A stretch of DNA of 64,000 nucleotides from a virus. Below are positions 1 through 64,000 of the stretch, piece by piece. A program made the translations under genes and the position numbers. How positions within the stretch are numbered: the first letter of the stretch is position 1; each line of letters starts with the position of its first letter. The DNA is taken from positions 1-64,000 of the IMG/VR virus record IMGVR_UViG_3300045988_131014. One strand, 5' to 3'. The notes below the pieces were generated by a model. The model saw only the letters and a program-made list of their open reading frames with translations. It had not been told where the DNA came from and ran no database searches.

Positions 1-69
1 GGAAATGACTCTTTCTTCCAATATTTACCAATCAGTCGCCAAACTGATCATAACTATATAGGGCGATAA

Positions 70-143
70 TATGGATAGCAGGACTTGAACCTACAACGTC
101 TAGTTCCCAAAACTAGTGGACTACCAAATTGTCCTATATCCAT
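70..143 (-). tRNA. tRNA-Pro (anticodon TGG), no encoded CCA
   Basis: Hand-folded cloverleaf on reverse strand: acceptor ATGGATA/TATCCAT, D stem GGAC/GTCC, anticodon stem CTAGT/ACTAG with loop TTTGGGA, T arm GTAGG-TTCAAGT-CCTGC. Confidence 0.85.
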
Positions 144-196
144 GTAATAATTTTAAAATTTCTTCACATACTAATCAAAAACCCAAGGAGTAACCA

Positions 197-865
197 ATGA
201 ACACATCATATAAAACAGCAATCAAATTCAAAGATTTATATATTCCCGTAAAAATGTTAAAAACATCACACAATAGTTCTATAGAACTTAATCAACTCTG
301 CAAAGACTCCAAAGAAAGAGTGCGTTATATCAAATTTTGTCCATCTTGTAATAAAGAAATCCACAATGAAGATATTGTAAAAGGATATAAATATGCAGAA
401 GATAAGTATGTTATTTTGGAACAACATGATATAGAATCAATTACATCAAACAAAGATAGAACACTTTCAATAAAATATTTCTGTAAATCAAAGGAAATAT
501 CAGACCTACTCATAGATAAATCATATTATTTAATTCCTGAAATGGAGTCAGAAATCGAATATGAACTTCTTCGTAAAGCTATGACTATGAATAGAGTAGT
601 AGGTATGGCTGAAATTGTATTAGGTACAAAACAAGAATTAGTTGCGTTGTTTGCCAATAAGAATTGTATTATTGCAACCATTTTATTTTATGAGAACGAG
701 ATTAACGAATTACCGATTATCATGAAGCATAAAACAGATAAACAGCAACTCGAAAATCTCAAACAAGATATCTTAGATAATACAAAAGAATTTGATTGGG
801 AATCTCATTATGATAAATATCAACTCAAGTTAAGAAAATTGATATTTGATAAAATTACAAAATGA
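197..865 (+). CDS. ku: Ku-family DNA end-binding protein
   Basis: Collinear with bacterial Ku: N-terminal KTAIKFKDLYIPVKM, RVRYIKFCPSCNKEI..EDIVKGYKY, KSYYLIPE, LLRKAM; SD AAGGAG upstream. Confidence 0.85.
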   Translation: MNTSYKTAIKFKDLYIPVKMLKTSHNSSIELNQLCKDSKERVRYIKFCPSCNKEIHNEDIVKGYKYAEDKYVILEQHDIESITSNKDRTLSIKYFCKSKEISDLLIDKSYYLIPEMESEIEYELLRKAMTMNRVVGMAEIVLGTKQELVALFANKNCIIATILFYENEINELPIIMKHKTDKQQLENLKQDILDNTKEFDWESHYDKYQLKLRKLIFDKITK

Positions 866-1056
866 TATTGCCTTTCTCATTCCATCCTCGAATGGCGAGC
901 TTTCATCTAAACTGCATAGGACGTATCCTATTGTTACAACAGTACCAGTCCGAAGACCGCAAAGGGCATAGGGCGGTAGTAAGTGTTGAACTTACACACT
1001 AAATTTCGTATGCATCCAAAAGATAAGCTTTCACATCAGGCTTACCGCATAAAAAA
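866..1056. ncRNA. Unassigned structured non-coding segment between ku and tRNA-Glu
   Basis: No credible ORF, visibly GC-richer than flanks. On the reverse strand: UUCG-capped hairpin (GGTCTTCGGACT) and a T-arm-like hairpin GTAAG-TTCAACA-CTTAC. Confidence 0.3.
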
Positions 1057-1127
1057 TAGGGCATAACGGACTCGAACCGATACTCATGGAATGAAAATCC
1101 ATTGTCTTACCTTTTGACTAATGCCCC
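1057..1127 (-). tRNA. tRNA-Glu (anticodon TTC), no encoded CCA
   Basis: Reverse strand GGGGCAT..ATGCCCT acceptor, anticodon stem ATGGA/TCCAT with loop TTTTCAT, T loop TTCGAGT. Confidence 0.85.
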
Positions 1128-1161
1128 ATATTTAGGGTGGAAGAGTACCACCCATTATTTT

Positions 1162-1638
1162 TTACAGAATAACTTCTGTTTCGCCTTCAAACTTAGTATT
1201 TAAAGCACGAATCTCAGCAAGCTTCTTACCGATTTCTTCCTGAATCTTAGTAGCGAAAAGTTCAACTTTTGCCTTGCCAAGTTTCTCAACACTATCAAAA
1301 GGTGCTTTGACTTCTGATTCTGGAATTTTTGTAACATCTACAGAGAATGTAATGTGAAGGTTTTCATCTACAACAAATGACTGGTTGATAATATCTTTTA
1401 ATTCAACAGAGATAATAGTTGAATCATCAACTTCACTATCAGTTGTAACTGGATCTCCATTAGAGTCAGCTTTCATATTAGATTTAAAGGATATTTTAGA
1501 ATATTCGATTGTTCTGACAAAATTATGTAACATATCTTTTTCAGTAGCAGCATCAGTATCAGATGTACCTAATTCTGCGACAGAAATATCTACACCAATA
1601 ATATTTTCATCAATAGTTTTGCTAATATTTAATTTCAT
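1162..1638 (-). CDS. hypothetical protein (acidic)
   Basis: 158-aa ORF, 4-nt overlap with the upstream gene, protein-like composition. Confidence 0.65.
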   Translation of the reverse strand: MKLNISKTIDENIIGVDISVAELGTSDTDAATEKDMLHNFVRTIEYSKISFKSNMKADSNGDPVTTDSEVDDSTIISVELKDIINQSFVVDENLHITFSVDVTKIPESEVKAPFDSVEKLGKAKVELFATKIQEEIGKKLAEIRALNTKFEGETEVIL

Positions 1639-1937
1639 GAATTTGTGCCCTCACTTTCGTTGTAAATAACTTGTCTGTAAGCATCTTTAATTGAAATAAA
1701 GAAATCTCGTAATACATCTTTATCAATCGAACAATCAAGATTTGATGTTTCAAATTTTGGATTATATACTGTAAAATCTAATGTTCCATTATCCCTAGGT
1801 ACAAATAAAATTTCTACATTGTTATTTAACTGTAATGTAATTGAATCTATTTTCTCACCATTACTAGAAGTAACTTTTCGTACTTGTCCGACCTTTAACG
1901 GGGTTTGTTCAATTACAAGTCTATTTGCCATATACAT
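1635..1937 (-). CDS. hypothetical protein
   Basis: The track ORF 1635..2036 runs into tRNA-Met. The SD-preceded start (AAAGGAG..ATGTATATGGCA) gives a product of about 100 aa. Confidence 0.6.
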   Translation of the reverse strand: MYMANRLVIEQTPLKVGQVRKVTSSNGEKIDSITLQLNNNVEILFVPRDNGTLDFTVYNPKFETSNLDCSIDKDVLRDFFISIKDAYRQVIYNESEGTNS

Positions 1938-1979
1938 ACTCCTTTCTTTTATTTTTCGTTTTCCTTTTAATCGTTTAGT

Positions 1980-2051
1980 TGCGGAAACAGGACTCGAACC
2001 TGCATATTCTTGGTTATGAGCCAAGTGAGCTTCCATTACTCGTCATTCCGC
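1980..2051 (-). tRNA. tRNA-Met family (anticodon CAT), no encoded CCA
   Basis: Reverse strand GCGGAA../..TTCCGC acceptor, anticodon stem CTTGG/CCAAG with loop CTCATAA, T arm GCAGG-TTCGAGT-CCTGT. Confidence 0.8.
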
Positions 2052-3050
2052 TATGATAATAGGAGAGGAGCGACCTCTCCATATTATATGTAGATTGGTA
2101 AGATCTACTGCCGATTGATTACCAGTCAACCGACAAAGAGAACATTGAAAATTCTCTGATATGTTACTTATATATTCTCCATATATTTTCAGTCTTCGGA
2201 GTAAAGACCAATTGATAAGGTTTCATATCTCTTACCAGTTAATTAAGGTTCTCATTAACGCAGAGAAGCACGAACATTTTCTCATTTCTGAAGGCTGAGA
2301 GAAACCGATGATCCGAGATGTTGGTAGGAGAGATATAGGTCTTACAATACTACATGAATAGCAAATGCCAAGATATGTTAATCGTCTACTAAGCCAAGAC
2401 CTCTCCATAACACCGCCAATGAGCAGTAAGCAGTGGGAAGTTTTAGACCATTCCAAAGGTCAATAATTTCGCAAACCGACCTTTATATTTATGTCACATA
2501 TCGGTCAGTGACAGCTCATTTGTAAAAAATGAACAATACCTAATATTATTCTGCTATGTTAGTTATACGATTTTTTCAGGCTTCGCAACCTCTACATAAT
2601 ACGATTTTGGTGAGATTCGTAACTCGATAATTAATGTAAAAGTCTGTCGATTTGTTGACAGACCGCCCTCACTTACTTTGGATGTGAGCAGCTTTGTTAT
2701 TCTGAATTGTTTAATTCATGATTCGTTCTATGTATTTATTCTCTACATTGTCGTCACCTTTTTATATATGCCTTTCGTGCCTGTTTATAAGGGCTTTATT
2801 GGGATAATACAGTGCTATCGGTCTGTTAGTCCGTCTGATTTTCACAGAGCCTTGGTGAGTGCGTAACTCAGAGCATTCGGCTTATAATTATTTATTCTCT
2901 GCTAAATGGAATATTTTGACATGAATTGTCGTAGATGATATAATACTTCATAAGGTGCTACTAAAAACGGTAGGACGGTTCTCTCCAATCTGGGAGTACA
3001 AGCCCAGTCTACATAGATGGTAATTGTGCCGTAGTTCAGAAAGGAGATTT
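2052..3050. ncRNA. About 1 kb non-coding, hairpin-rich region next to tRNA-Met (candidate large structured RNA(s))
   Basis: Only short, non-protein-like ORFs and a less AT-rich composition. Many stable hairpins, e.g. GGAGAGG-agcga-CCTCTCC at 2062 and GTCTGTC..GACAGAC at 2643. Reverse-strand AGAGAATAAA motifs at 2735 and 2891. Confidence 0.35.
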
Positions 3051-3055
3051 TGCAA

Positions 3056-3154
3056 ATGGTAACTTTGTCATACGAGGCATTGATTGCACTTGTCGCATTA
3101 TGCGGTGGTGCAGGATATATGCTCGGTAGAGATATACAAAAAGCAAAAAAGTAA
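3056..3154 (+). CDS. 32-aa hydrophobic peptide, type I toxin-like / holin-like small membrane peptide
   Basis: SD GAAAGGAG 9 nt upstream. MVTLSYEALIALVALCGGAGYMLGRDIQKAKK has one TM segment and a lysine tail, and is followed directly by a terminator. Confidence 0.45.
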   Translation: MVTLSYEALIALVALCGGAGYMLGRDIQKAKK

Positions 3155-3190
3155 TCGTCCACTGCCAATGGAATAACGATTACTTTTGCT
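3151..3190 (+). terminator. Rho-independent terminator
   Basis: GTAATCGT..ACGATTAC stem followed by TTTTGCTT. Confidence 0.6.
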
Positions 3191-3390
3191 TAGTCAAAAT
3201 AATTTATTAATTTCAGAGCAACCGTCTTGCTTCACGGTGGCATCTTTTTTGAATTATCTTTAATTCCTTTGTATTGTAACACATAAAACTGTGTGGTGCA
3301 AGAGGGAAGTTGATGAAGTGTTAGACGAAAGCTTTATCGGCATCTTCAGTATCTTCACGAATTACATACATCTGAGTGGTTTCGGAATGA

Positions 3391-4437
3391 TTATTTAGTC
3401 TCTTCGTCAGCAACATCAGAATTTTTACTTCTTAAAGCATTGATTTTGTTCATAACTTCTGCTTTAGTTTGTTTCCTGCAATAGAACTCCCTAGTGGTTT
3501 CAGTCGAACGGTGATTGGCAAGCTCGGCTGCTAATGCTAAATCACCAGTTTCTTCATATACAAGATTTAGCCTAGTCTTACGCTGGCAATGAGGTCTATA
3601 GTCAGAAATTCCAATAATTTCGCCATATTTCTTCATTCTATCTCTAATTGCACTGTCACCCATAGGTTTATATTCTCCATTGTATTTTGTAATTAACAAT
3701 GAATCACATTCCAAGTGGTCATAATCATTCTTTCGCATTTCAAGCCATTCTTGAATAAGTTCTTTTGCAACATCCCCAAAAACCACCTGTGTACGGTATC
3801 CTTCCTTCTCCCTTATATCTACGAACATGTTATTCTCTAAATCAAGTTTAGATAGTTGCAACCTTAACAACGCACCAATTCTATTTGCTGAGTCAAAACT
3901 TACCTCAAATAAAATTTGATCCTGAATTGAATACTTATCATTTTCAGATAATTCTCTACGGATTGTCTGAACTTGTTCTTCTGTAAGGAAGTAAGAGTTC
4001 AAAATATGTTCCTCATTAGCTTTCTTCATTCTATCAAGTTTACCGTCAAAAGGATGATACTTAACGAAACCACGCTTCATAGACCAAATATAGAATGAAC
4101 TAACAGCAGAGATTTTCATGTTGATAATCTTTTTATGATTCAGAAGTGTTTCTTGACAGAACATAATATAGTTCTCCATAATATCAACGGCATTCTCCAT
4201 AAACTCATCTGAATATAAATCTAAATCACCATAGTTTTCGCCTAACCACATAAGAAAATGACGAAATAATCCTTCATATCTTTTATATGTAGTGTCTTTA
4301 ACATCCTGATTTTTAATAATATTTGATTGTAGATATTTCTTATATTTCTTCAAGTTATCAGGATTTATGAATTTCTCCTTATCCTTGGTAAAATATTTTA
4401 CCCTTGTTACATGTGCCACTAAATCACTTCCTTTCAT
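3391..4437 (-). CDS. tyrosine recombinase / phage integrase family
   Basis: C-terminal catalytic signature RPHCQRKT (HxxR) and HRSTETTREFY (His..Tyr); N-terminal SAM-like core-binding region. Confidence 0.85.
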   Translation of the reverse strand: MKGSDLVAHVTRVKYFTKDKEKFINPDNLKKYKKYLQSNIIKNQDVKDTTYKRYEGLFRHFLMWLGENYGDLDLYSDEFMENAVDIMENYIMFCQETLLNHKKIINMKISAVSSFYIWSMKRGFVKYHPFDGKLDRMKKANEEHILNSYFLTEEQVQTIRRELSENDKYSIQDQILFEVSFDSANRIGALLRLQLSKLDLENNMFVDIREKEGYRTQVVFGDVAKELIQEWLEMRKNDYDHLECDSLLITKYNGEYKPMGDSAIRDRMKKYGEIIGISDYRPHCQRKTRLNLVYEETGDLALAAELANHRSTETTREFYCRKQTKAEVMNKINALRSKNSDVADEETK

Positions 4438-4473
4438 AACAAAGGAAGCAGTAGTATTATTAACTAACTGCTT

Positions 4474-5874
4474 CTAAGCGACATTTTCTATATTTAAAAA
4501 ATCAAATATTTCTTCCATAGTTTTTGTTCTTAAATCATCTCTTTTAATAATCTTATAATTTAAATGATTTTCCTTAAACAATTTTTCTTTATATCTTATC
4601 TTGAAAAAATATATCTGTTCTTCACGACTTCTAAGTTTAGAAAAATCATATGTATTTATAAAACCAGCCATTTCAACATACCAAACAGTTCCATCTGTAA
4701 GAGTAAATCTATAATCACAATTCATTTTCCCTTTATAATTAGTAGTGAAATCTACATAAGGTATATCTCTATCATATTTTATACCTTTAGATTTTAACCA
4801 TGTGGATATATCATATTCGCAACTACTGTCACATCTTTCACCATCATCCATATAAAACTCTGGTCTTCTACAATTCGGTTTAAATCCATAATGAATACAA
4901 GTTTCAGCCCAACTTCCAAATCTTTGTTGATAAACCCAAAATGAAGGTCTTCCAGTTTTATTAAAATCCTGTATTGTTGGGACTCTATCATATTCGTTAA
5001 CAAAATCCATAAATGCTTTATCTAACTCAGATTCTTTATATTCAGCTTTCTGATTTATTTTAAGACCAAGTGATTCTAAACAATTATTATATCCACCAAA
5101 ATATTTTTTGAAATAATTTTTAAGTTCAGTTCCATAATATTTATTTATATCACGTATTCCAGGAATTTTATTATATTTTTCAATGTATTCAAATATTATA
5201 TTCTGAAGGAATTCCGCATTATCATGCTTTAATACATAATCATCATTTTCATTTAAAACATAATTTTTTGCATATTCTTTTTCATCAAATCCACACTCAT
5301 GTAAAACATTTTTTCAACTACCAAATTTGTTATTATATGTCTTTCTATTTGGCATACCGTATTCTTTGCCATGAGTATCAATAAATTTAGCACTTGGGAT
5401 AAACCCATTTTCACTTACAAAATTTTTGACTGCTTCAATTAACTCTTCCTTAGAATATGAATGACCTCTATATGTACCAGTTTCTTCAAATCCTAATTCC
5501 TTGTTCATTTTATTAAAACTGCCAAAATAATATAGTATGTCACTTTTTTTAACCTGTTTATTATTTTCAAAATCAGAAAGTTTAATGTTTCTTCCCAATT
5601 GTTCTCTTAATTTAATTGCATATTCACATACTTGTTCTTTAGTAGGACGTTCTCTATAATATGCTTCTTCTCCAAGATATTTTAGAAAATCTGAAAACGT
5701 ACTTATATTCAAATCATCTGGTGCATTTCCAGGATACCAACTCCAACATTTTAATCCCATAAATCCATACTTTAACATTGTACAAGTAATTGTTTTTTCT
5801 AATTGTTTGCAAGCAGATTTATATTTTTCTACTTCGTCATACCATATTTTTTCATCGACTTTGTTTCTTCTCAT
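4474..5874 (-). CDS. homing-endonuclease-like protein with four FGSW-type repeats and a C-terminal nuclease-like domain, interrupted by one in-frame TGA (5314..5316)
   Basis: Track ORFs 5314..5874 and 4474..5010 are in the same frame. The 303 nt between them has no stop. The TGA falls at the Trp position of the repeat (FGS*KNVLHECGF vs FGSWAETCIHYGF). Confidence 0.7.
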
Positions 5875-6182
5875 AAATTTTTCCTACACTTTCCCCTACA
5901 CATACAATAAAAATAGAACAGTAGGAGAGGTGTGTAGGTTGCCACATATACTTGGTAGCTACTCCAAGTATCTACTGTTCCATAAATCCCACAATCAGCT
6001 ATGACACCAATCATGAGCACATATATTTATTCTCTGTTTCCATATAAAATTCGTTGCCGATTTAACATCTCCCAATCCGTATATAAAAACATTGAAAAGT
6101 CCTTCCACTTGGTAATGCTCCAAGCCGATCCGAAGACGACAGATTTACAGTCTGCCCCACATCTTTAGTGGTCTATGAGAGG

Positions 6183-6217
6183 ATACAAAAAGAGTGTGTA
6201 GCATACACCACACACTC
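6183..6217 (-). terminator. Rho-independent terminator after gene 6225..6893
   Basis: GAGTGTGT..ACACACTC stem, followed on the reverse strand by TTTTTGTAT. Confidence 0.6.
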
Positions 6218-6224
6218 TAAATAT

Positions 6225-6893
6225 TTAAAAAATAAAATCAAGCAAATCAAATAATCTTCCAACCGAATTATATTCGTCAAAATCACTTAAATCAATCGGC
6301 TTACTAGAATAAAATTCATGCTTTTCATATCCATTAACATCACTTTTAACAGAAGTAAATCCGTGAATATTTCCGTTTTCATCTTTATCAAATGTAATAT
6401 TTTTATGAGAATCATCACTTACGTCACTGCAACTGCAATTCTTACAATTACAATCATCGTCTACAGCGTCAGCGTCATCACCAATGTTGAATTCGTGAAT
6501 AATGCATCCAGAATCTTTATTGTCCATAACAAAAGCTGAACTCACATCTCCATGAATAAATACAATGTCTGTCTCATCCATATTGATATAAGTATCACTT
6601 CCCTCATACTTGGCAGCCTGAACATATACATTCATTTCAGGATCAATACTAAGAATAAATGCATCATCATAACCATCCCAATAAGGATCATTCAAATCGT
6701 TACAAGAAGCAAGTTTAAAATTCGTATTTTTAATAACAGAATTAAGAACATCTTTCATCACATCATACTTAGCCACAACTACAATTTCTGAACAATCATC
6801 GTCATAATCTCTTGTACAAACATCCAGCTTGTCAAAAGTATCTGCTAAAAATTCAGCAAAATCATTTGTATCTGTAAAACCAAATGTTTTCAA
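6225..6893 (-). CDS. hypothetical highly acidic, Cys-containing protein
   Basis: 222-aa ORF, very D/E-rich (DDADAVDDDCNCKNCSCSDVSDD). Confidence 0.65.
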   Translation of the reverse strand: MKTFGFTDTNDFAEFLADTFDKLDVCTRDYDDDCSEIVVVAKYDVMKDVLNSVIKNTNFKLASCNDLNDPYWDGYDDAFILSIDPEMNVYVQAAKYEGSDTYINMDETDIVFIHGDVSSAFVMDNKDSGCIIHEFNIGDDADAVDDDCNCKNCSCSDVSDDSHKNITFDKDENGNIHGFTSVKSDVNGYEKHEFYSSKPIDLSDFDEYNSVGRLFDLLDFIF

Positions 6894-6914
6894 TATATTT
6901 TCACCACCTTAGAA

Positions 6915-7199
6915 TTAGAGCTGTTTTGCAGACTTTGACATCTTAAAGTAAATCTCATCATGCTGTGGAGTTACATACTCCTCACCTTTGCGATTGCCCA
7001 TCATAATTTTTCCTCTACGCTCTGGAACTTCTTTAACCTTAAACTTTCCAAGTTTACCAACTGCGACTGATTCTGCGAGGTTTGCTGTTAATGTCTCTGT
7101 AATTACATCTGCAAATGCATCAAGAATAACTGCTATGTCCTTCTGTGAAGCTCCTTCAACCTTGTTTGATACTGCCTTTAATACTTCGTTCTTTGTCAT
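6915..7199 (-). CDS. HU/IHF-family DNA-binding protein
   Basis: MTKNEVLKAVS..SQKDIAVILDAFADVITETL..GKLGKFKVKEVPERRG..P is the typical HU fold signature; 94 aa. Confidence 0.85.
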   Translation of the reverse strand: MTKNEVLKAVSNKVEGASQKDIAVILDAFADVITETLTANLAESVAVGKLGKFKVKEVPERRGKIMMGNRKGEEYVTPQHDEIYFKMSKSAKQL

Positions 7200-7370
7200 T
7201 TTAATTTTCTCCTTTTTCTCAATTATTTATTTTTAATGCAAAAGAGGGTAGCGTCTCATTTAAGTACACTCCCTCTGATACATACAATTGTGACAGTAAC
7301 ATCACAATTTCCATACAATCGGACTAATTAAAAATAGAAAATTAGCCCAATTTTCATAGTTACTTATGCA

Positions 7371-7401
7371 TAATATAAAAACCAAGTCACTCGTACTTGG
7401 T
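7371..7401 (-). terminator. Rho-independent terminator after metallophosphoesterase gene
   Basis: ACCAAGT..ACTTGGT stem directly after the stop, then TTTTATATT on the reverse strand. Confidence 0.6.
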
Positions 7402-8397
7402 CTACTTTGTCATGAAATTAGTAATAATTCTTGTCTTGGAATCAATAATGTCACCATTTGAATCCAATGCAAGATACATAAACCCGTTCTGATTTGGAAT
7501 TATAAGTTTACCGTTGTTATAATCCAGCTTATCCAAATCACACACACAACCTTGCTCATACATTTTTATTCCACCTTGAGTAGAACTTCCTACTTTATGG
7601 GTATGAGCCATTACGATTCCAGTAAATGTGCGATCTACACGCAAGAAATAATTGACTGCCTTTTCTGTTGTTTTTAACATACCAGATGAATAATTTAATG
7701 GGTGACAGAAAATTACATTACCTTCTTTTATCCACCATTCTTTATCATAAACGATTTCAATATTTGAATCTTCAAACACTTCACGAATAGAAGAGTATTG
7801 TGTCTGGGTTTTATTTCTTTCATCATTAACTTTGAATCCATCGTCTACAATCATTCCTAGCGGATCTGTTGGGATGATGCCAAGTAATTCGTTTGATAAT
7901 CTATCAGAACAGTATCTTTGCATACGGTATTCATGATTTCCCATCACAAACATTACCTTTTTAGGTGTAGTCAGATTGATTAAATCAATAATATACTGTC
8001 TTCCTAAAACAAGTTCTTCATCAAGATTTACTTTGAATTTTTTAGGAAATGCAGAACATGAAAAACAATCCAATAAATCACCATTGACTATTAAAGTGTC
8101 TACAATTCCCTTATAACCTGAAAAAATATCAATAGGTAAATTAAACGGAATATGAACATCTGACACACATAAAATTCTTTCAGATGCACCCTCACAGTTG
8201 TGAATATAATTATCATACTCTTCATATCCAACAGCCTGTTTTCTAAGCTGATCTGGTGTAATGTTCAATCCAAGCATATCTCGAATTTCAATCCAATCCA
8301 TATCTGTCTCTTTACGTTTCTTTGCAAGGCAACATCTTAATTTCCATTCAAAATCTGTTTCATTTTCCAATCTATGTAAGTCGATTATAACATCCAC
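7402..8397 (-). CDS. calcineurin-like metallophosphoesterase
   Basis: Motifs SDVHIPF, NGDLLD, GNHEYR, MAHTHK in canonical order. Confidence 0.8.
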   Translation of the reverse strand: MDVIIDLHRLENETDFEWKLRCCLAKKRKETDMDWIEIRDMLGLNITPDQLRKQAVGYEEYDNYIHNCEGASERILCVSDVHIPFNLPIDIFSGYKGIVDTLIVNGDLLDCFSCSAFPKKFKVNLDEELVLGRQYIIDLINLTTPKKVMFVMGNHEYRMQRYCSDRLSNELLGIIPTDPLGMIVDDGFKVNDERNKTQTQYSSIREVFEDSNIEIVYDKEWWIKEGNVIFCHPLNYSSGMLKTTEKAVNYFLRVDRTFTGIVMAHTHKVGSSTQGGIKMYEQGCVCDLDKLDYNNGKLIIPNQNGFMYLALDSNGDIIDSKTRIITNFMTK

Positions 8398-8404
8398 CTA
8401 CTCT

Positions 8405-8614
8405 CTATTCAGCAGATTCAGACTCTTCATCTGAAATCTCAATACTGATTTTAATATCAAAGATAGTTGTACCTTCTGGTAATTTCTCTGCAATACGATC
8501 TACAATAGAACCTTCATCGTCAACGAAAGTTCCATTTTCAATTCTTACTCCACTCGCTGTAATATTCTTTTTAGCCGCACTAACAGTTGCTTTCTTAATT
8601 TTACTATCTACCAT
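8405..8614 (-). CDS. hypothetical protein
   Basis: 69-aa ORF packed between same-strand genes. Confidence 0.55.
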   Translation of the reverse strand: MVDSKIKKATVSAAKKNITASGVRIENGTFVDDEGSIVDRIAEKLPEGTTIFDIKISIEISDEESESAE

Positions 8615-8637
8615 AATCCTTTAAATCCTCCATAAAA

Positions 8638-8949
8638 TTAAAAAATCCCACCAGAACGTTTTCTGCCAGGATTGTAATACATTTGTTTACTTTTATTCTG
8701 TTTCACTTTGATATACTCACGAATCTTCCTAATATAATTTTCATCATAGCTCAAACGAATATGCGACTCCAAATAATAACACCCACAACGAGTAGGAATT
8801 TTATTAGATAACACATTATCTATAAGCTTATATGATGGATTAAGATTTGAGAGATGAGTATGTTTTTCTGTATCTTCTTGTCTACAGATACGGTAGCCAT
8901 TTTCAGTCTTGTCAATATAAAATCCTTTATACTCAATTCGATTTTTCAT
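8638..8949 (-). CDS. hypothetical protein
   Basis: 103-aa ORF, same-strand operon packing. Confidence 0.6.
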   Translation of the reverse strand: MKNRIEYKGFYIDKTENGYRICRQEDTEKHTHLSNLNPSYKLIDNVLSNKIPTRCGCYYLESHIRLSYDENYIRKIREYIKVKQNKSKQMYYNPGRKRSGGIF

Positions 8950-8958
8950 AAGCAGAAC

Positions 8959-9123
8959 CTACTTGACGTATTTATCTTCAATGTAACGCTTTCCACCACA
9001 AGTCTTGTAATATCCAATATGTTCGCCTCTGCGATCTACATATCCTCGTCTTGTGTTTCTAATTACACCTTCGGATAATAATTTTTCAATTTCATTTTTT
9101 GAAATGTACTTAATAATTTTCAC
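8959..9123 (-). CDS. hypothetical small protein (GTG start)
   Basis: 54-codon ORF VKIIKYISKNEIEKLLSEGVIRNTRRGYVDRRGEH.. fills the gap between the tRNA and gene 8638..8949; weak SD. Confidence 0.4.
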   Translation of the reverse strand: MKIIKYISKNEIEKLLSEGVIRNTRRGYVDRRGEHIGYYKTCGGKRYIEDKYVK

Positions 9124-9161
9124 TTCTTTCTTGATTTATTTCCTACAAAGTATGATAGTAG

Positions 9162-9236
9162 TTGGAAATGTAGGATTTGAACCCACGACCTCCTGAACCC
9201 AAATCAGGCGTTCTAACTAAACTGAACTAATTCCCA
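9162..9236 (-). tRNA. second, divergent tRNA-Pro (anticodon TGG), no encoded CCA
   Basis: Reverse strand TGGGAAT/ATTTCCA acceptor, D arm TAGTTCAGTTTAGTTAGAAC, anticodon stem CCTGA/TCAGG with loop TTTGGGT, T arm GTGGG-TTCAAAT-CCTAC. Confidence 0.8.
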
Positions 9237-10069
9237 AAATAAAAAATCCCATACCGAAGTATGAGATCCTTGCTTAATATGAGCTGAGATATTTGACTCA
9301 ATACACTAACATCTACTATGGTTGGACACAGTTTATCACACAAGCGATTAACTTGTAGTTAGCAACAACACCGATTTTGACATAATCGGCAAACTCTTAC
9401 CACAAAGTATTATAGATTTTCTTTCTGCACATTCTTCCTTGCGAGATTCATAGGTTGCAGCCTATTAGAGTTGTACGTACTTGTACTTTCTCATATAACA
9501 CCTTGCGAGTGCTATATGTCACCATATTACAGGTGAATAAGTTGTTTTTCTCTTTGCGGTCGCACACACTTTTGCTGTTTTGTAATTTTCTTTTAAATAT
9601 TTTTACCTAAAATAATTTGATTTCTTTCAAAAGTATGTACTTATTATGGACGATGAGGTGTACATTTGATCATCCGTACCTTTTGAGTACAGCCCAATCA
9701 TCACCATCCTACTCGGATTGCGATCTCCTTGCTTTTTGATTCCATCCCTGTTTTTCAACTTAAGAGATATTACCAAAATCCTATCAGCGGTTATACTTGC
9801 GATATTCCCACCAATAGTACACAAATCATACCCACATTTCTGCGTTACTACAGTGCCTATTTCAAGACACCCACCAATCAACCATATTCGCCAACAGTTG
9901 TCCTTGAATAGAAGGTTGGGCGTAGATTTTATGTGTTTTCCGTTAAACTGTATTTCACAGTCGCAGCCTTATAATACGATAAGAACCACTTTATACATGT
10001 CGCCATGCTTATTTTTGAGATTTAACATCTCCTGATCCGAAACCAACCAGTCCTACAAAAGTAGAAAAG
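9237..10069. ncRNA. About 830 nt non-coding spacer between tRNA-Pro and tRNA-Asn (candidate large structured RNA)
   Basis: No protein-like ORF in six frames; composition differs from the coding parts; multiple hairpins; ends with a conserved 19-mer also found at 6061. Confidence 0.35.
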
Positions 10070-10142
10070 CTCTTCCAGTAAGACTCGAACTTACGACTTT
10101 CGCATTAACAGTGCGATGCTCTACCAACTGAGCTATAAGAGA
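10070..10142 (-). tRNA. tRNA-Asn (anticodon GTT), no encoded CCA
   Basis: Reverse strand D arm TAGCTCAGTTGGTAGAGCA, anticodon stem TCGCA/TGCGA with loop CTGTTAA, T arm GTAAG-TTCGAGT-CTTAC; acceptor has a C4-A69 mismatch. Confidence 0.8.
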
Positions 10143-10679
10143 TTAAAAGAATAATCGGCAACCATACTACAAGAATTGTAGCACAGTCACCGACACATAT
10201 AAGAAGAGGAGTACAATATGAATATGTACCAATCTTAGAAATGATTTTTAGAATTGTTCTGTTTGAAAACGCCTTCGAATCGTTCCCCATAGGTTTGATT
10301 CCTATATATCTTCCACAGAAATGCATGGTACAGTCTCGCTTGATGTACTTAACTGGTTTTATCACACATGCACAAGTTTTTCATATGGCATCACATCAAC
10401 TAACTTATAGCCATATGTTAGACGAACTTTATACTATTATATTCTCTGTTTTATCAGCCAAGAAAAGCTGATTTCATTCTAAATCTGCAATGCCACTCGA
10501 AAGAGTAGCAGAGCAGACATACAAAGATTGTCGGTTTGTTTCTTCCATGACAATCGTTTTTGTATCATATTTTTGTAAATATTTCACTATATCTACATTT
10601 AAGAAAAACGAATTTTTTTTAAAAATGTGCAAAAAAGCCTTATAAATCAATGGTTTTAGCGAATGAGTTTTTCGAACAT

Positions 10680-11456
10680 TTATGCGTTTCTCAAGGTTTT
10701 CATACGTTCTTTTGCCTTATTTTTATCTATTTCCTTTGCACATTTTTCACAATATAACTTTGGTCTTCCAGTCTTTGTTATTCTTATTTTTCTTCCACAA
10801 CCAGAATTTGCACACTGCTTATAACCTTTTTTAAAATTCCCTATGTACTGATTACCAATATTCTCAAATTGAGTTACCTTATAAGCAATATCATCATCAG
10901 TGTCTCCTAAATCTATTTTGATATTAAGATTATTCACCTTTTTCCCAAAATGAATATAACCATTACTATATAACTCATGCAATAATTCATTCTTTTTATC
11001 AGATGAGAGAGTAACATTGGCAAGTTTAAATACTTCTGAAAGACCTTTTGAGTCTTTTTTATTTATCCATCCTTCACTATTCATATATCTTGCAATAGCA
11101 AATAGTGTAAACATAAATTTCTTTTGGCGATCATTTGGAAGAGACTCCACGACTTTTAATTCTTTTTCATAGATAGGAACATACTCAAGTTCCCTAAAGA
11201 GATTTTTTGATTCTGAATCATATAAATCAGTACATGTCTTTTTGATTTTATTGGCATATCTATATTCCTGATATCCTTCAATATTGAATTCAAGCATCTT
11301 TGCTTTGACTGTATCAATTAGAATATTTGGATCTTTACCTCTATCAAAATAATACTTAGCAATCAATGTTATCAAATATCCATTCGATATATTGTCTGGT
11401 TTATTACCAGACACTAATATCTCTCTAATATATTCTTTTTCATTCAGTATATACAA
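10680..11456 (-). CDS. hypothetical protein with C-terminal zinc ribbon
   Basis: 258-aa ORF overlapping the 852-aa gene by 17 nt; C-terminal CANSGC..YCEKC. Confidence 0.65.
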   Translation of the reverse strand: MYILNEKEYIREILVSGNKPDNISNGYLITLIAKYYFDRGKDPNILIDTVKAKMLEFNIEGYQEYRYANKIKKTCTDLYDSESKNLFRELEYVPIYEKELKVVESLPNDRQKKFMFTLFAIARYMNSEGWINKKDSKGLSEVFKLANVTLSSDKKNELLHELYSNGYIHFGKKVNNLNIKIDLGDTDDDIAYKVTQFENIGNQYIGNFKKGYKQCANSGCGRKIRITKTGRPKLYCEKCAKEIDKNKAKERMKTLRNA

Positions 11457-13998
11457 CTTCTTCCTCCATTTCTTCTAAACGCTTAATAATTAGTTCTCCA
11501 ATACAATCCCAACAAAACTGCCTATTACCTTTATATCCATAAGTCATATCAAGAATGATATTCATACGTTCATCATCATTTGGACATATTTCTTCGGCTT
11601 TCTTCTTAAACATTTCAACCATACTTGCACGTTGATAATATTTGTCGAATTCGTCCTGCTTATCAAAGATATCAGTTCTATTTAACTGTATTCCTTTTTC
11701 TTTTACCTGTTTCTTTTTATATTCTTTAATACATTCACAATAATATTGTTCAAGTTCTCGCAGAGCTTGTCTGTGTTCTTCAGTACAACGTCTTTTTACT
11801 TTTAGTATATTATAATCAAATGAAGAGTCCTTATGTAGCTGAGACTTATATCCGTCTAACTGACTTTCAACATATTTGCAAATTTGGTTCATAGAACAAT
11901 TTCCTGTACCAACTGGCATTTTTCTTTCGTACCAAAATAGAAAATCTTCTTGTTCTTTTGTAAGACTATCTTTGTTATACAAATCCTTGATAGAACATTT
12001 GTAGATAGCATAGCACTTAGCATTACTTTCTTTGATATACTGTTTATATTGTCTTTTAGTCTCATCATAAACATAAATCATAAAGTATGGCTTTCTGTAT
12101 GCGCAAAGCGATTGCAAATATCTATTCTCTCCGCAAGCACCTAAATTGTACCAACTACTTTCCATTGGTTTTGCAATGATTCCCTTAATTTTGTCCAACT
12201 CATTTTGTTGATAGAGCTGACCACATTCTATTCTATATTCTAATTCTTTATATTCAGATGAATCTTTCTCAAAATGAGATTGAACTTCCATCATAGATGT
12301 GACATAATTAGTGATTGTTCCAACTTGATTTCCCATACCTGCTTTATTTGTTTTTTTAACAGCAGCTTCAGTAACAACAATTTTTTCTGCATTTCGCTGA
12401 ACACATTCGATAGCAGGTAAATATCTATAACGTCTTTTCATAACTGGATTATTAGTAGAAAAGTTCAGATCCGAGTCCCAATCTTCCCCATTCTCAGCCA
12501 TACAAAATGAATCCCAACCGTTTATAATCATGATAGTATTCATATATTGATACCAATACTGACATTCATCCGAATTATTGATATTACACATTCGAATATT
12601 ATTATGACTTGTCATTGGGCTTCTAAAGAGTACAATTTCATCTTCATTTTTATCAATCCAAAATTTTGAATAACATTCATTTGCTTTTAATAAACCTGTA
12701 ACTTCCAACCCACAAAGAGATTGCATAAGAGCAAATGGATCGCCACTTGCAATCTGATAGTTACCTTTTACAAATAATTTACCAATTTTCGCATCATTCA
12801 TTTTTTTCTTGATATATCTATGTACAGAGTCGATTATATATGGATCTCCCAACATATATTCGCTTGTATATAAAGCACGTTGCCATGAATTTACATCAGT
12901 ATTTTCGTTAATACCAAGAAATTTAATAGTAGAAGAGTAGTCACCACACATAGCATCTTTTAAATAGTTGATTGTTGGTGCGCACAATTCCTCAACATCT
13001 TCGTCTGTAAATTCATAAGACTGAAGATATTGGTAATTCAATTCTCTCTGTTCTTCAAGAACATGCGGTGAAATTTTTGTTACAGAAAATCCGTATCCAC
13101 ATTCCTTATATGCATTCACATATTGCTCAATATTATCATACGCTCCCCATAATTTAAGAGAAGACTCTGTGACAATCATTTCACATTGACGAATATCTTG
13201 CATGTTTCCCCAAATATCTTCAATCATATAATTACCATTATTGTATTTTTCAATAAATTCATAAATAGGGAACGGATAGAGCATTCCTTTGAGCCATGCG
13301 TTTCTCAAGCACACACCGCCAGGAATATAATCAAGACCTAAAGATTCAGCTACTCGCTGCATATATTGTATAGTACAAAGATTAAAACCGTCAGATACAT
13401 TGTTTTCAAGAGCTTTATCTTTAATAATTTCTCTTGTCGGTTCTTTTGAATCGCCACCATCATCAAGTGATATAACATCTGCAAAATATTGTGTAATACA
13501 ATCTTTTACAACCAAAATTCCATGTGGATCACAAATCGGTTGTGATGCAGAACATGTTAATGCTTTGTAAGCTTCGTATTTTGCAGGAACTAATTTAGTA
13601 TCTGGATTTCTCTTGCATTCACATAATTCATTTAATTTGTCAATGTACTGTGAATTGCAGAAGAGAAGAGTATTATTTTTTAATCCACCAGTAGTTCCGA
13701 CAAAGCGTTTATAATTAACACCATTTATGATAACACCTTTTTTACCAGTCGCTCTTGCAAAATCAGATTTTTTATCAACAACTACCTGCATAAATATCTT
13801 TGAAAAATCAATACTCCAAATAGGTTTTTCTAAAATCTTATTTGCCATTATGCGGAATTCTTGGGCTTCAAACAGTGATATGAGTTCCTGATATTTAAAA
13901 GCCTCTTCTTTGGTAATCTGTAAATCCCAATTAGAATACTTTAGTTTATTTGTTCCAATTTTAAAAATCTCATATTGAGGTACGCTAATACCAGCCAT
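11440..13998 (-). CDS. candidate single-subunit two-barrel RNA polymerase (YonO / RdRp-like)
   Basis: 852 aa. FRSPMTSH (residues 458-465) followed about 40 aa later by DWDSD (codons at 12469..12483). This mirrors beta-prime RAPTLH..NADFDGD and eukaryotic RdRp RNPCLHPGD..DLDGD. Confidence 0.55.
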   Translation of the reverse strand: MAGISVPQYEIFKIGTNKLKYSNWDLQITKEEAFKYQELISLFEAQEFRIMANKILEKPIWSIDFSKIFMQVVVDKKSDFARATGKKGVIINGVNYKRFVGTTGGLKNNTLLFCNSQYIDKLNELCECKRNPDTKLVPAKYEAYKALTCSASQPICDPHGILVVKDCITQYFADVISLDDGGDSKEPTREIIKDKALENNVSDGFNLCTIQYMQRVAESLGLDYIPGGVCLRNAWLKGMLYPFPIYEFIEKYNNGNYMIEDIWGNMQDIRQCEMIVTESSLKLWGAYDNIEQYVNAYKECGYGFSVTKISPHVLEEQRELNYQYLQSYEFTDEDVEELCAPTINYLKDAMCGDYSSTIKFLGINENTDVNSWQRALYTSEYMLGDPYIIDSVHRYIKKKMNDAKIGKLFVKGNYQIASGDPFALMQSLCGLEVTGLLKANECYSKFWIDKNEDEIVLFRSPMTSHNNIRMCNINNSDECQYWYQYMNTIMIINGWDSFCMAENGEDWDSDLNFSTNNPVMKRRYRYLPAIECVQRNAEKIVVTEAAVKKTNKAGMGNQVGTITNYVTSMMEVQSHFEKDSSEYKELEYRIECGQLYQQNELDKIKGIIAKPMESSWYNLGACGENRYLQSLCAYRKPYFMIYVYDETKRQYKQYIKESNAKCYAIYKCSIKDLYNKDSLTKEQEDFLFWYERKMPVGTGNCSMNQICKYVESQLDGYKSQLHKDSSFDYNILKVKRRCTEEHRQALRELEQYYCECIKEYKKKQVKEKGIQLNRTDIFDKQDEFDKYYQRASMVEMFKKKAEEICPNDDERMNIILDMTYGYKGNRQFCWDCIGELIIKRLEEMEEEVVYTE

Positions 13999-14062
13999 AA
14001 ATCCTCCTTTTATCTTTTATTTATTATGTTTCACTTATATATTCTCCAAATGAAATTTCTAT

Positions 14063-14374
14063 TTACTTACTTTCAGATTTTCCTTCGTTGAAAGCTACAA
14101 TTCCAAACATATCAACAGAAATTATCAATCCTATTGTTCTAATACATAAATTGTCAACCATGATTGCGAAAATAAAAATGAAAGCAATTGATATAAATGT
14201 TAGGAATTCATATATTAACTTTTTATGAAATCTCTTTTTATCAATATAATGCTGTTTATCCTTAAATTTCACATACCAGAAATCTTGTGTGTTGCAAAAC
14301 TGAGGTAATTTATCTTTTAGTTTATTTACAATTTTATTCATCATAGTCCTCCATTTCTTTGTATTTAAATCCAA
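14063..14374 (-). CDS. hypothetical membrane protein
   Basis: 103-aa ORF with two hydrophobic segments (FLTFISIAFIFIFAIMV, GLIISVDMFGIVAF). Confidence 0.6.
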   Translation of the reverse strand: MDLNTKKWRTMMNKIVNKLKDKLPQFCNTQDFWYVKFKDKQHYIDKKRFHKKLIYEFLTFISIAFIFIFAIMVDNLCIRTIGLIISVDMFGIVAFNEGKSESK

Positions 14375-14543
14375 GCCAATTAATTACTTTGTCTGTGCCA
14401 ATACATCCAATACAGTCCTCATGCATATATTCTCCGTTTTCATTATCAAGATAGCGTTCACCTTGATAAATCCCTTCTCCGCAATAGCAGCATAAATATT
14501 TTGTGGTACTAATTGAATAACGGTAATAACCATTACAATGCAT
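14334..14543 (-). CDS. hypothetical Cys-rich (zinc-binding-like) protein
   Basis: CCYCGEG..HEDCIGC pattern and an acidic tail. No SD of its own; overlaps an alternative-frame ORF that has a strong SD. Confidence 0.45.
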   Translation of the reverse strand: MHCNGYYRYSISTTKYLCCYCGEGIYQGERYLDNENGEYMHEDCIGCIGTDKVINWLGFKYKEMEDYDE

Positions 14544-14698
14544 AACACAAAATTAAATATCCTCTTTAATATCTTCAATTTCTTCATATACAATTCCTCC
14601 TTTAAAATTAGATATATTCATTTTACTACCAAAAGAACAATAGTGCAATAATTACATTTTCATAAAGATAGAATAATACATCAAAGGAGGAATTAAAT

Positions 14699-14923
14699 AT
14701 GATACAAGAAAACGAAATACCAAAATATCTCAAATCAACAGAGAGCAATATCTCAAAGAGTAATCGCAAATCAAAACACAAACATCAATATGAAGAATGT
14801 CTTATTCAATATAAATGAAATTTTAAAAGTAACGTATTTACTCAAGAAGAAAAAGAACGTATACATACTTCATTAAGCAGTTACTGTACTATCTGTGGAA
14901 AAATTGGAGGAATAATTAAATGA
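14699..14923 (+). CDS. small protein with in-frame TGA (14816..14818)
   Basis: Strong SD AAAGGAGGAAT. 39 codons, then TGA, then 34 more open codons containing YCTICGK. Confidence 0.4.
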
Positions 14924-14995
14924 AAGAGTAAAACAAAAAATAAGAGTTTAATTAAAATCATTGTAATTGAATATCATAGTAAATGAACTATCTGC

Positions 14996-15068
14996 AAATT
15001 TGTACATTTTTGAGCACATTTTTTCTCTACACTTGGGGAGTGTACGTGCATAAATTTGTACATTTTTG
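14996..15068 (+). repeat. two direct copies of AAATTTGTACATTTTTG, 56 bp apart (iteron/operator-like)
   Basis: Exact 17-mer at 14996..15012 and 15052..15068 in the divergent intergenic region; a third TGTAC lies in between. Confidence 0.7.
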
Positions 15069-15157
15069 CACCATGGTTATTCATAATCATTGATTTTTAA
15101 GTGTTTTACTCTTCTGCACTCCTGTTGGAGAATATATAAGCGAAAGGAAGTGAACAG

Positions 15158-16105
15158 ATGCAATTATGGCTAAGTGAAAAAATATATAAATCAGACAAGC
15201 TTTCTATATATGGCTTAGCAGCCTATTGTGCCATAAAAACCCTTTTGCCTAATGAAGATGTAAAAGAAATATGTACATCTTGTGAAATACTAGCATATCA
15301 GCTTACAAAATCATTAGACTATCCACGTAGATTTTATACTGGTTTGAAAACTGGCTACGATGAGTTAATTGATCAAGGTATTATAAAGCGAGTTAAATCA
15401 AAAGGTAAATTTGACATAATAGATTGTTCTGATCTTTTTATCACAGAAGAAGGTGAATATTTTACAATTATTACCTACGAAGAGATTTTAACGATATGTC
15501 GGCTAAAGGATGTTAATACTCTTCTATTGTTGAAATACTTTATCTTCCTTATTGGAACTATCAGTTCAACGATTGATGTATATATAGACGCATATCAGCA
15601 CAAATGTCGAGTTGTTGGTAATCTTACTATAGAATACATATCTCAACTTTCAGGTATTTCAGAAAGATCCATTATTGATTACAACAAAATATTAGAAAGC
15701 ATTGGTCTTATTTATATTTATAGGCAGAATGATTTTATGATCAATAAAGATTCATGTGAAATAACTCGTTTACCAAATGTATACGGCAGACCTGAAGATC
15801 AGTTGTATATTGACGCTTTTGCTATTAGCCAACGAAAATATAAAGATTCATATAAATATGTGGAGAATAATATAAAGAAGGCTAATGCCAAAAGACGACT
15901 TGCTCAAATGTATAATCAAATCTGTAAAAATAAAGATTTTAAATATTCTGAAGAAGATATCCAACAAGTCTATGCATATGTCTTGCAAGAAAATCACAAA
16001 TATGAAGCAACTTACAAAAAGAATAATGATGAGTCATGTTTGGAAAAGATTCGTGATATACGAGTATTTGATAAATATGACTTCATAACAAAGGAGGAAA
16101 ATTAA
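15158..16105 (+). CDS. hypothetical protein, possible winged-helix DNA-binding / replication-initiator-like
   Basis: 315-aa ORF, first gene of the forward block. HTH-like LTIEYISQLSGISERSIIDYNKILESIGLI. Confidence 0.6.
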   Translation: MQLWLSEKIYKSDKLSIYGLAAYCAIKTLLPNEDVKEICTSCEILAYQLTKSLDYPRRFYTGLKTGYDELIDQGIIKRVKSKGKFDIIDCSDLFITEEGEYFTIITYEEILTICRLKDVNTLLLLKYFIFLIGTISSTIDVYIDAYQHKCRVVGNLTIEYISQLSGISERSIIDYNKILESIGLIYIYRQNDFMINKDSCEITRLPNVYGRPEDQLYIDAFAISQRKYKDSYKYVENNIKKANAKRRLAQMYNQICKNKDFKYSEEDIQQVYAYVLQENHKYEATYKKNNDESCLEKIRDIRVFDKYDFITKEEN

Positions 16106-16107
16106 AT

Positions 16108-16335
16108 ATGGGAAGAATGGTAAAAATCGCAGTAACAAATGAGATAGGTGACTCAAATCAATTATATAAAATTGGTACAAAATGGTTTAAGAACAAAGAA
16201 CATTATATCAATACACTAAAATCGTCCGACCTATCATATCAGACCGTATTAGACTTATTGGAGTCAGATAAAAATTGTTTATTTTCTGATAATGTTAAAA
16301 CAAAGATAATTAAATTATTAGAAAATGAATTATAA
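16108..16335 (+). CDS. hypothetical protein
   Basis: 75-aa ORF with SD AAGGAGGAAAAT upstream. Confidence 0.65.
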   Translation: MGRMVKIAVTNEIGDSNQLYKIGTKWFKNKEHYINTLKSSDLSYQTVLDLLESDKNCLFSDNVKTKIIKLLENEL

Positions 16336-16431
16336 AACAGAGAATATACATATGTAACCATTAACGCAGCACTCAAAGGAGCTGATGCAAAATGAACAAA
16401 TTATTTTTAAACAGAAAAGGAGAACTAATTA

Positions 16432-16593
16432 ATGAACAGAACAGTAACAATTACATCAAAGAACCATAAATACCAGAATACATACGGAGGAAATATTTGT
16501 GCTTCAGATTTTTGTACTGACTATGAAGGATCTCGAAATATTGCAGATAAGATTTTCGCAGATTGGGTTTTCGATCGCTCATGTGAAAAGTAA
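16432..16593 (+). CDS. hypothetical small protein
   Basis: 53-aa ORF with SD AAAGGAGAAC upstream. Confidence 0.5.
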   Translation: MNRTVTITSKNHKYQNTYGGNICASDFCTDYEGSRNIADKIFADWVFDRSCEK

Positions 16594-16636
16594 ATGAATA
16601 ACAGTATTAGAAGTTATAGAGAAAGGAAAATGAACA

Positions 16637-16939
16637 ATGGCAGATAAAAATATGACAGTTTCAATTGAAGAACAGGAAGTTTGTATCAATATGATGCGTG
16701 ATGAGAAATTTGCAACAATTTATGCTTCAGATTCTACATATATTACTAAATTGGATAGATTGTGTAAGGAAAGCCCTGATATGTACTCTCTCATTCAAGA
16801 TACTGGTAGAGGCAAGAAATATTTATTAAAGGATAAAACATTAATCAGTTTTAGAGCGAAGAAACGTGAACTTACAGATGAACAGAAGAAACAAGTTGCT
16901 GAACGTATGAGAAAATATCAAGCTAGTAAATCTAACTGA
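16637..16939 (+). CDS. hypothetical protein
   Basis: 100-aa ORF with SD GAAAGGAAAA upstream. Confidence 0.65.
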   Translation: MADKNMTVSIEEQEVCINMMRDEKFATIYASDSTYITKLDRLCKESPDMYSLIQDTGRGKKYLLKDKTLISFRAKKRELTDEQKKQVAERMRKYQASKSN

Positions 16940-17125
16940 GATGTCATTTCTAGCCAGAATTTCTAATGTACACCATTGTACAGAAAATTCTACGCCATTC
17001 GGTGAACAAATACCCATCTAAAAATTGTAACTTGAAAATTTAAACAACTGTATTAAAGGAGAATTAAATAACTATATGTGTAGTATGATATTCCTGAAAA
17101 TGCATATTCGGGACAGTATAATAAA

Positions 17126-17329
17126 ATGATCAAAATTGTAAACAATAATGATGTTACTGTTAATGTTAATATTTCTATTAAACAATACGATAAGGATGGA
17201 TTTTATATTAGACAAAACACAAATGATTATATAGTAAATAAAAATACTTATATTATTGCATTAATGGAATATAATAATGGACGTGTAATAGATTTTAATA
17301 ATCCAATACAATATGACGAACAGTTTTAA
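17126..17329 (+). CDS. hypothetical protein
   Basis: 67-aa ORF whose ATG overlaps the TGA of an SD-preceded 17-codon leader ORF (17076..17129), an ATGA coupling. Confidence 0.5.
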   Translation: MIKIVNNNDVTVNVNISIKQYDKDGFYIRQNTNDYIVNKNTYIIALMEYNNGRVIDFNNPIQYDEQF

Positions 17330-17335
17330 ATATCT

Positions 17336-17617
17336 TTGAGAAGTGTAAATAGAGCAGATTCTATTGATATAAAATATAATATTTCTGATCAGTATATTGA
17401 TAATGGTTGGATATATAGAGATATTGTTTTTACTTCACCTATTACTAAATCTGCAAAATATTCTGCGTTATGTTATAATAGTAGTGGAGAATTAACGAGA
17501 ATAGTTACTGGTTATGTATATGTCCCTGCTAATGAAAAAGTAAAAAAGAAAGATGGATATAATTTGAATTTTAAAGATAAATATGATATCCAAAAAATAA
17601 ATATATATTTCTATTGA
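17336..17617 (+). CDS. hypothetical protein (TTG start, same frame as 17126..17329)
   Basis: 93-aa ORF two codons after the in-frame TAA of the previous ORF; no SD. Confidence 0.45.
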   Translation: MRSVNRADSIDIKYNISDQYIDNGWIYRDIVFTSPITKSAKYSALCYNSSGELTRIVTGYVYVPANEKVKKKDGYNLNFKDKYDIQKINIYFY

Positions 17618-17634
17618 TCAAGTATTGGTTTATT

Positions 17635-17666
17635 GGACTATGGCTTTGGCTGTAGTCCTTTTTTAT
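17635..17666 (+). terminator. Rho-independent terminator
   Basis: GGACTA..TAGTCC stem followed by TTTTTTATT. Confidence 0.7.
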
Positions 17667-17727
17667 TGCTGTTTTATATATGGATATCTCTATTTAAAAG
17701 ATGATTTGTGCGAACAGTTTTAATATA

Positions 17728-17737
17728 CCCCCCCCCC
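17728..17737 (+). repeat. C10 homopolymer
   Basis: ATACCCCCCCCCCAAT in an otherwise AT-rich intergenic region. Confidence 0.9.
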
Positions 17738-17739
17738 AA

Positions 17740-18095
17740 TATGTTGAGATTCTTGAGTGTGACTTTTGATGGAAAAATCGTTATCGGTGAAAACGCTTAT
17801 ATATAAGGAAGAAAATAGGATTGTGGGTGTGATTTTAGTATGATGGGATTTTGAAATTTAGGGGTTGAAGTGAGTGAAATGCTTGATTTTAGTGGGTTTT
17901 AACGATATGGGATACGATAAGTGGTTTGAGATAGTAAAATTGGGATTTTGCTTGATTTTGTTGGAATTTAATGGATTGGAAAAGGATGGATTTTTAAGTT
18001 GGTGTGTGGATGAACCAGCTATAGGGTTTGCTGCATTTGCAGTCCTATTAGTTAGTTTTAACTACCCCCAGTTAGTCTATAACAATGGCTAATAG
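17740..18095 (+). other. C-depleted, G+T-rich repeat zone (candidate origin / packaging or genome-end region)
   Basis: Only about 4 C in roughly 200 nt (17810-18010). Repeated GGGATTTTG (17845, 17942) and TGATTTTAGT (17830, 17884), and many GGG runs. Confidence 0.4.
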
Positions 18096-18221
18096 ATATA
18101 TATTATACATTCTTTTCAGATAGAACAAATGTTCTATAAAATCAGTTCTAAACCATCTGATCAGAACATATTCGAACAAACGTTTGTATTATGATTCATC
18201 GTATTTTTTGAAAAATGATAC

Positions 18222-18250
18222 TTGACTTTAGACAAGTAACATGATATACT
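18222..18250 (+). promoter_or_regulatory. sigma-A type promoter P1
   Basis: TTGACT - 17 nt - TATACT with a TGA extended -10. Confidence 0.75.
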
Positions 18251-18279
18251 TGTATTAAGTCAAGCGAATAAAATGATAC

Positions 18280-18308
18280 TTGACTTTAGACAAGTATCAT
18301 GATATACT
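18280..18308 (+). promoter_or_regulatory. sigma-A type promoter P2 (repeat of P1)
   Basis: Same roughly 58-nt unit repeated: TTGACT - 17 nt - TATACT. Confidence 0.75.
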
Positions 18309-18381
18309 TGTATTAAGTCAAGCGAATAATTAGGAAGTAACAAGACTTTAAACTTCTTTGCAAGCAATCCTAAAACAATAC

Positions 18382-18410
18382 TTGACTTTAGACAAGTAAC
18401 ATGATATACT
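18382..18410 (+). promoter_or_regulatory. sigma-A type promoter P3 (repeat of P1)
   Basis: Third copy of ATACTTGACTTTAGACAAGTAACATGATATACT. Confidence 0.75.
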
Positions 18411-18445
18411 TTAAACAAGTCAAGCGATTGACTTAAAAATTCCAC

Positions 18446-18851
18446 AAAAAGTTTGCATATCTTTAAAAATGCCTTTGTGAATAGGTGGCAAATGTTACGG
18501 CATAAACCACACCATGAAACAAGTCACGGCTTGCGGATAACTATTTGCATTGCAATTCGGGGTGAAAATAGAGTGCCTACGTTCCCCAACTCGTAGGAAT
18601 TGAATATTGAGGTCTGTATCTATATCCTAAAGGGGTTAGAGGTCATGAATGCTCAAGACTAAGCATGAATACTCTTTAGGGGTGTACGAAGGTACAACGG
18701 TGTGAGGTGCACTAGGTAAGGTGAGGAGGACGTTATAAAGCTACCAGTCTGCAAAGATTGACAGTTCCAAGTCTGTTAAAAGCTGAGGATAACAACGTAC
18801 ACAATAAAAATACATAGCACCGATTGCGTCAAGTCGGAGAAAGAGAACATT
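18446..18851 (+). ncRNA. about 400-nt structured leader / candidate ncRNA downstream of the triple promoter
   Basis: No ORF and relatively GC-rich. Hairpins CCTACG..CGTAGG, CCTAAAG..CTTTAGG enclosing ATGCT..AGCAT. Confidence 0.4.
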
Positions 18852-19520
18852 ATGAGTAAAACAACAACTAACACAACAGTAGCAACAAACAACACTAAAG
18901 TTGACTTTTTCCAGTCAGCACGCACATTATCAACACGGACTTCTGAATTTTTCCGTTGCATCATCAAAAAAGCCGAACTGAATACAATCTATGGCTCAAA
19001 AATTGATGCTAATAATAACAGTATTGCAGCCATTGACGACATGCTCGAAAAAGGTTCGGGAAATCTTGACATTACAGTTGAGGATCTGAACCGGATGCGT
19101 ACTAATTATGTAACTATCAATGAAGGCTTAAAGGTTGAGTGGAATAAGTTGCTCAAAGAACAAGCTTCTTTTGAATACAACGAACACGACAAAAAATTCC
19201 GCAAAGCTATGAAAGATGCTAAGTGCTTAGAAGATGTCAAGACAGCAGTAGAGAACTTCTACAAAGTTTACAAACTTGATGTAGCAGGTACAACATTTGA
19301 AACTGCCGTTCTGGAATCAATCGGTAAGAAGATTGACACGAAAACCGTTGTAAAGTCTAACGGTACAAAGGCTCTCAAGTATGACGTAACAAATGCGCTT
19401 AAAAACCTTTACGGTGTAGGCTTTGAGTGGATGGTAGAAGCAGGAACTATCAAACCTGCCGATATTCCTAGCGTATTAACTGACAAGTACACAAAAAAAT
19501 CTAAGAAAAACAACAAATAG
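18852..19520 (+). CDS. hypothetical protein (first early gene)
   Basis: 222-aa ORF with SD GGAGAAAGAG upstream. Confidence 0.7.
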   Translation: MSKTTTNTTVATNNTKVDFFQSARTLSTRTSEFFRCIIKKAELNTIYGSKIDANNNSIAAIDDMLEKGSGNLDITVEDLNRMRTNYVTINEGLKVEWNKLLKEQASFEYNEHDKKFRKAMKDAKCLEDVKTAVENFYKVYKLDVAGTTFETAVLESIGKKIDTKTVVKSNGTKALKYDVTNALKNLYGVGFEWMVEAGTIKPADIPSVLTDKYTKKSKKNNK

Positions 19521-19532
19521 GAGGATAAAATC

Positions 19533-19700
19533 ATGGGAAAAGATAGAAGCATGGCAATTAAACATGCAAAAGCGAAAAAAGAAGCAATGAAAGAAGTGCT
19601 AAACGATCAAAACGACTTTGCACAAACTTCATGGGGACTTACTGACAATATACGTAAATGGTTCAAGGCAAAACCATATGCATTGACATATGGTAAATAA
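19533..19700 (+). CDS. hypothetical small basic protein
   Basis: 55-aa ORF with SD TAGGAGGAT upstream. Confidence 0.55.
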   Translation: MGKDRSMAIKHAKAKKEAMKEVLNDQNDFAQTSWGLTDNIRKWFKAKPYALTYGK

Positions 19701-19769
19701 AAATGATAGCACTTAAAAAAAGTCAAATAATATGCTATCTTTGAATATATAAAAGGAGGCGAAAATTAT

Positions 19770-20051
19770 ATGATAGTATATTATAAACTTGATACACTTT
19801 TAAGCGAACGCAAAATAACAAAAACACAACTATGTAAAGATACAGGAATTAGCACTAATGTTGTATCTAAAATAAATAAAAATGAAATATTCAAAACAGA
19901 TACATTAAACCGTATCTGCGAATATCTCAAAGTCCAACCATCTGACATAATGGAATGGATACCAGATGCAGAATATAATAAGGCAAACGAAGAAAAACAA
20001 GCCATAGAAGCTCAAATAGCTGAACTCAAAGAAAAGCTAAAAACCATGTAA
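19770..20051 (+). CDS. XRE-family helix-turn-helix regulator
   Basis: LSERKITKTQLCKDTGISTNVVSKI..TLNRICEYLKVQPSDIME matches the HTH_XRE pattern. Confidence 0.8.
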   Translation: MIVYYKLDTLLSERKITKTQLCKDTGISTNVVSKINKNEIFKTDTLNRICEYLKVQPSDIMEWIPDAEYNKANEEKQAIEAQIAELKEKLKTM

Positions 20052-20137
20052 AAAGGGAGGAACCACTATGCCAACAATAGAAGAAATGCGTCAATCAATG
20101 ACACAAGCAGGAGTGTATTCAGAAAAGGAGAACAAAT

Positions 20138-20635
20138 ATGAAAAAGAAATTATTATCACTCATTCTTACAACAGCAACAATCCTTACATCCTACACGGTA
20201 GGCACAATGCAACCAACGCAAACAGTCAATGCCTCAACTCCAAAGCAGATCAGTATCACAAATGCAATTCCAATCTGTGACATTGCTGGTTATTTCTATG
20301 ACAAATATGGATATCTCTGCTTTGAGCTTGGCGATACAACAAAGCAGTTCAATAAGGCAGATGGATATTCATATTCAAAAATCTGTGAGAAACTTCCGCA
20401 TCTTAAAGATTTAGATGAAAACAAAACATATCCTTTGACAGCGAAAGTAACAAAGGTAAACAAAAAGAAAAACGTTGTCACTGTACAGGATTATAGCGGA
20501 AACAAATGGAAATTTCGTGGCTGTGAAGACTATGAAAATGGAGACGTAGTATCTATGCTCATAGATAGTAACGGAACAGAAAAGGTAACTGATGATATTA
20601 TTTTACAGGTCAGATACAGCGGTGCAGAGTGGTAA
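20138..20635 (+). CDS. secreted/exported hypothetical protein
   Basis: N-terminal signal-like MKKKLLSLILTTATILTSYTVG; SD AAAAGGAG upstream. Confidence 0.7.
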   Translation: MKKKLLSLILTTATILTSYTVGTMQPTQTVNASTPKQISITNAIPICDIAGYFYDKYGYLCFELGDTTKQFNKADGYSYSKICEKLPHLKDLDENKTYPLTAKVTKVNKKKNVVTVQDYSGNKWKFRGCEDYENGDVVSMLIDSNGTEKVTDDIILQVRYSGAEW

Positions 20636-20659
20636 ATAATAAGAAAGGAAGTAAAAACA

Positions 20660-20821
20660 ATGTCAGAGAAAGCAAAACAAATTCATGCAACCTATTGTAA
20701 TTATGAAGTAGCAAAGGCAAGCAAACCATCACGGATCTATTCAGTCCGAACAGAAACACGGAAACCACACGGAATCAAAACTCATAACATGAGTAGAGCG
20801 ATGTTAGCATCGCTTTTTTAG
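20660..20821 (+). CDS. hypothetical small protein
   Basis: 53-aa ORF with SD GAAAGGAAG upstream; ends inside a terminator. Confidence 0.5.
   Translation: MSEKAKQIHATYCNYEVAKASKPSRIYSVRTETRKPHGIKTHNMSRAMLASLF
20797..20820 (+). terminator. Rho-independent terminator
   Basis: AGCGATG-ttag-CATCGCT followed by TTTTT. Confidence 0.65.
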
Positions 20822-20845
20822 TACAAATAGAAGGAGGAAAGGCAA

Positions 20846-21022
20846 ATGATAATTATTATAAAGGATGGTTATGATGTTATTGATAATCGTCCAGAAGCAG
20901 AAATCGCACAATCAGAGCGTGATTATTTTGAGGAGCGTTACAATAGAGAGTTAAAACGCAAACTCGAAGCAAACAAGCATCCATTTGCAAAGAAATTATT
21001 ATCTGCATGTGGACTGTTATAG
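20846..21022 (+). CDS. hypothetical small protein
   Basis: 58-aa ORF with SD GAAGGAGGAAAGG upstream. Confidence 0.55.
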   Translation: MIIIIKDGYDVIDNRPEAEIAQSERDYFEERYNRELKRKLEANKHPFAKKLLSACGLL

Positions 21023-21039
21023 AAGGGAGAGTGAAAATC

Positions 21040-21198
21040 ATGGCAAGAACATTACGGGATAATCAAGCATCATGGGACGCATTATTCTATGCGATTATTA
21101 CAGGATGCACAGCGAAAGACGCATTATTAGCTATGGGAATTTGCCCAGATAGCGAAAATAATTTAGCAAGGAGAACAGAAAGAGAGGCGAAAGAATAG
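21040..21198 (+). CDS. hypothetical small protein
   Basis: SD GAAGGGAGAG upstream of MARTLRDNQ.. Confidence 0.55.
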   Translation: MARTLRDNQASWDALFYAIITGCTAKDALLAMGICPDSENNLARRTEREAKE

Positions 21199-21312
21199 AT
21201 GAAAGGATATGAAGTACCGGATGGTTATATGGGTTGGATCAATGGAAAATACCAGCTTTTTGAAAGCGAAAACGAATATTACGAAACACTTTTAGAAAGA
21301 GAAGAGGTCTAA
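21199..21312 (+). CDS. hypothetical small protein
   Basis: 37-aa ORF abutting its neighbours (TAGATG junction). Confidence 0.4.
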   Translation: MKGYEVPDGYMGWINGKYQLFESENEYYETLLEREEV

Positions 21313-21450
21313 ATGGAAAGAGAAATAAAAGGCGAATTATTCAATGCATTGTGTAAAAGATGCGGAGAACGTAGAACTTGTCATGGGATCTGCGTTGACA
21401 TGAACAATGCAATGGTAAAGGCAAATGAAATTAAAGCGACTGCAAAATAA
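21313..21450 (+). CDS. hypothetical small Cys-containing protein
   Basis: 45-aa ORF, TAAATG junction, CKRCGERRTCHGIC. Confidence 0.4.
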   Translation: MEREIKGELFNALCKRCGERRTCHGICVDMNNAMVKANEIKATAK

Positions 21451-21587
21451 TTGTGGTCGCTATTTTAATGAAAAAAATTATTTTAAGAAGCGAGTGATGA
21501 AAATGAAACATCGGTAAAAGCGAAATGAAGCTATGCTATCAGGCTATACGGGCAAACACATTATAATAAGGAAAGGACAGATGAATT

Positions 21588-21785
21588 ATGGCATATAGAA
21601 AGACAAAACAACTAAGAGAATTTGAACCGATTCTGTTACAGAATGGATACAGATTTACACGGTGCAAGGGAAGTCATTTCATTTATATGAATCGAACTTC
21701 TCATAAAATCATAGCAGTCAATAAAGACTTGAACAGAATGGTTCGTGAACGATTAATAAAAGAGAATAAGTTACAGGAGGTATAA
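21588..21785 (+). CDS. hicA: HicA-like mRNA interferase toxin
   Basis: LLQNGYRFTRCKGSHFIY..IAV..LNRMVRERLIKE resembles the HicA/YcfA core (G..R.KGSH). Confidence 0.55.
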   Translation: MAYRKTKQLREFEPILLQNGYRFTRCKGSHFIYMNRTSHKIIAVNKDLNRMVRERLIKENKLQEV

Positions 21786-21789
21786 AACT

Positions 21790-21960
21790 GTGCAGACAAG
21801 AGAAATTAAAGTAGGAACAAAATTCAAGCATATGAAAGAAGAATGGATCTGTACATCGAACGATGGATTCATATTTGAAGCAGATTGTTTGAATAAAAAT
21901 TGTCCAATGAAAGATTTAATGCTTATTGGATCAAGCGAAGAAGTAGAAGTGATTGAATAG
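21790..21960 (+). CDS. hypothetical small protein (GTG start)
   Basis: GGAGG 9 nt upstream; 56 aa. Confidence 0.45.
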   Translation: MQTREIKVGTKFKHMKEEWICTSNDGFIFEADCLNKNCPMKDLMLIGSSEEVEVIE

Positions 21961-21973
21961 GAGGTGTAAGAAC

Positions 21974-22102
21974 ATGAAATGGACAGAGTTATTACGGAAA
22001 GATAATTATGCTTTACTGCAAAGCGAAAGTGATACACAGTATGCGGTTGCAAGCAGAACGACAATGATAAACTCAAAGAACGGAATCAGGGCAGATATGT
22101 AG
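21974..22102 (+). CDS. hypothetical small protein
   Basis: GGAGGTG upstream; 42 aa. Confidence 0.4.
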   Translation: MKWTELLRKDNYALLQSESDTQYAVASRTTMINSKNGIRADM

Positions 22103-22155
22103 CAATGTTTGATTTGTTACATAAGTTAGAGATTTATAAAAAGGAGTGAAGCGAA

Positions 22156-22371
22156 ATGACAAGAATTGAAAAGTCAAAAGAGGACGCACGGAACTTAAAT
22201 GAACTCACGGATCATTTGATTAAATTACTTGAATCGGATGACAGGCGGTTCTCATTTGAATTTTGTGCAGGTGGCACAATGGAGATTTATGACAAAGAAA
22301 AAGAAATCGGTTATGCAGTTCATATTACACCGATTGAATATGATGAAGATGGAAACGCAATTAATTTATAG
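22156..22371 (+). CDS. hypothetical protein
   Basis: 71-aa ORF with SD AAAGGAGTGAAG upstream. Confidence 0.65.
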   Translation: MTRIEKSKEDARNLNELTDHLIKLLESDDRRFSFEFCAGGTMEIYDKEKEIGYAVHITPIEYDEDGNAINL

Positions 22372-22380
22372 CAAACGCAA

Positions 22381-22420
22381 AGGCAGTTAGGAGAATAAAT
22401 ACCTAGCTGCCTATTTTATT
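22381..22420 (+). terminator. Rho-independent terminator
   Basis: AGGCAG..CTGCCT stem followed by ATTTTATT. Confidence 0.6.
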
Positions 22421-22443
22421 ACAAGAAAGCGAGGAAACGAATT

Positions 22444-23133
22444 ATGGAATTACGGAATAATTGGTATAAAGCAGACAAAGGAAAACATTTTGTGCTTACA
22501 GAAAAAGGCAAAGAAGAGTGTGCAAGCTACAAGCATAAAACAGTTGGTGAACCTGTAGACGAATATGATTATGAAGCAACTGAATGGTCAGTTGATAAAG
22601 GTTATGTAATCGAAACTGATATTCCAGTATGGACAAAAGGACTTAAGGGATATGAAGTTGTGTATTATTACGAAGGAAAATATAGATTATCAGCAGGTAA
22701 TCCACAGATATTCCCAACACGCAAAGCAGCAGAAATTTATAAAAAGCATTATGAAGCATATGCATGGTTCAATAAAGATTTAGTGATTGAAGAAGTTGAA
22801 TATGATGGTGTTCCATTAAACAAACCGAAAATGTACAAGGGAAAAGAAATTGTAGATAAAGAACATTACTTTGGACTTGATGCACATGAAGTTGGTGAGT
22901 ATTTCACAGAGGATATGATTGATTCCTTTATGGATTTATTACCACCAGCTTGTATGAGAAGTGATTGTTCACAGATTGGTGAACCATGTTCAAGTAGAAT
23001 TGATGAAAATGGAAAGGGCAGAACAACATATTCTACATTCAAAAAGGTAGATGATGGAATTTGGGAATATTGTGGAGATTGTTTTAGAGGTGAAAATTAT
23101 ATGCATGGAAAAGATATTCCGTATGTGAGATAA
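22444..23133 (+). CDS. hypothetical protein
   Basis: 229-aa ORF with SD GCGAGGAAACG upstream. Confidence 0.7.
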   Translation: MELRNNWYKADKGKHFVLTEKGKEECASYKHKTVGEPVDEYDYEATEWSVDKGYVIETDIPVWTKGLKGYEVVYYYEGKYRLSAGNPQIFPTRKAAEIYKKHYEAYAWFNKDLVIEEVEYDGVPLNKPKMYKGKEIVDKEHYFGLDAHEVGEYFTEDMIDSFMDLLPPACMRSDCSQIGEPCSSRIDENGKGRTTYSTFKKVDDGIWEYCGDCFRGENYMHGKDIPYVR

Positions 23134-23146
23134 GGAGATGATACTA

Positions 23147-23416
23147 ATGTTAAATATCAAATGGGATAACGGAGTTACAGGATATTTAAGCAAAAGCGAA
23201 AAAGAACTGTGTGAAAAGATTGATAGAGAAATCAGTGCTATCAATGCAGTAAGTAAAACGGAAATATCTGTAATAATCAGTATTGAAGGTGGCAATCAAT
23301 TCCACATAAAGAAAGATACTGGTTCACTGATTGGATATATGAACGCAGAACAGTGTTGGTATGCATTGAAGGGAATTATGACAAGTTTGTTATACATGGA
23401 AAGGCAGGTTGATTAG
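23147..23416 (+). CDS. hypothetical protein
   Basis: SD AAGGAG; the second ATG is chosen for spacing. Confidence 0.6.
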   Translation: MLNIKWDNGVTGYLSKSEKELCEKIDREISAINAVSKTEISVIISIEGGNQFHIKKDTGSLIGYMNAEQCWYALKGIMTSLLYMERQVD

Positions 23417-23591
23417 TATGATGACAAGAGAAAGATTTGCAGAGACAAACTGGAAAATGAGTTATGAAGAATATCAGAAATGTGATTGTACTGAATGTAA
23501 AAAAGAAGAGTGTCCACACAGAGGAGCATATAGAAGAGTGCCTGAAATTGATGGTGGTCTTAGTTTATGTCCTAATTTGAAAGGAGAGTGA
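23409..23591 (+). CDS. hypothetical Cys-rich protein
   Basis: 60-aa ORF overlapping the previous gene; CDCTECKKEECPH. Confidence 0.55.
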   Translation: MISMMTRERFAETNWKMSYEEYQKCDCTECKKEECPHRGAYRRVPEIDGGLSLCPNLKGE

Positions 23592-23595
23592 TTTT

Positions 23596-23799
23596 ATGAG
23601 ATTGGCTTATTTTTGTCATTATGATGGTCATGAATGTGATAAAGAAATACCAAAATTGAATGAAATTGGAGAAGTTATCTATCCTAAAAAAATTGATACA
23701 GATAATAGATATTGGGATTCTTGCATGTTATGTGAGAGGAATTACTCAATGTGCGGAAAATGTTATGGAAATTTAAAAATAGTTAAGGAGGTAGATTAA
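23596..23799 (+). CDS. hypothetical Cys-rich protein
   Basis: SD AAAGGAGAG upstream; several Cys pairs. Confidence 0.6.
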   Translation: MRLAYFCHYDGHECDKEIPKLNEIGEVIYPKKIDTDNRYWDSCMLCERNYSMCGKCYGNLKIVKEVD

Positions 23800-23800
23800 A

Positions 23801-24151
23801 ATGTATCAGCATATAGAATTTATTGATGGTAGTAATCCTTATATCAGCAAAACGGAAAAGGATTTCAAATGGATGTGTGAACATTATGTTCTCATTCCGA
23901 TTGTAGAAAATTTCTGGAAAGCAACTGATAAAATTTATTATAAGGTGGTTGGCTTTGCGGATAAAAATAAGATGGCTACTTTTAACAGAAATTACAAATC
24001 AAAAGCAGGTGCAATGAGGGTAATTCGGAAAGCAATTAAAGAGAATAAATTTGAGTGTATTGTACTTAGAAAAGAGGTTGAAGATTTACGGAATGATGAA
24101 CACTTTGATATTTCAGTGAGTACACCTATTAAAACATGGAATTTGGTATAG
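23801..24151 (+). CDS. hypothetical protein
   Basis: SD AAGGAGG upstream; 116 aa. Confidence 0.65.
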   Translation: MYQHIEFIDGSNPYISKTEKDFKWMCEHYVLIPIVENFWKATDKIYYKVVGFADKNKMATFNRNYKSKAGAMRVIRKAIKENKFECIVLRKEVEDLRNDEHFDISVSTPIKTWNLV

Positions 24152-24166
24152 ATTGGAGTGATGAAA

Positions 24167-24274
24167 ATGAAGAATAATGATTATCCAATATATTTCAAAA
24201 GTAAAGGTAATTATATATATGCAAGCTATGATGGTGTGCGATGGTTTTGGTATGGAAATATGGAATGTTGTTAG
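24167..24274 (+). CDS. hypothetical small protein
   Basis: 35-aa ORF after TTGGAG. Confidence 0.35.
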   Translation: MKNNDYPIYFKSKGNYIYASYDGVRWFWYGNMECC

Positions 24275-24314
24275 TAAGAATTAGCAATTTCATTTGATAA
24301 TTGGAGGAAAAATA

Positions 24315-24575
24315 ATGGACGAATTAAGAACAACACCACATGATTTTATATGGAGAGTGAAAAATCCTCAAGATTATTGGGCAGATACATTAAAAGAAGT
24401 AAAGTATGATGTTTATTTAAACGGCAAAAGAAGAGGCGGTTTTATTGGAGTCAATAGAACATTTGACGATGATATGTATTATGTAAATTATTATGATGAA
24501 AACAATAATATTGCATATTGTACTGCCTATACAGATACAGAAATTATTTTGAAACGAGTGAACCGAAAGGAGTAA
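24315..24575 (+). CDS. hypothetical protein
   Basis: SD TTGGAGGAAAA upstream of MDELRTT. Confidence 0.65.
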   Translation: MDELRTTPHDFIWRVKNPQDYWADTLKEVKYDVYLNGKRRGGFIGVNRTFDDDMYYVNYYDENNNIAYCTAYTDTEIILKRVNRKE

Positions 24576-24582
24576 TGATTTA

Positions 24583-24891
24583 ATGAAGATAACAGGAATA
24601 ATTCGTAGAGTTGATGATTTAGGTAGAATAGTAATTCCAAAGGAAATTAGAAGGCAGGTGTTTGGGAAAACGGATGCAACTGGTGAGCCAATGGAAATAT
24701 TTATTGATGAAGGAAATGTTGTACTCCGAAGATACGAGGAAATACAAACTTGTAAATGGATAAAATACGATTATAGAACGATTTGCCCGAAAGAACATGA
24801 TGCGAACACCCCATATTGGAGAATACCTGAAAATATGGATAAATTAAAATATTGTCCTTATTGTGGCAAAGAAATAGTTATTGAGGATTAA
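24583..24891 (+). CDS. AbrB/SpoVT-family DNA-binding domain fused to a C-terminal zinc ribbon
   Basis: GIIRRVDDLGRIVIPKEIRRQVF is the swapped-hairpin signature; C-terminal CPKE..CPYCGK. Confidence 0.8.
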   Translation: MKITGIIRRVDDLGRIVIPKEIRRQVFGKTDATGEPMEIFIDEGNVVLRRYEEIQTCKWIKYDYRTICPKEHDANTPYWRIPENMDKLKYCPYCGKEIVIED

Positions 24892-24936
24892 CATATGAAA
24901 GGATGATTTCTTGTTTTAGAAATGGAGGAAATAATT

Positions 24937-25197
24937 ATGAGCCAAACAGTATTTGATGAGAATGATTTTATAAAACGAGTACCAAAAAAGATTTTGGAAC
25001 GTACAAGAGAAAATATGGAAGTGTATCATATGGATTTAGCAGATTCATTTCAGGAAGCAACAAGGGAATTAGCAAAGAAAGGTACAACTTTGTGGAAAGC
25101 ATGGTATTATGATGATTTTAGAGAATATGTACCATGTATTTACTGCCCAGAATATTTGGATTTATCAAAATATCCATTAAAATACAAAGGGAAATAA
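24937..25197 (+). CDS. hypothetical protein
   Basis: SD ATGGAGGAAAT upstream of MSQTVF. Confidence 0.6.
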   Translation: MSQTVFDENDFIKRVPKKILERTRENMEVYHMDLADSFQEATRELAKKGTTLWKAWYYDDFREYVPCIYCPEYLDLSKYPLKYKGK

Positions 25198-25201
25198 TTC
25201 A

Positions 25202-25510
25202 ATGAATCGGAAATTTACTTGGAGAATATGTAAGAGGTTGGAATATTCAATCTCTTACTTTTTATGGAAAGGAATAGTGAAGACTATGTTTGATTACAAA
25301 GAATTTAAGAAGGAAATGTCTAAAAGAGGGCATGAAGTACATAAGAATGGAAAGTATCTTACAATTATTCCTAATAATAATTACGAGGGATACAGTAAAG
25401 GATTTATATTTGCAACAGATATTGTTAAAGGTTTTGAGGATGTATTAAAGTTACTAAATATGGATCATTTTAATACTTGGATATATAGTGCAAAATTTAA
25501 AGTCATGTGA
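25202..25510 (+). CDS. hypothetical protein (start uncertain, alternative ATG at 25286)
   Basis: 102-aa ORF ending in TGATAA. Confidence 0.55.
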   Translation: MNRKFTWRICKRLEYSISYFLWKGIVKTMFDYKEFKKEMSKRGHEVHKNGKYLTIIPNNNYEGYSKGFIFATDIVKGFEDVLKLLNMDHFNTWIYSAKFKVM

Positions 25511-25560
25511 TAAAATTATAGTAATGATATTCAACAGTTGGGAAAACGGAGGTAATTATT

Positions 25561-25713
25561 ATGGCACAGTTAATCGGATTTTTAATTGCAGGATATTTAT
25601 GTATTTATCTTCCTTGGAAAGCGCACCAAAAGGAAGAATCTCGTAAGAGACAATATATGTATGATAACCTTAATAAGAAGTCTGTTGATGAAATGGAAAA
25701 GTGGAGAAAATAG
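25561..25713 (+). CDS. small membrane protein
   Basis: SD ACGGAGG upstream; MAQLIGFLIAGYLCIYLPW TM segment. Confidence 0.5.
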   Translation: MAQLIGFLIAGYLCIYLPWKAHQKEESRKRQYMYDNLNKKSVDEMEKWRK

Positions 25714-25738
25714 TAATATAAAATAAGAAGGGTGGTTG

Positions 25739-26389
25739 ATGATTATGTTCGGAGGACTATTAGCGTTCTTAGGAATTTATGCAGCGTTCTTAGGAATTTA
25801 TGCAGAAAGTGCTGCAAAGGCAACTTACTACAATTATGACATGAAGAAAACTACTCGTACAGTTGATAAAGATGGAAATGTTCATTACATGGACAGATTG
25901 TGCAATGATTATATCAATGGTGAGCGAGTAAAGAGAGTTGAGACAACAGATAGAAATGGAGTTAAGTTGTATTCGACTGTTGGTGTGAATAGCAGTAAAG
26001 TGTATGACACTTCTTATTGGAGGGGTACACAGCAGTTATTCGAAATGAGTGAACGTGAAAAGCAAGATGCAATTGAACGTGGTAAATTAGCTTATATGCA
26101 GTACAATCCTTATTTTGGAAGATCAGTTACAACGGAAATTGCTACTGGTAGAACAATTACTTGTCTTTTTGCATGGGAACATGGAGATAAACCAATTTAT
26201 AAGAAATGGTACTTCAGACCTGAGTGCCAGGATAAATTCGGTTATAGAGAAACTGTTAAAGGCGATTATGGAATCGACATTACAAAAGAAGAATATTATA
26301 AGCTACAGACTATTGGAATTAGTTATTCGAATCTACCAAGTGATCAGAAAGTATTAAACGACTTATGGGGAAGGAATTGTGTAAAATAA
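25739..26389 (+). CDS. hypothetical protein with N-terminal TM segment
   Basis: SD GAAGGGTGG upstream; FGGLLAFLGIYAAFLGIYA. Confidence 0.65.
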   Translation: MIMFGGLLAFLGIYAAFLGIYAESAAKATYYNYDMKKTTRTVDKDGNVHYMDRLCNDYINGERVKRVETTDRNGVKLYSTVGVNSSKVYDTSYWRGTQQLFEMSEREKQDAIERGKLAYMQYNPYFGRSVTTEIATGRTITCLFAWEHGDKPIYKKWYFRPECQDKFGYRETVKGDYGIDITKEEYYKLQTIGISYSNLPSDQKVLNDLWGRNCVK

Positions 26390-26391
26390 AA

Positions 26392-26423
26392 ACAGAGAAG
26401 GGATCACCTTCTCTGTTTAATTA
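26392..26423 (+). terminator. Rho-independent terminator
   Basis: ACAGAGAAGG..CCTTCTCTGT 10-bp stem, then TTTAATT. Confidence 0.65.
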
Positions 26424-26514
26424 GTCACGTAATTCGAAAAGGTACTAAACCTAATCTTCCAACACAAAAAACATAATAGCATTAAATATTAAATATGTCA
26501 ATGAGGTGATTAAA

Positions 26515-26949
26515 ATGAAAAAAGACAAATTAACAGCAGAATTTTTTGAAAATGCGATTTGCAAAAATAAAGACATGGAAACAAAAGAATATTGGAGTAA
26601 TATTTTTAAGTCTAATTTGAAAACTTTTTTGGATGAAGTGGATGAGAATGACTTTAAGGAAATTAGAGATAATGTAAATTCAGATTATCTAATGGATTAT
26701 AATACATATCAAAATCATTATAGTTTTATTTGCGAAGTGATTGACATAGATATGGAAGATACATATGAGCCTTACAAAAGACAAATGAATAAAATTAAAA
26801 GACTGTCTGAAGGATATTCAAATATTGTTCAAAAATTTCCAGACAATATTGATTATAATGTTGAATTTTCGAGAAGTAGCTTGTCTGTATATTTGAATAC
26901 AAACGTTCCTGTTGCAGAGAATAATATTGATAGATTTCTTAATATCTGA
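26515..26949 (+). CDS. hypothetical protein; frame stays open 54 codons past its TGA (to 27114)
   Basis: SD GAGGTG upstream. TGA at 26947..26949 is followed by a protein-like ETIRGINITETYSEYEESDYKNK.. in the same frame. Confidence 0.6.
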   Translation: MKKDKLTAEFFENAICKNKDMETKEYWSNIFKSNLKTFLDEVDENDFKEIRDNVNSDYLMDYNTYQNHYSFICEVIDIDMEDTYEPYKRQMNKIKRLSEGYSNIVQKFPDNIDYNVEFSRSSLSVYLNTNVPVAENNIDRFLNI

Positions 26950-27129
26950 GAAACAATTAGAGGGATCAATATTACAGAAACATACTCTGAATATGAAGAA
27001 AGTGATTACAAGAATAAAACAATTGTGATTAGAATGTCGGATCACGATTTTGGTGGAAACAGAGACTACTCATATAAAATACCTTGTATCAATATTGTTT
27101 TAGAGAATAAATAGATTGGAGTGATAAGA

Positions 27130-27549
27130 ATGAAATCAAATTGGAAAGAGTTAGATTATTATCATGCGGAGTTTTCAAAGTTAAATGACAAAAACTTTGT
27201 CGAAGAGTATTTGGGATGCAAAATTAAAAAAGAGGGTAGAGATATATTTACTATAGAACTTGCAAATGAACTTATAGAAAAAGCGAATAAGGCATATAAG
27301 GAAAAGTATGGAAAAGATGTTGATTTTAACTATGTTAAATTAGACATGACAAATATAGTTGAAGATATAGAGAATATATTAGATGATGGAGTATCGCACC
27401 CAAGACGAGAAATTGGTAAAACAAGAGTTGGAAAATATGATAAGAGAAAAAATATCTTGAGAATTTGGGAAGACGATGTTCCAGTATATGAAAACAACAA
27501 CGGTAAAATATGTAAAGATGTTTGTGCATTAGCCGATAGTTTGATGTAA
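27130..27549 (+). CDS. hypothetical protein
   Basis: SD TTGGAGTG upstream. Confidence 0.65.
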   Translation: MKSNWKELDYYHAEFSKLNDKNFVEEYLGCKIKKEGRDIFTIELANELIEKANKAYKEKYGKDVDFNYVKLDMTNIVEDIENILDDGVSHPRREIGKTRVGKYDKRKNILRIWEDDVPVYENNNGKICKDVCALADSLM

Positions 27550-27768
27550 AAGGAGAATGTTGTTATGAATAATATTATATACAAAAATGAGGTTAAAAGA
27601 GCATATAGAGTTCTTGGTATAGAGCAGAATCACAGAACACCATTGATATTAATGGACTATATGAAGATAATATGGTTGATGAGATAGAAAGAAATGCATT
27701 GTTGAAGTATAATAAAGAACTTGCTAAAAGATATTATTAATTAAAAGATTTAAAACGGAGAAATAATA

Positions 27769-28308
27769 ATGCTATTATACAAAAACGTAGATATTTGTGA
27801 TTTGAAATCCATAATGGAGAATGGAATTCTGAGCATGGATGAGTGTGGAAACAACAATTGGGACAAAGGAAAACGAGCAGAAAACGATACATCGGTGGTA
27901 TATTTATTTAGCCCGATCGGTAAACAGAACTCATTCCCTAATTATGGTGCAGCATTACTGGAGGTTCAATGTGAAGCAAAGGAAAACAAAATCGGTAAAA
28001 CAGATACGCATGTAGACGATTACATAGAATATATTACAAAAAGAGTTGAACCATCAGAAATAAAAAGAGTTATTATTCCTAAAATTTTTAAAGATTACAT
28101 TTCAGTTCATCAAAATGTTGGAATTACATGGTGTGAATTGAAGGCAGAACGTTATGGGGATAATGGATTAGAAGAATGTAGCAATAAAATTTTGGAACAG
28201 TTTGCAAAAACCGCCCAATTAATGGATTCTACAGATTTTAACTTCTTTAGAGGCACAACGGAAAAACGCACGATGATTGATTTGTACAATATAGAATACA
28301 TATTCTAA
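27769..28308 (+). CDS. hypothetical protein
   Basis: 179-aa ORF with SD AACGGAG upstream. Confidence 0.65.
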   Translation: MLLYKNVDICDLKSIMENGILSMDECGNNNWDKGKRAENDTSVVYLFSPIGKQNSFPNYGAALLEVQCEAKENKIGKTDTHVDDYIEYITKRVEPSEIKRVIIPKIFKDYISVHQNVGITWCELKAERYGDNGLEECSNKILEQFAKTAQLMDSTDFNFFRGTTEKRTMIDLYNIEYIF

Positions 28309-28349
28309 GTAAATAATAGTTTCTTTTGGAAGATTGGAGTGAGATTTAT

Positions 28350-28586
28350 ATGTTTAAATGGAAAGATTATGAGGAAAATACGGCACTATTCATTGATGGA
28401 ATTAGTGAAAATGTAGCAATTTTAAGATACAAAGATTTTCAGTTGACAGATGCAGCTACAGGATTAAAAGTGAAAATGAAATCGTCCAATATTGATGAGG
28501 CGAAAGTTGATTCTGAAAATTTCTTGAAAGAATTTTGGAACAGAGTAGAGAATAATTATAAGAGAAACTTAGATGCATTAAATTAA
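28350..28586 (+). CDS. hypothetical protein
   Basis: TTTCTTTTGG box plus TTGGAG SD upstream. Confidence 0.6.
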   Translation: MFKWKDYEENTALFIDGISENVAILRYKDFQLTDAATGLKVKMKSSNIDEAKVDSENFLKEFWNRVENNYKRNLDALN

Positions 28587-28628
28587 AAGCCAAGTAAACC
28601 AAGTTTTCTTTTGGAAGGAATGAATAAT

Positions 28629-28829
28629 ATGAATGATGTATTAGAACAGCGATTAGCTGCAAAGAAGCGAGATTTGGAAAATCAACAAGAATATTTCAGA
28701 ATTGATATGAAAAACATTGAACAATCAAATTATGAAGATAATGCTATTAATGCATTATTATACATGAAGAAACTGAAAACGGAAATTGCAGAGTTAGAGT
28801 TAGTGATGCAGTTGAAAAAAGACAAATGA
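28629..28829 (+). CDS. hypothetical coiled-coil-like protein
   Basis: TTTCTTTTGG box plus GGAAGGA SD upstream. Confidence 0.6.
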   Translation: MNDVLEQRLAAKKRDLENQQEYFRIDMKNIEQSNYEDNAINALLYMKKLKTEIAELELVMQLKKDK

Positions 28830-28870
28830 ACTCTAAGCTTACTTATGTATAGAAAGAAGAATAAATTTGT

Positions 28871-29089
28871 ATGGAGATACCTAAATATATACAGAATAAG
28901 ATCAAGCAACAAAATGAAGCTTGTAAAAAAGCAAGTAAACTAGAAGCAGAAATTGAAAATTGGTGTCAATTATCTGGATTTAATCCATATTCGAAAGAAT
29001 ATAAAGAAATTAAAGGTAGATTAGTAGATGCAGTTGCACCATTAAATGCAGATAAGATAAAAGAGATTGCCAATACAATTGAGTATTAA
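28871..29089 (+). CDS. hypothetical protein
   Basis: 72-aa ORF. Confidence 0.55.
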   Translation: MEIPKYIQNKIKQQNEACKKASKLEAEIENWCQLSGFNPYSKEYKEIKGRLVDAVAPLNADKIKEIANTIEY

Positions 29090-29125
29090 ATGTTACTAAG
29101 AATTTTAAGTTTTAAGGAGAGCAAT

Positions 29126-29431
29126 GTGAATAAAGAAATAGAGGATAGATTAAGACAAGAACATGATCAGTGGTATATTGATATTACAGACATTGCGATT
29201 GAAATGTTCGGTGATATTGTTGATAAGGTAGAAATTACTGATTTTTATGATTATACAAAAGAAGAAGCAATTGAAGGCGCAAAAGCTCTTATTGAAAAAT
29301 GGAAAATAAATTCAAAAGATTCTGGGATTACCTTTGATGGAGAAAATATGCTTGTTACTTTTAAAAATGGAAAGAAAATTGAAATTTGGAACTCTGAATG
29401 GGGTGGAATTAGATTCCCAGAAGCCAAGTAA
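29126..29431 (+). CDS. hypothetical protein (GTG start)
   Basis: AAGGAG 6 nt upstream of the GTG. Confidence 0.55.
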   Translation: MNKEIEDRLRQEHDQWYIDITDIAIEMFGDIVDKVEITDFYDYTKEEAIEGAKALIEKWKINSKDSGITFDGENMLVTFKNGKKIEIWNSEWGGIRFPEAK

Positions 29432-29460
29432 ATTTTAATTTTACTATGAAAGGAAAACCT

Positions 29461-29709
29461 ATGGGATATTCGGGAACAATTAAAAATGTTATTATTAACA
29501 TAACTACTCAAAATGATATATATGTAAATATAACCAGTACAACTAGAATGCATATATATAAAGAAGATCTTGATAAAATATGGTATATAGTTGCTTGCGA
29601 AGTTTTAAAAAATAAAAAATATATAGAAGAATCAAATATGTCGGCTTGCAACATAGAAGATTTAAAAAGAATTGTTGGAATTAGCTATATGCATTGTAAT
29701 GAAATTTAA
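29461..29709 (+). CDS. hypothetical protein
   Basis: GAAAGGAAAA upstream of MGYSGT. Confidence 0.55.
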   Translation: MGYSGTIKNVIINITTQNDIYVNITSTTRMHIYKEDLDKIWYIVACEVLKNKKYIEESNMSACNIEDLKRIVGISYMHCNEI

Positions 29710-29739
29710 CTTTCCTTTGGTATAGAAATGGAGAATATT

Positions 29740-30018
29740 ATGTTGAGAAGAAATTTATTTATAGGCATTCCAAATGATAAACTAAAGGAATGCTATGAAA
29801 GTTATAAGCGTGTCAGTTGTAAAAATGACGAAGAAAAGGAATTGTTTTCAGAACTTGTAACAGAATATAGAACTTTTGTGGAAAGTGAACATCCAAAAGC
29901 AGCAGAAGCGATTTGTCAAGCTGATATGTTTAATGAGATCGCACATAGATTTTTCAAAATTGTAGATGTTATTAAGGACAAAGAATTTTGTGAGATCATG
30001 GGAATTGAGGTAAAGTAA
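29740..30018 (+). CDS. hypothetical protein
   Basis: TTTCCTTTGG box plus ATGGAG SD upstream. Confidence 0.6.
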   Translation: MLRRNLFIGIPNDKLKECYESYKRVSCKNDEEKELFSELVTEYRTFVESEHPKAAEAICQADMFNEIAHRFFKIVDVIKDKEFCEIMGIEVK

Positions 30019-30186
30019 ATGAAAGATTATAAAGAGTGGGCTTCTTTGAAAAAAGGAGATGAAGTTACAGATTTTTTTAGGAAAAAAACGGGTGTCATTA
30101 TTAGTAATGTTGGTATAGGATATACTGTAGAATGGAAAGATGGAACAAAAGAACGAATTACAAATGGAATGTTATATAAAAAATAA
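30019..30186 (+). CDS. hypothetical small protein
   Basis: 55-aa ORF, TAAATG junction. Confidence 0.45.
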   Translation: MKDYKEWASLKKGDEVTDFFRKKTGVIISNVGIGYTVEWKDGTKERITNGMLYKK

Positions 30187-30266
30187 AGCGATGAAGAATA
30201 TGGTGAAGAAAATTATACAATTGAATCATCATGCTATTAAATTAACTTTCCTTTGGAGGTGATTCT

Positions 30267-30485
30267 ATGGGAATGGAAATAGAAGTTATTGCAACAATAT
30301 GGTATACGGTACATCTAAGCGATGAAGATGTAAAGAAAGTAAAACAATGGATAAAAGACCATGAAGATGATTTGCCGAGCTTTGACATGAAAGAGAATAT
30401 ATCAGAAGCAGTACATGAATTATATGCAAACGGTGAAATTTCTTTTTATGAGGATGGAAAATGTACAGAAAGCGATTTCTTTTGA
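30267..30485 (+). CDS. hypothetical protein
   Basis: TTTCCTTTGGAGGTG directly upstream. Confidence 0.65.
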   Translation: MGMEIEVIATIWYTVHLSDEDVKKVKQWIKDHEDDLPSFDMKENISEAVHELYANGEISFYEDGKCTESDFF

Positions 30486-30506
30486 AAATTTGGAGGTGAA
30501 TAGATA

Positions 30507-30758
30507 ATGGATAATATAGTTTATATGTTTGGAATTGCTATTTTAGAACATGATGGATATTGTGATCCTATGGATGACAGTACACAGTATAAAGTTATTA
30601 AATGGAAACTTTCAGATATGAATAAATATAACGGAGAATATGCTGTTATAGGATTCGATGGTTCATTGAAAATATATGAATCAGAAGGTAAAAAAATATT
30701 TGACGGCTCATTACTTGATTCCTCTGATTTTTGTAATAAATTAAGAGAAAAGATATAA
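30507..30758 (+). CDS. hypothetical protein
   Basis: TTGGAGGTG upstream. Confidence 0.65.
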   Translation: MDNIVYMFGIAILEHDGYCDPMDDSTQYKVIKWKLSDMNKYNGEYAVIGFDGSLKIYESEGKKIFDGSLLDSSDFCNKLREKI

Positions 30759-30860
30759 CCCAAAGAAAAATTGCTTTCAAGTGGAGGCAGATGTGTTATA
30801 TAATATTGGTGATAAATTGAAATGTAAACATGAATTTAGCGGTGAAACCGAGGAGCAGCA

Positions 30861-31127
30861 ATGATTAATTTGAATTGGTTGAAAAATAAGATATGTGAAA
30901 AAGAGATTGTTTGGGATAAAATCCGAATGTACGGAGAGGAGGAACATCAATTCAGCTATTGGATAATGGCAGTCATCTCCACCGATAATAAGATAGAATG
31001 GTATGTAAAAAATACAGCTATTAACGAAGTTATTTTCGAAGGAAATACATATGAATCCTGTGTTAATTTTCTTGAAACACTTATAAATAAGTTGGTTGAA
31101 ACTGGAAAATATAAATATTTGGAATAA
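30861..31127 (+). CDS. hypothetical protein
   Basis: ATGA-coupled to a 22-codon SD-preceded ORF (30795..30863). Confidence 0.6.
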   Translation: MINLNWLKNKICEKEIVWDKIRMYGEEEHQFSYWIMAVISTDNKIEWYVKNTAINEVIFEGNTYESCVNFLETLINKLVETGKYKYLE

Positions 31128-31136
31128 ATGAAAGTA

Positions 31137-31162
31137 GAAGCAGAATAAACTGCTTCTTTTTT
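31137..31162 (+). terminator. Rho-independent terminator
   Basis: GAAGCAG..CTGCTTC followed by TTTTTT. Confidence 0.75.
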
Positions 31163-31186
31163 AATGCAGAAAACGAGGTGATAATA

Positions 31187-31453
31187 ATGAATATGGGAAA
31201 TCCAAAAAGAGCATCAAGATTTTTATGTCTTCACTGTATGAAAATTAATCAGTTAGGAAGTGGTATACAGAGAAATGGAAATCAGCGTAAGAAGAAACAT
31301 ATCAAAGACTTAACATGTTTTAATGAAGGCTGTGATGGAGAAATCACGAAAAACGTAGAAATTCGTTGGTGTGACGATTATCTGGAAATGTTGGATTATG
31401 CTCAACGAATTAGATCACGTTATTATACGGATAAAGTAGAGAATAATATGTAG
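31187..31453 (+). CDS. hypothetical zinc-ribbon protein
   Basis: CGAGGTG SD upstream; CLHC..CFNEGC. Confidence 0.6.
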   Translation: MNMGNPKRASRFLCLHCMKINQLGSGIQRNGNQRKKKHIKDLTCFNEGCDGEITKNVEIRWCDDYLEMLDYAQRIRSRYYTDKVENNM

Positions 31454-31469
31454 GAAGGTGGAATATAGT

Positions 31470-31739
31470 ATGGAAAGTTATAAAATTAGTTATAATGGTG
31501 ATACTCAAATTAAAAATATTCACCATATAGGTGTTGATTATAATGGAAATTATTATAGCGTGATTTTCGGAGAATATGTAAATGGAGGATTCTTTAGTAT
31601 TCCAAATTGGAATTGCGGTGGTGAGTTAGCTGGGTTTAGTGATGTGTTTTGGAATACAGAATCTATTCAGAAATCATTAAAAAGTAAAAGAGCAGCTAAA
31701 GCTATTGCAAAAGCGATATCAGATTATGTAAAGGAGTGA
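31470..31739 (+). CDS. hypothetical protein
   Basis: GGAAGGTGG SD upstream. Confidence 0.6.
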   Translation: MESYKISYNGDTQIKNIHHIGVDYNGNYYSVIFGEYVNGGFFSIPNWNCGGELAGFSDVFWNTESIQKSLKSKRAAKAIAKAISDYVKE

Positions 31740-31744
31740 TTGGT

Positions 31745-32725
31745 ATGTGTTATAAGATAGAAGTACAAAATAGAAACGCAGAGAAGCTTAATAGGAAGTT
31801 GGATGAGTTAAATCTTCCTATATATATGAGAAAATATTTCACTGTTAGAATAGAGAGTAAAGCAGGTGCGTTGAATTATCTTGGAGTTATTGTAGATTTA
31901 CTCAATTGGTTTATTGAAGAAAAACTTATTGACAAAACAAATATTTCAGATATTAAGCCATCGGATTTTACCGATATTATGGCAGAGGATATTACATTAT
32001 ATTTGAAAACTAAAGAACAGAATGGTATGTCACCAACCACATTGGAAACTAGAAAGCATATGATAAGTAGCTTTTGGGATTATATGAGTAGAGTAATGGG
32101 AGCTGAAATTAAAGATAAATTCTTCAAAGATGTAACATATAAAGGAATTCCATCTGGAAACAATTTAACTAAAAAACTTCCAACAGAAAAACAGCTTAAT
32201 GATATGGAAGAGAAAATAATGTGGAAAAAGGATATTCCAGTAAGAAATAGAAATATTGCTATCTTTCGTGTATTAAGAGGAACTGGAATAAGAGAATCTG
32301 AACTTGCTGGTTTAGATTTATCTGATTTACATTTGGACGAAGAAATGCCATATATTACTATTCTTGGTAAAGGTGTGTACCGAGAAATGCAAAATAGAGC
32401 AGTATATCTTAGCGGATCTGCTCTGAAAGCATTAAGAGAATGGTTAGAATACAGAAGCACCTTAGATAATATTGTAGATACGGAAGCTGTGTTTGTAAAT
32501 AAAAATGGCACACGTACAACGGAAAGAAATATCAAACAGATATTTGAGAATTATGGAAATGGTATTACTCCACATATGATGCGACATTATTATGCTAGTA
32601 TAATGAACAGAAATGGAAATCTTGCATTTGTTCAGCAGCAGTTGGGGCATAGTAGTGTAAATACAACAGTTAATAATTATGCAAACGGAGCTGTTGGTAT
32701 GAGAGAAAAATTAATGGAGATGTGA
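31745..32725 (+). CDS. tyrosine recombinase (XerC/XerD-like integrase)
   Basis: RGTGIRESEL (Arg I), HMMRHYYAS (HxxR), LGHSSVNTTVNNY (His..Tyr). Confidence 0.85.
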   Translation: MCYKIEVQNRNAEKLNRKLDELNLPIYMRKYFTVRIESKAGALNYLGVIVDLLNWFIEEKLIDKTNISDIKPSDFTDIMAEDITLYLKTKEQNGMSPTTLETRKHMISSFWDYMSRVMGAEIKDKFFKDVTYKGIPSGNNLTKKLPTEKQLNDMEEKIMWKKDIPVRNRNIAIFRVLRGTGIRESELAGLDLSDLHLDEEMPYITILGKGVYREMQNRAVYLSGSALKALREWLEYRSTLDNIVDTEAVFVNKNGTRTTERNIKQIFENYGNGITPHMMRHYYASIMNRNGNLAFVQQQLGHSSVNTTVNNYANGAVGMREKLMEM

Positions 32726-32732
32726 TTTGATT

Positions 32733-32927
32733 ATGGTTGAATATATTGGGAAGAAAATCAGAACTGAAAATAAAATAACAGTAAGAGGGCTTGCGAAAAT
32801 GGCTGATATTGCACCAAGTACAATTAGCAAATGGGAAAATGGAAGTGCTGTTCCTGATTTAGCTGTATTGGATTTGGTTGCCAAAGCTATGAAAGTGAAT
32901 CCGTTTGATTTGGTTAAATTTGTGTAA
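32733..32927 (+). CDS. XRE-family helix-turn-helix protein
   Basis: ITVRGLAKMADIAPSTISKWENG..PDL..L..VAKAMKV. Confidence 0.75.
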   Translation: MVEYIGKKIRTENKITVRGLAKMADIAPSTISKWENGSAVPDLAVLDLVAKAMKVNPFDLVKFV

Positions 32928-32940
32928 TATGTATACGACA

Positions 32941-33114
32941 CTAATTTTTAGTGTCGCTGTGAACTTTGTTAACTTCGTTTGTTACGAGATTTCGAATCCA
33001 CCCAGATAAGGTTCGCCCATCTGTACATGCAATTTTTTCAGCCTTTGCTTTAACGTCTCTTGATAAGACAACCATTACTCTTGTGTTCTCTGGTTTGATT
33101 TTACCTTGTGGCAT
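32941..33114 (-). CDS. ribbon-helix-helix (CopG/MetJ-like) protein, candidate antitoxin/repressor
   Basis: 57 aa with SD AAAGGAG. RVMVVLSRDVKAKAEKIACTDGRTLSGWIRNLV is the RHH pattern. Divergent from mazF. Confidence 0.6.
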   Translation of the reverse strand: MPQGKIKPENTRVMVVLSRDVKAKAEKIACTDGRTLSGWIRNLVTNEVNKVHSDTKN

Positions 33115-33202
33115 ATTATCTTCTCCTTTATCATTTTATAAACTATATTATAAGTTGTTGTAAACTGTATGTCAATTATTTTAAAAAACTGGCATAAACC
33201 TA

Positions 33203-33231
33203 TTGACAAGTTGTCATCAACTTGCTATAAT
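33203..33231 (+). promoter_or_regulatory. perfect-consensus sigma-A promoter with palindromic operator in the spacer
   Basis: TTGACA - 17 nt - TATAAT; the spacer contains CAAGTTG-tcat-CAACTTG. Confidence 0.8.
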
Positions 33232-33300
33232 GCGAAGCATAAGAAGTAAACAAAAGATAAAAACGTAGGACATTACATAAGAAGAAAGGAGGTAAAAGGA

Positions 33301-33666
33301 ATGACTGTAAACTTTGGGGATGTTATGATGATTGACTTTGGAGAAGACAATATTAATTCAGTTCAAGTAGGAGTAAGACCAGATGTGATCATTCAGAACG
33401 ACATCGGGAACAAATATTCTCCAACCTCAATAGCTGTTCCTTTGACCAGTGAAATCAAGAAATTAAATATGCCATGTCATAAAGTCCTACATATGAATGA
33501 ACAAAATGGCTTGACGGAAGATTCAATGGTGCTTGGAGAGCAAGTAAGGGTAATTGACAAAAATTCGATATTATACAAAATGGGCACTTTAAACGATGGT
33601 GAATGTGATCTTGTCGTTAAAGCATATTTTGCAAATGTACCTAGAAGGAGGGTTAGTTGTGGCTGA
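33301..33666 (+). CDS. mazF: MazF/PemK-family endoribonuclease toxin
   Basis: GDVMMIDFG..VGVRPDVIIQND..N..SPTSIAVPLTS..LTEDSMVLGEQVRVIDK is collinear with the PemK family. Confidence 0.8.
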   Translation: MTVNFGDVMMIDFGEDNINSVQVGVRPDVIIQNDIGNKYSPTSIAVPLTSEIKKLNMPCHKVLHMNEQNGLTEDSMVLGEQVRVIDKNSILYKMGTLNDGECDLVVKAYFANVPRRRVSCG

Positions 33667-33961
33667 ATATAAGACTATCACAAAGAAAGAATTGACAGAA
33701 TTGCTTGATAAATATCCAGAAGATGAAGAGTTCAATATTATCCAAACTCAACTTGGAATGACAATTATTCCATTAGGAGGGCGGATAGCAAATAAGGTAG
33801 ACATTTTGGAAATTGCAAATGCAGCAAAAACAATGATTTATTCAGAGAATAAATTCATGTCACAAGTTGACATGCACAGTGTAAGGCAAGATATATTTAA
33901 TATAGAAAGAAATGGTGTAATGAATACGTTACTACTGCCGAGATTTTCTAATAAAGAATAA
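33659..33961 (+). CDS. hypothetical protein overlapping mazF 3' end (GTG start)
   Basis: GAAGGAGGG 6 nt upstream of the GTG; 8-nt overlap with mazF. Confidence 0.55.
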   Translation: MAEYKTITKKELTELLDKYPEDEEFNIIQTQLGMTIIPLGGRIANKVDILEIANAAKTMIYSENKFMSQVDMHSVRQDIFNIERNGVMNTLLLPRFSNKE

Positions 33962-34042
33962 TTTTAGTGTCCTGATTATAGGACACCATACATATTAAAA
34001 TGCAAACATGAACAAGAAATCGAACAAGTGTTTGTTTTATAC

Positions 34043-34071
34043 TTGACACAAACATATGTTTGGACTATGAT
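34043..34071 (+). promoter_or_regulatory. sigma-A type promoter with palindromic operator
   Basis: TTGACA - 17 nt - TATGAT; the spacer holds the perfect palindrome CAAACATATGTTTG. Confidence 0.7.
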
Positions 34072-34265
34072 TATTATTGTAAGAGAAATAATGGAAATAA
34101 AAACAGTCCGAATGACGTGGCTGCAACCACATATGTCATTCAGACTGTAACTCAACCAACCAAGATTAAGTCATTACATATTTTGGCATAATTTTCCAGT
34201 TATGTCAAGTTCAGTATGGCTAAAATCATAGCCTGTTTCCAATATTTTATCAAAATTTAATATTT

Positions 34266-34338
34266 AGGGCATTCGCCAAGCGGTAAGGCACAGGAATTTG
34301 ATTCCTGCATTACATCAGTTCGAATCTGATATGCCCTG
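34266..34338 (+). tRNA. tRNA-Gln (anticodon TTG), no encoded CCA
   Basis: AGGGCAT/ATGCCCT acceptor, D arm GCCAAGCGGTAAGGC, anticodon stem CAGGA/TCCTG with loop ATTTGAT, T arm ATCAG-TTCGAAT-CTGAT. Confidence 0.9.
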
Positions 34339-34494
34339 CTTTGTGACATTCCACCCGGTATGTTACAGAACGCAAGTGATTTCCTTGTAAGAGCAAAATG
34401 TGTAGTTGCTATAGTTCTACCATAGTCTAATCCACTAACGGATTACAAGCTGATACTATACTTCCTGATAAACTTGCGATAGTGTCAGCGACTT
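34339..34494 (+). ncRNA. 156-nt structured spacer between tRNA-Gln and tRNA-Met (tRNA-like or small RNA, unassigned)
   Basis: Stems TAATCC-actaac-GGATTA and GATACTAT..ATAGTGTC, plus terminal pairing GTTGCT../..AGCGAC. Confidence 0.3.
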
Positions 34495-34568
34495 GGATCA
34501 TTAGCACAATTGGTTAGTGCATTCGGCTCATAACCGAAAGGCTCAGAGTTCAAGTCTCTGATGATCCA
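34495..34568 (+). tRNA. tRNA-Met family (anticodon CAT), no encoded CCA
   Basis: GGATCAT/ATGATCC acceptor, D stem GCAC/GTGC, anticodon stem TTCGG/CCGAA with loop CTCATAA, T arm CAGAG-TTCAAGT-CTCTG. Confidence 0.9.
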
Positions 34569-34593
34569 TTGCTAAATCAAACAAAGAGAGGAG

Positions 34594-35211
34594 ATGATTA
34601 CGTTGGCACAATATGTAATTACAGACGGTTCTCGTTGGATTATGAGAAATCGTAATGGTAAATATGTTCCAACATCTTACGAAGCATTGGCTGATATATT
34701 TTCAAATAAAGTAGCCAATAATCTATATAATAACTCGCTACCCAAAGCCTTGAAATCAGTATTTCATATCCAGAAAATTGATACCCCACCCGATAATATA
34801 AAGCAGATTACACAATCAGAAGTGGAAAATAATACCGAAAAAGTTATGGTTGCTGAAAATATCCAGAAATGGATTGACAAAATAACTGATCTTAATGGAT
34901 TAGCAACAGATGCATTACATAGAAAAGAAGAGTTGTGTGAAGAACTTAGCTTTGTAGACATGGAATTATCCGATATCAATCATTATATAGAATTTTGCAA
35001 TCTTAATGCAGCACAGGGATGGAAAGCATATAAGATGATAAAGGAACGGAGGATAAAAAGAAGAAGTATCAAAAATGAGATACAAATTCTTAACATTATT
35101 CTTGATAAAAAGATTTCTGACACAGTTACAAATGAGATTTTGGAGTCCATGTCGAAAATGGATAAGCGTACATATGAACCACGAGTAATGAACGAGCTGT
35201 TTGATTTGTAA
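34594..35211 (+). CDS. hypothetical protein
   Basis: 205-aa ORF right after the tRNAs, with AGAGGAG upstream. Confidence 0.65.
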   Translation: MITLAQYVITDGSRWIMRNRNGKYVPTSYEALADIFSNKVANNLYNNSLPKALKSVFHIQKIDTPPDNIKQITQSEVENNTEKVMVAENIQKWIDKITDLNGLATDALHRKEELCEELSFVDMELSDINHYIEFCNLNAAQGWKAYKMIKERRIKRRSIKNEIQILNIILDKKISDTVTNEILESMSKMDKRTYEPRVMNELFDL

Positions 35212-35226
35212 AGGAAGGATATACAT

Positions 35227-35406
35227 ATGGTGATTTGTAAAAATTGTTACATTCCGATGATTGGAGTTATGTCGTTTTCAAAGGACAAGCATGAGAAATT
35301 CTGTCGCTGTCCTAAGTGTATGGCAGAAACAAGACATACAAAATTAGACGATTCTGGATTAAATTTTGGAGAATATTTACATAGAGAGATTAAGAAGGGG
35401 AACTAA
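35227..35406 (+). CDS. small zinc-ribbon protein
   Basis: AAGGAAGGA SD upstream; CKNC..CRCPKC. Confidence 0.55.
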   Translation: MVICKNCYIPMIGVMSFSKDKHEKFCRCPKCMAETRHTKLDDSGLNFGEYLHREIKKGN

Positions 35407-35413
35407 TTACATA

Positions 35414-35974
35414 ATGGAAATTCAAGAAATGTTGGAGTGGTACTGTGATCATAACATGTACCATTTAAAGAAAATGTGCTATCCAATGTTAATAAAAATC
35501 GGTGGTATATCAAGCAAAGATTATGATGATTTCTATTCTATTGCATTAAGCGTTTTGGCAGATGTCGCTTTAAAATACGATGAAGATAATGATTGTGATT
35601 TTGATGGTTTTTTGGCGAGCTGTATTAATAGAAAATTTAAGACAGAAATCCGTGACCGTAATCGAAAAAAACAAATACCGGCAAAGAAGTTAGAGAGTAC
35701 AAGTAATCTTGTTACAGAAGATGGACTGGAACTTGGAGAAACCATTCCATCAAAGTTTGATACATATGAAGCTGCTTGTGAATATTTGTTTGAAGGTACT
35801 AAGATTCAAAGATATTTGGATAAGTTATCATATACGCAACGCAAAATCGTTTCGCTGTTATCTGATGGATATAAGGCAAAGGAAATCAGAGAATTATTAC
35901 ATATGGATAGCAAACAATATTCTAATAATCTTGCAGCTATTCAAGCATATGAAAATGTAAAAATTTTAATGTAA
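35414..35974 (+). CDS. sigma-70 family RNA polymerase sigma factor (compact, ECF/phage-like)
   Basis: Region-4-like HTH LSYTQRKIVSLLSDGYKAKEIRELLHMDSKQYSNNLAAI; region-2-like N-terminal half. Confidence 0.65.
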   Translation: MEIQEMLEWYCDHNMYHLKKMCYPMLIKIGGISSKDYDDFYSIALSVLADVALKYDEDNDCDFDGFLASCINRKFKTEIRDRNRKKQIPAKKLESTSNLVTEDGLELGETIPSKFDTYEAACEYLFEGTKIQRYLDKLSYTQRKIVSLLSDGYKAKEIRELLHMDSKQYSNNLAAIQAYENVKILM

Positions 35975-35993
35975 ACATAAGGAGGAAATAGTC

Positions 35994-37430
35994 ATGGCAA
36001 ACAAAGTAAGAGAAGAAAATATCCCATTAATTAACTATACCAATGAGGTAAAAGATGAAGATGTTAGTGATAATCAGGACGTACAGAGATATTTCTGTAG
36101 TGACAAGCCATTTGTTAATGGAATTGGCGTTACGATTTTAACTGGTGACTATCTTCCACCTTTAATTTTAGCTGAAGTTCCATTAAATGAAGATATCGTA
36201 CAGAAATATATTGTGGATGGTCTTCAGAGAACAACCGCATTAATGCAGATTAGATACGGAAATCATAAATTTACTGGTGCTATTGAAGATAGTGAAATTG
36301 AGTACCAAGAAAAACAGGTAGATGAAAATGGAAAATTCTTAAAAGATGATGACGGGAATTTTGTATGGGAAAAGAAAACATTTGATATTAAAAATAAAAC
36401 ATATGATGATTTTCCAAAAGAACTGAAGAAGCGTTTTGACAATTATCAGCTCAGAATTGCCACATATCAAAATTGTGATATGAAAAAGGTAAGCAAATTG
36501 GTAAGAAAGCTGAATGTACAAAGAGGAATGAATACAAGTCAGAGAGCATTGACTTGGATTCCTACATATGCAAGAAAAATTAAAAATATTGCTGATGAAG
36601 GATTTTTTAAAAATAGTATTGAGTATTCTGACACTGCCAGAAAAAATGGAGAATATATGCAGAGCGTATGCCGATCTGTTATGAATGTTTTTCATTTTGA
36701 TGACTACAAACGTGGTGCAAAAGAAATATGTGATTATCTCGAAGATAATAGTAACATTGAAGAATTCAATACAGTCCATGAATATTTTCAAAGAATCGAA
36801 GCAGCTTGTAAAGATACTTGTAAAGATATTCTTGTCAAAAAAGATATTCCTGTATGGCTGACAGTATTCAGTAGATTTGTAAAATGTGGTTTAGAAGATA
36901 GCAAGTTTGCAGATTTTATTCATGAGTTATCAGGAAAATTACATAGTATTGATGTTAATGGTGTCAGTTACGATTCGTTAAATAAAGAGTCTGGTACTAC
37001 AGACAAAAAACTTGTAGTTGCTAAAATTAATACATATACAGCTTTGATGAACGATTTTTTACATTTTGATATAACAGAAACAAGTAGCACAGAAGTAGAG
37101 AATAACAATACAGAAGAAAATGCTGAAGATAATACGGAAGAAAGTGTTCTTTCCTTTGTTCAAGAAAATGCAAATCCAAATGTGACAGACGAAGATATAA
37201 ACCTTTACACAGACATGGTAGAAGATTGTGTTAAGATTGACGATCCAGTTTATAAAGAGTGTGGAATGGCATTAGTAGCACTCATGGCATATGCTTGTCA
37301 AAATGATAAGGATCAGGATTTTGAAAAATGGATTGAGAATTACAGAAATAAATCTGATTTTAGTTCATCACAGAAAGTTAATTATACATATATGAAACGC
37401 AGCTTTGATAATTTTATAGCAAATGCGTAA
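35994..37430 (+). CDS. DUF262 (ParB-like / GmrSD N-terminal) domain protein
   Basis: Hallmark DGLQRTTAL motif in the N-terminal third. SD AAGGAGGAAAT upstream. No obvious HNH/DUF1524 motif in the C-terminal half. Confidence 0.65.
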   Translation: MANKVREENIPLINYTNEVKDEDVSDNQDVQRYFCSDKPFVNGIGVTILTGDYLPPLILAEVPLNEDIVQKYIVDGLQRTTALMQIRYGNHKFTGAIEDSEIEYQEKQVDENGKFLKDDDGNFVWEKKTFDIKNKTYDDFPKELKKRFDNYQLRIATYQNCDMKKVSKLVRKLNVQRGMNTSQRALTWIPTYARKIKNIADEGFFKNSIEYSDTARKNGEYMQSVCRSVMNVFHFDDYKRGAKEICDYLEDNSNIEEFNTVHEYFQRIEAACKDTCKDILVKKDIPVWLTVFSRFVKCGLEDSKFADFIHELSGKLHSIDVNGVSYDSLNKESGTTDKKLVVAKINTYTALMNDFLHFDITETSSTEVENNNTEENAEDNTEESVLSFVQENANPNVTDEDINLYTDMVEDCVKIDDPVYKECGMALVALMAYACQNDKDQDFEKWIENYRNKSDFSSSQKVNYTYMKRSFDNFIANA

Positions 37431-37799
37431 TCAATTTGGTAATAAGCAATAGCTTTTACATAAAAGATGGGCAACGATATGTCGTGAAGTTGCTGTTGCC
37501 CATCTCGCATATCAACTAGGAATAATCCAGAAGTCGATATACATATATAGTATCTCATTTCTATGGCTGAATCAATATCCAAATGACATTCTTCTCGTTC
37601 TGAGTTGGATTATTCCATTATTAAAAATGGTAAATGAACAGAAATTAAAATAGAAATATCAAAATAAAGTTCGATTTCTTTGGAAAATGAAAGGAGAAAA
37701 ATATGATTACAAAGACATTATATACTTGTCAGTTCTGTAATACTGATTATACAAAGAAATGAAAAAGCAATTGAACATGGTAAAATCGCTAAACATTCA

Positions 37800-38084
37800 A
37801 TGCATTTGATTCGTCTGTATATGATGTGTTTGGATATTCTTGAAAAAGAGAGAATAATCACGTATAGAGAAGACGAACATGATTTACTTATGGATATTCG
37901 TAATGGTAAGTATTTGGATAGCAACGATCAGCCAATCCCAGAATTCTTTGAAATGGTAAATGATTATGAAAAGAGATTGGATTATGCGAAGAAGAACACA
38001 AATCTTCCTGATAATCCTAATTATAAGGCTATCAATGAATTTGTTGCTAGTGTAAATGAAAGGGTGGTAAAAGGTGAAATCTAA
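37800..38084 (+). pseudogene. C-terminal fragment of an RlaP-like (RNA-repair-associated) nucleotidyltransferase family protein
   Basis: KHSMHLIRLYMMCLDILEKERIITYRE resembles the family's C-terminal helix. The N-terminal catalytic half is absent. The SD-preceded ATG at 37703 is in another frame and stops at TGA 37760. Confidence 0.4.
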
Positions 38085-39426
38085 TCTAAAAATTGAAATT
38101 CCATATGGTGCAAATGAAATTATTCATACCTTACAGAATAATGGATATGAAGCTTTCTTAGTTGGAGGGTGCGTAAGAGACAGTATCCTTGGAAGACCAA
38201 TTCACGATTATGACATTACAACTTCTGCCACACCAGATGAAATGATGGAAGTATTCAAGGACAAGAGAATTATTGAAACTGGTTTGCAACATGGAACTAT
38301 TACCATTGTAATTGACGGTGATGGATATGAATGTACCACTTACAGAATTGACGGTAATTACTCAGATAGTCGTAGACCTGATAGTGTAACATTTACACGA
38401 AATCTTAAAGAAGATTTAAAGCGTAGAGATTTTACAATCAATGCAATGGCATATAATGATGAAGTTGGTCTTGTAGATCCGTTTAATGGTATGGAAGATA
38501 TTAAATACCACAAGATTAGATGTGTTGGTAGAGCAGAAGACAGATTTTCAGAAGATGCATTAAGAATTTTACGTGCTATTCGGTTTGCATCACAGTTGGG
38601 ATTTGTCCTTGAACCTGATACAGATTGGAATATCTCTAAAATGTATAAGAATTTGGAGAATATATCTATTGAAAGGATCAATAGTGAGTTCTGTAAAATT
38701 GCTGCATCGAGTGATTTCTGTGTACAAATGGTCTTATATCACGAAGTATTCTCATTGTTCATTCCTGAAATTAAAGACATGTTTGGCTTTCAACAGAATA
38801 ATCCATATCATATTTATGATGTATGGAATCATACAGTACATGCAATAGAATATTGTGAATCTGATGATTTAGTAACAAGATTAGCTGTGTTCTTTCATGA
38901 CATAGGAAAGCCACGTTGTTATCAAGATAGCGAGGATGGTATTAGACATTTCAAAGGTCATGGAAGAGTCAGTGCTGATATGACTGATAAAATAATGAAG
39001 CGATTAAGATTTGACAATGATACAAGAGAAAAGGTCGTTGAATTAGTCTATTATCATGATGCTACTTTTGAGGTGGGAAAGAAATATATCAAGAGATGGC
39101 TTAATAAAATTGGGGAAGAACAGTTCAGAAGGTTATTAAATGTTCGTAGAGCTGATATTAAAGCACAAGCAGACATTAATCAGGGAACAAGGTTACAGAA
39201 GATTGATAACATCGGATATATTTTAGAAGAAGTCTTACAGGATGATGAATGTTTTTCTCTAAAGGATTTAGCAGTTAATGGAAAGGATTTAATTACTATT
39301 GGATATAAGCCAGGAAAAGAAATTGGTGAGGTATTAAATAATCTGTTGGATTCAGTCATTAGTGGAGAATATATAAATGAGAAAGAAAAACTATTAGAAA
39401 TAGCAGAGAGAAGATTACATGGTTAA
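38074..39426 (+). CDS. cca: CCA-adding tRNA nucleotidyltransferase with HD domain
   Basis: GGCVRDSILGRPIHDYDITT, RRDFTINAMA, LRAIRFASQLGF, and HD motif FFHDIGKP. Confidence 0.9.
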   Translation: MKSNLKIEIPYGANEIIHTLQNNGYEAFLVGGCVRDSILGRPIHDYDITTSATPDEMMEVFKDKRIIETGLQHGTITIVIDGDGYECTTYRIDGNYSDSRRPDSVTFTRNLKEDLKRRDFTINAMAYNDEVGLVDPFNGMEDIKYHKIRCVGRAEDRFSEDALRILRAIRFASQLGFVLEPDTDWNISKMYKNLENISIERINSEFCKIAASSDFCVQMVLYHEVFSLFIPEIKDMFGFQQNNPYHIYDVWNHTVHAIEYCESDDLVTRLAVFFHDIGKPRCYQDSEDGIRHFKGHGRVSADMTDKIMKRLRFDNDTREKVVELVYYHDATFEVGKKYIKRWLNKIGEEQFRRLLNVRRADIKAQADINQGTRLQKIDNIGYILEEVLQDDECFSLKDLAVNGKDLITIGYKPGKEIGEVLNNLLDSVISGEYINEKEKLLEIAERRLHG

Positions 39427-40339
39427 ATTATTCAGTCATACAGATTTAGATGGAATCGGTTGTGGTATTTTGGCAAAACTTGCATTCGGAGATGATGTAG
39501 ATATTTCATATTGTGATTATGATAACATTGATTCAAGTGTCATGGAGTTTATTGATAGTGAAACAGAATTTGATATGTGTATTATTACAGATATCAGAGT
39601 AAATGAAGATACAGCGAAAATTATTGATGACAGATTTAATAATTTTTATTTATTAGACCATCATCCAACAGCTCTTGGACTTAATAAGTATCTTTGGTGT
39701 TCTGTGACTATTGAGTATGAAGATATGGAACTTGGAACTATTAAAACCAGTGGAACAGAGATGTTTTATTATTGGTTAATCAAGAATGGTTATTTAAAAG
39801 ATTCAGAGACATTAAGAAGATTTGCTGAACTTGTGAGAGATTATGACACTTGGAGATGGTCGGAACTTGGTGGAGATGGGGTTATTTGTAAGCAGGTGAA
39901 TGACTTACTTTATCTGTATGGTCGAGATGATTTTATTCATTGGTGCGTTAACGAGATACGTGGTGAAATATTCCCATTATTATCTGCTAAAGATGAGGTC
40001 GTTCTAAAGATTAAGCAGGATGAAATTGATAGATATATCGAAGAGAAGAACGAAACTATGTTTACCAGTCCTATGTGTGGTAAGGTTTGTGGTTTTGTAT
40101 TTGCAGATAGGTTTGTTAGTGAATTAGGTAATAGACTTTGTAAAATGCATCCTGAAATCGATTTCGTGGCTATGATTGATATTGATGGTTGCACAGTATC
40201 TTATAGAACTGTTAAAGAAGATCTTGATCTTGGTAAAGAGGTAGCAAGTTTATTTGGTGGCGGCGGTCATCCAAAAGCTGCTGGTTCAGAATTTAGTCAG
40301 ACTATTAAGTTAAAAATTATTGAGAAAATCTTCGAATAA
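39419..40339 (+). CDS. DHH/DHHA1-family phosphoesterase (NrnA-like)
   Basis: HTDLDGIGCG, ITD, LLDHHP, and DHHA1 motif GGGGHPKAAG; overlaps the cca stop. Confidence 0.8.
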   Translation: MVKLFSHTDLDGIGCGILAKLAFGDDVDISYCDYDNIDSSVMEFIDSETEFDMCIITDIRVNEDTAKIIDDRFNNFYLLDHHPTALGLNKYLWCSVTIEYEDMELGTIKTSGTEMFYYWLIKNGYLKDSETLRRFAELVRDYDTWRWSELGGDGVICKQVNDLLYLYGRDDFIHWCVNEIRGEIFPLLSAKDEVVLKIKQDEIDRYIEEKNETMFTSPMCGKVCGFVFADRFVSELGNRLCKMHPEIDFVAMIDIDGCTVSYRTVKEDLDLGKEVASLFGGGGHPKAAGSEFSQTIKLKIIEKIFE

Positions 40340-40406
40340 TCTTTAATTCTATTCAAGGCTGATCAGCCAAAATTTCCAAATAAAAGTAACAAGAAATATT
40401 TTTTTT

Positions 40407-40448
40407 CCTATGGTTTTTGCAGACGTGCAAATTCCATAGGATTTTTTA
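40407..40448 (+). terminator. Rho-independent terminator
   Basis: CCTATGG..CCATAGG followed by ATTTTTT. Confidence 0.7.
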
Positions 40449-40530
40449 CAACAAAATAATTAAGAAGAAAGGAATTAAGCAGTAACTCCTAGGTAATTAT
40501 GGTTACGTAACCTCTGTAAAATAGTGTATT

Positions 40531-41496
40531 TTGACAGAGAATAATGAAAAAAATAATTCTCAAGGACTACGAGTATTAAGTTTATGTGGTGGAATCTCTT
40601 GTGGAAGAGTTGCATTAGATAAAGCCAATATTTCAGTCAGTGAGTATAACGCATTTGAAATTGAAGAGAATGCAATCAAAATCAGTAGATATAATTATCC
40701 TGATATCAAAAGATACGGTGACGTATTTTCTACCGACTTCAAGGGTTTTAATGGAGTCGATCTATTAATGGGTGGTTCACCTTGCCAGTTCTGGTCGAAA
40801 GCCAAGTGTAGTAAAACAGCAAAATTGAAGAGAGAAATTGATACAGAAGGCGAAGGTTGGAAACTGTTTCAGAAATTTGTGGAAGCAAAGAATAACACAA
40901 ATCCAAAATATTTCCTATATGAAAACAATTATGGAATGGCTGATGAGATTCAAGACGCTATTAGTGAGGAATTGGGTGTACAACCAATTATGATTGATAG
41001 TCAATTATTATCAGCTCAGAGAAGAAAACGTCTGTATTGGACGAACATACCAAATATCACGCTTCCTGATGATAAAGGATTATTAGTGAAAGATGTTATT
41101 TGTGATGATCCAGATTTAGTCAAATACTTTGATGACAGAATCAGGAACACAATGATTAAGTGTGAGAATTACATAAAATATGATCTTGGTGGCAAAGGTC
41201 ATTATTCGCAACAGGACAGGCTGTACTTTTTAGATAAGAAAGCTCCAACAGTACCACGTTGTAGAACAGAAACAAAATTCAATGTTTGGCTTGGTGGAGA
41301 AAAATATAAAAAGACATGTCCATTAGAGATTGAACGACTTCAGACACTTCCAGACAATTATACGGAGTTTGGAATGGATGAGAGTGGCAATGTAAAAGCA
41401 ATGCCTAAGACAAGAAGGTTTGAAGCAATTGGTAACGGATGGACTGTCGATGTTATAGCACATATTTTGAGTTTTATGAAGTGTAATGGAGAATAA
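40531..41496 (+). CDS. dcm: DNA (cytosine-5)-methyltransferase
   Basis: Motif I LSLCGGISCG, motif IV GGSPCQFWS, motif VI YENNYG, motif VIII QRRKRLYW, motif X GNGWTV. Only a TTG start, with no SD. Confidence 0.85.
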   Translation: MTENNEKNNSQGLRVLSLCGGISCGRVALDKANISVSEYNAFEIEENAIKISRYNYPDIKRYGDVFSTDFKGFNGVDLLMGGSPCQFWSKAKCSKTAKLKREIDTEGEGWKLFQKFVEAKNNTNPKYFLYENNYGMADEIQDAISEELGVQPIMIDSQLLSAQRRKRLYWTNIPNITLPDDKGLLVKDVICDDPDLVKYFDDRIRNTMIKCENYIKYDLGGKGHYSQQDRLYFLDKKAPTVPRCRTETKFNVWLGGEKYKKTCPLEIERLQTLPDNYTEFGMDESGNVKAMPKTRRFEAIGNGWTVDVIAHILSFMKCNGE

Positions 41497-41583
41497 CATA
41501 ATATGAAGTTCGCAGTAAAGCGGAATTTCTTCTGAGTTTTCAGAGAATAAATACATATAAAAATAAAGAAAAGAGGTAGCAAA

Positions 41584-42108
41584 ATGAGAGAAACATTAAT
41601 TGTTGTAGATATGCAGAATGATTTTATTGATGGAACACTTGGTACAAAGGAAGCACAGGCAATTGTATCAAATGTAGCAAAGAAAATTAAGGAGTATAAG
41701 GATGCTGGTAAGCAGGTAATTTTTACAAGAGATACACATTCTGAGAATTACTTAGAAACATACGAGGGTAAGCACCTTCCTGTTGCTCACTGTGTAAAGA
41801 ATACTATTGGTTGGCAGATTTCCGATAAGTTAGATTTTGATATTGAGAACGATATTCTGATTGATAAGCCTACATTTGGTTGTTTAAACTGGAAGGATTT
41901 TGGATTTGAAAGCGTTGAGATTTGCGGATTATGCACCGATATCTGTGTGGTTTCAAATGCACTTATTATCAGAGCAAATTATCCTGAGATTGATATTACA
42001 ATAGATGCAAGTTGCTGTGCAGGTGTCACACCTGATACTCACAAGGCTGCATTAGCAACTATGAAGATGTGTCAGATCGAAGTGATTGGAGAGAATAATG
42101 AAGTGTAA
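41584..42108 (+). CDS. pncA: nicotinamidase (isochorismatase/cysteine-hydrolase family)
   Basis: VVDMQNDF (Asp), DTH..LPVAHCV..T.GWQI (metal site / PncA-type), IDKPTFG (Lys), ICGLCTDICV (Cys). Confidence 0.8.
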   Translation: MRETLIVVDMQNDFIDGTLGTKEAQAIVSNVAKKIKEYKDAGKQVIFTRDTHSENYLETYEGKHLPVAHCVKNTIGWQISDKLDFDIENDILIDKPTFGCLNWKDFGFESVEICGLCTDICVVSNALIIRANYPEIDITIDASCCAGVTPDTHKAALATMKMCQIEVIGENNEV

Positions 42109-42652
42109 GAATTATATCATTAATACTTTCAGACATTTTAAGAAAGTCTGTACTCATAAACGTTGGGTATTCTACTATTGCTGTAAAGTGGGAATTCCAT
42201 TTCAAGGGTTAGTACATGATTTATCTAAATTTTCTCCAACGGAATTTTGGGAGAGTGTTAAGTATTATCAAGGTACTTCAAGTCCAATAGATGCTTGCAA
42301 GAAAGAGAATGGTTGGTCAGTAGCTTGGATGCACCATAAAGGAAGAAACAAGCACCATTACGAATATTGGCAGGACAATTTTGATAATGGTGGAAATCCT
42401 ATTGAAATGCCAATGAAGTATAAAAAAGAAATGCTTTGTGATTATCTTGGAGCAGGTAGAGCATATCATGGTAAATCATTTAATTTTGAGAAGGAATTAA
42501 AATGGTGGGAATCTAAGAAAAGTAAACCAATTGCAATGCATCCAAATGACATGGCTTTTATTGATAAGTACATTAATCTGTTTTATGAGTACGAAAACAG
42601 AGAATATGATATTAGAACAATATTTAATCAAATCAAGAAAGAAGGAAAATAA
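42098..42652 (+). CDS. His/Trp-rich protein of unknown function inside the NAD operon (DUF5662-like by recollection)
   Basis: GGAG 7 nt upstream. LVHDLSKFSP..WMHHKGRNKHHYEYWQD. Overlaps pncA and abuts pncB. Confidence 0.6.
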   Translation: MKCKNYIINTFRHFKKVCTHKRWVFYYCCKVGIPFQGLVHDLSKFSPTEFWESVKYYQGTSSPIDACKKENGWSVAWMHHKGRNKHHYEYWQDNFDNGGNPIEMPMKYKKEMLCDYLGAGRAYHGKSFNFEKELKWWESKKSKPIAMHPNDMAFIDKYINLFYEYENREYDIRTIFNQIKKEGK

Positions 42653-42653
42653 T

Positions 42654-43862
42654 ATGGAGCAGATTATTACAAGTTTGTTGGAGACAGATGCCTACAAATT
42701 GTCAATGGGACAGGCTATTTATCATCAGTTTAGCGATTATAAAACCACTTGGAGTTTTAAATGTCGTAATAAGGATGTTCATTTTACACCAGAAATGGTA
42801 GAAGAGATCCGTAGACAGATTAAATTATATTGTGGTTTGAGATTCACAGAAGATGAACTTACTTATATTGATAATATCAAATGGATGAAAGGTTCATATG
42901 TTGATTTTCTGAGATTGTGGCAGCCAAGATATGAGGATTTTGAGATTACAACAGATTCAGATTGTGGTCTTTCTATCGAAACATTTGGTACATGGCTTAA
43001 TACATCTATGTATGAGATTCCTACACTTGCGATTGTAAACGAAGTATATTTCAGAATGGCATATAACTATGAGGAATTGCTTAATAGTTTCAAAAAGAGA
43101 TTAGATGAAAAGTACGAAAATCTCAGAAGCGGTCATTGGTACGCTGGTACATTTTCTGAATTTGGTCTTAGAAGAAGACTTTCTGCTGAAGCACAGGAGT
43201 TAGCTGTTGAGAAGTTTTCACATTTGAATGATACATTACACAGTCCATCTAAGTTTGTTGGTACATCTAATGTATATCTCGCAAAGAAATACAATCTCAC
43301 GCCTGTTGGAACTATGGCTCATGAATGGATTATGTGTTCTGGTCAGGGCAATCACAAGCACAATCCAGCATATTCAAACTGGTATGCCATAGACGCATGG
43401 GTTAGAGAGTATGGTGTGTTAAATGGTATTGCGCTCACAGACACAATTACAACTGATTGTTTCTTGAAAGATTTTCAGTTGACATATGCAACATTATTCA
43501 GTGGTGTAAGACATGATAGTGGCGATCCGATTGAATGGGGTGAAAAGATGATTAATCATTATGAGTCACTTGGTATCAATCCTAAGACAAAGACACTTCT
43601 GTTTAGTGACAGTCTTGATTTTGAAAGAGCTGATAAGTTATTCAGACACTTCCATGATAGAGTAAACGTTGCATTTGGAATTGGTACTTATTTGAGTAAT
43701 GACACAGATGTTCCCGCTTTAAATATTGTAATGAAAACCACTAAATGTAATGGCATGGATGTTGCAAAAGTGTCTGATGTAGAAGGTAAAGGTATGTGTA
43801 AAAACCCTGATTATGTTGATTATTTAAAGAGATGTATTAATTGGAGAATGAATCATGAATAA
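42654..43862 (+). CDS. pncB: nicotinate phosphoribosyltransferase
   Basis: Collinear with E. coli PncB: LLETDAYKLSMGQA, FGLRRRLS, FVGTSNVYLAKKY.LTPVGTMAHEW, GIALTDT, GVRHDSGDPIEWGEK, FGIGT, NIVMK..KCNG..VAK.SD. Confidence 0.9.
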   Translation: MEQIITSLLETDAYKLSMGQAIYHQFSDYKTTWSFKCRNKDVHFTPEMVEEIRRQIKLYCGLRFTEDELTYIDNIKWMKGSYVDFLRLWQPRYEDFEITTDSDCGLSIETFGTWLNTSMYEIPTLAIVNEVYFRMAYNYEELLNSFKKRLDEKYENLRSGHWYAGTFSEFGLRRRLSAEAQELAVEKFSHLNDTLHSPSKFVGTSNVYLAKKYNLTPVGTMAHEWIMCSGQGNHKHNPAYSNWYAIDAWVREYGVLNGIALTDTITTDCFLKDFQLTYATLFSGVRHDSGDPIEWGEKMINHYESLGINPKTKTLLFSDSLDFERADKLFRHFHDRVNVAFGIGTYLSNDTDVPALNIVMKTTKCNGMDVAKVSDVEGKGMCKNPDYVDYLKRCINWRMNHE

Positions 43863-44481
43863 AATTTTACTTATACCAGGAAGTTTTAATCCAATTACTA
43901 ACGCCCATGTTGATATGGCATTGACTGCTAAAAAAGCGGTTAATGCCGATGCTATATTGTTTATTCCTGCACATGATACATATGTTGCGAAGAAAAAGAT
44001 TTTGATACCTGGATATTGTCGAGTATCGCTGATTAATTCAATGCCAAATTGTGAGGAAAATAATATGTGCGCATCCGAAGTTGAAACAACCAGCTTCTTT
44101 CCACAGAGGACATACAATACTATTACTCAGATAAGAGATATGAATGAAAAAGATTATATTTTCAACGAATACTATATTTGTTTAGGAATGGATAATATTG
44201 AAACACTTACAACTTGGTATAATTGGAAACCGTTTGTTGAGGAATATAATTTTGTAGCATGTGTGAGGGAAGGTCAGAATCTTGAGACTGCTTTAAGAGA
44301 AGCAAATCTTATGGAATATAAAGATCACTTCACAGAAATTCAGATACCAGAAAATCACACTTCTTCAAGTTTGGTTAGAGATTTATGTGAAAAGGGTGAA
44401 TTTGAAAAAGTAAAAGAATTAGTTCCTAGAAATGTATATGAGTATTTAATTCGGTTCTATGATGTGATGAATCGAATGTAG
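43855..44481 (+). CDS. nadD: nicotinate-nucleotide (NaMN/NMN) adenylyltransferase
   Basis: PGSFNPITNAH (HxGH-type motif) and C-terminal TSSSLVRD (ISSTxxR-type motif); 8-nt overlap with pncB. Confidence 0.8.
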   Translation: MNKILLIPGSFNPITNAHVDMALTAKKAVNADAILFIPAHDTYVAKKKILIPGYCRVSLINSMPNCEENNMCASEVETTSFFPQRTYNTITQIRDMNEKDYIFNEYYICLGMDNIETLTTWYNWKPFVEEYNFVACVREGQNLETALREANLMEYKDHFTEIQIPENHTSSSLVRDLCEKGEFEKVKELVPRNVYEYLIRFYDVMNRM

Positions 44482-44497
44482 GAAGGAGAATATATAA

Positions 44498-45262
44498 ATG
44501 TTTGATGCTAAGAAAGTAAAGAATGAGATCGTAGAGTGGATTAGAGATTGGTTTGAACAGAATGGTAAAGATTGTATGGCAGTAGTTGGAATTTCTGGCG
44601 GTAAAGATTCAAGTGTTGTAGCTGCATTATGTGTAGAAGCTCTTGGAAAAAATAGAGTAATTGGAGTCCTTATGCCAAATGGACATCAATCAGATATTAT
44701 GGATGCATATAAATTATGCAAATTACTGAATATTAAAAGTATTGAGGTTAATATAAAAGAAACTGTAGATAGTGTGTACGATGCTATTCGTTATGGTGTT
44801 TATGATGATACACGACAAGGTTTTGACGAATTAAACATATCTGTACAGTCCAGAATTAATTTACCACCAAGAATTAGAATGGCTACATTATATGCTATTT
44901 CTCAGTCAGTAAATGGTCGTGTTGCTAATACATGTAATCTTTCTGAGGATTGGGTAGGTTATGCTACAAAATATGGCGATGCCGCTGGTGATTTCAGTCC
45001 ATTATCTCAGCTTACAGTAACAGAGGTTAAGGCTCTTGGTCGTGAGTTAGGACTTACATCTGAATTAATTGACAAGACACCTACCGATGGTCTTTGTGGA
45101 AAGACAGATGAAGATAATCTTGGATTTACATATGCAGAATTAGACGCATATATCAGAGATGGAATCGAGCCAAATGAGGAAGTAAAAGCTAAGATTGATT
45201 CAATGCATGAGAAAAATCTGTTTAAATTACAGCCAATGCCAAGTTTTGTGTATCAAGCGTAA
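44498..45262 (+). CDS. nadE: NH3-dependent NAD+ synthetase
   Basis: PP-loop VVGISGGKDSSVVAAL; NadE-like DWVGYATKYGDAAGDFSPL and TPTDGL. Confidence 0.9.
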   Translation: MFDAKKVKNEIVEWIRDWFEQNGKDCMAVVGISGGKDSSVVAALCVEALGKNRVIGVLMPNGHQSDIMDAYKLCKLLNIKSIEVNIKETVDSVYDAIRYGVYDDTRQGFDELNISVQSRINLPPRIRMATLYAISQSVNGRVANTCNLSEDWVGYATKYGDAAGDFSPLSQLTVTEVKALGRELGLTSELIDKTPTDGLCGKTDEDNLGFTYAELDAYIRDGIEPNEEVKAKIDSMHEKNLFKLQPMPSFVYQA

Positions 45263-45269
45263 ATGAGAT

Positions 45270-45322
45270 ACTATATATAGTGTTTGTGGAAGATATAGGC
45301 ACTATATATAGTAATATTTTTA
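45270..45322 (+). terminator. terminator closing the NAD operon
   Basis: Two copies of the self-complementary ACTATATATAGT form a 12-bp stem, followed by AATATTTTT. Confidence 0.6.
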
Positions 45323-45364
45323 CCAAGAAACATAGATTTCCTTGGGTTAGAAAAGAGGTAAAAA

Positions 45365-45568
45365 ATGGCAAAATTAAAGAAAATCGCTGAAATTAAGGCA
45401 TATTACGGATGTGAAGCAAAAGAGGTCGTTGAAACCCTTGAAAATAAAGGGTTTTTGGTGGTCGATGATGATGAAAACGATACTGTCAATAAAATATGGC
45501 ATGTGCTAAAAAATGTAGAAAAACGGATGAAACCGAAGTTTCTTGGTGATTTAGGAGGTGACAAATGA
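45365..45568 (+). CDS. hypothetical protein
   Basis: TTTCCTTGGG box plus AAGAGG SD upstream. Confidence 0.6.
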   Translation: MAKLKKIAEIKAYYGCEAKEVVETLENKGFLVVDDDENDTVNKIWHVLKNVEKRMKPKFLGDLGGDK

Positions 45569-45849
45569 CAGAAAGTGAAGCTATCGAAGAACTAAAATAT
45601 GATTGTAATGAACTTGGTAAAGCAATCCCATGTGATACTTCATGGGGATGTTCTTTTGAAAATGCTTATGGAATGGCAATACAGGCACTTGAAAAGCAGA
45701 CACCAAAGAAAGTAAAAAATAGCGGAGAGAGAATTCCGTTTGAATGGTATTGTCCTACTTGCGGAGAAATATTGTGTGATGATGGCTACAAAGATATCGA
45801 CATTAAATATTGTGATCAATGCGGTCAGGCATTAGATTGGGAAAATTAA
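45565..45849 (+). CDS. hypothetical zinc-ribbon protein
   Basis: 4-nt overlap with the previous gene; CPTCGE..CDQCGQ. Confidence 0.6.
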   Translation: MTESEAIEELKYDCNELGKAIPCDTSWGCSFENAYGMAIQALEKQTPKKVKNSGERIPFEWYCPTCGEILCDDGYKDIDIKYCDQCGQALDWEN

Positions 45850-45918
45850 GAGAATAAGAATAATGAAAGGAGACGAGGTTCGTGTACACAAGAAGGAATT
45901 CCTTACTCCAAGTAATTT

Positions 45919-46653
45919 ATGAAATATATGGGTTCAAAATCTCGTATAGTTGATAATATTTTACCGATTATTCAAGAAAGATTGCGAGATTATAATATCA
46001 AAACATACATAGAGCCATTTTGCGGTGGTTGTAATGTAATCGACAAAGTTCAGTGTGACACAAAAATCGCTTCTGACAATCATAAATATCTTATTGAAAT
46101 GTTCAAGAATCTAAATCAGATTCAAAATCTCCCAGAATTTATTACAAAAGAACACTATTCAGATGTAAGAGAGTGCTTTAACAAAAGATTGTCTACATAT
46201 CCTGATTGGTATATTGGAGCAGTTGGTTTTCTCTCAAGTTATAACGGCAGATTCTTTGATGGCGGTTACTCAGGTATCGTACATACAAAAGCTGGAACTG
46301 AAAGAAATTATTATGACGAAGCTAAGAGAAATTTGTTAGAACAAATTCCAAGGTTAGAAGATATTCAATTCCAATGTGGAGATTATGAAGAGTTATATTC
46401 TGATAAAGTTGACTGCTTATTTTATTGCGATATTCCATATAAGGGTACGAAACAATATGGATCAAGTAAGAACTTTGATTATGACAGATTTTGGAATTGG
46501 GCTGAGAAGATGAGTGAGAGGAATATTGTCTTAGTCAGTGAGCATGAAGCTCCTTCAGAATGGGAATGTATTTGGCAACAGGAAGTCAAAAGAACGATTG
46601 ACAATACAAAGCGAGTTAAAGCAGTAGAAAAGTTATTTGAAATAAGAGAATAA
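45919..46653 (+). CDS. dam: DNA N6-adenine methyltransferase (Dam / D12 class)
   Basis: MKYMGSKSRIV, motif I YIEPFCGGCNV, motif IV YCDIPYKGT. Confidence 0.85.
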   Translation: MKYMGSKSRIVDNILPIIQERLRDYNIKTYIEPFCGGCNVIDKVQCDTKIASDNHKYLIEMFKNLNQIQNLPEFITKEHYSDVRECFNKRLSTYPDWYIGAVGFLSSYNGRFFDGGYSGIVHTKAGTERNYYDEAKRNLLEQIPRLEDIQFQCGDYEELYSDKVDCLFYCDIPYKGTKQYGSSKNFDYDRFWNWAEKMSERNIVLVSEHEAPSEWECIWQQEVKRTIDNTKRVKAVEKLFEIRE

Positions 46654-46672
46654 ATATCTGGGAGGTGATAAT

Positions 46673-47059
46673 TTGATAGAACCAAAGTCTTGTGTACAAG
46701 AATTAATATCTATGGAATGTATAGACAGAAGTGTTTTAATCCTATATCCATATGGACTTAGCAATGAACCAATATTAAAAGACAATATTCCCAAAATGAC
46801 AAAAGTGATAAGAGAATATATAAAAGAGTATGAAATGTATAGAAAGTGTGTAGATACAATTCCAAATCTTATATGGGATTCTCAAAAATTATCTATGCAG
46901 AATGAAGCTGATGAGCATCAAAGAAAAGCCGATGAACTTGCAAAAATAATGAATGAAGGTATCAGCCCTTATGCATGGTATGTCAAAGGTAGGTTTAATG
47001 GAGAGATAGGTGTGCTTCATTATAATGTAGATAATATAGTTTATTTGGATAGAAACTAA
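46673..47059 (+). CDS. hypothetical protein (TTG start)
   Basis: GGGAGGTG 5 nt upstream. Confidence 0.6.
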   Translation: MIEPKSCVQELISMECIDRSVLILYPYGLSNEPILKDNIPKMTKVIREYIKEYEMYRKCVDTIPNLIWDSQKLSMQNEADEHQRKADELAKIMNEGISPYAWYVKGRFNGEIGVLHYNVDNIVYLDRN

Positions 47060-47297
47060 AAAGAAATTTTGGTTTCATTTGGTTCTTAAAAAATCACTTA
47101 TTTTCAAATCAATCGCTCAAAACCCTTAATTTATAAGGCTTTCAGAGCATTGATTTTTATAAAATTAGACAAATCCTTAAAAATGCCGTATTTTACTCAA
47201 TTTTTGACGATTTTCAAATTTTCATGCCCTGCAACCCTTGATTTTACTAGGGTTACAGAGCCAAGGAAATCCACGTTTCTTTTGAGGAGGTGATTGA

Positions 47298-47459
47298 TTG
47301 GATACATCGTGTGAAACTTGTAAATGTAATACATGTAAGATGAATGAAAATGGTGGTATTTATGGTGGATGTCTTGACTGTGAAAATTGCAAAGAACAAG
47401 ATTTACACTGTGAAGGTTGTTCAATGTATGAATATGACAAAGATAGACTGAGTAATTAA
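47298..47459 (+). CDS. small Cys-rich protein (12 Cys in 53 aa, TTG start)
   Basis: GAGGAGG upstream; SCETCKCNTCK..CLDCENCK..CEGC. Confidence 0.45.
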   Translation: MDTSCETCKCNTCKMNENGGIYGGCLDCENCKEQDLHCEGCSMYEYDKDRLSN

Positions 47460-47471
47460 GAGAATAATAGT

Positions 47472-47753
47472 ATGAATAAGAGACAGAAAAAGAAATTTAT
47501 TAAGAATAATATGACAAAGCTAAGGAAGATACATCCAAATGAAGGTGATATTGTAGTTCTTCAATGGAATCCAGATAGTGAATATATAAATTTTGACACC
47601 ATTGTTGAGTTCTATAAAGCTTGGGAGAATGCAGGAATTTTTGATAAATGCGGAGCTGCTATTGTTCCGTGCGACTTTAAGATTTTCAACAAGGAAGAAG
47701 CTCAGATATATATTGATAAGTTACAGAGCATTGTAGATCAGATGGGAGAATAA
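47472..47753 (+). CDS. hypothetical protein
   Basis: 93-aa ORF preceded by the AAGAGAATAA motif. Confidence 0.6.
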   Translation: MNKRQKKKFIKNNMTKLRKIHPNEGDIVVLQWNPDSEYINFDTIVEFYKAWENAGIFDKCGAAIVPCDFKIFNKEEAQIYIDKLQSIVDQMGE

Positions 47754-47757
47754 GAAC

Positions 47758-48138
47758 ATGAGTAAATATAAGGTAAGTAATTATATTGCGAAAAAGTGGG
47801 AAGATATTTCAAAAGAGACACCAATGTATAAAGCTTATGAATTAGGTATAGCACAGGGAATGGCTTGGAGTTATGAAAATTTAAAATCTGCAACAGATAA
47901 GGAAACAGCAGATAAAATATGGCGTAATTATTTAGATGGAACAGATGAATTATGCACCATTTTTAGAACAATTGTTAATTTATCAAATGATGATACCAAT
48001 TCAAAAATTGAAAAATTAATGGAGAGACTATCTGAGACTAAGAAACCAGAAAAGGTTATGTCTGATGATGATAGAGATATGATTGAAGAGTTTCTTGAAT
48101 ATCTACAACATAAAAATGAAAATAAAAAGTCTAATTAA
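47758..48138 (+). CDS. hypothetical protein
   Basis: 126-aa ORF abutting the previous gene. Confidence 0.6.
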   Translation: MSKYKVSNYIAKKWEDISKETPMYKAYELGIAQGMAWSYENLKSATDKETADKIWRNYLDGTDELCTIFRTIVNLSNDDTNSKIEKLMERLSETKKPEKVMSDDDRDMIEEFLEYLQHKNENKKSN

Positions 48139-48244
48139 AGAAGCATTTCCTGTTGATTTTATCTAAGAGCGTTTCTGCTCACAATTTCCAAAATAAAAGA
48201 GAGAATAATTAAGCGACAATAAAAGTTTGAAGGAGATATGTTTT

Positions 48245-48937
48245 ATGAGTAAGAAGCAACAATTTAAAGGTTTGAAATTTAATTATTCCATAAATGGGAA
48301 AGGCTTGAAAAGTAAATATAAGACAATCAAGGATTTCTTAAACACAGAATTCCCAAAGAACAATAATCCATTGTCGCCTACTCTTGATACAGAGATTACA
48401 GGAATTAAATGGAATGGTAATACTATTTCTATTTCCAATAAAATTCACACAGTAAGAGATTTGGTTAACTTATTAAGCAAGAAAAATACAGAAAATGTTT
48501 TTATTTCAAATAAAGATATTAGATTGCATGAGTTTAAACCAAAACATGACAATCTCATCAGAAAATCCACGTACTCCATAGGAGAGGTACACGATAAGGT
48601 TAAAGATGTTTTATTTGAGAAAGATAAAAGACTTGCAAAAGTTGATTTCGATGGGGATTTAATTAAGGGTAACAGCCAGAGATACCAGACTTTTTTCACT
48701 AAAGGCTGTAAATGTGCAGTTTGTGGAATTGAAGGAAAATATTTTGCAAAAGAAAGACATTTGCAGGATAAGAATTATCATCTGAATTTGTATGCAGTTG
48801 ATGATAATGGTGATGAAATTTTAATGACAAAAGATCATATTATACCACGCTCAAAAGGTGGTATTGATGATATTAGTAACTATCAAACAATGTGTAAGCT
48901 TTGTAATGAAGCAAAAGGCAACAAATTAGAAGATTAA
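48245..48937 (+). CDS. HNH endonuclease
   Basis: C-terminal CAVCG..KDHIIPRSKGGIDDISNYQTMCKLCNEAKGNK. Confidence 0.85.
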   Translation: MSKKQQFKGLKFNYSINGKGLKSKYKTIKDFLNTEFPKNNNPLSPTLDTEITGIKWNGNTISISNKIHTVRDLVNLLSKKNTENVFISNKDIRLHEFKPKHDNLIRKSTYSIGEVHDKVKDVLFEKDKRLAKVDFDGDLIKGNSQRYQTFFTKGCKCAVCGIEGKYFAKERHLQDKNYHLNLYAVDDNGDEILMTKDHIIPRSKGGIDDISNYQTMCKLCNEAKGNKLED

Positions 48938-49009
48938 AAATAAGAAAGGAAAAATAGAAAAGTTCCTATAGGATAAAGTGCGCACTACTTACTAAGATAA
49001 GAGGAACTT

Positions 49010-50329
49010 ATGTATTGTGCTTATATCACAACATTAAAAGGATTAAGAAAACATAGTAACGCTGATAGATTACAGTGTGTAGAAGTATTTGGACAGAATG
49101 TAATTGTAGATTTGAGTTATCATGAAGGGCAGAAAGTGGTCTTCTTCCCATCTGACGGTCAGTTATCACTTGAGTATGCAACAGATAACAACCTTGTAAG
49201 GAAGAAAGACGAAAGCGGAAACAACATTGGTGGTTATATGGATGCTGAGAAGAGAAATGTAACCGCTATTAGACTTAGAGGTGAGAAGTCAGAAGGACTT
49301 GTATTACCTGTTGAGACGCTTTCTAAGTATACAGATATTTCAAAATTAAAAGATGGCGATCAGATTACAGTTCTTGGTGGTCATGAGATTTGTCAGAAAT
49401 ATATTCCTAGTGGAAAGAATCGTTCAAGAAGTGATGGAAATAGTTCAAATAAGAAGAACAAGTTTCAGAAAGAAACAGTATCATATCCATTTTTTGAGGA
49501 GCATAAAGATACTGCACAGCTTGCATATAATATGTCAGCATTTAAGCCAGGAGATACAATTTATATTACTCGTAAGCTCCATGGAACATCAGCTCGTACT
49601 ATGAAGACTGTTAAGGTTACAAAGAAGAATAGTAAACTGAGAAAGTTCTTACATATGCAGCCAAAGGTTACAAGAGAAGTTTCTGTTGTATCTGGTAGCA
49701 GAAGAGTTGTATTAAAGGATATGACAAAGAATGATGGATATTATTCTGATAATGGATTTAGAAAGAAGTACCACGATTTATTAAAAGACAAGCTTCCTGA
49801 GGGTGCTGAGATTTTCTATGAAATTGTAGGATATGTAAATGAAACAACACCAATTATGGGTTCAGTATCTAATAAAGGAGTTAAGGAAAAAGAATTTACA
49901 AAGAAATTTGGTGACATCACAACATTCTCATATGGTTGTGAGCCAGGCGAAAATGAGATGTATGTATATCGAATGACAATGACAACAGCAGACGGAACAG
50001 TTGTTGAAGTGCCTTGGGAGATTGTAGAGGTATGGTGTGACAAGTTGGGTGTTAAGCATGTACCTGATTTAGAGAAGTTTATTTTTACTACACCAGAAGA
50101 TTTGAAAGAAAGAGTAAATAAATATCTTGATGGTATGCCAGCAGATGAAATCGGTAAGACACATGTTGCCGAAGGTGTAGTTGTTCGTATTGATAACAGA
50201 GCAACATTCACGGCTTATAAGGATAAGGTGTTTGAATTTAAGGTAATTGAGGGGATCGCCAAAGATACATCTGATGTACCTGATATGGAAGAAGCTGAAG
50301 AATTATTTGAGGAGACTTTAAATGAATAA
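49010..50329 (+). CDS. ATP-dependent RNA ligase (Rnl2/DRB0094-like)
   Basis: N-terminal NADRLQCVEVFGQNVIV module, motif I RKLHGTS, motif IV AEGVVVRI, motif V YKDKVFEFK. Confidence 0.75.
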   Translation: MYCAYITTLKGLRKHSNADRLQCVEVFGQNVIVDLSYHEGQKVVFFPSDGQLSLEYATDNNLVRKKDESGNNIGGYMDAEKRNVTAIRLRGEKSEGLVLPVETLSKYTDISKLKDGDQITVLGGHEICQKYIPSGKNRSRSDGNSSNKKNKFQKETVSYPFFEEHKDTAQLAYNMSAFKPGDTIYITRKLHGTSARTMKTVKVTKKNSKLRKFLHMQPKVTREVSVVSGSRRVVLKDMTKNDGYYSDNGFRKKYHDLLKDKLPEGAEIFYEIVGYVNETTPIMGSVSNKGVKEKEFTKKFGDITTFSYGCEPGENEMYVYRMTMTTADGTVVEVPWEIVEVWCDKLGVKHVPDLEKFIFTTPEDLKERVNKYLDGMPADEIGKTHVAEGVVVRIDNRATFTAYKDKVFEFKVIEGIAKDTSDVPDMEEAEELFEETLNE

Positions 50330-51212
50330 ACCTACAATGTGGGTACTCGTTTGACTGAGTGGTAGTGGCAAGTCAACCATTGCTACTCAGATTGCCAATG
50401 AGAATCCAAATACAGTAATCGTATCATCAGACGCAATTCGTGAAGAATTAACAGGTAATTACGAAGATCAAGAACATAACGAAGAAGTGTTTAAGATTTT
50501 TCACGATAGAATCCGCAAGAATTTGGAGAATAAAAAGAATGTAATTGCAGATGCAACTAATCTAACTATGAAATCTCGTAGAGCAATTATGATGAAAGTA
50601 AATGGTTTAAATGTCAGAAAAGTATGTGTAATTATTCCAAAGCCATTTAAACAGTGCAAAAAAGATAATCTACATAGAGAACATCCTGTACCTGATTTTG
50701 TGTTGGATAAGCAGATTAGAAAATATCAGATTCCGTTCTACGAGGAAGGATTCGATGAGATTATTATTCATAAATTTCATAATGCTAATGCAATGACCAC
50801 AGGTGGATTGATTGCTAAAATGAAAGATTTTGACCAGAAGAATCCTCATCATACTATGACTTTAGAAAATCATTGCTTTAATACATATGATTTATTTACA
50901 GAAAAAGGACATAAAGCTGAATACAATATTGGAGCAGTTCTTCATGATTATGGCAAACTATACTGCCAGACAATTGATGAAAATGGTATAGCTCATTATT
51001 ATGACCACCCATCTGTCGGATGCTATTTGGTTTTAGAGAGTTTAATGGAAGAGTTTAATAAGGTTGTATTAGATATATGTTTCCTCATCAATTACCATAT
51101 GATGCCTTTTAGTTGGGATACTGATAAAGCAAAGCAGCGTTGGAAAGAAAGATTTGGAGAATATAAATATAAGATGCTTTTAGATTTCAATGAATGTGAT
51201 AAAGCGAGGTAA
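50322..51212 (+). CDS. polynucleotide kinase (P-loop) fused to HD phosphohydrolase, with in-frame TGA at 50352..50354
   Basis: MNKPTMWVLV*LSGSGKST: the TGA sits at the first Gly position of Walker A. Downstream are SSDAIREEL, DATNL and the HD motifs HHTMTLENH..LHDYGK. The ATG overlaps the ligase stop. Confidence 0.7.
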
Positions 51213-51216
51213 GTGT

Positions 51217-51393
51217 ATGTGTAATCGTTGTGATTATGACTCACCTGATAATCGAATATATGTAGATCCATTGACGAATGAATATTATTTGGATATAGAA
51301 ACATCAGAATGGGATGAATATGACGATGGATTTGTTCATCAGGAAGAGTATATTGCATATTGTCCTTGGTGTGGAAGAAAGTTAGGAGAATAA
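51217..51393 (+). CDS. small zinc-ribbon protein
   Basis: CNRC..CPWCG. Confidence 0.55.
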   Translation: MCNRCDYDSPDNRIYVDPLTNEYYLDIETSEWDEYDDGFVHQEEYIAYCPWCGRKLGE

Positions 51394-51397
51394 AGAT

Positions 51398-51871
51398 ATG
51401 AGGATAGAATTAATTAGATTAAAATTTAACGACACTCATTCGTACAAGTATAAGCCATTTAAGTATTGTTGTGATGAAATTCAGAATAATGAGTGCATAG
51501 AATTTACAAACGAAAATTTAACAAATTTTAATGTTGATTATGATAAAGAATATGGTTTTATTCCTCAGCTCTGTACTTCACATACAGAAGTTATTACATC
51601 GTATGAAGATGAATGGGAACAGACAGACAATTATCCAATCCAGTTTTGTCCTCATTGTGGCAAAAAGATTGAGATTTCAGTCGTAGAAGAGATTAATGTA
51701 TCTGATAAGTACAATGAATTATCTAAGCAGCGTAATGAATTATGGAAGAAGTGTCAGAGAACAGATAGTAAGAAGAAAGAATCTGAATTAAGAGAGCAAG
51801 TTAGAAAGCTTGATAAACAGATTGATAGTTTCTATTGGTTAGATGAGTGGAAAGAGGACGTATATGTATAA
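51398..51871 (+). CDS. hypothetical zinc-ribbon protein
   Basis: 157-aa ORF; CPHCGK. Confidence 0.6.
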   Translation: MRIELIRLKFNDTHSYKYKPFKYCCDEIQNNECIEFTNENLTNFNVDYDKEYGFIPQLCTSHTEVITSYEDEWEQTDNYPIQFCPHCGKKIEISVVEEINVSDKYNELSKQRNELWKKCQRTDSKKKESELREQVRKLDKQIDSFYWLDEWKEDVYV

Positions 51872-52277
51872 ACAAATTATTATTGCTAGAAAAGATTTGA
51901 ATATGAGTTCTGGGAAGCTCGCAGCTCAAGTCAGCTACGGCTCTATGGCATTTCTTAGTTGGTTTATTAGAAATAATGCCGATTTAGATGGTCATGTCGA
52001 TGGCTATATTGACGAAGATATTCTTCACAATTGGATTGAGGGTGAATTTACAAAATGTGTTCTTCAAGCCAAGAATAAGAATCAGTTGCTAAAAGCTAAG
52101 ACTATGGCAGAAGAATTAGGAATGGTTGAAGGCAAAGATTTCTGGCTCATAAAGGATAACTATCACACTGAATTAGAACCAGAAGAAGATGGTAGAACAC
52201 TTACTGTAATTGGTTTTAGACCAATGGACAGTGAACTTATTGATCAGATTGGAAGAAAATATCATTTATATATGTAG
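51864..52277 (+). CDS. peptidyl-tRNA hydrolase, PTH2 (archaeal/eukaryotic type)
   Basis: KQIIIARKDLNMSSGKLAAQVSYGSMAF matches the PTH2 N-terminal signature; size is about 137 aa. Confidence 0.75.
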   Translation: MYKQIIIARKDLNMSSGKLAAQVSYGSMAFLSWFIRNNADLDGHVDGYIDEDILHNWIEGEFTKCVLQAKNKNQLLKAKTMAEELGMVEGKDFWLIKDNYHTELEPEEDGRTLTVIGFRPMDSELIDQIGRKYHLYM

Positions 52278-52294
52278 AAATGGAGAATAATAAA

Positions 52295-52630
52295 ATGGCA
52301 AATAGATTATTATTTGAGAAAGATATTATTAGAGCAGTTGATAGGCATACGAATGACGATAGTAAGTTAGATGATGATATTAGCTGTATTCTTGAAGAAG
52401 TTGAAACAGCTACAATAGAACTTCCACCTATTATATTATCTCCAAAAGTAGAAACTAAACCAGTGCAGAAACAGAGACGAGTATTATTATTCGAGAATGA
52501 GAATCTTGACTTAGAGCAGCGTGGTAACAGATATTATTTATCCCTTTATGATAAGGAAGGAAAATTTCAGAGAGAAGTAACTATTGATGTAAAGGATGAC
52601 TATAAAGTTGGACTTGGGAATGGTAAGTAG
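52295..52630 (+). CDS. hypothetical protein
   Basis: GGAG 8 nt upstream of MANRLL. Confidence 0.6.
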   Translation: MANRLLFEKDIIRAVDRHTNDDSKLDDDISCILEEVETATIELPPIILSPKVETKPVQKQRRVLLFENENLDLEQRGNRYYLSLYDKEGKFQREVTIDVKDDYKVGLGNGK

Positions 52631-52639
52631 AGGAGTTTT

Positions 52640-52828
52640 ATGAGATCAGAGATTAAAAGACGACAATTTTCTGAAAATCATCAATCTTGGTTCTCCCATG
52701 ATTATGCTTGTTGGGCAAATAATCACAATGGTTGGAGAAAGATGAAAAAGAAGAATCGTAGATTATTCAAAAAGAAATATAGAAGAGAAGTTGAGAAAGA
52801 TATTAATAAAGAATTGAATGATATGTAA
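52640..52828 (+). CDS. hypothetical basic protein
   Basis: 62-aa ORF with GAGGAG upstream. Confidence 0.55.
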   Translation: MRSEIKRRQFSENHQSWFSHDYACWANNHNGWRKMKKKNRRLFKKKYRREVEKDINKELNDM

Positions 52829-52891
52829 TAACAGTAAATTCAGGTTTCTTTTGGTTACAAAGAAAGAATATTAGAGCGAGGTGAACGATTA

Positions 52892-53518
52892 ATGTCTTTG
52901 GCATATAAAAATGACACATACAACTATAATGGCGAATATGAAATGGGTTCATTAAATAAGTTTGCACAAGCAGAAAGAAGATTGTCTGCAAAGAAACAAG
53001 CATTGGATGATATGAAGAATGAATATAACCTTATTGAACAACAAACATTTCGCATTTATAAAGAAAACATCCAGTATATGCTGCTTGATCAGCCGTCCAC
53101 GATTAAAATGTGTAGAGAATGGTTAAATATGTTATTAAAAAATCAGGATACGGACGGTAACAAGCTTGACAAAAGAAAGAAGTATAAAGAAAAGGAAACA
53201 TATGATTGGTATGTCAATTATATTAAAAAGCTTCTTGATATTGAGTATATGAATGATGTTAAATTCATTGACTTTAATTTTGGGCAAGCTACTAATATTC
53301 AGTTTGAATATAAAAAGCATAATTGGCGTTTAGAAATTCCTCATATTAAAGCTATCAAATTAGATGCATATAAGAATTATGGTGGCAGTGTATTTGAACT
53401 TGCGTTAGTACACAATGATATAGAATATAGTTGTAGTTGGTCGCAGTTTGGCTCTACATATGAGGAAGATGAATTAAGAGATATTATGACACAAGGTATT
53501 GAGAAATATTGTAATTAG
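52892..53518 (+). CDS. hypothetical protein
   Basis: 208-aa ORF with GCGAGGTG upstream. Confidence 0.65.
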   Translation: MSLAYKNDTYNYNGEYEMGSLNKFAQAERRLSAKKQALDDMKNEYNLIEQQTFRIYKENIQYMLLDQPSTIKMCREWLNMLLKNQDTDGNKLDKRKKYKEKETYDWYVNYIKKLLDIEYMNDVKFIDFNFGQATNIQFEYKKHNWRLEIPHIKAIKLDAYKNYGGSVFELALVHNDIEYSCSWSQFGSTYEEDELRDIMTQGIEKYCN

Positions 53519-53577
53519 TTGGGAGTAACTTTACAAGAAAGCAACATATCCTTGGATTATTGAAAAGAGGTGATTGA

Positions 53578-54054
53578 GTGTTAGTACCTGCAATTTTATA
53601 TAAAGAACAGATTAAAAAAGAATTTCAGAAATATTACTATACAACAGATATGATGTACGAGACTGGTTGCATGTGCAATTGGAGTCCTGAAATTGCAGAA
53701 TGTCCAAATGAGAGTCAATTCCAATATGCAATAGTTGATAAGAACGAAAAAGTCATTGGCTACTTAGGATATTCAGTAGATTGGTATGCGTCTAAAGCGT
53801 ATAACTTTGGATTATTTTCATTTGACAGAGGGAATATCTTGGTTGGTAAGAATGTATTCGATAAATTAGAAGAATTGATTAAAACATTACATAGAGTTGA
53901 ATGGAGAGCTGTTGGTGGCAATCCTGCTTGTAGAGGATATGATAGCTTTATCGAGAGACATAATGGAACGAAACATGTTCTAAAAGATTCGATTAAAGAT
54001 AAGAATGGTAAATATCACGATGATATTATTTATGAGATTGTGAGTGGAGAATAA
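53578..54054 (+). CDS. possible GNAT-family acetyltransferase (GTG start)
   Basis: LHRVEWRAVGGNPACRGYDSFIERHNG..GKYHDDIIYEI resembles the GNAT C-terminal half. Confidence 0.4.
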   Translation: MLVPAILYKEQIKKEFQKYYYTTDMMYETGCMCNWSPEIAECPNESQFQYAIVDKNEKVIGYLGYSVDWYASKAYNFGLFSFDRGNILVGKNVFDKLEELIKTLHRVEWRAVGGNPACRGYDSFIERHNGTKHVLKDSIKDKNGKYHDDIIYEIVSGE

Positions 54055-54075
54055 TACATTGGAGGTGAAAACATA

Positions 54076-54507
54076 ATGGAAATGTATACAGAGATTAATG
54101 TGTGTTTTGATTTGTTAAGGAACACACCGAAAGACATTGTAGATATTTTACATTGTCTTATAGAAGGAACAGATGCTCCTTTAATATTACCAGAACACAA
54201 ATTTTTCAGGTGTGATAGATGGAGTATGGTCGCTTGTTGTGACAGTTATTATTTTGATGGCTCAACTAACAGTAAAATGGTGTTTGATGATATTTCTAAA
54301 ACTTGGAAAATTAATATCAGAGCCAATTTGAAAAATTATGATTCTGAAATTGAAGAGTTTTTAGATTGGTTAGAGCCTTATATCGGAACAGATGGTTTTA
54401 TTGGATACATGAGATATGAAGAGTGGGAAGATCCAACATTAATTTATAATGATTTTGACAATGATAAAATTGTATTTAAATGCGTAGAAGCAGCAGAAGT
54501 TGAATAA
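54076..54507 (+). CDS. hypothetical protein
   Basis: 143-aa ORF with TTGGAGGTG upstream. Confidence 0.65.
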   Translation: MEMYTEINVCFDLLRNTPKDIVDILHCLIEGTDAPLILPEHKFFRCDRWSMVACCDSYYFDGSTNSKMVFDDISKTWKINIRANLKNYDSEIEEFLDWLEPYIGTDGFIGYMRYEEWEDPTLIYNDFDNDKIVFKCVEAAEVE

Positions 54508-54528
54508 ATTTAAAGGAGAATATTAAAC

Positions 54529-54855
54529 ATGGAAACAATTTTAAGATTATTAGCAGAGAACCCAGAAAGTTTAGGAGAGGTAGTAAAAACATATATTACA
54601 AAGTACAAAGAGCCTGTATATGATGTTCTGAAGGAACTCATGATTATTGCAAAGGATTATTCTGAGAATACTGAGTATCCTGCAATTCAGGCGAGAACTA
54701 AGAAAAATATGTTTGATGCATATGTAAATGTTGGTTTTACTGAGGATCAGGCATTAGCACTTATGATTAACGATAATATTCAGCTTATGAAGAATATTCA
54801 GAAATCAGTTAATAATACTTCTGTAAAAAAAGAGCAAGTAGTGGTTTCTAAGTAA
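54529..54855 (+). CDS. hypothetical protein
   Basis: 108-aa ORF with AAAGGAG upstream. Confidence 0.65.
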   Translation: METILRLLAENPESLGEVVKTYITKYKEPVYDVLKELMIIAKDYSENTEYPAIQARTKKNMFDAYVNVGFTEDQALALMINDNIQLMKNIQKSVNNTSVKKEQVVVSK

Positions 54856-55034
54856 ACAAATCTTTCAAGCGAATTTTCAATCTTCACTCGATAGAATTTA
54901 TGTTCATTTCCTTGCTTATCAAATCCTTTAATAATGGATTTATCTAGCCAAAAGTAGCCTTCTTTCAGATCTTCTAATGGCTGTTTAGTCGTATCTCGCA
55001 AGAATGTAAGATACTCATTGTAAATTGGGTTCAC
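54798..55034 (-). CDS. hypothetical protein (lone reverse-strand ORF, GTG start)
   Basis: 78-aa protein-like ORF in an otherwise ORF-free gap; converges on and overlaps gene 54529..54855. Confidence 0.35.
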   Translation of the reverse strand: MNPIYNEYLTFLRDTTKQPLEDLKEGYFWLDKSIIKGFDKQGNEHKFYRVKIENSLERFVYLETTTCSFFTEVLLTDF

Positions 55035-55099
55035 TCATATACCTGAGTGTTATGTACATAACCTTTTAACTAGTATTATCCTTACCTTTCTTTGATTTT

Positions 55100-56284
55100 A
55101 TGGCATTTGCAACTACCATTTATGTTGTTATTTATCCAAAATTTTTCAATGAAAGATTGGATTGTACCAAATTGAAATCCTATGACAATATATCAGATGT
55201 AGATTTAGCAAGTTGGCAAGATTTAATCAAATTACAGAAAGAACATCTAACGCAGCTTGAAGCTGATTCATTAGAACTAATCAAAGAAAAGACAGAGAAA
55301 TTTAATACATATACTTCGATAATTCCTGTCTCTATGGGTAAGGATTCAATGCTTACCTGTCATCTAGTCAGAAAATTATATCCAGAAACAAAAGCAATAT
55401 TCAATAATACATCACTTGATTGTGTTGACACATATAGAATGATTAAGACTTTCCCTAATTGTGAGATTATGAATCCTGAGAAGGGATTTTACCAATATAT
55501 TAAAGAACAAAATATTATATTTAATAGAATTTCTCGTGGTTGTTGTAGAATCTTCAAAGTAGGTGAAATGGTTAGGCGTTTAGACCATAACAAACCATAT
55601 TTAATGTGGATGGGTATGCGAAACGAAGAATCTAATACTAGAAGCGGATATCAGGATGAATGGGTAAACGAAGCTGAATGGGGAAATACATGTTGGCAGG
55701 GAATACTACCAATAAGAAAATGGGACGAAATAGATGTCTGGTTATATACAATATGGAAAAATATTGAAATAAATTCAAAGTATAAAAAGGGATATTCAAG
55801 GGTTGGCTGTGCCGTATCGTGCCCTTACTACACCAAATCAACGTGGATTCTTGATAAATATTGGTATCCAACAATGAGAAATCGTTGGGAGAATATTTTA
55901 AAAGAAGACTTTATAGGCAATTCAAAATGGTTAGTTATGAATTGCACAGTAGATGAATATATCAATCAAGCTTGGAATGGTGGCGTGTTTAGAGATGAAC
56001 CAACAAAAGAGGTTATTAAAGAATATGCTAAGTATAGCAATTTAGATGAGAAAGTTGCTGCACAGTATTTTAACAAATATTGTGACAATGGATGCAAGTC
56101 TCAATCTGGTAAGTTGAAGCGAATTAAGGCGAAGGATGTTATTGGTATGAACTTAAAATATCATGGAAGGAATATCAATAAGTTTTATTGTAAAAAGTGT
56201 CTCATGAAAATGTATAACATGGATGAAGAAAAATGGAACAAACAAGTAGAAAGATTTAAACAATCAGGATGTGATTTGTTTTAA
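55100..56284 (+). CDS. PAPS reductase / PP-loop ATP pyrophosphatase family protein with C-terminal Cys cluster
   Basis: PP-loop variant IIPVSMGKDSMLTCHLV; later CAVSCPYY and CKKC; no SD at the annotated start. Confidence 0.6.
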   Translation: MAFATTIYVVIYPKFFNERLDCTKLKSYDNISDVDLASWQDLIKLQKEHLTQLEADSLELIKEKTEKFNTYTSIIPVSMGKDSMLTCHLVRKLYPETKAIFNNTSLDCVDTYRMIKTFPNCEIMNPEKGFYQYIKEQNIIFNRISRGCCRIFKVGEMVRRLDHNKPYLMWMGMRNEESNTRSGYQDEWVNEAEWGNTCWQGILPIRKWDEIDVWLYTIWKNIEINSKYKKGYSRVGCAVSCPYYTKSTWILDKYWYPTMRNRWENILKEDFIGNSKWLVMNCTVDEYINQAWNGGVFRDEPTKEVIKEYAKYSNLDEKVAAQYFNKYCDNGCKSQSGKLKRIKAKDVIGMNLKYHGRNINKFYCKKCLMKMYNMDEEKWNKQVERFKQSGCDLF

Positions 56285-56405
56285 AACAGAGAATAATATG
56301 ATGTAACAATTAATCATATCTAAGCCATTCGGCTATGGGAATCCCAATAAATAAGAGAATATTACAGTGTAACCAATAAAAATATTACATATAAAGGATA
56401 TTGAA

Positions 56406-56957
56406 ATGAAGAACACAAATTGGAAAGTGCCAGTAATTATTGGCGTAGGAGTATTAGCAGTTATTTTGATGATTGTATTTGGTGTACAGAGTTCGCAGAA
56501 TAAAGCTATTGCACTTGAGGAGCAGGTAAATACAGCGTCATCAGATATTAAGGTACAGGAAAAACGAAGAGTTGACCTTGTATATAACCTTGCTGATTGT
56601 GTAAAACAGTATGACAAACATGAAGCTGATACATTGACAGCAGTTGCAGATGGTCGTGGATCAACAGGAGATATTGAGAATGTAACAACAGCTATCACAG
56701 CGGTTGCAGAAGCATATCCTGAGTTGAAGTCCAATGAGAACTATAAGACTCTTATGAATGAGTTATCTATGACAGAGAATATGATTGCAGAGTATCGCAG
56801 CAATTATAATAAACAGATTAAGGAATACAAGCGATATGTGAGAAAGTTCCCTACAAGACAGTTTCTTGGATTGCTTGGATATGAAGTACAGGAATATGAG
56901 TATCTGGATTACAATGCACCAGTTGATGCTCCACAGGATTTGTTTAAAGAGGATTAG
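56406..56957 (+). CDS. lemA: LemA-family membrane protein
   Basis: N-terminal TM, then QNKAIALEEQVNTASSDIKVQEKRRVDLVYNL..AYPELKSNENY..L..EL..TEN.I..R..YN..I..Y. Confidence 0.85.
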   Translation: MKNTNWKVPVIIGVGVLAVILMIVFGVQSSQNKAIALEEQVNTASSDIKVQEKRRVDLVYNLADCVKQYDKHEADTLTAVADGRGSTGDIENVTTAITAVAEAYPELKSNENYKTLMNELSMTENMIAEYRSNYNKQIKEYKRYVRKFPTRQFLGLLGYEVQEYEYLDYNAPVDAPQDLFKED

Positions 56958-56960
56958 TCT

Positions 56961-57722
56961 ATGAGATATGGTAGAAAAGGTTTTGATTTTGGCGATTTTG
57001 AAATAACAAAACGGGAAATCTTGGCTAGTATTTCTATCATTGCAGTTATGATTCTGTTTGATATTCTGATTTCTTCCAAGATTTCAGAATACCAAATGGA
57101 TAAAAATGAAATTTATAACAAAGCTGTTAAGATAGAAAGTCAAGAAATGTTCCAATATGGAATGGATACAAATGTTGGTAATGCGTTTGTATATGGTGAC
57201 TTGAAAGCAGTTGATACAGTTACATATCCTGAAATTAGTGGGGAATATATGTATGTAGAAAAAGTCAAAGAGCGATATACGATGCATACAAGAGTTGTTA
57301 CATATACAACGGGTAGTGGAAAAACAAGACGAACTCATACAAGAACAGAAACATATTGGACTTGGGATAGAGTTGGAAGTGAAGATATTAAGTGTAAAAA
57401 AGTATCATTTTGTGGAGTAAATTTCACAAGTAATAAAATTGATTTACCTGGTACTGGTTATATTGACACTATCAAGGAATCAAGTCATGTAAGGTATAAG
57501 TATTATGGTGTTGGTACTGAATATAAAGGAACAATTTTTACAGATTTGAGAGATAAAACCATTTCTGATAACACATCATTTTATAATAATTCAACTATTG
57601 ATGAGACGATAGAAAGGCTAGAATCTGATTTTCCAATTATTATTTTCTGGATCTTTTGGGTTATTTTAATTGGTGGAATGGTATTTGGTTTCTATTATTT
57701 AGATAATAGATGGTTGGATTAG
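56961..57722 (+). CDS. membrane protein partner of LemA (N- and C-terminal TM segments)
   Basis: 253-aa ORF 3 nt after lemA; TM segments ILASISIIAVMILFDILI and IIIFWIFWVILIGGMVFGFYY. Confidence 0.65.
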   Translation: MRYGRKGFDFGDFEITKREILASISIIAVMILFDILISSKISEYQMDKNEIYNKAVKIESQEMFQYGMDTNVGNAFVYGDLKAVDTVTYPEISGEYMYVEKVKERYTMHTRVVTYTTGSGKTRRTHTRTETYWTWDRVGSEDIKCKKVSFCGVNFTSNKIDLPGTGYIDTIKESSHVRYKYYGVGTEYKGTIFTDLRDKTISDNTSFYNNSTIDETIERLESDFPIIIFWIFWVILIGGMVFGFYYLDNRWLD

Positions 57723-57750
57723 GATTTTTTCAAGTGAGGTTAAAGGATAA

Positions 57751-57963
57751 ATGGACAAAGAAATTAAAAATAAATTAATTGAATGGGTAAAGAACAATTA
57801 TAGCCCAAAGGTGTGTGGGTATACAGAAATGAGATCTTCTGGGAATGAATCTGATGTATTTTGTGATGGATATGATTGTGGTATATCAAACGCTGCATAT
57901 GAAATTGGTTGTATTCTTGGTATGGAATTAAAAGAACCTGAAGAGCAGGACTATGGCTTCTAA
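57751..57963 (+). CDS. hypothetical protein
   Basis: 70-aa ORF with GTGAGG upstream. Confidence 0.55.
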   Translation: MDKEIKNKLIEWVKNNYSPKVCGYTEMRSSGNESDVFCDGYDCGISNAAYEIGCILGMELKEPEEQDYGF

Positions 57964-58011
57964 AATTTTAAATGAATTTTTTCTTTCCCTTGGATAGATT
58001 GGAGGTATTAT

Positions 58012-58200
58012 ATGCCTTTTACAGTAGATTTTAGTTCAATAAGAACAGTTAGAGTTCACAAAGAACAATTTGACGCAATAGACAATAAAGCAAATGTCGT
58101 AATGATTACTTGCATTGAGGACGGAAGAGTTATTCCATTCAATAGAGCTGATAGCGAAAAAGATAAAATTGATAGATTGAACAGGAATAGTGGAGAATAA
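58012..58200 (+). CDS. hypothetical protein
   Basis: TTGGAGG upstream. Confidence 0.6.
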   Translation: MPFTVDFSSIRTVRVHKEQFDAIDNKANVVMITCIEDGRVIPFNRADSEKDKIDRLNRNSGE

Positions 58201-58204
58201 CATT

Positions 58205-58939
58205 ATGGATAATTTAACACGTAGAGAAGAAGTAAATCTTCATGAAGCAATTCAGAAATCTTTTCCTAAAATTCTTATCAAGGATCTAACAGAACATGAA
58301 AGAATCTGTCCTGTCTGTAATGGTCTTGGTATGATCATTGAAAACAATATTTATGGAATCAAAGGTGACAAGTCCGAAGCTGCGAAACGAGAACCCTTCC
58401 CATATAAGCATCAAGCACTTTCATTTTGTCAGAGTTGTTTTAATGGAGTACAGAGATTATGTCCTTATTGTGAACAGCCTTATAAGAATCAGGGATATAT
58501 GCATTGTGATTGTGAAGGACAAAAGAAAGCTGATGAAGAAGAGAGAATAAAGAAGTGGAATGAGAAAGTAGCAAATGCAGTAGCTGTTGATGAAAAAGAT
58601 GTAGATACAATGCTGTACTGTGAGGAATTTGACGAGTATTACGACACTGTTGATGATTTCTTTGACGATTATGCATGTAATCATGAAGAAGATGATAATG
58701 AAAGACCTGTACGATTATGGGTATGTAGCGTAGAGAAGATTTATATTGATGCTGATAATGTAGCTGATAATGCTTGTGAAGATCTACATGAAGATGCTTA
58801 TGAACAATGCGATATTGGTGGTCTGCAAACTCTGTTAGATGGCTGGTGCGAAGCTCAAACAGGAACTACTACATATTATCCTTGTTATGAAAAATATGTA
58901 GAAATTGATTGGGGTAAATATGAAGATTGTAGCAGGTAA
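58205..58939 (+). CDS. hypothetical protein with DnaJ-like CxxCxGxG zinc motif and acidic tail
   Basis: CPVCNGLGMI, CQSC..CPYC. Confidence 0.6.
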   Translation: MDNLTRREEVNLHEAIQKSFPKILIKDLTEHERICPVCNGLGMIIENNIYGIKGDKSEAAKREPFPYKHQALSFCQSCFNGVQRLCPYCEQPYKNQGYMHCDCEGQKKADEEERIKKWNEKVANAVAVDEKDVDTMLYCEEFDEYYDTVDDFFDDYACNHEEDDNERPVRLWVCSVEKIYIDADNVADNACEDLHEDAYEQCDIGGLQTLLDGWCEAQTGTTTYYPCYEKYVEIDWGKYEDCSR

Positions 58940-59234
58940 TTATTTCGGTAAAAATATTCAGTTTGTATGTAGATGCTGCAACTGTGTATATGAAGTTGAA
59001 TCAAAGGATGATTGGAATGTTCAGATGATATTTCCTAACTATTATAGTTTTAAATATAAAGTTCCTGAATATGGAGTAACTTGTCCTAATTGTGGTCATG
59101 AAGAATATCTTGGTTGCGATCAAGATGACTTGATAGGAACTGAATCTGAAAACCTACACTGTCCTTGGATTCCATTATTAAAGAAGAGAGCAGATTGGAA
59201 TGAACGATATAGGGTTGAGCCAATAAGAGAATAA
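58920..59234 (+). CDS. hypothetical zinc-ribbon protein
   Basis: CRCCNC..CPNCGH. Confidence 0.55.
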   Translation: MKIVAGNYFGKNIQFVCRCCNCVYEVESKDDWNVQMIFPNYYSFKYKVPEYGVTCPNCGHEEYLGCDQDDLIGTESENLHCPWIPLLKKRADWNERYRVEPIRE

Positions 59235-59253
59235 GTATTTGTGAGGTGAGTAG

Positions 59254-59478
59254 ATGAGAGCATACAAATGTGATGTTTGTGGTAAGTATTGTGAAGATTG
59301 TTTTGAAATTAAGGATGATACATTTGATGTCTTCCCATCAGATTTCGTTGACAGAGGACAATATGATAAAAAAAAGGTGGAAGTACGAGATTTGTGTTCT
59401 GAATGTTATGTAGATATTAAAAATTATATTCATAACAAAGTATTCAATAGGTTTAAGAAAGAGGAAGAATCGAAGTAA
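59254..59478 (+). CDS. hypothetical zinc-ribbon protein
   Basis: GTGAGGTGAG upstream; CDVCGK..CSEC. Confidence 0.6.
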   Translation: MRAYKCDVCGKYCEDCFEIKDDTFDVFPSDFVDRGQYDKKKVEVRDLCSECYVDIKNYIHNKVFNRFKKEEESK

Positions 59479-59514
59479 AGATTCGTTTCTTGTGGAATGA
59501 AAGGAGAATATATA

Positions 59515-59790
59515 ATGAATGAAGAATTTTTATTAATCGTAGAAAGCTTAGAAAAATATAAGGATCTATTAGAAAGCAAAAATGATGAAATTTGTGATGG
59601 AATGACTGAAGGCGAAAAAAGAGCATATCAGTTAGGAATTACAAATATGTATGAAATGTTGAAACAAATTATTGAACATGATCACAGCGAAGGTAATTAT
59701 AACGTATTTGTTCCTGAGATTAAGGAAGAAGAATCTGGTGAATATGATTTAGAAGATTTTATTGAGTGGGATTTTAAAAATAGAGAATAA
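59515..59790 (+). CDS. hypothetical acidic protein
   Basis: AAAGGAG 9 nt upstream. Confidence 0.6.
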   Translation: MNEEFLLIVESLEKYKDLLESKNDEICDGMTEGEKRAYQLGITNMYEMLKQIIEHDHSEGNYNVFVPEIKEEESGEYDLEDFIEWDFKNRE

Positions 59791-59828
59791 ATAAGTAAGA
59801 ATTATCGGTTTCCTTTGGAGGTGAAAAA

Positions 59829-60410
59829 TTGGAGAAAGAAATAGTATACATTGCAGATTTAGACCAAGATGTTGATGATGTTGTTGCAGCACATTATCTT
59901 CATAACGAAGGTGTATTGAAATGTGTTGTATGTGATCCATATCCAATGACAGAAGATGGGTTGAAAAGAAAAGACATTCTTGAAAGTTTGGGCGTTCAAG
60001 TATTAAAGAAAATGCCACCAGTTGCAAAATATGTATTTGTTGGTGGTGCATTAACGCTTGTTGCCGATTATATCAAAATGCATCACATTGACTGGTTAGT
60101 AATGAATGGTGGTTTTGTTGGTACAAACATCGCTTCGTTTGAACTGGATAAATTTAAAGGAAAAGAAACAGTAAGAACATTAGTAACAGATAACAAGAAA
60201 AGCTTTAGAGTTGGTGAAGATGTTGCATTTACGTTATTCAATAAAGTGACAAATCATCACGATCACTACATAGGAAATATTATAGAAATGACAGACACTT
60301 CTATTAAAATTTCTAATATTGAAATTGATAGATGTCATGAAGATGGCGAAATGATTATTGACTTAGAAAATATTGAATCCAATAGCTGTAATTATGTGTA
60401 TTATGATTAA
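59829..60410 (+). CDS. short protein with nucleoside-hydrolase-like N-terminal Asp cluster (TTG start)
   Basis: IADLDQDVDDVVAAHYL resembles the IU-nucleoside hydrolase DxDxxxDD signature, but the protein is only 193 aa; GGAGGTG upstream. Confidence 0.4.
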   Translation: MEKEIVYIADLDQDVDDVVAAHYLHNEGVLKCVVCDPYPMTEDGLKRKDILESLGVQVLKKMPPVAKYVFVGGALTLVADYIKMHHIDWLVMNGGFVGTNIASFELDKFKGKETVRTLVTDNKKSFRVGEDVAFTLFNKVTNHHDHYIGNIIEMTDTSIKISNIEIDRCHEDGEMIIDLENIESNSCNYVYYD

Positions 60411-60442
60411 AACAGAGAATATATAGTTAGAGAGGTGAGAAT

Positions 60443-60727
60443 GTGATTCAAGTAATTGAGACAAATTTAAGCATTGACAAAGATGACACCATAAGAGATC
60501 ATCAGTCACGAATTGTTGAAGTTGAAGATTGGGATACATATTGCAAAGCATTTGAAAAATATAATGGCGAAGCCGTTTATTTCAAGTCAAAGACTATGCG
60601 TGGTTACAGTATCTTATCGAATTGCACAATGACAGATTTGATATATGATGACATTCATTTATCTTGTATGGTCTTACACCGATCAGGTTTTATTACTAAG
60701 AAACTTGCATATAGAATTGTTCTATAA
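60443..60727 (+). CDS. hypothetical protein (GTG start)
   Basis: GAGAGGTGAG upstream. Confidence 0.55.
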   Translation: MIQVIETNLSIDKDDTIRDHQSRIVEVEDWDTYCKAFEKYNGEAVYFKSKTMRGYSILSNCTMTDLIYDDIHLSCMVLHRSGFITKKLAYRIVL

Positions 60728-60796
60728 TCTATGACTCATTCGAGTCACAATTTCCAATAAAAAGAAAATCGAATAGAGAATAAGTAAGAGGTGGAT

Positions 60797-61129
60797 ATGG
60801 ATAATCAAACATATAACGCTTGCCGTTGTTTTATTAGTAATATTGATTCAATAAGCAGTAATGCAAAAATTGTTATTGATAACATTAAATCTTATAACAA
60901 TGATACTGATTCATCAGCAAAATTATTTATTCATTCAAAACACTCCAATACGGAAAACATACTAACAGAAGATGAGGTAAATCTGGTAATTTCAATGCTA
61001 TTGAAAAAATATAAGAAAAGTATTGAGCAATATCAAAAGGAATTGAATGAATGTATTAATGAAGAAGTTTTGAAAATAACGGAGACATTAAAAGAGTTGG
61101 ATAATAAGAGTAAAACAGAGAATAAGTAA
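60797..61129 (+). CDS. hypothetical protein
   Basis: AAGAGGTGG upstream. Confidence 0.6.
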   Translation: MDNQTYNACRCFISNIDSISSNAKIVIDNIKSYNNDTDSSAKLFIHSKHSNTENILTEDEVNLVISMLLKKYKKSIEQYQKELNECINEEVLKITETLKELDNKSKTENK

Positions 61130-61144
61130 GTGAAAGGAAAACAT

Positions 61145-61300
61145 ATGAGTAAGAAAATTATTGTAAAGATTACAAGATTATTATGCAAGCTAACACATAA
61201 TGAATTTCTCATTATATTAGATGGAATCAGCTCTTGGTCTGTATCTAAGAATACACATATAAGAGATGTGGTTTATTATCATAGAAAATTATTATCATAG
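61145..61300 (+). CDS. hypothetical small protein
   Basis: GAAAGGAAAA upstream; 51 aa. Confidence 0.45.
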   Translation: MSKKIIVKITRLLCKLTHNEFLIILDGISSWSVSKNTHIRDVVYYHRKLLS

Positions 61301-61356
61301 AAAAACAGAAAGTTGATTGTAAATCACTGTTTCATTCGGATTTTGAGGAGGTGAAC

Positions 61357-61590
61357 ATGTTAGTAGTTTTAATGAGTATTCATATAATTGGAGCAATTAT
61401 TACTATTATTATTCATTGTAGAGACGGAACAATGGAACATGCTTCAAAATATGGAGATGGATTTAGATTTGCAAAACCGTCAGATATTATATTTCAAGAT
61501 TGCTTACTATGGGAAATTCAATTAGTAATTCATACGATAGTCTTTGTAGAAGATTACATAAACAGTAAATTCAATAAGCATTTTCATTGA
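61357..61590 (+). CDS. small membrane protein
   Basis: GAGGAGGTG upstream; LVVLMSIHIIGAIITIIIH TM. Confidence 0.6.
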   Translation: MLVVLMSIHIIGAIITIIIHCRDGTMEHASKYGDGFRFAKPSDIIFQDCLLWEIQLVIHTIVFVEDYINSKFNKHFH

Positions 61591-61844
61591 ACAAATCAGT
61601 TCAAAATTTTCAAAAACAAAATGTCACGAATAATATATAAAATCCGTGACAAACAAGAGAATAAATAAATGCGGAAAGCATTTGTACAGGTGGAAGAACA
61701 GCATACCCTTGGGCTTTTGCGCTCAAAAATCACTGTTGAAGATAGATTTTTACATAAATTTATTTTCTGTGTTCCAGTCGCAAGACTGTTCAAATATAGT
61801 TATCAAAAAATTTTATTTCATATTATAAGGAGGACATTTTTTAA

Positions 61845-62921
61845 ATGGCAGAGACAAAGAAAAAAGGAAGATTATTTGATTTACCTGAGACAAAGGGTGC
61901 ATTCCAGTTAAAGGGAGTTGTATCTGGTATGGAGAAGGATACGGCATTTAAGGAAATTAAGACCAAAAGTGGGAAACCTATGAGAATGCTTAATTTTGGT
62001 ACAAGTTATCTTGGCGGTGAGACATTATATGTCAATCTTCAGGGAATGGAACAGGAATATGTTTATTTCTATAAGAGGGCTGAAAAGAAGGGTGAAAAGG
62101 CTGATATTGTAAAAGTACCTTGGGCTGATAGATTTTCTTATAACCGTGAAGGATATCGCATGATTGGTAAGAATATCGGTGTAAAGAAGAAGGTTGATTC
62201 TGAGGGTAAGACAGTTAATGACAAGAAGGTTCTTACAGATTTTGATGCTTGTAAGGAAGTTAAAGAGAATCTGAAGGATGGTGCAAGCGTATTTATTCGT
62301 GGAAATCTTGATTATAGCAGTTTTACAGATGATAAGGGTAATAAGAGAACATCTACAAAGCTTGTTCCAAATCAAATTTCACTTTGCTCAGAGGTAAACT
62401 TTGATGATGAGAAGTTTGAGAAGCAGAATGATTTCAACCAGGTAATTATTTTCATGGAAATCGAGCAGGAAAAGGATGATAACGATAAGCCAACAGGCAG
62501 ATTTATTGTCCTTGCAAAGATTGTTACATACAGCAATATTGAGGATGTTCAGTTTATCATCGAGGATAAGGCTCTCGCTAATAAGTTTAAGAAGTCACTT
62601 AATCCTTACAATGCAATTAAGGTAAGTGGACATATGGTTTCTTCTACTCAGACAGAGACAGTTGCAACAGATGATGATGACAATTGGGGTGAAGAGGACA
62701 GCATGGAGAAAGTATCTGCACCTACAAAGAGAGAGTTTATTATCACAGGAGCAAAGGGTTCTTCAATTGATAAGGAACTTTATACAGAGGAGAATGTAAC
62801 AGAGGCTATTGCAAAGATTAAGAATGCAAATAAGGCAGAGGAGAGTTTTGGTTCTGATTCTAATGACGATTGGGGAGATGGAACAGATCTTGATGATGGA
62901 GACGATGAAGCGTGGGATTAA
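61845..62921 (+). CDS. putative single-stranded DNA-binding protein with acidic C-terminal tail
   Basis: 358 aa with AAGGAGG upstream; C-terminus DDWGDGTDLDDGDDEAWD is typical of SSB protein-interaction tails; the fold is not verifiable by eye. Confidence 0.4.
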   Translation: MAETKKKGRLFDLPETKGAFQLKGVVSGMEKDTAFKEIKTKSGKPMRMLNFGTSYLGGETLYVNLQGMEQEYVYFYKRAEKKGEKADIVKVPWADRFSYNREGYRMIGKNIGVKKKVDSEGKTVNDKKVLTDFDACKEVKENLKDGASVFIRGNLDYSSFTDDKGNKRTSTKLVPNQISLCSEVNFDDEKFEKQNDFNQVIIFMEIEQEKDDNDKPTGRFIVLAKIVTYSNIEDVQFIIEDKALANKFKKSLNPYNAIKVSGHMVSSTQTETVATDDDDNWGEEDSMEKVSAPTKREFIITGAKGSSIDKELYTEENVTEAIAKIKNANKAEESFGSDSNDDWGDGTDLDDGDDEAWD

Positions 62922-63006
62922 TTCTCACAACAGAGAATAACTAAGTGGAACGTCAGAAATGGCGTTCCAATAAATCAATATTATAGAATTACGGAGGAAT
63001 TATTTA

Positions 63007-64000
63007 ATGGCAAAAGCAAGAAAAGCGTCAGTAACAGAAAGTAAATTAGGAATGATTTTATATGGTAAACCATTTACAGGTAAATCAACTATGGCAATGC
63101 AACTTGCGTATTTTAAGCGTCCTAATGGAAAGCCTTTCAGAGTTTTATATCTTGATCCTGAGTCTGGTTCAATTGATGATTACCTTGGCGATTTAGAAGC
63201 AAATGGTGTAAATCTTGAAAATATTTATATTGTTTATACACAGTCTCTTGGAGAAGTAAGACAGTATATTGCAAAGGTAAAGAATAATGAAGATTTTTAT
63301 GAGTTAGACGATGATGGCAATGAAACAGATGATGTTGTTGTAGATGCGGATGGAGAACCATTTAGAGCAGATGCAATCGTTGTTGATGGCACTACAATTC
63401 TTAATTTAACAACAAAACAGGGATTAGTAGAGTTCTCTAAAAAGAGAAATAAGGTTAAAGCTGACAAAGATGGACTTGTAGGAGATGCTAGGCTCGTAAA
63501 AATTGAAGGTGCTGGAATGGAATTAAAGGATTACCAGACTGTTAATTTTAAAGGTCAGGATTTAATTCTTGATTTAATGTCATCTGGTGTTCATTATATT
63601 GTAACTGCAAGAGAAACAGATGAGAAGGAAACAATTAAGTTACCTGATGGAACAACTCAGAGTGTGGTTACTGGAAGAAAGATTCCAGATGGATTTAAAG
63701 GAATGGATCACAATGTTAAGACTGAGATTCGTATGTTTAGAAATGAAGACGGAACAGTTTGTGCATGGATTGAAAAGGATAGAACCCATGTACATGATGA
63801 TTATGTAACTATTGAAGATCCAACATTGGTTGACTGGCAGGCAGTTATTGATAAAACAGCAGGAAAATCAAAATTCGTTCTCAAGAATGATTTAACAAAA
63901 GCTGTTGATATTGAGCAGGATATTTATAGAAAGGAAATTCTTGGTCAGGTTGGCGAACCAGCTGAAGAGGATACTACATCTAATGATGGGCATGCAGATA
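63007..64000 (+). CDS. Sak4-like / AAA_24-type recombination ATPase (3' end outside window)
   Basis: Walker A ILYGKPFTGKST, then LYLDPESG and VVDGTT (Walker B-like). The frame is open to the window end. Confidence 0.6.
   Translation, partial: MAKARKASVTESKLGMILYGKPFTGKSTMAMQLAYFKRPNGKPFRVLYLDPESGSIDDYLGDLEANGVNLENIYIVYTQSLGEVRQYIAKVKNNEDFYELDDDGNETDDVVVDADGEPFRADAIVVDGTTILNLTTKQGLVEFSKKRNKVKADKDGLVGDARLVKIEGAGMELKDYQTVNFKGQDLILDLMSSGVHYIVTARETDEKETIKLPDGTTQSVVTGRKIPDGFKGMDHNVKTEIRMFRNEDGTVCAWIEKDRTHVHDDYVTIEDPTLVDWQAVIDKTAGKSKFVLKNDLTKAVDIEQDIYRKEILGQVGEPAEEDTTSNDGHAD

Follow-up and report, generated by a model that had tools for sequence, protein, structure and literature searches.

What lies in the gene-free stretch between an integrase gene and a tRNA gene of a gut phage? 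The window analysed here (64,000 nt, positions 1 to 64,000 of IMG/VR record IMGVR_UViG_3300045988_131014) comes from an SPbeta-like, temperate phage of the human gut. The neighbouring genes match the Pfam YonG, YonJ, YonD and YonB families, and the window encodes a YonO-like RNA polymerase (a sequence search of the PDB gave no match for this protein). The stretch forms an island between the integrase and the packaging and late genes. Its downstream end is a minus strand tRNA-Met (CAT) gene (1978..2052; identified by ARAGORN and scoring 45.6 bits with the Rfam tRNA model) and its upstream border is the minus strand gene of a tyrosine integrase (3391..4437; Pfam PF00589 at 7.7e-20, PHROG integrase). 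The initial annotation proposed that about 1 kb beside the tRNA was a single large ornate RNA. Our results argue instead for an array of small exchangeable units.

The region 2053-3050 is non-coding. As initially annotated, it carries no protein-like ORF, and no convincing protein gene is found from the tRNA to the integrase stop (3391). The longest stop-free run in the region is 88 codons, within the lowest 5% of the 1-kb tiles of the window (median 172), and reading TGA, TAG or TAA as sense still opens no gene. The listed ORFs of 33-74 aa show no Pfam or NCBIfam match. Alignments with relatives lack codon periodicity and include indels of 1, 2, 4, 5 and 20 nt. The gene-free stretch extends to 3390 and holds one 32-codon ORF (3056-3154), described below. 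The less AT-rich composition noticed initially was also recovered: G+C is 0.371 against 0.323 for the whole window, above 97% of the 1-kb tiles (only 2.9% are as high). The description of the genome as otherwise packed gene-to-gene was overstated, since ORF-poor 1-kb tiles also start near 8751, 14251, 17501-18001, 20501-21001, 28251, 32501 and 33751. The folding energy of the whole region is only modestly better than that of shuffled sequences (z = -1.9 for the plus strand and -3.9 for the minus strand, with 20 shuffles per strand). The repeats of the region were not found elsewhere in the window.

Comparison with related phages (115 loci for coverage and 63 integrase-anchored loci for module combinations) reveals that the region is a mosaic of about 12 modules of 30-160 nt, each independently present, absent or recombined in relatives. 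One of the several hundred related contigs, ERR912143 k127_14835, matches the window at 100% identity over 7 kb. At least 31 combinations occur among the 63 closely related loci and none of these carries the full set, while the flanking proteins are 95-100% identical between phages whose modules differ. The blastn pieces vary locus by locus and coverage steps at module edges. RGAGAATA boxes mark the J, H and B/A borders, and terminators occur at that of G; the other borders have no box. A portable sigma70 promoter (module K) also precedes other cargo in relatives. The cassettes appear dispensable because no module is present in every relative, even the most widely kept piece (the C core) being missing from 19 of the 63 loci. 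Searches of deposited phage genomes with the region, by blastn and megablast, returned only tRNA-level matches.

Apart from the tRNA, Rfam models identified nothing in the whole window at gathering thresholds or in 1900-3400 at E<=10, including ROOL, GOLLD, raiA and introns, the classes named in the initial annotation. The ROOL model (RF03087, gathering 99.1 bits) has no match in the window and scores 277-286 bits in relatives used as positive controls. Similarly, GOLLD (RF02032, gathering 150 bits) is not detected in the window, with a control score of 206.4 bits in locus L053 (7591-8045), and blastn with the L053 GOLLD found nothing in the window. The drum (RF02958), skipping-rope (RF02924) and DUF3800-VIII (RF03075) models at gathering score gave no window match either. 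The suggested link with ROOL or GOLLD holds for related loci, but not for the window itself: in L053, GOLLD occupies the interval from the orthologous integrase to the tRNAs, and the neighbouring tRNA island contains ROOL in three relatives (L003, L027 and L048). A skipping-rope RNA is located 150 nt after the integrase in L029, and 6 other integrase-anchored loci also carry one. As for drum RNA, it immediately follows the C core in L089 and is placed upstream of the tRNA in L005. The corresponding SPbeta gap includes a DUF3800-VIII RNA. The tRNA sets also vary among relatives. The modules of the window themselves appear to belong to no described family. Neither ARAGORN nor the Rfam tRNA model identified tRNA or tmRNA remnants in them. 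T-loop-like UUCGAAU motifs occur in the module of one relative.

Alignments with related phages exhibit compensatory changes in modules A, E, G and J on the minus strand. With structures drawn from the same alignments used to score them, 96.9-99.3% of cells are paired, with 3-5 two-sided pairs per module; these pair counts are matched by 0-10 of 500 shuffles, and shifted partners pair in 12-55% of cells. The homologues belong without exception to a single shallow phage lineage, with modules 75-100% identical, so that few independent events may underlie the compensatory changes. Modules A, E, G and J thus read appear to be structured non-coding RNAs of the minus strand, with pairing kept through compensatory changes. 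The supported helices are each local to a single module. Modules F, I and K show no structural support.

Along the minus strand toward the tRNA, the first element is P1 (2889..2900), a AGAGAATAAATA promoter-like box directly upstream of module J and back to back with a plus strand promoter. Most relatives carry GGAGAATAATTATA at the same distance from J. Module J (2809-2881, minus strand), about 75 nt long, is predicted to be a structured RNA that folds into four or five short helices and has the hairpin loop ACCGAUAGCA. In alignment A5, 96.9% of cells are paired with 5 compensatory pairs, and the same helices were recovered independently by RNAalifold. Covariance model R1 detects J in 38 of 93 sources, with 97.3% pairing over 27 distinct sequences. 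Modules I and J (2760..2881) co-occur in 11 of 12 loci. A second AGAGAATAAATA box on the same strand, P2 (2733..2744), lies about 40 nt upstream of module G (2638..2692, minus strand). Module G is composed of a hairpin (2665-2692) followed by an intrinsic terminator detected by the terminator scan (GGUCUGUC..GACAGAC with UUUU, 2638-2664). In alignment A7 (17 sequences), 97.6% of its cells are paired, with many G-U pairs and 3 compensatory pairs, a count equalled by 1 of 500 shuffles. Together, P2 and G would form a small-RNA unit of about 95 nt.

Module F (2529..2634, minus strand) is a spacer with a CAGAATAATA box and two imperfect 25-nt direct repeats (family D4; 2565-2589 and 2599-2623) 34 nt apart. 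It is covered in only 1 of the 115 loci and is almost unique to this lineage. Module E (2411..2521, minus strand) is a putative structured RNA of about 110 nt with the hairpin loop UGACCGAUAU. Alignment A4 (17 distinct sequences, 94% mean identity) shows 99.3% paired cells and 3 compensatory pairs (A-U replaced by G-C in 7 sequences). This fold is tentative, with possible pseudoknots, and RNAalifold favours a nested fold partly different from the hand-drawn model. Modules E and J share the conserved loop GACCGAUA, and within the window GACCGATA is confined to these two modules.

The next element, the D box (2344..2371, minus strand), resembles a sigma70 promoter (TTGGCA-16-TATTGT, 9/12 in the consensus scan) and is located 99 nt upstream of the C core. 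It is present in 39 of the 63 loci. In relatives, its distance to the first tRNA downstream is 230-400 nt. However, its -10 hexamer is weak and, because the first base of this hexamer is T, C or G among variants, its promoter function is uncertain. It is followed by a leader element of about 155 nt (modules C', C and B; 2173..2337, minus strand; alignment A1), with predicted hairpins at 2191-2209 and 2214-2236. The element also has a predicted helix of 10 bp, which reads UACCAACAUCU/AGAUGUUCGUG in the window and has G or A at position 5 among relatives. RNAalifold proposes 45 pairs with only 1 changed on both sides (covariation term -0.61); almost all substitutions are one-sided, and these one-sided changes fit the pairing. 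In our own reading, an unrelated 5' segment of other variants (ACGGUCA/UGAUCGU) could pair with the same 3' strand of the leader.

The C core (2247..2272, minus strand, CGTGCTTCTCTGCGTTAATGAGAACC) is a 26-nt hairpin, UUCUC-UGCGUUAAU-GAGAA. A match to it (2243-2273) covers about 100 of the 115 loci, and more than 117 IMG/VR contigs carry it, each in a single copy. Its flanks comprise at least 8 unrelated sequence types on the upstream side and at least 8 on the downstream side. The C core or the D box was also considered as a single promoter of the YonO-like polymerase. This is attractive, with one copy per genome in the right orientation and a single YonO late promoter in SPbeta. However, it is weakened by the absence of the core from the 19 loci mentioned above, which include L046-type genomes, and from phage PMBT24. 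Moreover, neither the core nor the region is similar to the start-site region or the gap of SPbeta.

At the B/A junction, a GGAGAATATATAAG box (2167..2180, minus strand) is a variant of the gene-upstream motif described below and recurs at other module junctions in relatives. Module A (2053..2162, minus strand) forms a pre-tRNA leader with four predicted hairpins (2137-2157, 2110-2134, 2090-2108 and 2062-2080), the last of which stops 9 nt before the tRNA 5' end. In alignment A2 (17 distinct sequences), 96.9% of cells are paired with 4 two-sided pairs, a count equalled by none of 500 shuffles. In relatives, module A precedes tRNA-Met, -Lys, -Arg and -Gln. When the plus strand is read, pairing drops to 85.6% for module A and to 87.3% for module E. 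The stems of these two modules are therefore strand-specific through G-U pairs, which fits RNA or one DNA strand and not duplex sites.

The stems reported initially were all located: GGAGAGG/CCTCTCC at 2062-2080, GTCTGTC/GACAGAC at 2641-2664, CTCAC/GTGAG at 2671-2691 and GTCTT..AAGAC at 2192-2208. The last had been credited with a UUCG-type loop at 2189; its loop is 7 nt long and is not a UUCG tetraloop. The two reverse-strand AGAGAATAAA motifs, taken as possible transcript starts, were found at 2735-2744 and 2891-2900. Window-wide behaviour agrees with this role. AGAGAATAA has 28 coding-strand copies, against 2-12 for composition-matched controls, and for 46% of its copies an ORF start follows within 60 nt, against a background of 13%. 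GGAGAATA likewise has 28 coding-strand copies, of which 13 have an ORF start no more than 60 nt downstream. These counts point to a strand-specific, gene-start-linked and promoter-like motif, but it could instead be a processing or protein-binding site.

The right-hand end of the island differs in strand and probably in nature. Positions 2916-3290 carry a candidate type I toxin-antitoxin-like cassette, in which a small hydrophobic peptide gene has its own promoter. This sigma70 promoter (2916..2944, plus strand; module K) has the sequence TTGACA-17-(TG)TATAAT, with 12/12 consensus matches and an extended -10, and is invariant in the four cassette-bearing loci. With the start site placed from the promoter, the predicted mRNA has a 5' UTR of about 105 nt (2951..3055), highly conserved even in the divergent L048. 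The 32-codon ORF MVTLSYEALIALVALCGGAGYMLGRDIQKAKK (3056..3154, plus strand) is preceded at 7 nt by the Shine-Dalgarno sequence AAAGGAGA and would encode a hydrophobic helix with a basic tail, a candidate type I toxin. The frame is kept in L075 with synonymous and conservative changes, replaced in L048 by a different peptide of like character (MVSFSDLFTYTLVIIAIITLVSNRKEK) and shortened in L026 by a 4-nt insertion. The peptide has no family match in Pfam, NCBIfam or PHROG. An inverted repeat (I6, 3147..3187) with a 12-bp perfect stem and T-runs on both sides corresponds to a bidirectional intrinsic terminator. On the minus strand, a promoter-like box (GTTACA-16-GATAAT, 3253-3280; 9/12 in the consensus scan) may direct an antisense RNA of about 110 nt (3135..3280 including the box). 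No change is seen in the box or around it across the four loci, the divergent L048 included. With transcript ends deduced from these signals, the antisense RNA would run across the terminator into the 3' end of the toxin ORF.

We consider it probable that the island is a hyperplastic collection of accessory small RNAs made with the phage tRNAs, in a version local to this SPbeta-like gut phage. The minus strand chain toward tRNA-Met would run from P1 to J (with I), then from P2 to G and its terminator, through spacer F to E, and from the sigma70-like D box through the leader with its C-core hairpin to module A and the tRNA; the separate plus strand toxin-antitoxin-like cassette would occupy the right-hand end. 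The cassettes may be transcribed together with the tRNA, and short stable RNAs could be freed by the terminator and by tRNA-processing cuts. The released RNAs would act in trans as accessory RNAs during infection, in the same role as the skipping-rope, drum and GOLLD RNAs of this locus. Recombination at short shared boxes might then swap cassettes between phages.

The conserved hairpins could also act only in cis, as terminators or as processing or stability elements for the tRNA and late transcripts. The region would then be a spacer of promoters, terminators and such hairpins serving tRNA-Met and the late genes, with no trans-acting RNA, a counterpart of the SPbeta late leader. In SPbeta, the head of the late operon is a 1.68-kb ORF-free gap between yonN and yonK. 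This gap belongs to the late-gene strand and separates the HU-like gene from the packaging genes, and according to our own coordinate mapping a non-coding leader of about 1.3 kb extends downstream of the YonO start site (PMC5467207, PMC8270828). This precedent, the position of module A against tRNAs of different identity, the promoter-like boxes and terminator, and the individual dispensability of the modules are all consistent with a cis-only role. However, the multi-helix folds of E and J with their conserved GACCGAUA loops exceed what a terminator or a cleavage site needs, and free-standing RNA genes (skipping-rope, drum and GOLLD) occupy the same locus in relatives. In addition, the window region and the SPbeta gap have no sequence similarity. 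The two phages share the YonO-like RNA polymerase and the YonG/J/D/B homologues, but their gene orders differ: here, the HU gene is separated from the gap by an integrase and HNH genes, and the tRNAs come after the gap. Enterocloster phage PMBT24, a close relative, lacks a gap of this kind. We therefore regard a purely cis-acting spacer as rather unlikely, while still the most serious competitor.

The position of the region directly downstream of a tyrosine integrase also recalls DNA-level features, either the phage attachment site or an integron-like array in which the hairpins would be recombination sites of the integrase. Cassettes vary in presence, absence and order, short conserved cores lie between unrelated flanks, and hairpin structure is kept more than sequence. 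An attP in the region was rejected on the basis of L253, a relative found integrated in a 503-kb contig, whose integrase shares 98.5% DNA identity. There, the last host genes lie about 2 kb upstream of the integrase, and the non-coding island, on the other side of it, is inside the prophage. A scan of GTDB species representatives with the integrase protein found nothing. Both the strand specificity of the A and E stems and the lack of a repeated attC-like unit bounding the cassettes argue against an integron-like array. We judge DNA-level explanations to be very improbable.

Slightly less credible still is one large ornate RNA, of ROOL or GOLLD type or of a new class, spanning most of 2053-3050 in a single fold. 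The attraction of this proposal is clear from about 1 kb of ORF-free, hairpin-rich sequence adjoining a phage tRNA, from the minus strand folding score and from GOLLD and ROOL at or near the equivalent locus of relatives; GOLLD is moreover known for a variable 5' part and sometimes for embedded tRNAs (PMC12286853). It is largely refuted by the shuffling of modules, which are never conserved as a unit and one of which (F) is almost restricted to this lineage, by the internal terminator and promoter-like boxes, and by helices that are all module-local. The models that reach 206-286 bits in relatives are silent here even at E<=10, and the right-hand 135 nt are part of the plus strand cassette. 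Hidden small protein genes or a recoded gene can scarcely be entertained: ORFs of 33-74 aa do exist and, in our own reading, a 12-codon frame over the C core (MFVLLCVNENLN) keeps its start and stop in several variants, but family matches, codon periodicity and genes opened by stop recoding are all absent, frame-breaking indels are tolerated, the listed ORFs span borders between modules that relatives reshuffle, and the C-core frame lacks a suitably spaced Shine-Dalgarno sequence and is broken by frameshifts in L049 and L089.

More tentatively, and with more doubt than belief, the accessory-RNA island may be one instance of a cassette-exchange platform in gut SPbeta-like phages, where unrelated RNAs (GOLLD, skipping-rope, drum, J, G, E and the C-core leader) replace one another beside phage tRNAs. 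ROOL, GOLLD, drum and skipping-rope rank with the best-conserved RNAs of bacteria and phages that have no known function, and their context is mainly the phage tRNA island. Known mystery RNAs and unclassified structured modules appear here as interchangeable parts at one position. If this is true, the swapped RNAs would have a single biological role in common, such as counter-defence or takeover linked to tRNAs or translation, the window would add four or five new RNA classes to the GOLLD/skipping-rope/drum guild, and the locus would be a natural 'swap' experiment on what ROOL/GOLLD-type RNAs do. The carrier phages differ very little from one another, abound in human-gut metagenomes and have a genetically tractable model phage, SPbeta, as a relative. 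They would offer a comparative handle (cassette against tRNA set, host and defence repertoire), candidate RNA motifs and an experimental route via SPbeta-like phages. For annotation, a long ORF-free stretch beside a phage tRNA may be an array of small units and not one large RNA.

The tRNA cluster of phage T4 includes species 1 and 2 (rnaC/rnaD), short stable non-tRNA RNAs that are co-transcribed and processed with the tRNAs and have no known function. No shuffling of the present kind is known for the T4 cluster, and no sequence relation is expected. Type I pairs carried by SPbeta-type prophages include bsrG/SR4, yonT/SR6 and txpA/RatA (PMC5848175, PMC3834814, PMC6562991). The 2916-3290 cassette resembles these pairs in its small hydrophobic peptide with a basic tail, its strong promoter and the length and conservation of its predicted 5' UTR. 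A predicted antisense RNA of about 100 nt, converging on the 3' end of the toxin mRNA, would complete the likeness. Its peptide differs from known type I toxins in having no sequence family match.

ROOL and GOLLD are phage and prophage non-coding RNAs of unknown function located near tRNA islands (PMC12286853, PMC5737381). Each is one RNA of 580-900 nt with long-range pairing, ROOL being about 580 nt with multistem junctions and pseudoknots, whereas the window contains independently assorted units of 60-160 nt, partly separated by a terminator. The drum, skipping-rope and DUF3800-associated motifs are closer in scale: they are short conserved structured RNAs of unknown function, often followed by a terminator, and unrelated structures seem interchangeable among the motifs of Weinberg et al. 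2017 (PMC5737381). Our literature search found no functional work on drum or skipping-rope. Module G shares a terminal intrinsic terminator with this type of motif, but no window module matches their models. In the hyperplastic regions of T4-like phages, the ends of variable segments carry recurrent short composite motifs, the PeSL promoter/stem-loop cassettes, through which recombination is proposed to shuffle modules (PMC2839356, PMC4122927). The RGAGAATA boxes, the portable sigma70 promoter of module K and the terminators at several module borders may be comparable to this arrangement. Unlike PeSL, the box marks only some of the borders, and the swapped cargo consists of non-coding RNA and tRNA rather than ORFs.

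The 1.34-kb gap between the tRNA-Met gene (CAT anticodon; 1978-2052, minus strand) and the tyrosine integrase gene (3391-4437, minus strand) contains no convincing protein gene and is non-coding. The initial annotation had described 2052-3050 as free of ORFs, distinctly less AT-rich and dense in hairpins. This description is borne out: the longest stop-free run in 2053-3050 is 88 codons, within the lowest 5% of the 1-kb tiles of the window, and G+C is 0.371 against 0.323 window-wide (top 3% of tiles). The listed ORFs of the region (33-74 aa) have no match in Pfam or NCBIfam, no gene opens or emerges when TGA, TAG or TAA is read as sense, and substitutions among relatives lack codon periodicity while indels of 1, 2, 4, 5 and 20 nt occur; hidden proteins are hardly believable here. 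The hairpins all lie where they had been placed, except that the stem at 2189 closes a 7-nt loop and not a UUCG tetraloop. Over the whole region, folding energy shows only a modest gain relative to shuffles (z of -1.9 for the plus and -3.9 for the minus strand). Other tiles of the window are also ORF-poor (longest stop-free run of at most 90 codons in those starting at 14251, 17501-18001, 20501-21001 and 28251) and contain either many very small genes or further non-coding sequence.

Using the integrase and a flanking 158-aa protein as queries, 121 loci were retrieved from IMG/VR contigs of 80-190 kb, mostly with 95-100% protein identity. Blastn matches of 1900-3450 to these loci are fragmented, with pieces that vary by locus, and the stepwise coverage along the window defines about 12 modules (labelled A to K plus M). 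At least 31 patterns of module presence occur in 63 integrase-anchored loci and the full set in none. The next tRNA or gene lies anywhere between about 0.05 kb (tRNA-Pro, locus L053) and more than 2.4 kb from the integrase, and the tRNAs that follow also vary (Met; Gln; Asn-Asp-His; Asn-Asp-Glu-Trp; others). The region therefore has a mosaic structure, which excludes a single large RNA requiring all domains. A search of the whole window with Rfam 15 at gathering thresholds, covering ROOL, GOLLD and introns among others, returned seven tRNAs and nothing else, and 1900-3400 gave no match beyond the tRNA at E<=10. This negative result carries weight because the same search recovered ROOL (277-286 bits) and GOLLD (206 bits) in loci of relatives. 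The large ornate RNA initially proposed beside the tRNA had the right biological neighbourhood but the wrong architecture, and one large RNA of any kind is scarcely probable.

The motif AGAGAATAA is linked to gene starts. The coding strand of the window has 28 copies, against 2-12 for composition-matched controls, and 46% of these fall in the 60 nt before an ORF start (background 13%). As a rule a separate Shine-Dalgarno site follows 15-40 nt further downstream. A consensus (A/G)GAGAATAA(A/T/G)TA is found at this distance 5' of the Shine-Dalgarno sites of numerous genes and invariably shares the strand of the gene (for example at 27102, 41542, 46645, 59782, 60414, 60775 and 61117 on the plus strand, and 6026-6035 and 10438-10447 on the minus strand). 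Judged from its placement, it is probably a phage-specific promoter or another gene-start signal. Two copies of AGAGAATAA in the island, P1 (2889-2900) and P2 (2733-2744), are promoter-like and on the minus strand; they confirm the two reverse-strand AGAGAATAAA motifs reported initially, which do point toward the tRNA. Nearer to it lies a sigma70-like box, TTGGCA-16-TATTGT (D box; 2344-2371, minus strand), which relatives keep at 230-400 nt before their first tRNA; its -10 hexamer is weak and variable.

Base pairing is conserved on the minus strand, as scored on the same alignments from which the structures were drawn and among homologues that all belong to one shallow phage lineage. Module J (2809-2881, minus strand), just downstream of P1, has 96.9% of cells paired and five pairs changed on both sides with pairing kept, a level reached by 2 of 500 shuffles. 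Its helices are independently recovered by RNAalifold, and a covariance model finds it in 38 of 93 sources (97.3% of cells paired over 27 distinct sequences). Downstream of P2, module G (2638-2692, minus strand) comprises a hairpin and an intrinsic terminator that both keep pairing (97.6%, three two-sided pairs); P2 and G together look like a candidate small-RNA gene, about 95 nt long. With 94% conservation, module E (2411-2521, minus strand) forms several helices, one of which changes from A-U to G-C in seven sequences. RNAalifold favours a partly different nested fold and that of E is therefore tentative. The sequence GACCGAUA is common to hairpin loops of E and J and occurs nowhere else in the window. 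Module A (2053-2162, minus strand) consists of four hairpins that reach as far as the tRNA (pairing in 96.9% of cells; four two-sided pairs, a number reached by 0 of 500 shuffles), and relatives have it in front of tRNAs of various identities. Because of G-U pairs, A and E fit the minus strand clearly better than the plus strand (96.9% against 85.6% and 99.3% against 87.3%, respectively). Modules F (2529-2634, almost unique to the lineage of the window), I and K show no evidence of structure. A DNA-level recombination array is very unlikely.

The D box is followed by a leader of about 155 nt (2173-2337, minus strand) whose predicted helices show almost only one-sided changes. It includes the C core (2247-2272, minus strand), 26 nt with a 5-bp hairpin and a 9-nt loop, found in more than 117 IMG/VR contigs as a single copy each, flanked on each side by at least eight unrelated sequence types and absent from 19 of the 63 loci. 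A 12-codon frame overlaps it (2237-2275, minus strand; MFVLLCVNENLN*), with start and stop kept in several variants (MIVLLCVNENH* and MIVLLYVNESH*); it is probably not translated since it lacks usable Shine-Dalgarno spacing and is frameshifted in two loci (L049 and L089). In four loci (L034, at 7040-7500, L039, L207 and L220) the module after the C core carries the T-loop-like motifs CAGUUCGAAUCUG and GGUUCGUAU, in which ARAGORN called no tRNA or tmRNA. A purely cis-acting leader or spacer is an unlikely but serious reading of the region.

The locus is an RNA hot-spot among relatives (Rfam run on 22 of their loci, presence counted by blastn). In L029 the integrase stop is followed at 150 nt by skipping-rope RNA, which is present in 7 of the 63 integrase-anchored loci and in a total of 25 loci. 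Drum RNA (19 loci) is found just downstream of the C core (L089) or upstream of the tRNA (L005). In L053, of a more distant lineage (integrase 85% identical, terminase downstream), GOLLD lies between the integrase/tRNA-Pro and tRNA-Asn, and in L003, L027 and L048 ROOL occupies the tRNA island upstream of the integrase. None of these four occurs in the window. Drum, skipping-rope and DUF3800 motifs have been described as unrelated structures, often with 3' terminators, seemingly serving one purpose (Weinberg et al., PMC5737381).

A second ORF-poor island (8950-10680) surrounds tRNA-Pro (9161-9236) and tRNA-Asn (10069-10142) and has no Rfam match; its counterpart in relatives, upstream of the integrase, carries ROOL (L003, L027, L048), skipping-rope (L058) or a GOLLD-like sequence (L038, blastn only). 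A second tyrosine integrase (31736-32725) is followed by an ORF-poor stretch (33750-34570) with tRNA-Gln/tRNA-Met (34266-34569, plus strand), which may be another small RNA/tRNA island. Two HNH_repeat ORFs (4474-5010 and 5314-5874, minus strand; 178 and 186 aa) adjoin the first integrase where most relatives have one 466-aa ORF and one has a pRha-family gene; they look like a split or decaying homing-endonuclease-like gene. Genes for RNA and DNA end handling (38074-39426, 39419-40339, 49010-50329 and 197-865: CCA-adding tRNA nucleotidyltransferase, DHH phosphoesterase, RNA ligase and Ku) suggest that damaged tRNA or RNA is repaired by the phage, and this may help to explain its variable tRNA and RNA islands.

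The integrase-proximal part holds a distinct plus-strand cassette (2916-3290), carried by only about four related loci. A perfect sigma70 promoter (2916-2944) and a conserved leader of about 105 nt precede a 32-codon ORF (3056-3154, plus strand; MVTLSYEALIALVALCGGAGYMLGRDIQKAKK) for a hydrophobic peptide with a basic tail, without a family match in Pfam, NCBIfam or PHROGs. A bidirectional terminator (3147-3187) lies at its end, and a promoter-like box on the minus strand (3253-3280), invariant in all four loci, is predicted to yield an antisense transcript of about 110 nt that would cover the 3' end of the ORF. In the divergent L048 the peptide is a different one with the same character, and in L026 it is cut short by a 4-nt insertion. 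The layout is that of the type I pairs yonT/SR6 and bsrG/SR4 of Bacillus prophages (PMC5848175, PMC3834814), and by this analogy the cassette is type I toxin-antitoxin-like.

An identical integrase is found on many human-gut metagenome contigs, one of which (ERR912143 k127_14835) matches 7 kb of the window with 100% identity. Neighbouring genes match Pfam YonG, YonJ, YonD and YonB, and an 852-aa ORF (11440-13998, minus strand) is a YonO-type single-chain RNA polymerase homologue by tblastn (identity of 49% with proteins of Enterocloster phages and 35% with phage c-st, plus similarity to Bacillus SPbeta-like phages), with variants of 928 and 956 aa in relatives. The phage is therefore SPbeta-like. 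In an integrated relative (L253; ENA ERZ14206940 NODE_1, positions 1-8050 of a 503-kb contig), host genes, including pectinesterase, BioY, RpiB, a two-component system and flavodoxin, stop some 2 kb upstream of the integrase. The island is internal to this prophage and consequently is not attP.

Downstream of the island lie YonG and the terminase. In SPbeta itself, yonN (HU-like) and yonK are separated by a 1.68-kb gap without ORFs. The published YonO start site maps to about 60451 of its record (via lysis-cluster coordinates, PMC8270828), giving a leader of about 1.3 kb, and by our mapping a DUF3800-VIII RNA in the gap (Rfam, 47.5 bits; 7410-7475 of our SPbeta sequence L259, about 59409-59474 of the record, minus strand) is downstream of it. 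The gap has no sequence similarity to the window, so that the parallel is one of position only.

On balance we favour reading the region as the form taken locally by a hyperplastic island of accessory small RNAs that would be expressed together with the phage tRNAs and whose cassettes are exchanged among relatives. The modules would be transcribed and processed, and their RNAs would act in trans. Recombination at short common boxes may drive the exchange, as has been suggested for the PeSL motifs of T4-like phages (PMC4122927). At this single locus several orphan RNA classes stand beside new motifs as interchangeable parts, which is of interest because the phage is common in the gut and has a tractable model among its relatives. 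The cassettes of the window fit no described family; phage tRNA islands are already known to have associated non-coding RNAs, and the local module set is a variant of these.

Follow-up and report, generated by a model that had tools for sequence, protein, structure and literature searches.

In-frame TGA codons in accessory genes of an SPbeta-like gut phage are very probably single-base knock-outs and not a change of genetic code

Reassignment of TGA to Gly (genetic code 25) is found in Gracilibacteria and Absconditabacteria. Alternatively coded gut phages read TGA as Trp (code 4) or TAG as Gln (code 15) (bioRxiv 10.1101/2021.08.26.457843; PMC9523058), and a suppressor tRNA is detectable in only 35-40% of recoded phages (bioRxiv 10.1101/2021.08.26.457843). 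Belinky et al. 2021 described widespread in-frame stops with putative read-through in prokaryotic genes (PMC7918605); UGA read-through is reported to reach about 6% in Bacillus subtilis, with Trp inserted in enterobacteria (PMC7918605). Pseudogenes of grounded or defective prophages (PMC6379469) provide a further comparison.

The window that we analyzed (64,000 nucleotides, positions 1 to 64,000 of IMG/VR record IMGVR_UViG_3300045988_131014) belongs to an SPbeta-like temperate phage or prophage, ~130-160 kb in size, whose hosts are human-gut Lachnospiraceae; related prophages sit in Eubacterium segne and other Lachnospiraceae. As a large, low-GC, tRNA-bearing Firmicutes gut phage with in-frame TGAs in otherwise intact genes, it resembles the alternatively coded phages. 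It differs from them in having four such sites only, two of which replace Gly and not Trp, in having relatives with sense codons there, in using TGA as a frequent terminator with coding density barely changed, in showing no suppressor tRNA or release-factor gene in the sequence covered, and in that the affected genes are accessory, not late. As in code 25, two of the TGAs stand exactly at a Gly of the relatives, but the other two replace Trp, TGA terminates many genes of the window, and the Lachnospiraceae hosts of the relatives presumably use the standard code. The stops are like those of Belinky et al. (PMC7918605) in that they lie in otherwise undamaged genes, involve a codon considered leaky and belong to evolutionarily short-lived alleles; here, however, only one strain carries the interruption in the case of three of the four genes, the fourth gene bears further damage in this strain, and all three stop types are polymorphic in the phage population. 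With the pseudogenes of grounded prophages (PMC6379469), the window shares stops one step from a sense codon kept by close relatives and accompanied on the same branch by deletions, an inversion, missense load and tRNA damage, a neutral-like missense:synonymous ratio and a GC>AT-biased spectrum, although defectiveness and integration of this element are only candidate properties.

A sequence-only reading of the window had proposed four in-frame TGAs and a related frameshift, and all four TGAs were found at the positions and in the frames claimed. The TGA at 5314..5316 on the reverse strand takes the place of the Trp of an FGSW motif at codon 187 of a 466-codon HNH_repeat (homing-endonuclease-associated repeat) gene (4474..5874, reverse strand; Pfam PF18780, E=8e-31) and is followed by 279 open codons. 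In relatives this is one uninterrupted 466-aa gene. For instance, contigs L004 and L007 differ from the window by exactly one base across the 1410-nt stretch, TGG versus TGA, and L005 and L008 likewise read TGG. The intact 466-aa product was found on 85+46+38 contigs and the truncated 186-aa form on 4-5. Similarly, the TGA at 26947..26949 interrupts codon 145 of a 199-codon gene of unassigned function (26515..27114, forward strand), with 54 open codons downstream. Relatives hold a single 199-aa gene with GGA (Gly) at this site, including L011 (2 differences in 600 nt), L009, L010 and L013; each intact form was found on 41-98 contigs, and the 144-aa form was found on 4-7.

The TGA at 50352..50354 falls on the first Gly of the Walker A motif (MNKPTMWVLV*LSGSGKST), codon 11 of a 296-codon P-loop kinase and HD-domain gene (50322..51212, forward strand; AAA_33, E=1e-21), a probable kinase/phosphatase component of an RNA-repair set. 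The 285 codons that follow are open and encode both domains. Relatives encode an uninterrupted 296-aa kinase: L001 and L002 have GGA at codon 11, P0001, 99% identical, has G at the site, and across 79 aligned loci the codon is GGT, GGA, GGG or GGC in 71 and TGA in none. The TGA allele recurs in an independent sample, ERR14023264. Separate kinase knock-outs were seen in other lineages, namely a +1 frameshift in L273 and a TGG>TGA change at W274 in L037, and disrupted copies make up 3 of 23 close orthologues of the kinase, with three different lesions, compared to 1 of 57 for the adjacent RNA ligase and 0 of 58 for an 852-aa gene.

The fourth TGA, at 14816..14818, lies at codon 40 of a small Cys/His-rich gene remnant (14699..14923, forward strand) and is followed by 34 open codons that include CTIC. 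The closest homologues carry W here and the DNA of L193 and L211 reads TGG; homologues in relatives reach ~125-140 aa, and the nearest W-bearing database entries 78-129 aa. Ten other strains (L022-L031) share this TGA, and in all ten the frame stays open for 100 more codons, giving about 140 codons in L022. In the window strain, alignment shows that ~198 nt bounded by direct repeats GGAG(G)AATAATTAA were deleted, with the junction at about 14907-14921, which removed the C-terminal 66 codons. The 39-aa product of the TGA allele is present in 122 collection blocks on 72 contigs and is the dominant allele of its clade. This suggests a persistence beyond what would be expected for a simple dead gene. 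Since the copies are mutually 99-100% identical, there has been little time for decay and the intact frame past the TGA says little.

The original list of interruptions was incomplete, for it left out a fifth nonsense change. A 71-codon gene (16432..16647, forward strand) is shortened to 53 codons by a private CAA>TAA at 16591..16593, where L022, L023, L024, L026 and L030 read ...SCEKQMNNSIRSYRERKMNNGR; base 16591 is C in 11 of 12 aligned relatives, A in one, and the T of the window in none. Both this gene and the remnant at 14816 lie, along with 315-, 75- and 100-aa ORFs, in a 2.6-kb segment (14488..17087) whose orientation relative to its two flanks is reversed in comparison with all other relatives sampled, as revealed by BLAST of the window against L022 and by gene tables. 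The breakpoints interrupt a 79-aa CxxC gene. The 315-aa and 852-aa genes are oppositely oriented only in L015 and L016, which are contigs of the same strain as the window, and have the same orientation in L023, L193, L211 and L254.

The TGA at 37760..37762 has another origin. It does close a 23-codon ORF preceded by a Shine-Dalgarno sequence, and the frame break upstream of the RlaP fragment is real as proposed, but its cause is a microhomology deletion. The scar (37703..38084, forward strand) fuses the 5' part of a 70-aa CxxC gene (its first 19-23 codons) out of frame to the 3' end of an RlaP nucleotidyltransferase gene (its final ~108 codons). Codon 23 of the former joins codon ~246 of the latter via microhomology AGAAA(T)GAAAAAGCAAT, and the TGA itself arises from out-of-frame reading of RlaP sequence (A AAT GAA). 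In L014 and L012 the 70-aa gene is intact and homology to the window ends at about 37775; in L172, L149 and L107 a full ~342-aa RlaP (PF10127, E=1e-14) is present and the match to the window begins at about 37755.

We compiled the isolated point mutations private to the strain, counting only those with at least six relatives in support. Of the 41 mutations, 27 are coding (21 missense, 4 nonsense and 2 synonymous), 12 lie between genes and 2 fall in tRNA genes; by type they are C>T 20, C>A 11, T>C 8 and T>A 2, such that 76% are GC>AT. Under this spectrum the neutral expectation is 71% missense, 7% nonsense and 21% synonymous, and the missense:synonymous ratio of the strain fits it. Nonsense changes numbered 4 against 1.9 expected, which is not significant (P = 0.13 for at least 4 of 27 coding mutations). 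G>T changes prefer the 5' G of GG (7 of 11, P = 6e-4), also when the two GGA>TGA events are set aside (5 of 9, P about 0.008, hand calculation). Three of the strain's four private nonsense changes are TGA. With sequence context considered, GGA>TGA is the likeliest single way to a stop, 48% of nonsense changes are expected to be TGA, and at least three in four has P = 0.29, in a model fitted partly on the two GGA>TGA events themselves; uncorrected for context, the P is about 0.05. The structural genes immediately to the left of the window, 4.4 kb of which could be compared, served as a control: there the private differences of the same strain are 32 synonymous and 1 missense, as old divergence under purifying selection would leave them, so the method does not create the missense excess. 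Since these structural genes hold only one missense change of the recent type, the load could be recent rather than the mark of a dead prophage. Both tRNA mutations damage structure in ARAGORN cloverleaf models of the window and ancestral forms: G>A at 9218 hits the conserved D-loop GG of tRNA-Pro(UGG) (9161..9236, reverse strand), where 14 relatives hold the ancestral base, and G>A at 10074 turns the acceptor-stem pair C4-G69 of tRNA-Asn(GUU) (10069..10142, reverse strand) into a C.A mismatch.

The sequence-only reading had estimated that such long open continuations are unlikely by chance in AT-rich DNA. The coding strands hold 116 ORFs with a length of 60 aa or more, and in this set long continuations are equally common after any stop: 10 of 79 for TAA (at least 55 codons), 4 of 18 for TAG (at least 59) and 2 of 19 for TGA (at least 54), because adjacent genes often share a frame. 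The reality of the interruptions thus rests on homology and not on continuation statistics. Stage-specific recoding under code 4 or code 25, with a suppressor tRNA elsewhere in the genome, would suit the low GC (32%) and the tRNA genes, and our tRNA scan reached about half of the strain's genome; because only 35-40% of recoded phages show a suppressor tRNA, a missing one is not decisive. We found the suspected tRNA(UCA) neither in the window nor in the set of 418 tRNAs from 281 fetched loci, almost all of them loci of related phages; our search for SECIS or other recoding RNA found none. The comparison of orthologues that had been suggested returned TGG at 5314 and 14816 and GGA at 26947 and 50352, so that a single substitution separates every TGA from a sense codon. 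All but one of the four are private to a single strain. The conflict already suspected between Trp-like and Gly-like contexts is borne out: with two ancestral Trp and two ancestral Gly residues, no single recoding suits all sites. Furthermore, TGA terminates 19 of the 116 ORFs (16%), reading it as sense would raise coding density by 2.5-3.9 points (TAG 1.4-2.4, TAA control 6-8), far under the 10% that serves as a criterion, the affected genes are accessory ones of the early region and not late or lysis genes, and a TAA nonsense change and deletions accompany the TGAs. Recoding is contradicted on most of its defining features, and we regard it as extremely improbable. Leaky decoding is another proposal, in which some alleles are hypomorphs rather than nulls, tolerated and able to spread. 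A near-cognate tRNA-Trp(CCA) puts Trp at UGA at a few percent, and low-level wild-type protein would then be regenerated at the former Trp codons 5314 and 14816. The spread of the 14816 allele with its 100-codon frame intact, the reported read-through in B. subtilis (PMC7918605) and the phage's own tRNA-Trp(CCA), encoded 25-98 nt to the left of where the window begins (L003 14463-14536), are in its favor. That tRNA has, however, a normal anticodon loop and a C11-G24 D-stem pair, presumably unlike a Hirsh-type suppressor. Trp would not rescue function at the two Gly sites, one of them the Walker A glycine, the 14816 gene of the window strain also lacks its C-terminus, and the near-identity of 14816 carriers makes their open frame barely informative. 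Relatives hold 30 distinct in-frame stop events (13 TAG, 11 TAA and 6 TGA), with TGG>TAG in 4 events and TGG>TGA in 3, similar numbers that show no tolerance advantage of TGA. We consider leaky decoding quite unlikely.

Selection for the knock-outs, for example if the kinase, RlaP or HNH_repeat product were costly or sensed by host defence, would account for the high disruption rate of the kinase relative to the RNA ligase and the 852-aa gene, for the loss of both RlaP and the kinase, two members of the same RNA-repair set, in one strain, and for nonsense at about twice the neutral expectation. That excess is not significant, though; the 21 missense and 2 damaging tRNA mutations are spread across unrelated genes, as unselected accumulation predicts and selection aimed at particular genes does not; and knock-out alleles other than 14816 are rare (4-9 contigs versus dozens to hundreds intact). 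Selected loss is quite unlikely in our estimation. Artefacts of sequencing, DNA damage or assembly in one low-coverage metagenome deserve attention since library damage, too, classically leaves C>T and G>T changes. The reference contig has a coverage of about 6.8x according to its record name, the assemblies with the 5314 and 26947 alleles probably all derive from the single run ERR912143 at this depth, and the private 48997 G>A is absent from sister contig L276. Against this, the bases agree across five different assemblies, the second sample also carries the kinase TGA, the 14816 TGA is found in more than 100 assemblies, 41 consensus errors in about 46 kb at ~7x would be far beyond per-read damage, and base-calling cannot yield deletions or an inversion. 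Such artefacts, including assembly error as a general cause, which had also been raised, are very unlikely.

Decay of accessory genes is the one among the four explanations first offered that the evidence backs. Taken together, the observed ancestral codons, mutation spectrum, missense:synonymous ratio, additional lesions and absent recoding signatures make it very probable that the in-frame TGAs are ordinary single-base knock-outs, produced by mutation accumulation and not by a code change. The strain's own terminal branch would have gathered point mutations under little or no purifying selection, mainly transitions of the C>T/G>A type together with G>T transversions that hit the 5' G in GG doublets, which we take to reflect cytosine deamination and guanine oxidation. 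Two G>A changes would have converted TGG (Trp) to TGA, two G>T changes GGA (Gly) to TGA and one C>T change CAA to TAA, while two deletions at microhomology or direct repeats and the inversion probably occurred on the same branch or in its recent history. These events would have hit the accessory HNH_repeat, small Cys-rich, 199-aa, 71-aa, RNA-repair kinase and RlaP genes and left them as truncated pseudogenes in this strain, with products that are presumably non-functional. Selection may have been relaxed because the prophage is grounded, because of a recent bottleneck or because the host is a mutator.

All five in-frame TGAs that a sequence-only reading of this DNA had listed were found where and as it described them. 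We consider the interruptions real on the basis of homology and not of the length of the open frames. The TGA at 5314..5316 on the minus strand lies in a 466-codon HNH_repeat gene; over 1410 nt, a single base separates the window from two loci of related phages, L004 and L007, which read TGG in place of TGA, and TGG is found in L005 and L008 too. The TGA at 50352..50354 (+) lies in a 296-codon P-loop kinase and HD gene, for which a 99% identical homologue (P0001) has Gly at the site and L001 and L002 have GGA. Across the aligned fetched loci, this codon is GGT, GGA, GGG, or GGC in 71 of 79 and TGA in none, the other eight being alignment shifts. For the 199-codon gene interrupted at 26947..26949 (+), GGA is present in L009, L010, L011, and L013. 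Lastly, a small gene rich in Cys and His, about 125-140 codons long, is interrupted by the TGA at 14816..14818 (+); at this position the nearest intact homologues have Trp (TGG in L193 and L211). The codons of the relatives therefore imply that the ancestors of these four TGAs were two Trp and two Gly codons, each one substitution away. Stops one substitution from a sense codon kept in close relatives are what a pseudogene formed by mutation accumulation should show. One further nonsense change was absent from the original list, a CAA>TAA at 16591..16593 shared by no relative (private), which shortens the gene at 16432..16647 (+) from 71 to 53 codons. We infer that the truncated products are nonfunctional or unmade; the kinase of the window strain lacks its start-proximal P-loop.

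Two apparent regularities among the sites were rejected. A common 'TGGA' motif at the four TGAs resolves into TGG followed by A in two cases and, in the other two, a G>T change at the first base of a GG doublet, leaving no target motif. At 28829, a fifth TGA candidate proved to be the ordinary end of a gene: the relatives shown have TGG there, but a 1-nt indel precedes it by 14 nt, and only a few codons further on they stop in another frame. The sequence-only reading had also held that long open continuations past the TGAs would be unlikely by chance. This does not stand, as continuations of more than 50 codons are equally frequent after TAA and TAG among the 116 ORFs on the coding strands. 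Neighbouring genes are often in the same frame, and long open frames after stops result from this. Open-frame length was accordingly dropped as a statistic, the TAA and TAG continuations being the same or longer.

The TGA at 37760..37762 (+) is present as reported, but it is not a recoding site; it is RlaP sequence met in the wrong frame at a deletion junction. Left of the junction, the window tracks a CxxC gene of 70 aa, of which L012 and L014 have an intact copy. To the right, from ~37755, it carries the final ~108 codons of an RlaP gene (PF10127); L107, L149, and L172 keep this gene whole, at ~342 aa. The junction falls within a 17-nt near-identical stretch, AGAAA(T)GAAAAAGCAAT. Several kb are missing at 37.76 kb, including DUF8224, Tpt1, and other genes borne by relatives, and RlaP in the window strain is short of 245 of its ~342 codons. 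A deletion has also shortened the Cys/His-rich gene: a 198-nt loss between direct repeats took away its C-terminal 66 codons. In addition, a 2.6-kb segment (14488-17087) is inverted with respect to both flanks; in all the other relatives sampled (L022-L031, L193, L211, and L254), it runs the other way. Its breakpoints split a 79-aa CxxC gene, the 3' part of which is now the ORF at 14334..14543 (-) with a new N-terminus. We found no long inverted repeats at these breakpoints, where shared sequence amounts to only about 12-15 nt. Together with the TAA at 16591 and damaged tRNA-Pro and tRNA-Asn genes, these two deletions and the inversion give the same genome lesions of other kinds, a further feature of mutation-accumulation pseudogenes.

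To place the stops among the other changes in this strain, we aligned 271 related loci to the window as a pile-up and collected positions where the window base is absent from every relative. Tracts of clustered differences were removed as imported alleles, and a strict set was kept in which at least 6 relatives support each position. Of the 41 isolated private substitutions in this set, 12 are intergenic and 2 lie in tRNA genes; the others are 21 missense, 2 synonymous, and 4 nonsense changes, the CAA>TAA at 16591 being the fourth nonsense one. Both tRNA changes are damaging. In tRNA-Pro (9161..9236, -), a G>A at 9218 takes out one G of the conserved D-loop GG, and in tRNA-Asn (10069..10142, -), a G>A at 10074 converts the C4-G69 pair of the acceptor stem to a C.A mismatch. 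When the observed spectrum is spread randomly over the window genes, missense changes are expected to make up 71%, nonsense 7%, and synonymous 21%. The counts actually found, 21:4:2, depart little from this neutral expectation (P = 0.13 for at least 4 nonsense, P = 0.05 for at most 2 synonymous), and the nonsynonymous to synonymous ratio is 25 (21 missense plus 4 nonsense) to 2 against a neutral 3.7:1. The private load is thus compatible with an absence of purifying selection. As a control, the same procedure was applied to structural genes of the same strain just left of the window, using 80 terminase loci. Here we found 32 synonymous changes and 1 missense change, mostly AT>GC, a pattern of old divergence under purifying selection.

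The private spectrum consists of 20 C>T, 11 C>A, 8 T>C, and 2 T>A changes, so that 76% are GC>AT despite the genome being 32% GC. The 5' G of a GG doublet is a favoured position for guanine oxidation, and 7 of the 11 G>T changes occur there (P = 6e-4); the strain-specific G>T changes look like an oxidative-damage signature. A deaminase-toxin (5'-TC) signature was considered for the C>T changes and rejected, as T is not enriched among their 5' bases (T 7, G 6, A 5, and C 2). TGA is expected to make up 25% of new stops if sequence context is ignored and 48% if the GG preference is included, in which case GGA>TGA becomes the likeliest single route. The probability that at least 3 of 4 nonsense changes are TGA rises correspondingly from 0.05 to 0.29, with the caveat that the context model owes part of its fit to the two GGA>TGA events themselves (when these are left out, GG accounts for 5 of 9 G>T changes). 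The predominance of TGA among the private stops is therefore unremarkable.

In-frame stops of all three kinds are a common polymorphism in this phage group. In 1511 orthologue alignments of window genes, we counted 30 distinct in-frame stop events (13 TAG, 11 TAA, and 6 TGA); in the relatives, TGG>TAG occurred 4 times and TGG>TGA 3 times. For instance, a 100-aa gene orthologous to window 16637..16939 has TAA alleles at codon 54 (L024, L025, L027, L028, and L031) and at codon 45 (L193). The kinase has been inactivated independently elsewhere, by a +1 G frameshift in L273 (~9850, codon 7) and by TGG>TGA at W274 in L037 (12130-12132). Overall, 3 of 23 close kinase orthologues are disrupted; for the neighbouring RNA ligase, the figure is 1 of 57. 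The window's own kinase TGA recurs in a second sample, ERR14023264, in a contig that lacks the private change at 48997, which fits a real lineage gaining mutations stepwise. The TGA allele at 14816 is shared beyond this strain; 122 collection blocks list the 39-aa product (72 contigs, exact sequence). In ten other strains (L022-L031), the frame stays open for 100 codons past this TGA. Since these copies are 99-100% identical, the open frame says little on selection.

The window carries seven tRNA genes, and its genes run on the minus strand to ~14.5 kb and on the plus strand beyond. Its kin form a very large, densely sampled human-gut metagenomic phage group with genomes of roughly 130-160 kb, whose flanking genes match SPbeta Yon* Pfam families, tyrosine integrases, and Ku. 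A megablast search of INPHARED and GenBank phages for a near-identical phage gave no match to the window, and a host search of GTDB genomes with the GmrSD-like protein gave no match. By kinase alignment, a related prophage lies in Eubacterium segne BX4 and more distant ones in Lachnospiraceae MAGs; one homologue carries the label Coprococcus. On this basis, the hosts are Clostridia, which we take to use the standard genetic code. Genes for NAD salvage are contiguous at 41584..45262 (+), namely isochorismatase/nicotinamidase, DUF5662, NAPRTase, a NadD-like nucleotidyltransferase, and NAD synthase (Pfam labels from the identical contig L272). An RNA-repair set at 37757..39426 and 49010..52277 comprises the RlaP remnant, CCA-adding enzyme, RNA ligase, the P-loop kinase and HD gene, and PTH2. 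Five assemblies are 100% identical to the window (ERZ918381/ERR912143, ERZ827518 NODE_53, ERZ28659983, ERZ27256552, and JGI 3300029850); they probably derive from a single sample and are called the same strain here. Same-strain assemblies conflict at window 14841..15123 and 16828..17135 (L015 9403-9966 and 11670-12235). In these regions, L015 carries two duplications, one of them a tandem duplication of 283 nt, and L016 has ~208 extra nt. L017 begins at 14841, the L003 contig stops near 14966, and four short contigs begin at 14998-15094. The conflict reflects either real heterogeneity or an assembly problem.

Recoding or regulated UGA read-through, both raised by the sequence-only reading, lack support given the mixed ancestral residues, the sense codons in relatives, and the use of TGA as a terminator. 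The criterion used to call a phage recoded is a coding-density rise of >10% in 5-100-kb contigs (bioRxiv 10.1101/2021.08.26.457843). With a greedy, crude ORF model, we obtained gains of 2.5-3.9 points with TGA as sense, 1.4-2.4 with TAG, and 6-8 with the TAA control, all far below the 10% expected of a code 4 phage. Rather than being rare as a terminator, TGA ends 19 of the 116 coding-strand ORFs, similar to TAG (18). A code with TGA as Trp predicts Trp at conserved positions; the ancestral codons are TGG, TGG, GGA, and GGA, and this mixture of Trp and Gly argues against recoding. Code 25, in which TGA is Gly, belongs to Gracilibacteria and Absconditabacteria; the prophage kin here are in Eubacterium segne BX4 and Lachnospiraceae MAGs, and the two TGAs that replace Trp contradict this code as well. 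Recoding that is lineage-wide and enriched in late, structural, or lysis genes does not match private TGAs (three of four) in accessory genes, and structural genes left of the window contain no in-frame stops. Selenocysteine insertion is disfavoured by homologues that have W or G at the sites and never C, and an Rfam search at gathering thresholds for a SECIS hairpin or other recoding RNA returned only the 7 tRNAs. Programmed read-through of the Qbeta A1 type, with conserved stop and extension, is contradicted by the sense codons of relatives at 5314, 26947, and 50352; the 14816 TGA, common to a near-identical clade only, is uninformative here. A code 4 phage would encode a suppressor tRNA with anticodon UCA, with or without RF1 or TrpRS. 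In a scan of all but ~60 kb of the strain genome, a tRNA(UCA) was found neither in the window nor in the 6.6 kb to its left, and there was none among the 418 predicted tRNAs in 281 fetched loci (nearly all related phages).

A phage tRNA-Trp(CCA) lies beside tRNA-Pro at L003 14463..14536, 25-98 nt left of window position 1. It was considered as a Hirsh-type or anticodon-mutant suppressor and rejected, having an ordinary anticodon loop (CUCCAAA) and a C11-G24 D-stem pair. Several odd tRNAs are predicted in relatives (L141 17104..17178, L143 17035..17107 and 17111..17185, L206 11333..11406, and L207 20725..20798). One has the ochre-suppressor-like anticodon UUA, and anticodon loops of 8 nt occur in several (ttta, ttga, gatg); all of these tRNAs lie outside the window, and UGA is read by none of them.

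The TGG>TGA alleles could conceivably be leaky hypomorphs, in which near-cognate decoding by tRNA-Trp, possibly boosted by the phage tRNA-Trp(CCA), would yield low-level wild-type protein and account for the dominance of the 14816 allele in its clade. The intact frame downstream of that dominant TGA agrees with this idea, and UGA is reportedly read through at ~6% in Bacillus subtilis (review, PMC7918605), which leaves room for it. We nevertheless rate it unlikely: the 14816 gene of the window has decayed further, and relatives carry TAG at Trp codons just as often. If true, a leaky TGA would be a natural, heritable way to lower gene output without loss and possibly an initial step toward TGA>Trp recoding in a low-GC Firmicutes phage.

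Taken together, the stops one step from the codons of relatives, the other lesions, and the neutral-like ratio point to decay of accessory genes, also offered by the sequence-only reading, as the right explanation. The in-frame stops are ordinary nonsense mutations within a wider neutral-looking load, a known kind of event. This is a worked negative: a few in-frame TGAs in a low-GC, tRNA-bearing gut phage mimic incipient stop-codon recoding, and comparison with near-identical relatives exposes them as ordinary nonsense mutations. It carries the lessons that in a tightly packed phage genome an open frame past a stop is no evidence, and that a spectrum biased toward GC>AT, in which G>T falls on GG doublets, is by itself enough to favour TGA among new stops. 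Of mild interest for this phage group are the concentration of damaging changes in one strain, the independent knock-outs of the RNA-repair kinase in several lineages, and a TGA allele that is common in the population.

Follow-up and report, generated by a model that had tools for sequence, protein, structure and literature searches.

[quoted passage not shown] The homology to YonO of the Bacillus subtilis prophage SPbeta, the two-barrel fold, the full set of catalytic residues, the purifying selection and the yon-like gene order make it a new, unannotated member of an already known family; what our analysis adds is the accessory partner gene next to it. Taken as a whole, the evidence is best explained by a YonO-family enzyme with a DNA-templated role in late-gene expression and a dedicated 258-aa partner, a reading that we consider likely. 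The DNA probably belongs to a large (about 130–145 kb) SPbeta-like temperate phage of human-gut Lachnospiraceae that is common in the human gut, with Agathobacter rectalis as its probable host. The relevant features are:

6915..7199, minus strand: HU-like DNA-binding protein gene, matching SPbeta yonN (Bac_DNA_binding on the corresponding genes of relatives)
7402..8397, minus strand: YonJ-like metallophosphoesterase gene, matching SPbeta yonJ (Pfam Metallophos)
9162..10142, minus strand: tRNA-Asn, GOLLD-like giant RNA and tRNA-Pro, with the polymerase operon on one side and the yonJ-like and HU genes on the other
10680..11456, minus strand: accessory gene, 258 aa, with a helical N-domain, a winged-helix-like core, a zinc ribbon and a basic C-terminal helix (open reading frame; AF2 model)
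10740..10814, minus strand: accessory zinc ribbon, C215, C220, C236 and C239 (all four Cys invariant in 54 and in 82 sequences)
11440..13998, minus strand: YonO-family two-barrel RNA polymerase gene (single 852-aa open frame; YonO homology, AF2 fold)
12469..12483, minus strand: DWDSD, catalytic Asp triad D506/D508/D510 with Ser509 at the usual Gly site (all three Asp invariant, 111/111)
12604..12627, minus strand: FRSPMTSH (aa 458–465) of the second, beta-prime-like barrel, with R459 and P461 (both invariant, 111/111)
13285..13392, minus strand: signature of the first, beta-like barrel, D203-G204...R232...K237-G238 (conservation in 107 sequences)
14063..14543, minus strand: a pair of short ORFs upstream, transcribed leftward as part of the same unit (identical contigs have genes of 92 aa and 79 aa called here)

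The polymerase gene is one uninterrupted frame of exactly the extent given in the first-pass annotation, starting with ATG and with AAAGGAGGA just before it. As judged by BLASTP, the protein is 25% identical to SPbeta YonO over 453 aa (E = 8e-23), the similarity being confined to the N-terminal 460 aa and spanning only residues 26–461, with the C-terminal half aligned only via conserved motifs in multiple alignments. By tblastn, the polymerase also matched 24 Bacillus SPbeta-type phage records (E 1e-16 to 1e-20). With 1363 clusters at 50% identity, the family is very large, and it is abundant in human-gut Lachnospiraceae phages. Its members are still labelled 'hypothetical protein' – as in the RefSeq name "hypothetical protein [Agathobacter rectalis]" for a member of the window protein's own 90%-identity cluster – or mislabelled 'RNA-dependent RNA polymerase', and the corresponding PHROGs (8308, 25339 and 35857) are all of unknown function. 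No Pfam family was matched at E up to 1, the RdRP family PF05183 included, none of 120 close homologues carries a precomputed Pfam domain, and a single-sequence search of the PDB found nothing; the polymerase is therefore tied to known structures only by profiles and fold comparison. The family profile matches the cellular RdRPs of plants (RDR2) and fungi (QDE-1) through both barrel motifs. At the DNA level, the first 25 kb of the window found no match in the phage collection by megablast.

Two-barrel polymerases share eight universally invariant active-site residues, namely four Asp, three Arg/Lys and one Pro (Ruprich-Robert & Thuriaux 2010, PMC2919709). All eight are present in the window protein as D203, R232, K237, R459, P461, D506, D508 and D510, and, across 111 full-length family representatives (107 sequences for the first barrel), seven are invariant and R232 is more than 90% conserved. 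The family-invariant set as a whole comprises K140, Y144, D203, G204, K237, G238, K282, Y322, R459, P461, D506, D508, D510, G560, N564, D602 and K605. In the family profile the first-barrel stretch aligns with sDGiGkis...iRyggyKG of RDR2, and the spacings from D203 to R232 (29 residues) and from R232 to K237 (5 residues) are those of the residues listed for QDE-1, D709, R738 and K743 (PMC2919709). In the second barrel, R459 and P461 correspond to R962/P964 of QDE-1 and R446/P448 of Rpb1 (residues from PMC2919709), and the spacing matches that of QDE-1 R962/P964/D1007–1011. The first-pass annotation had noticed FRSPMTSH followed about 40 residues later by DWDSD; the distance is 41 residues, and its numbering of D506, D508 and D510 is correct. 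The outcome that it named as a refutation, DWDSD falling in a non-conserved loop, is not what the alignments show: the motif aligns with DNDGD of YonO and DFDGD of Enterocloster phage PMBT24 (three-way alignment) and with DLDGD of RDR2 (family profile), and it lies within the set of columns invariant in 111/111 representatives. Since R459, P461, D506, D508 and D510 are invariant throughout and the protein is homologous to YonO, its resemblance to two-barrel polymerases is not a chance one.

Structure prediction, which had been proposed as a check, yielded an AlphaFold (AF2) model of high confidence (pLDDT 94.1, pTM 0.91), and Foldseek matched it over the whole chain to RDR2 and QDE-1 with E values of 1e-17 to 1e-13 and TM scores of 0.5–0.55 (RDR2, E = 1.8e-17 and TM 0.52; QDE-1, TM 0.54). 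The next match was the Thermus-phage gp64 RNA polymerase (E = 6e-5), and phage and crAss-like RNAP models in BFVD were matched as well. Judged on the whole-chain matches, the polymerase is predicted to contain two DPBB domains forming one active site. Similarity to beta-prime/Rpb1 chains was weak (E >= 0.09, TM <= 0.11), and the comparison gave no sign of the beta-prime architecture beyond the barrel (clamp, bridge helix and trigger loop). QDE-1 (2J7N) and RDR2 (7W82/7RQS), the best structural matches, have a two-barrel DxDGD site and the same first-barrel D/R/K spacing; they differ in sharing only ~12% identity with the window protein, which has no Pfam RdRP match, and in being eukaryotic RNA-silencing enzymes that use RNA templates and have neither a phage context nor an accessory gene. 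Gp64 of Thermus phage P23-45 (PDB 8F72) and crAss-like gp66 are, like the window enzyme, minimal two-barrel single-chain phage polymerases detected by fold, although the similarity is much weaker (TM 0.25–0.3) and they belong to other families in other genome contexts.

Multisubunit polymerases (NADFDGD) invariably have Gly between the second and third Asp of the canonical DxDGD motif, and the window protein has Ser509 there. This had been called unusual, which does not hold within the family: among the 111 representatives, position 509 is G in 77, S in 12, F in 7, Y in 7 and another residue in 8 (L, M, T and A also occur), and, as 34 of the 111 family clusters do without Gly, Gly is not a defining feature. 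For 8 of the 12 Ser clusters the nearest representative has Gly, indicative of repeated change; Gly-to-Ser is a recurrent natural variant scattered among Gly-bearing neighbours. A pseudo-polymerase, inactivated or put to another use by the substitution, might be argued for from the invariance of Gly in multisubunit polymerases and from its majority at position 509 of the family. We regard this as highly improbable: the remaining catalytic residues are all intact, the gene evolves under strong purifying selection (dN/dS 0.07–0.09), DWDSD occurs 102 times among 270 collected polymerase homologues (mostly close relatives), and at least 53 contigs carry the exact protein, which is indexed in 126 collection blocks. 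Inactivation by Gly-to-Ser was rejected on the variation at position 509, the nearest-neighbour pattern and the dN/dS.

For YonO, a strong preference for DNA templates and a requirement in late-gene transcription have been established (PMC5467207), and from the likeness of the window enzyme to SPbeta YonO we expect it to be a DNA-dependent late-gene polymerase. By the same analogy, D506, D508 and D510 together with D203 would bind two Mg2+ ions, R232, K237 and R459 would keep the NTP and the 3' end of the RNA in place, and the enzyme, insensitive to regulators of the host polymerase, would make RNA on a DNA template and transcribe the phage late genes located downstream on the same strand. Its own gene would be expressed by the host polymerase from a divergent control region at ~14.6–15.1 kb; the GC skew changes sign at ~15–16 kb in the window, and a block of plus-strand genes starts at 15158. 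A scan for sigma-70-type promoters around the operon gave 36 sites against 38.6 expected, i.e. chance level, and the surroundings of the operon yielded no polymerase-specific promoter motif. As the best structural matches are RNA-dependent enzymes, template preference is unreadable from the fold, and one could instead propose an RdRP that copies or amplifies RNA rather than transcribing DNA: the nearest solved structures are those of the cellular RdRPs RDR2 and QDE-1, which the family profile also matches by sequence, and homologues in PMBT24 and Thomasclavelia phages are named 'RNA-dependent RNA polymerase' in GenBank. However, these names most likely stem from automated similarity to RdRP models, the Pfam RdRP model itself is not reached, and YonO – the sole characterised family member – is DNA-preferring; the window gene, moreover, takes the place of yonO in a dsDNA phage, with late-type genes immediately downstream. 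An RNA-templated enzyme seems to us improbable.

The genome position is shared with SPbeta, where yonO is likewise followed downstream by an HU-like gene, a long non-coding gap and yonJ-/yonG-like late genes (the SPbeta YonO start site is at genome position 2225998). Bac_DNA_binding and YonJ_N were detected on the corresponding genes of contigs identical or 88% identical to the window, and related contigs carry YonJ_N and YonG_N genes in an order matching the SPbeta yon region downstream of the polymerase. In PMBT24 the polymerase-accessory pair directly precedes HU, terminase and portal genes. Since the structural genes lie outside the window, the designation 'late-gene polymerase' rests on synteny in the related contigs.

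The zinc-ribbon ORF that the first-pass annotation had described as overlapping the polymerase 3' end, and had suggested as a cofactor, indeed overlaps it by 17 nt, with a TTG start codon 5 nt after GGAGGA and a CxxxxC...CxxC signature in the protein. The cofactor suggestion is strengthened by linkage: in all of 80 diverse genome loci, and in PMBT24, the accessory gene comes directly after the polymerase gene on the same strand, the adjacency holds down to 35% polymerase identity with frames that usually overlap or abut, and nothing else in the neighbourhood is as conserved at the DNA level as this pair. The gene was also found in Clostridium phage c-st and Bacillus phage BUCT082 (tblastn), and exactly 9 records of the phage collection contain it, those with a polymerase match over >=97% of length. 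Its dN/dS is 0.17–0.25. The AF2 model, built with database sequences only, has a pLDDT of 86.6; its fold matches are weak and partial, to generic winged-helix domains (best E = 0.04), with no significant full-length structural neighbour and no Pfam or PDB sequence family. The zinc ribbon is homologous to YonO residues 781–836 (hhalign probability 93.8%, E = 1.7e-7), and across the SPbeta yon region the accessory HMM has no significant match other than this YonO tail. The accessory product is an uncharacterised zinc protein of DNA-binding type and probably the polymerase's helper; its presence after the polymerase in all relatives examined is what appears to be new.

While SPbeta YonO is likewise a single chain of ~840 aa with both barrels and the same catalytic residues (Forrest et al. 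2017, PMC5467207), the window polymerase has Ser for Gly in the triad motif, lacks the C-terminal zinc-ribbon tail and the ~50-aa N-terminal extension of YonO, and has after it a distinct gene, absent from SPbeta, for a 258-aa winged-helix/zinc-ribbon protein. Polymerases of c-st (BAE47877.1), BUCT082, PMBT24 and the Enterocloster CB4xx phages fall into the same clade, with full-length matches at 29–49% identity and an accessory gene after each; the c-st protein has already been termed YonO-like (PMC7824862). Several c-st/BUCT082/Enterocloster clade genes are interrupted, whereas the window gene is intact: in Enterocloster CB phages a ~1.1-kb insertion with an AP2-domain ORF splits the polymerase gene, and Rfam detected no group I intron in the interrupted gene of CB473P1.

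Comparative genomics suggests that the polymerase would not act alone and that the translationally coupled 258-aa protein would be its dedicated partner, most likely as a factor that binds DNA and serves initiation or promoter specificity; linkage and fold make it a candidate subunit for such a role. TFE/TFIIE-alpha and TFB/TFIIB are small initiation factors of two-barrel polymerases built from winged-helix and/or zinc-ribbon modules, and the likeness of the accessory protein to them is an architectural analogy and a lead, with no detectable sequence or significant fold homology. Extending this line, we tentatively propose – at somewhat less than even chances – that most of the YonO family are two-component holoenzymes, in which a two-barrel chain is joined by a dedicated winged-helix/zinc-ribbon/basic-helix subunit that provides initiation or the recognition of promoters, as a minimal counterpart of sigma or TFB/TFE; that SPbeta YonO is derived, having kept only the zinc-ribbon tail as a fusion; and that late transcription may be started by the pair at the downstream tRNA/giant-RNA (GOLLD or ROOL) cassette. 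Of the partner, SPbeta YonO would retain no more than the zinc-ribbon/basic tail, fused to the polymerase C-terminus. The polymerase might instead be fully autonomous, with the zinc-ribbon protein an unrelated co-transcribed DNA-binding protein such as a regulator, nucleoid or packaging factor. YonO alone does form stable elongation complexes and is processive in vitro (PMC5467207), the accessory fold matches are to generic domains, and no polymerase-accessory fusion was found among 270 polymerase and 240 partner homologues. Yet elongation assays on pre-assembled scaffolds say nothing on initiation, and whether YonO locates promoters by itself or needs a factor was a question expressly left unanswered by Forrest et al. 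in 2017 (PMC5467207); together with the strict adjacency, the DNA conservation of the pair and the accessory-like tail on YonO itself, this makes full autonomy unlikely in our view. The invariably linked gene, with its remnant fused in YonO, is a concrete candidate for such a factor.

Overall, the earlier 'YonO-type single-subunit' label holds in its first part, given the BLASTP similarity, invariant residues, AlphaFold fold and gene order. At 852 aa, the chain is within the size range of YonO-like polymerases (roughly 800–950 aa). The statement that no other RNAP subunits are nearby is upheld by Pfam, which found no sigma factor or other RNAP subunit among the 43 window ORFs of >=100 aa; 'single-subunit' may nevertheless be a misnomer for this clade, as a second gene always lies beside the polymerase gene. 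Cellular RNA polymerases have no known relatives smaller than the YonO-type enzymes, which therefore figure in reasoning on the origin of the cellular ones; to our knowledge, only one YonO-type enzyme has been studied. In Eubacterium segne BX4, a host that can be cultured, there is a polymerase of 89% identity, which makes experiments feasible.

Directly downstream of the polymerase operon lies a GOLLD-like giant RNA with two flanking tRNAs. The match to GOLLD (RF02032) at 9281..9709 covers the full model with 100.2 bits (E = 1.2e-26), below the Rfam gathering score of 150 bits, and the RNA is best described as GOLLD-like but divergent. In the searched portion of the SPbeta yonN–yonK gap (59394..60833 of the record), Rfam detected neither a GOLLD nor a ROOL, only a DUF3800-VIII motif. 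The tRNA/giant-RNA block is conserved in relatives: one (L056) carries a GOLLD at this place that scores 193 bits, above the threshold, and another (L086) has a ROOL there.

The polymerase gene is a single ORF with an ATG start codon preceded by AAAGGAGGA, and the two motifs on which the first-pass annotation had built its case for a YonO-type RNA polymerase lie in the translation as it had read them:
11440..13998, minus strand: polymerase gene, single ORF of 852 aa
polymerase residues 458-465, minus strand: FRSPMTSH, located in the translated ORF
12469..12483 (polymerase residues 506-510), minus strand: DWDSD, located in the translated ORF
10680..11456, minus strand: partner gene, 258-aa ORF

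The polymerase matched no Pfam family at E up to 1, its single-sequence search of PDB sequences gave no match, and a PHROGs search placed it in three families, all of function not assigned. A tblastn search of phage genomes matched the full length of the protein at 49 % in Enterocloster phages, at 35 % in Clostridium phage c-st and at 29 % in Bacillus phage BUCT082; yonO of 24 SPbeta-type Bacillus phage records was matched over the N-terminal half (aa 26-461, about 25 %). The proposed identity is borne out by direct BLASTP against YonO of the Bacillus subtilis prophage SPbeta (E = 8e-23), by invariant catalytic residues and by a fold match; in a three-way alignment, DWDSD corresponds to DNDGD of YonO and DFDGD of the Enterocloster phage PMBT24. 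The family comprises 1363 clusters at 50 % identity (E up to 1e-3).

Across 111 aligned full-length representatives, YonO included, R459, P461, D506, D508 and D510 are invariant, as are D203, G204, K237 and G238 from the N-terminal half, with R232 conserved in 97 %. Ruprich-Robert and Thuriaux (PMC2919709) list eight residues invariant across all two-barrel polymerases, and all eight have counterparts in the window polymerase: D203, R232, K237, R459, P461, D506, D508 and D510. The first-barrel spacing, D-29-R-5-K, is identical to that of the fungal RdRP QDE-1, as numbered in that paper. Searched against the PDB, the family profile matched plant RDR2 and QDE-1 by sequence (E 1e-5 to 8e-4), with the first-barrel motif aligned significantly and DxDGD as a sub-threshold second stretch. 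An AlphaFold2 model built from the family alignment (pLDDT 94.1, pTM 0.91) was ranked by Foldseek closest to RDR2 and QDE-1 along the whole chain (E 1.8e-17 to 3e-13, TM 0.44-0.55), followed by the Thermus-phage gp64 RNA polymerase (8F72, E = 6e-5) and, weakly, by beta-prime and Rpb1 chains; among viral structure models it matched phage 'RNA-dependent RNA polymerase' entries, crAss-like polymerases and P23-45. The annotation had named two findings that would overturn its proposal, a predicted structure lacking double-psi beta-barrels and a DWDSD placed in a non-conserved loop: since the two-barrel fold is recovered and the motif occupies an invariant column across the 111 representatives, both fall away.

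All computable tests placed the polymerase in the two-barrel superfamily and the YonO-like family, and those for Pfam RdRP and beta-prime architectures were negative. Its clade was earlier recognised through c-st (PMC7824862), and the enzyme is therefore of a known rather than a new kind: it is a previously unannotated YonO-like enzyme of an already known family. YonO goes unmentioned in the genome paper on PMBT24, and the polymerase is not among the functions assigned there.

The Gly-to-Ser change in the metal triad, which had been considered unusual, does not stand out in the family: of the 111 clusters, 77 have Gly at position 509, 12 have Ser, 14 have Phe or Tyr and 8 have another residue. 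Eight of the 12 clusters with Ser have a Gly-bearing nearest representative, so the change probably arose repeatedly. The gene is under strong purifying selection (dN/dS 0.07-0.09, comparing only relatives with non-saturated dS), and DWDSD occurs 102 times in 270 collected homologues, mostly close relatives. This family variation, dN/dS and recurrence rule out Ser509 as a sign of decay and point to a tolerated variant. Relatives' genes are often split, either at the Asp triad (query aa 506-512; P0179, P0183, P0192 and others) or at the QQN..D..K motif (aa 598-607; P0163, P0171, P0186 and others). The locus of Enterocloster phage CB473P1 (L169, 242..3868) carries a roughly 1.1-kb insertion with a 250-aa AP2-domain ORF, in which Rfam detected no group I intron; AP2 domains are typical of homing endonucleases. 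The window gene is without interruption.

The zinc-ribbon ORF does overlap the 3' end of the polymerase gene, as had been noted: its TTG start lies inside the polymerase's last codons, 5 nt past GGAGGA, and its product ends in a CxxxxC...CxxC motif. In loci gathered by polymerase patterns alone, a homologue of this partner follows directly downstream on the same strand in 80/80 bacterial genome loci (polymerase identity 89 % to 35 %), the frames usually overlapping or abutting, and the pair is the neighbourhood's most conserved block at the DNA level. In the phage collection the partner is present in exactly nine records, those with a polymerase match over at least 97 % of its length, and went undetected (E < 0.01) in the other 30 polymerase-matching records, SPbeta-type and Thomasclavelia phages among them. 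At 90 % identity the partner family forms about 2000 clusters, with no Pfam domain in the members listed and the few named ones called hypothetical; C215, C220, C236 and C239 are all invariant, and dN/dS is 0.17-0.25. Its AlphaFold model (pLDDT 86.6) comprises an N-terminal helical bundle, a helix/strand core of winged-helix topology, the zinc ribbon and a long basic C-terminal helix. Foldseek found no significant neighbour over the whole protein, only partial matches to winged-helix domains of ORC/Cdc6, TubR and CodY, and the partner profile retrieved nothing from PDB and Pfam beyond generic zinc-ribbon noise.

The last 56 columns of the partner profile align with SPbeta YonO residues 781-836 (hhalign probability 93.8 %, E = 1.7e-7), and in a control six-frame search of the SPbeta yon region the YonO C-terminus was the sole significant match (E = 3.7e-8). 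The simplest reading would be that in the ancestral YonO family the polymerase acts with a DNA-binding partner, of which the SPbeta lineage would have kept the zinc-ribbon/basic tail alone, as a fusion to YonO; no full fusion was seen in 270 polymerase and 240 partner homologues. Forrest et al. (PMC5467207) left it undecided whether YonO needs a promoter-finding factor. We hypothesise that the partner gene serves in this function: it is the obvious candidate for the promoter-finding factor of a YonO-type polymerase, and we infer binding to the polymerase, or to DNA. The consulted parts of the literature on YonO and 'YonO-like' polymerases (PMC5467207, PMC2919709, PMC7824862) contain no description of this gene that we could find.

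On the polymerase strand, two small ORFs precede the polymerase and zinc-ribbon genes, which are followed by tRNA-Asn, a non-coding block and tRNA-Pro; two small ORFs, a YonJ-like metallophosphoesterase and an HU-like protein; homing-endonuclease-like ORFs and a tyrosine recombinase; and a YonG-like gene, seen in an 88 % relative. This mirrors SPbeta (yonP, yonO, yonN (HU), a 1.68-kb non-coding gap, yonK, yonJ ... yonG); in PMBT24 the pair lies directly ahead of HU, terminase and portal. GC skew switches sign at about 15-16 kb and a plus-strand gene block starts at 15158; the polymerase thus sits in a leftward unit out of a divergent control region. In SPbeta, YonO acts strictly as a DNA-dependent polymerase; it is essential for plaque formation, and 37 late genes depend on it (PMC5467207). 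Given homology and synteny, the best-supported role for the window polymerase would likewise be that of a DNA-dependent late-gene polymerase.

The exact protein occurs in 126 indexed blocks of public assemblies; the contigs come from the human gut and are 83-146 kb long. A total of 1757 sequences make up its 90 %-identity cluster, among them WP_346991212.1 ('hypothetical protein [Agathobacter rectalis]'). Of the isolate genomes found, that of Eubacterium segne BX4 is the closest (89 %), ahead of Roseburia and other Lachnospiraceae. Some short contigs assigned to archaeal or Bacteroidota MAGs also carry polymerase/partner pairs (L101, MUGC01000121.1, under the label Thermoplasmata archaeon; L112/L159, Prevotella; L119, Alistipes), more likely mis-binned phage contigs than true host range.

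The non-coding block, which comes right after the polymerase/partner operon and shares its strand, appears to be a divergent GOLLD-like giant RNA, scoring 100 bits against a curated threshold of 150 (E = 1.2e-26):
10070..10142: tRNA-Asn, flanking the GOLLD-like block
about 9230..10224: conserved block around the GOLLD-like RNA
9281..9709, minus strand: GOLLD-like RNA, full-length match to Rfam model RF02032
9162..9236: tRNA-Pro, flanking the GOLLD-like block

Relatives keep an 800-1000-nt block there. A sequence-only HMM found it in 40/170 loci; in all 40 it shares the polymerase gene's strand and lies 1.1-2.3 kb downstream of that gene. It is missing from some 98 %-identical phages, e.g. L014. 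The corresponding slot holds an above-threshold GOLLD (193 bits) in a 75 % relative (L056) and a ROOL RNA (252 bits) in a 66 % relative (L086). Both are known phage RNAs; they occur near tRNA islands and form RNA cages (PMC12286853). Lying directly after a YonO-type polymerase operon, they call to mind the 'unannotated non-coding RNA' that SPbeta has where YonO starts (PMC5467207). The late transcript that depends on YonO reportedly begins upstream of yonK. Neither GOLLD nor ROOL was detected in the searched part of the SPbeta yonN-yonK gap; on its late-gene strand this 1.68-kb gap carries a DUF3800-VIII motif (RF03075; 47.5 bits, threshold 40.2), at 7168..7233 of SPbeta locus L001 (AF020713.1 59409..59474).

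Elsewhere, the window carries seven phage tRNA genes (Pro x2, Glu, Met x2, Asn, Gln) and a possible RNA repair set (38074..40339, 49010..50329 and 50487..51212, all plus strand) of tRNA nucleotidyltransferase (CCA-adding), DHH phosphoesterase, RNA ligase and AAA_33 kinase-like protein. An NAD salvage and synthesis cluster (41584..45262, plus strand), which may counter NAD-depleting host defences, encodes isochorismatase/nicotinamidase-like, DUF5662, nicotinamide phosphoribosyltransferase, cytidylyltransferase-like (NMNAT-type) and NAD synthase proteins. A Ku homologue, two tyrosine recombinase/integrase genes and two HNH_repeat ORFs lie at 197..865 (+), 3391..4437 (-), 31736..32725 (+) and 4474..5874 (-); as the HNH_repeat pair is one 412-466-aa gene in related contigs, it appears split or disrupted here. 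A MazF/PemK-type toxin, a MazE-like N-terminal fragment and a weak GmrSD_N-like nuclease domain (33301..33666, 24583..24891 and 35994..37430, all plus strand) look like toxin-antitoxin or defence-related cargo.
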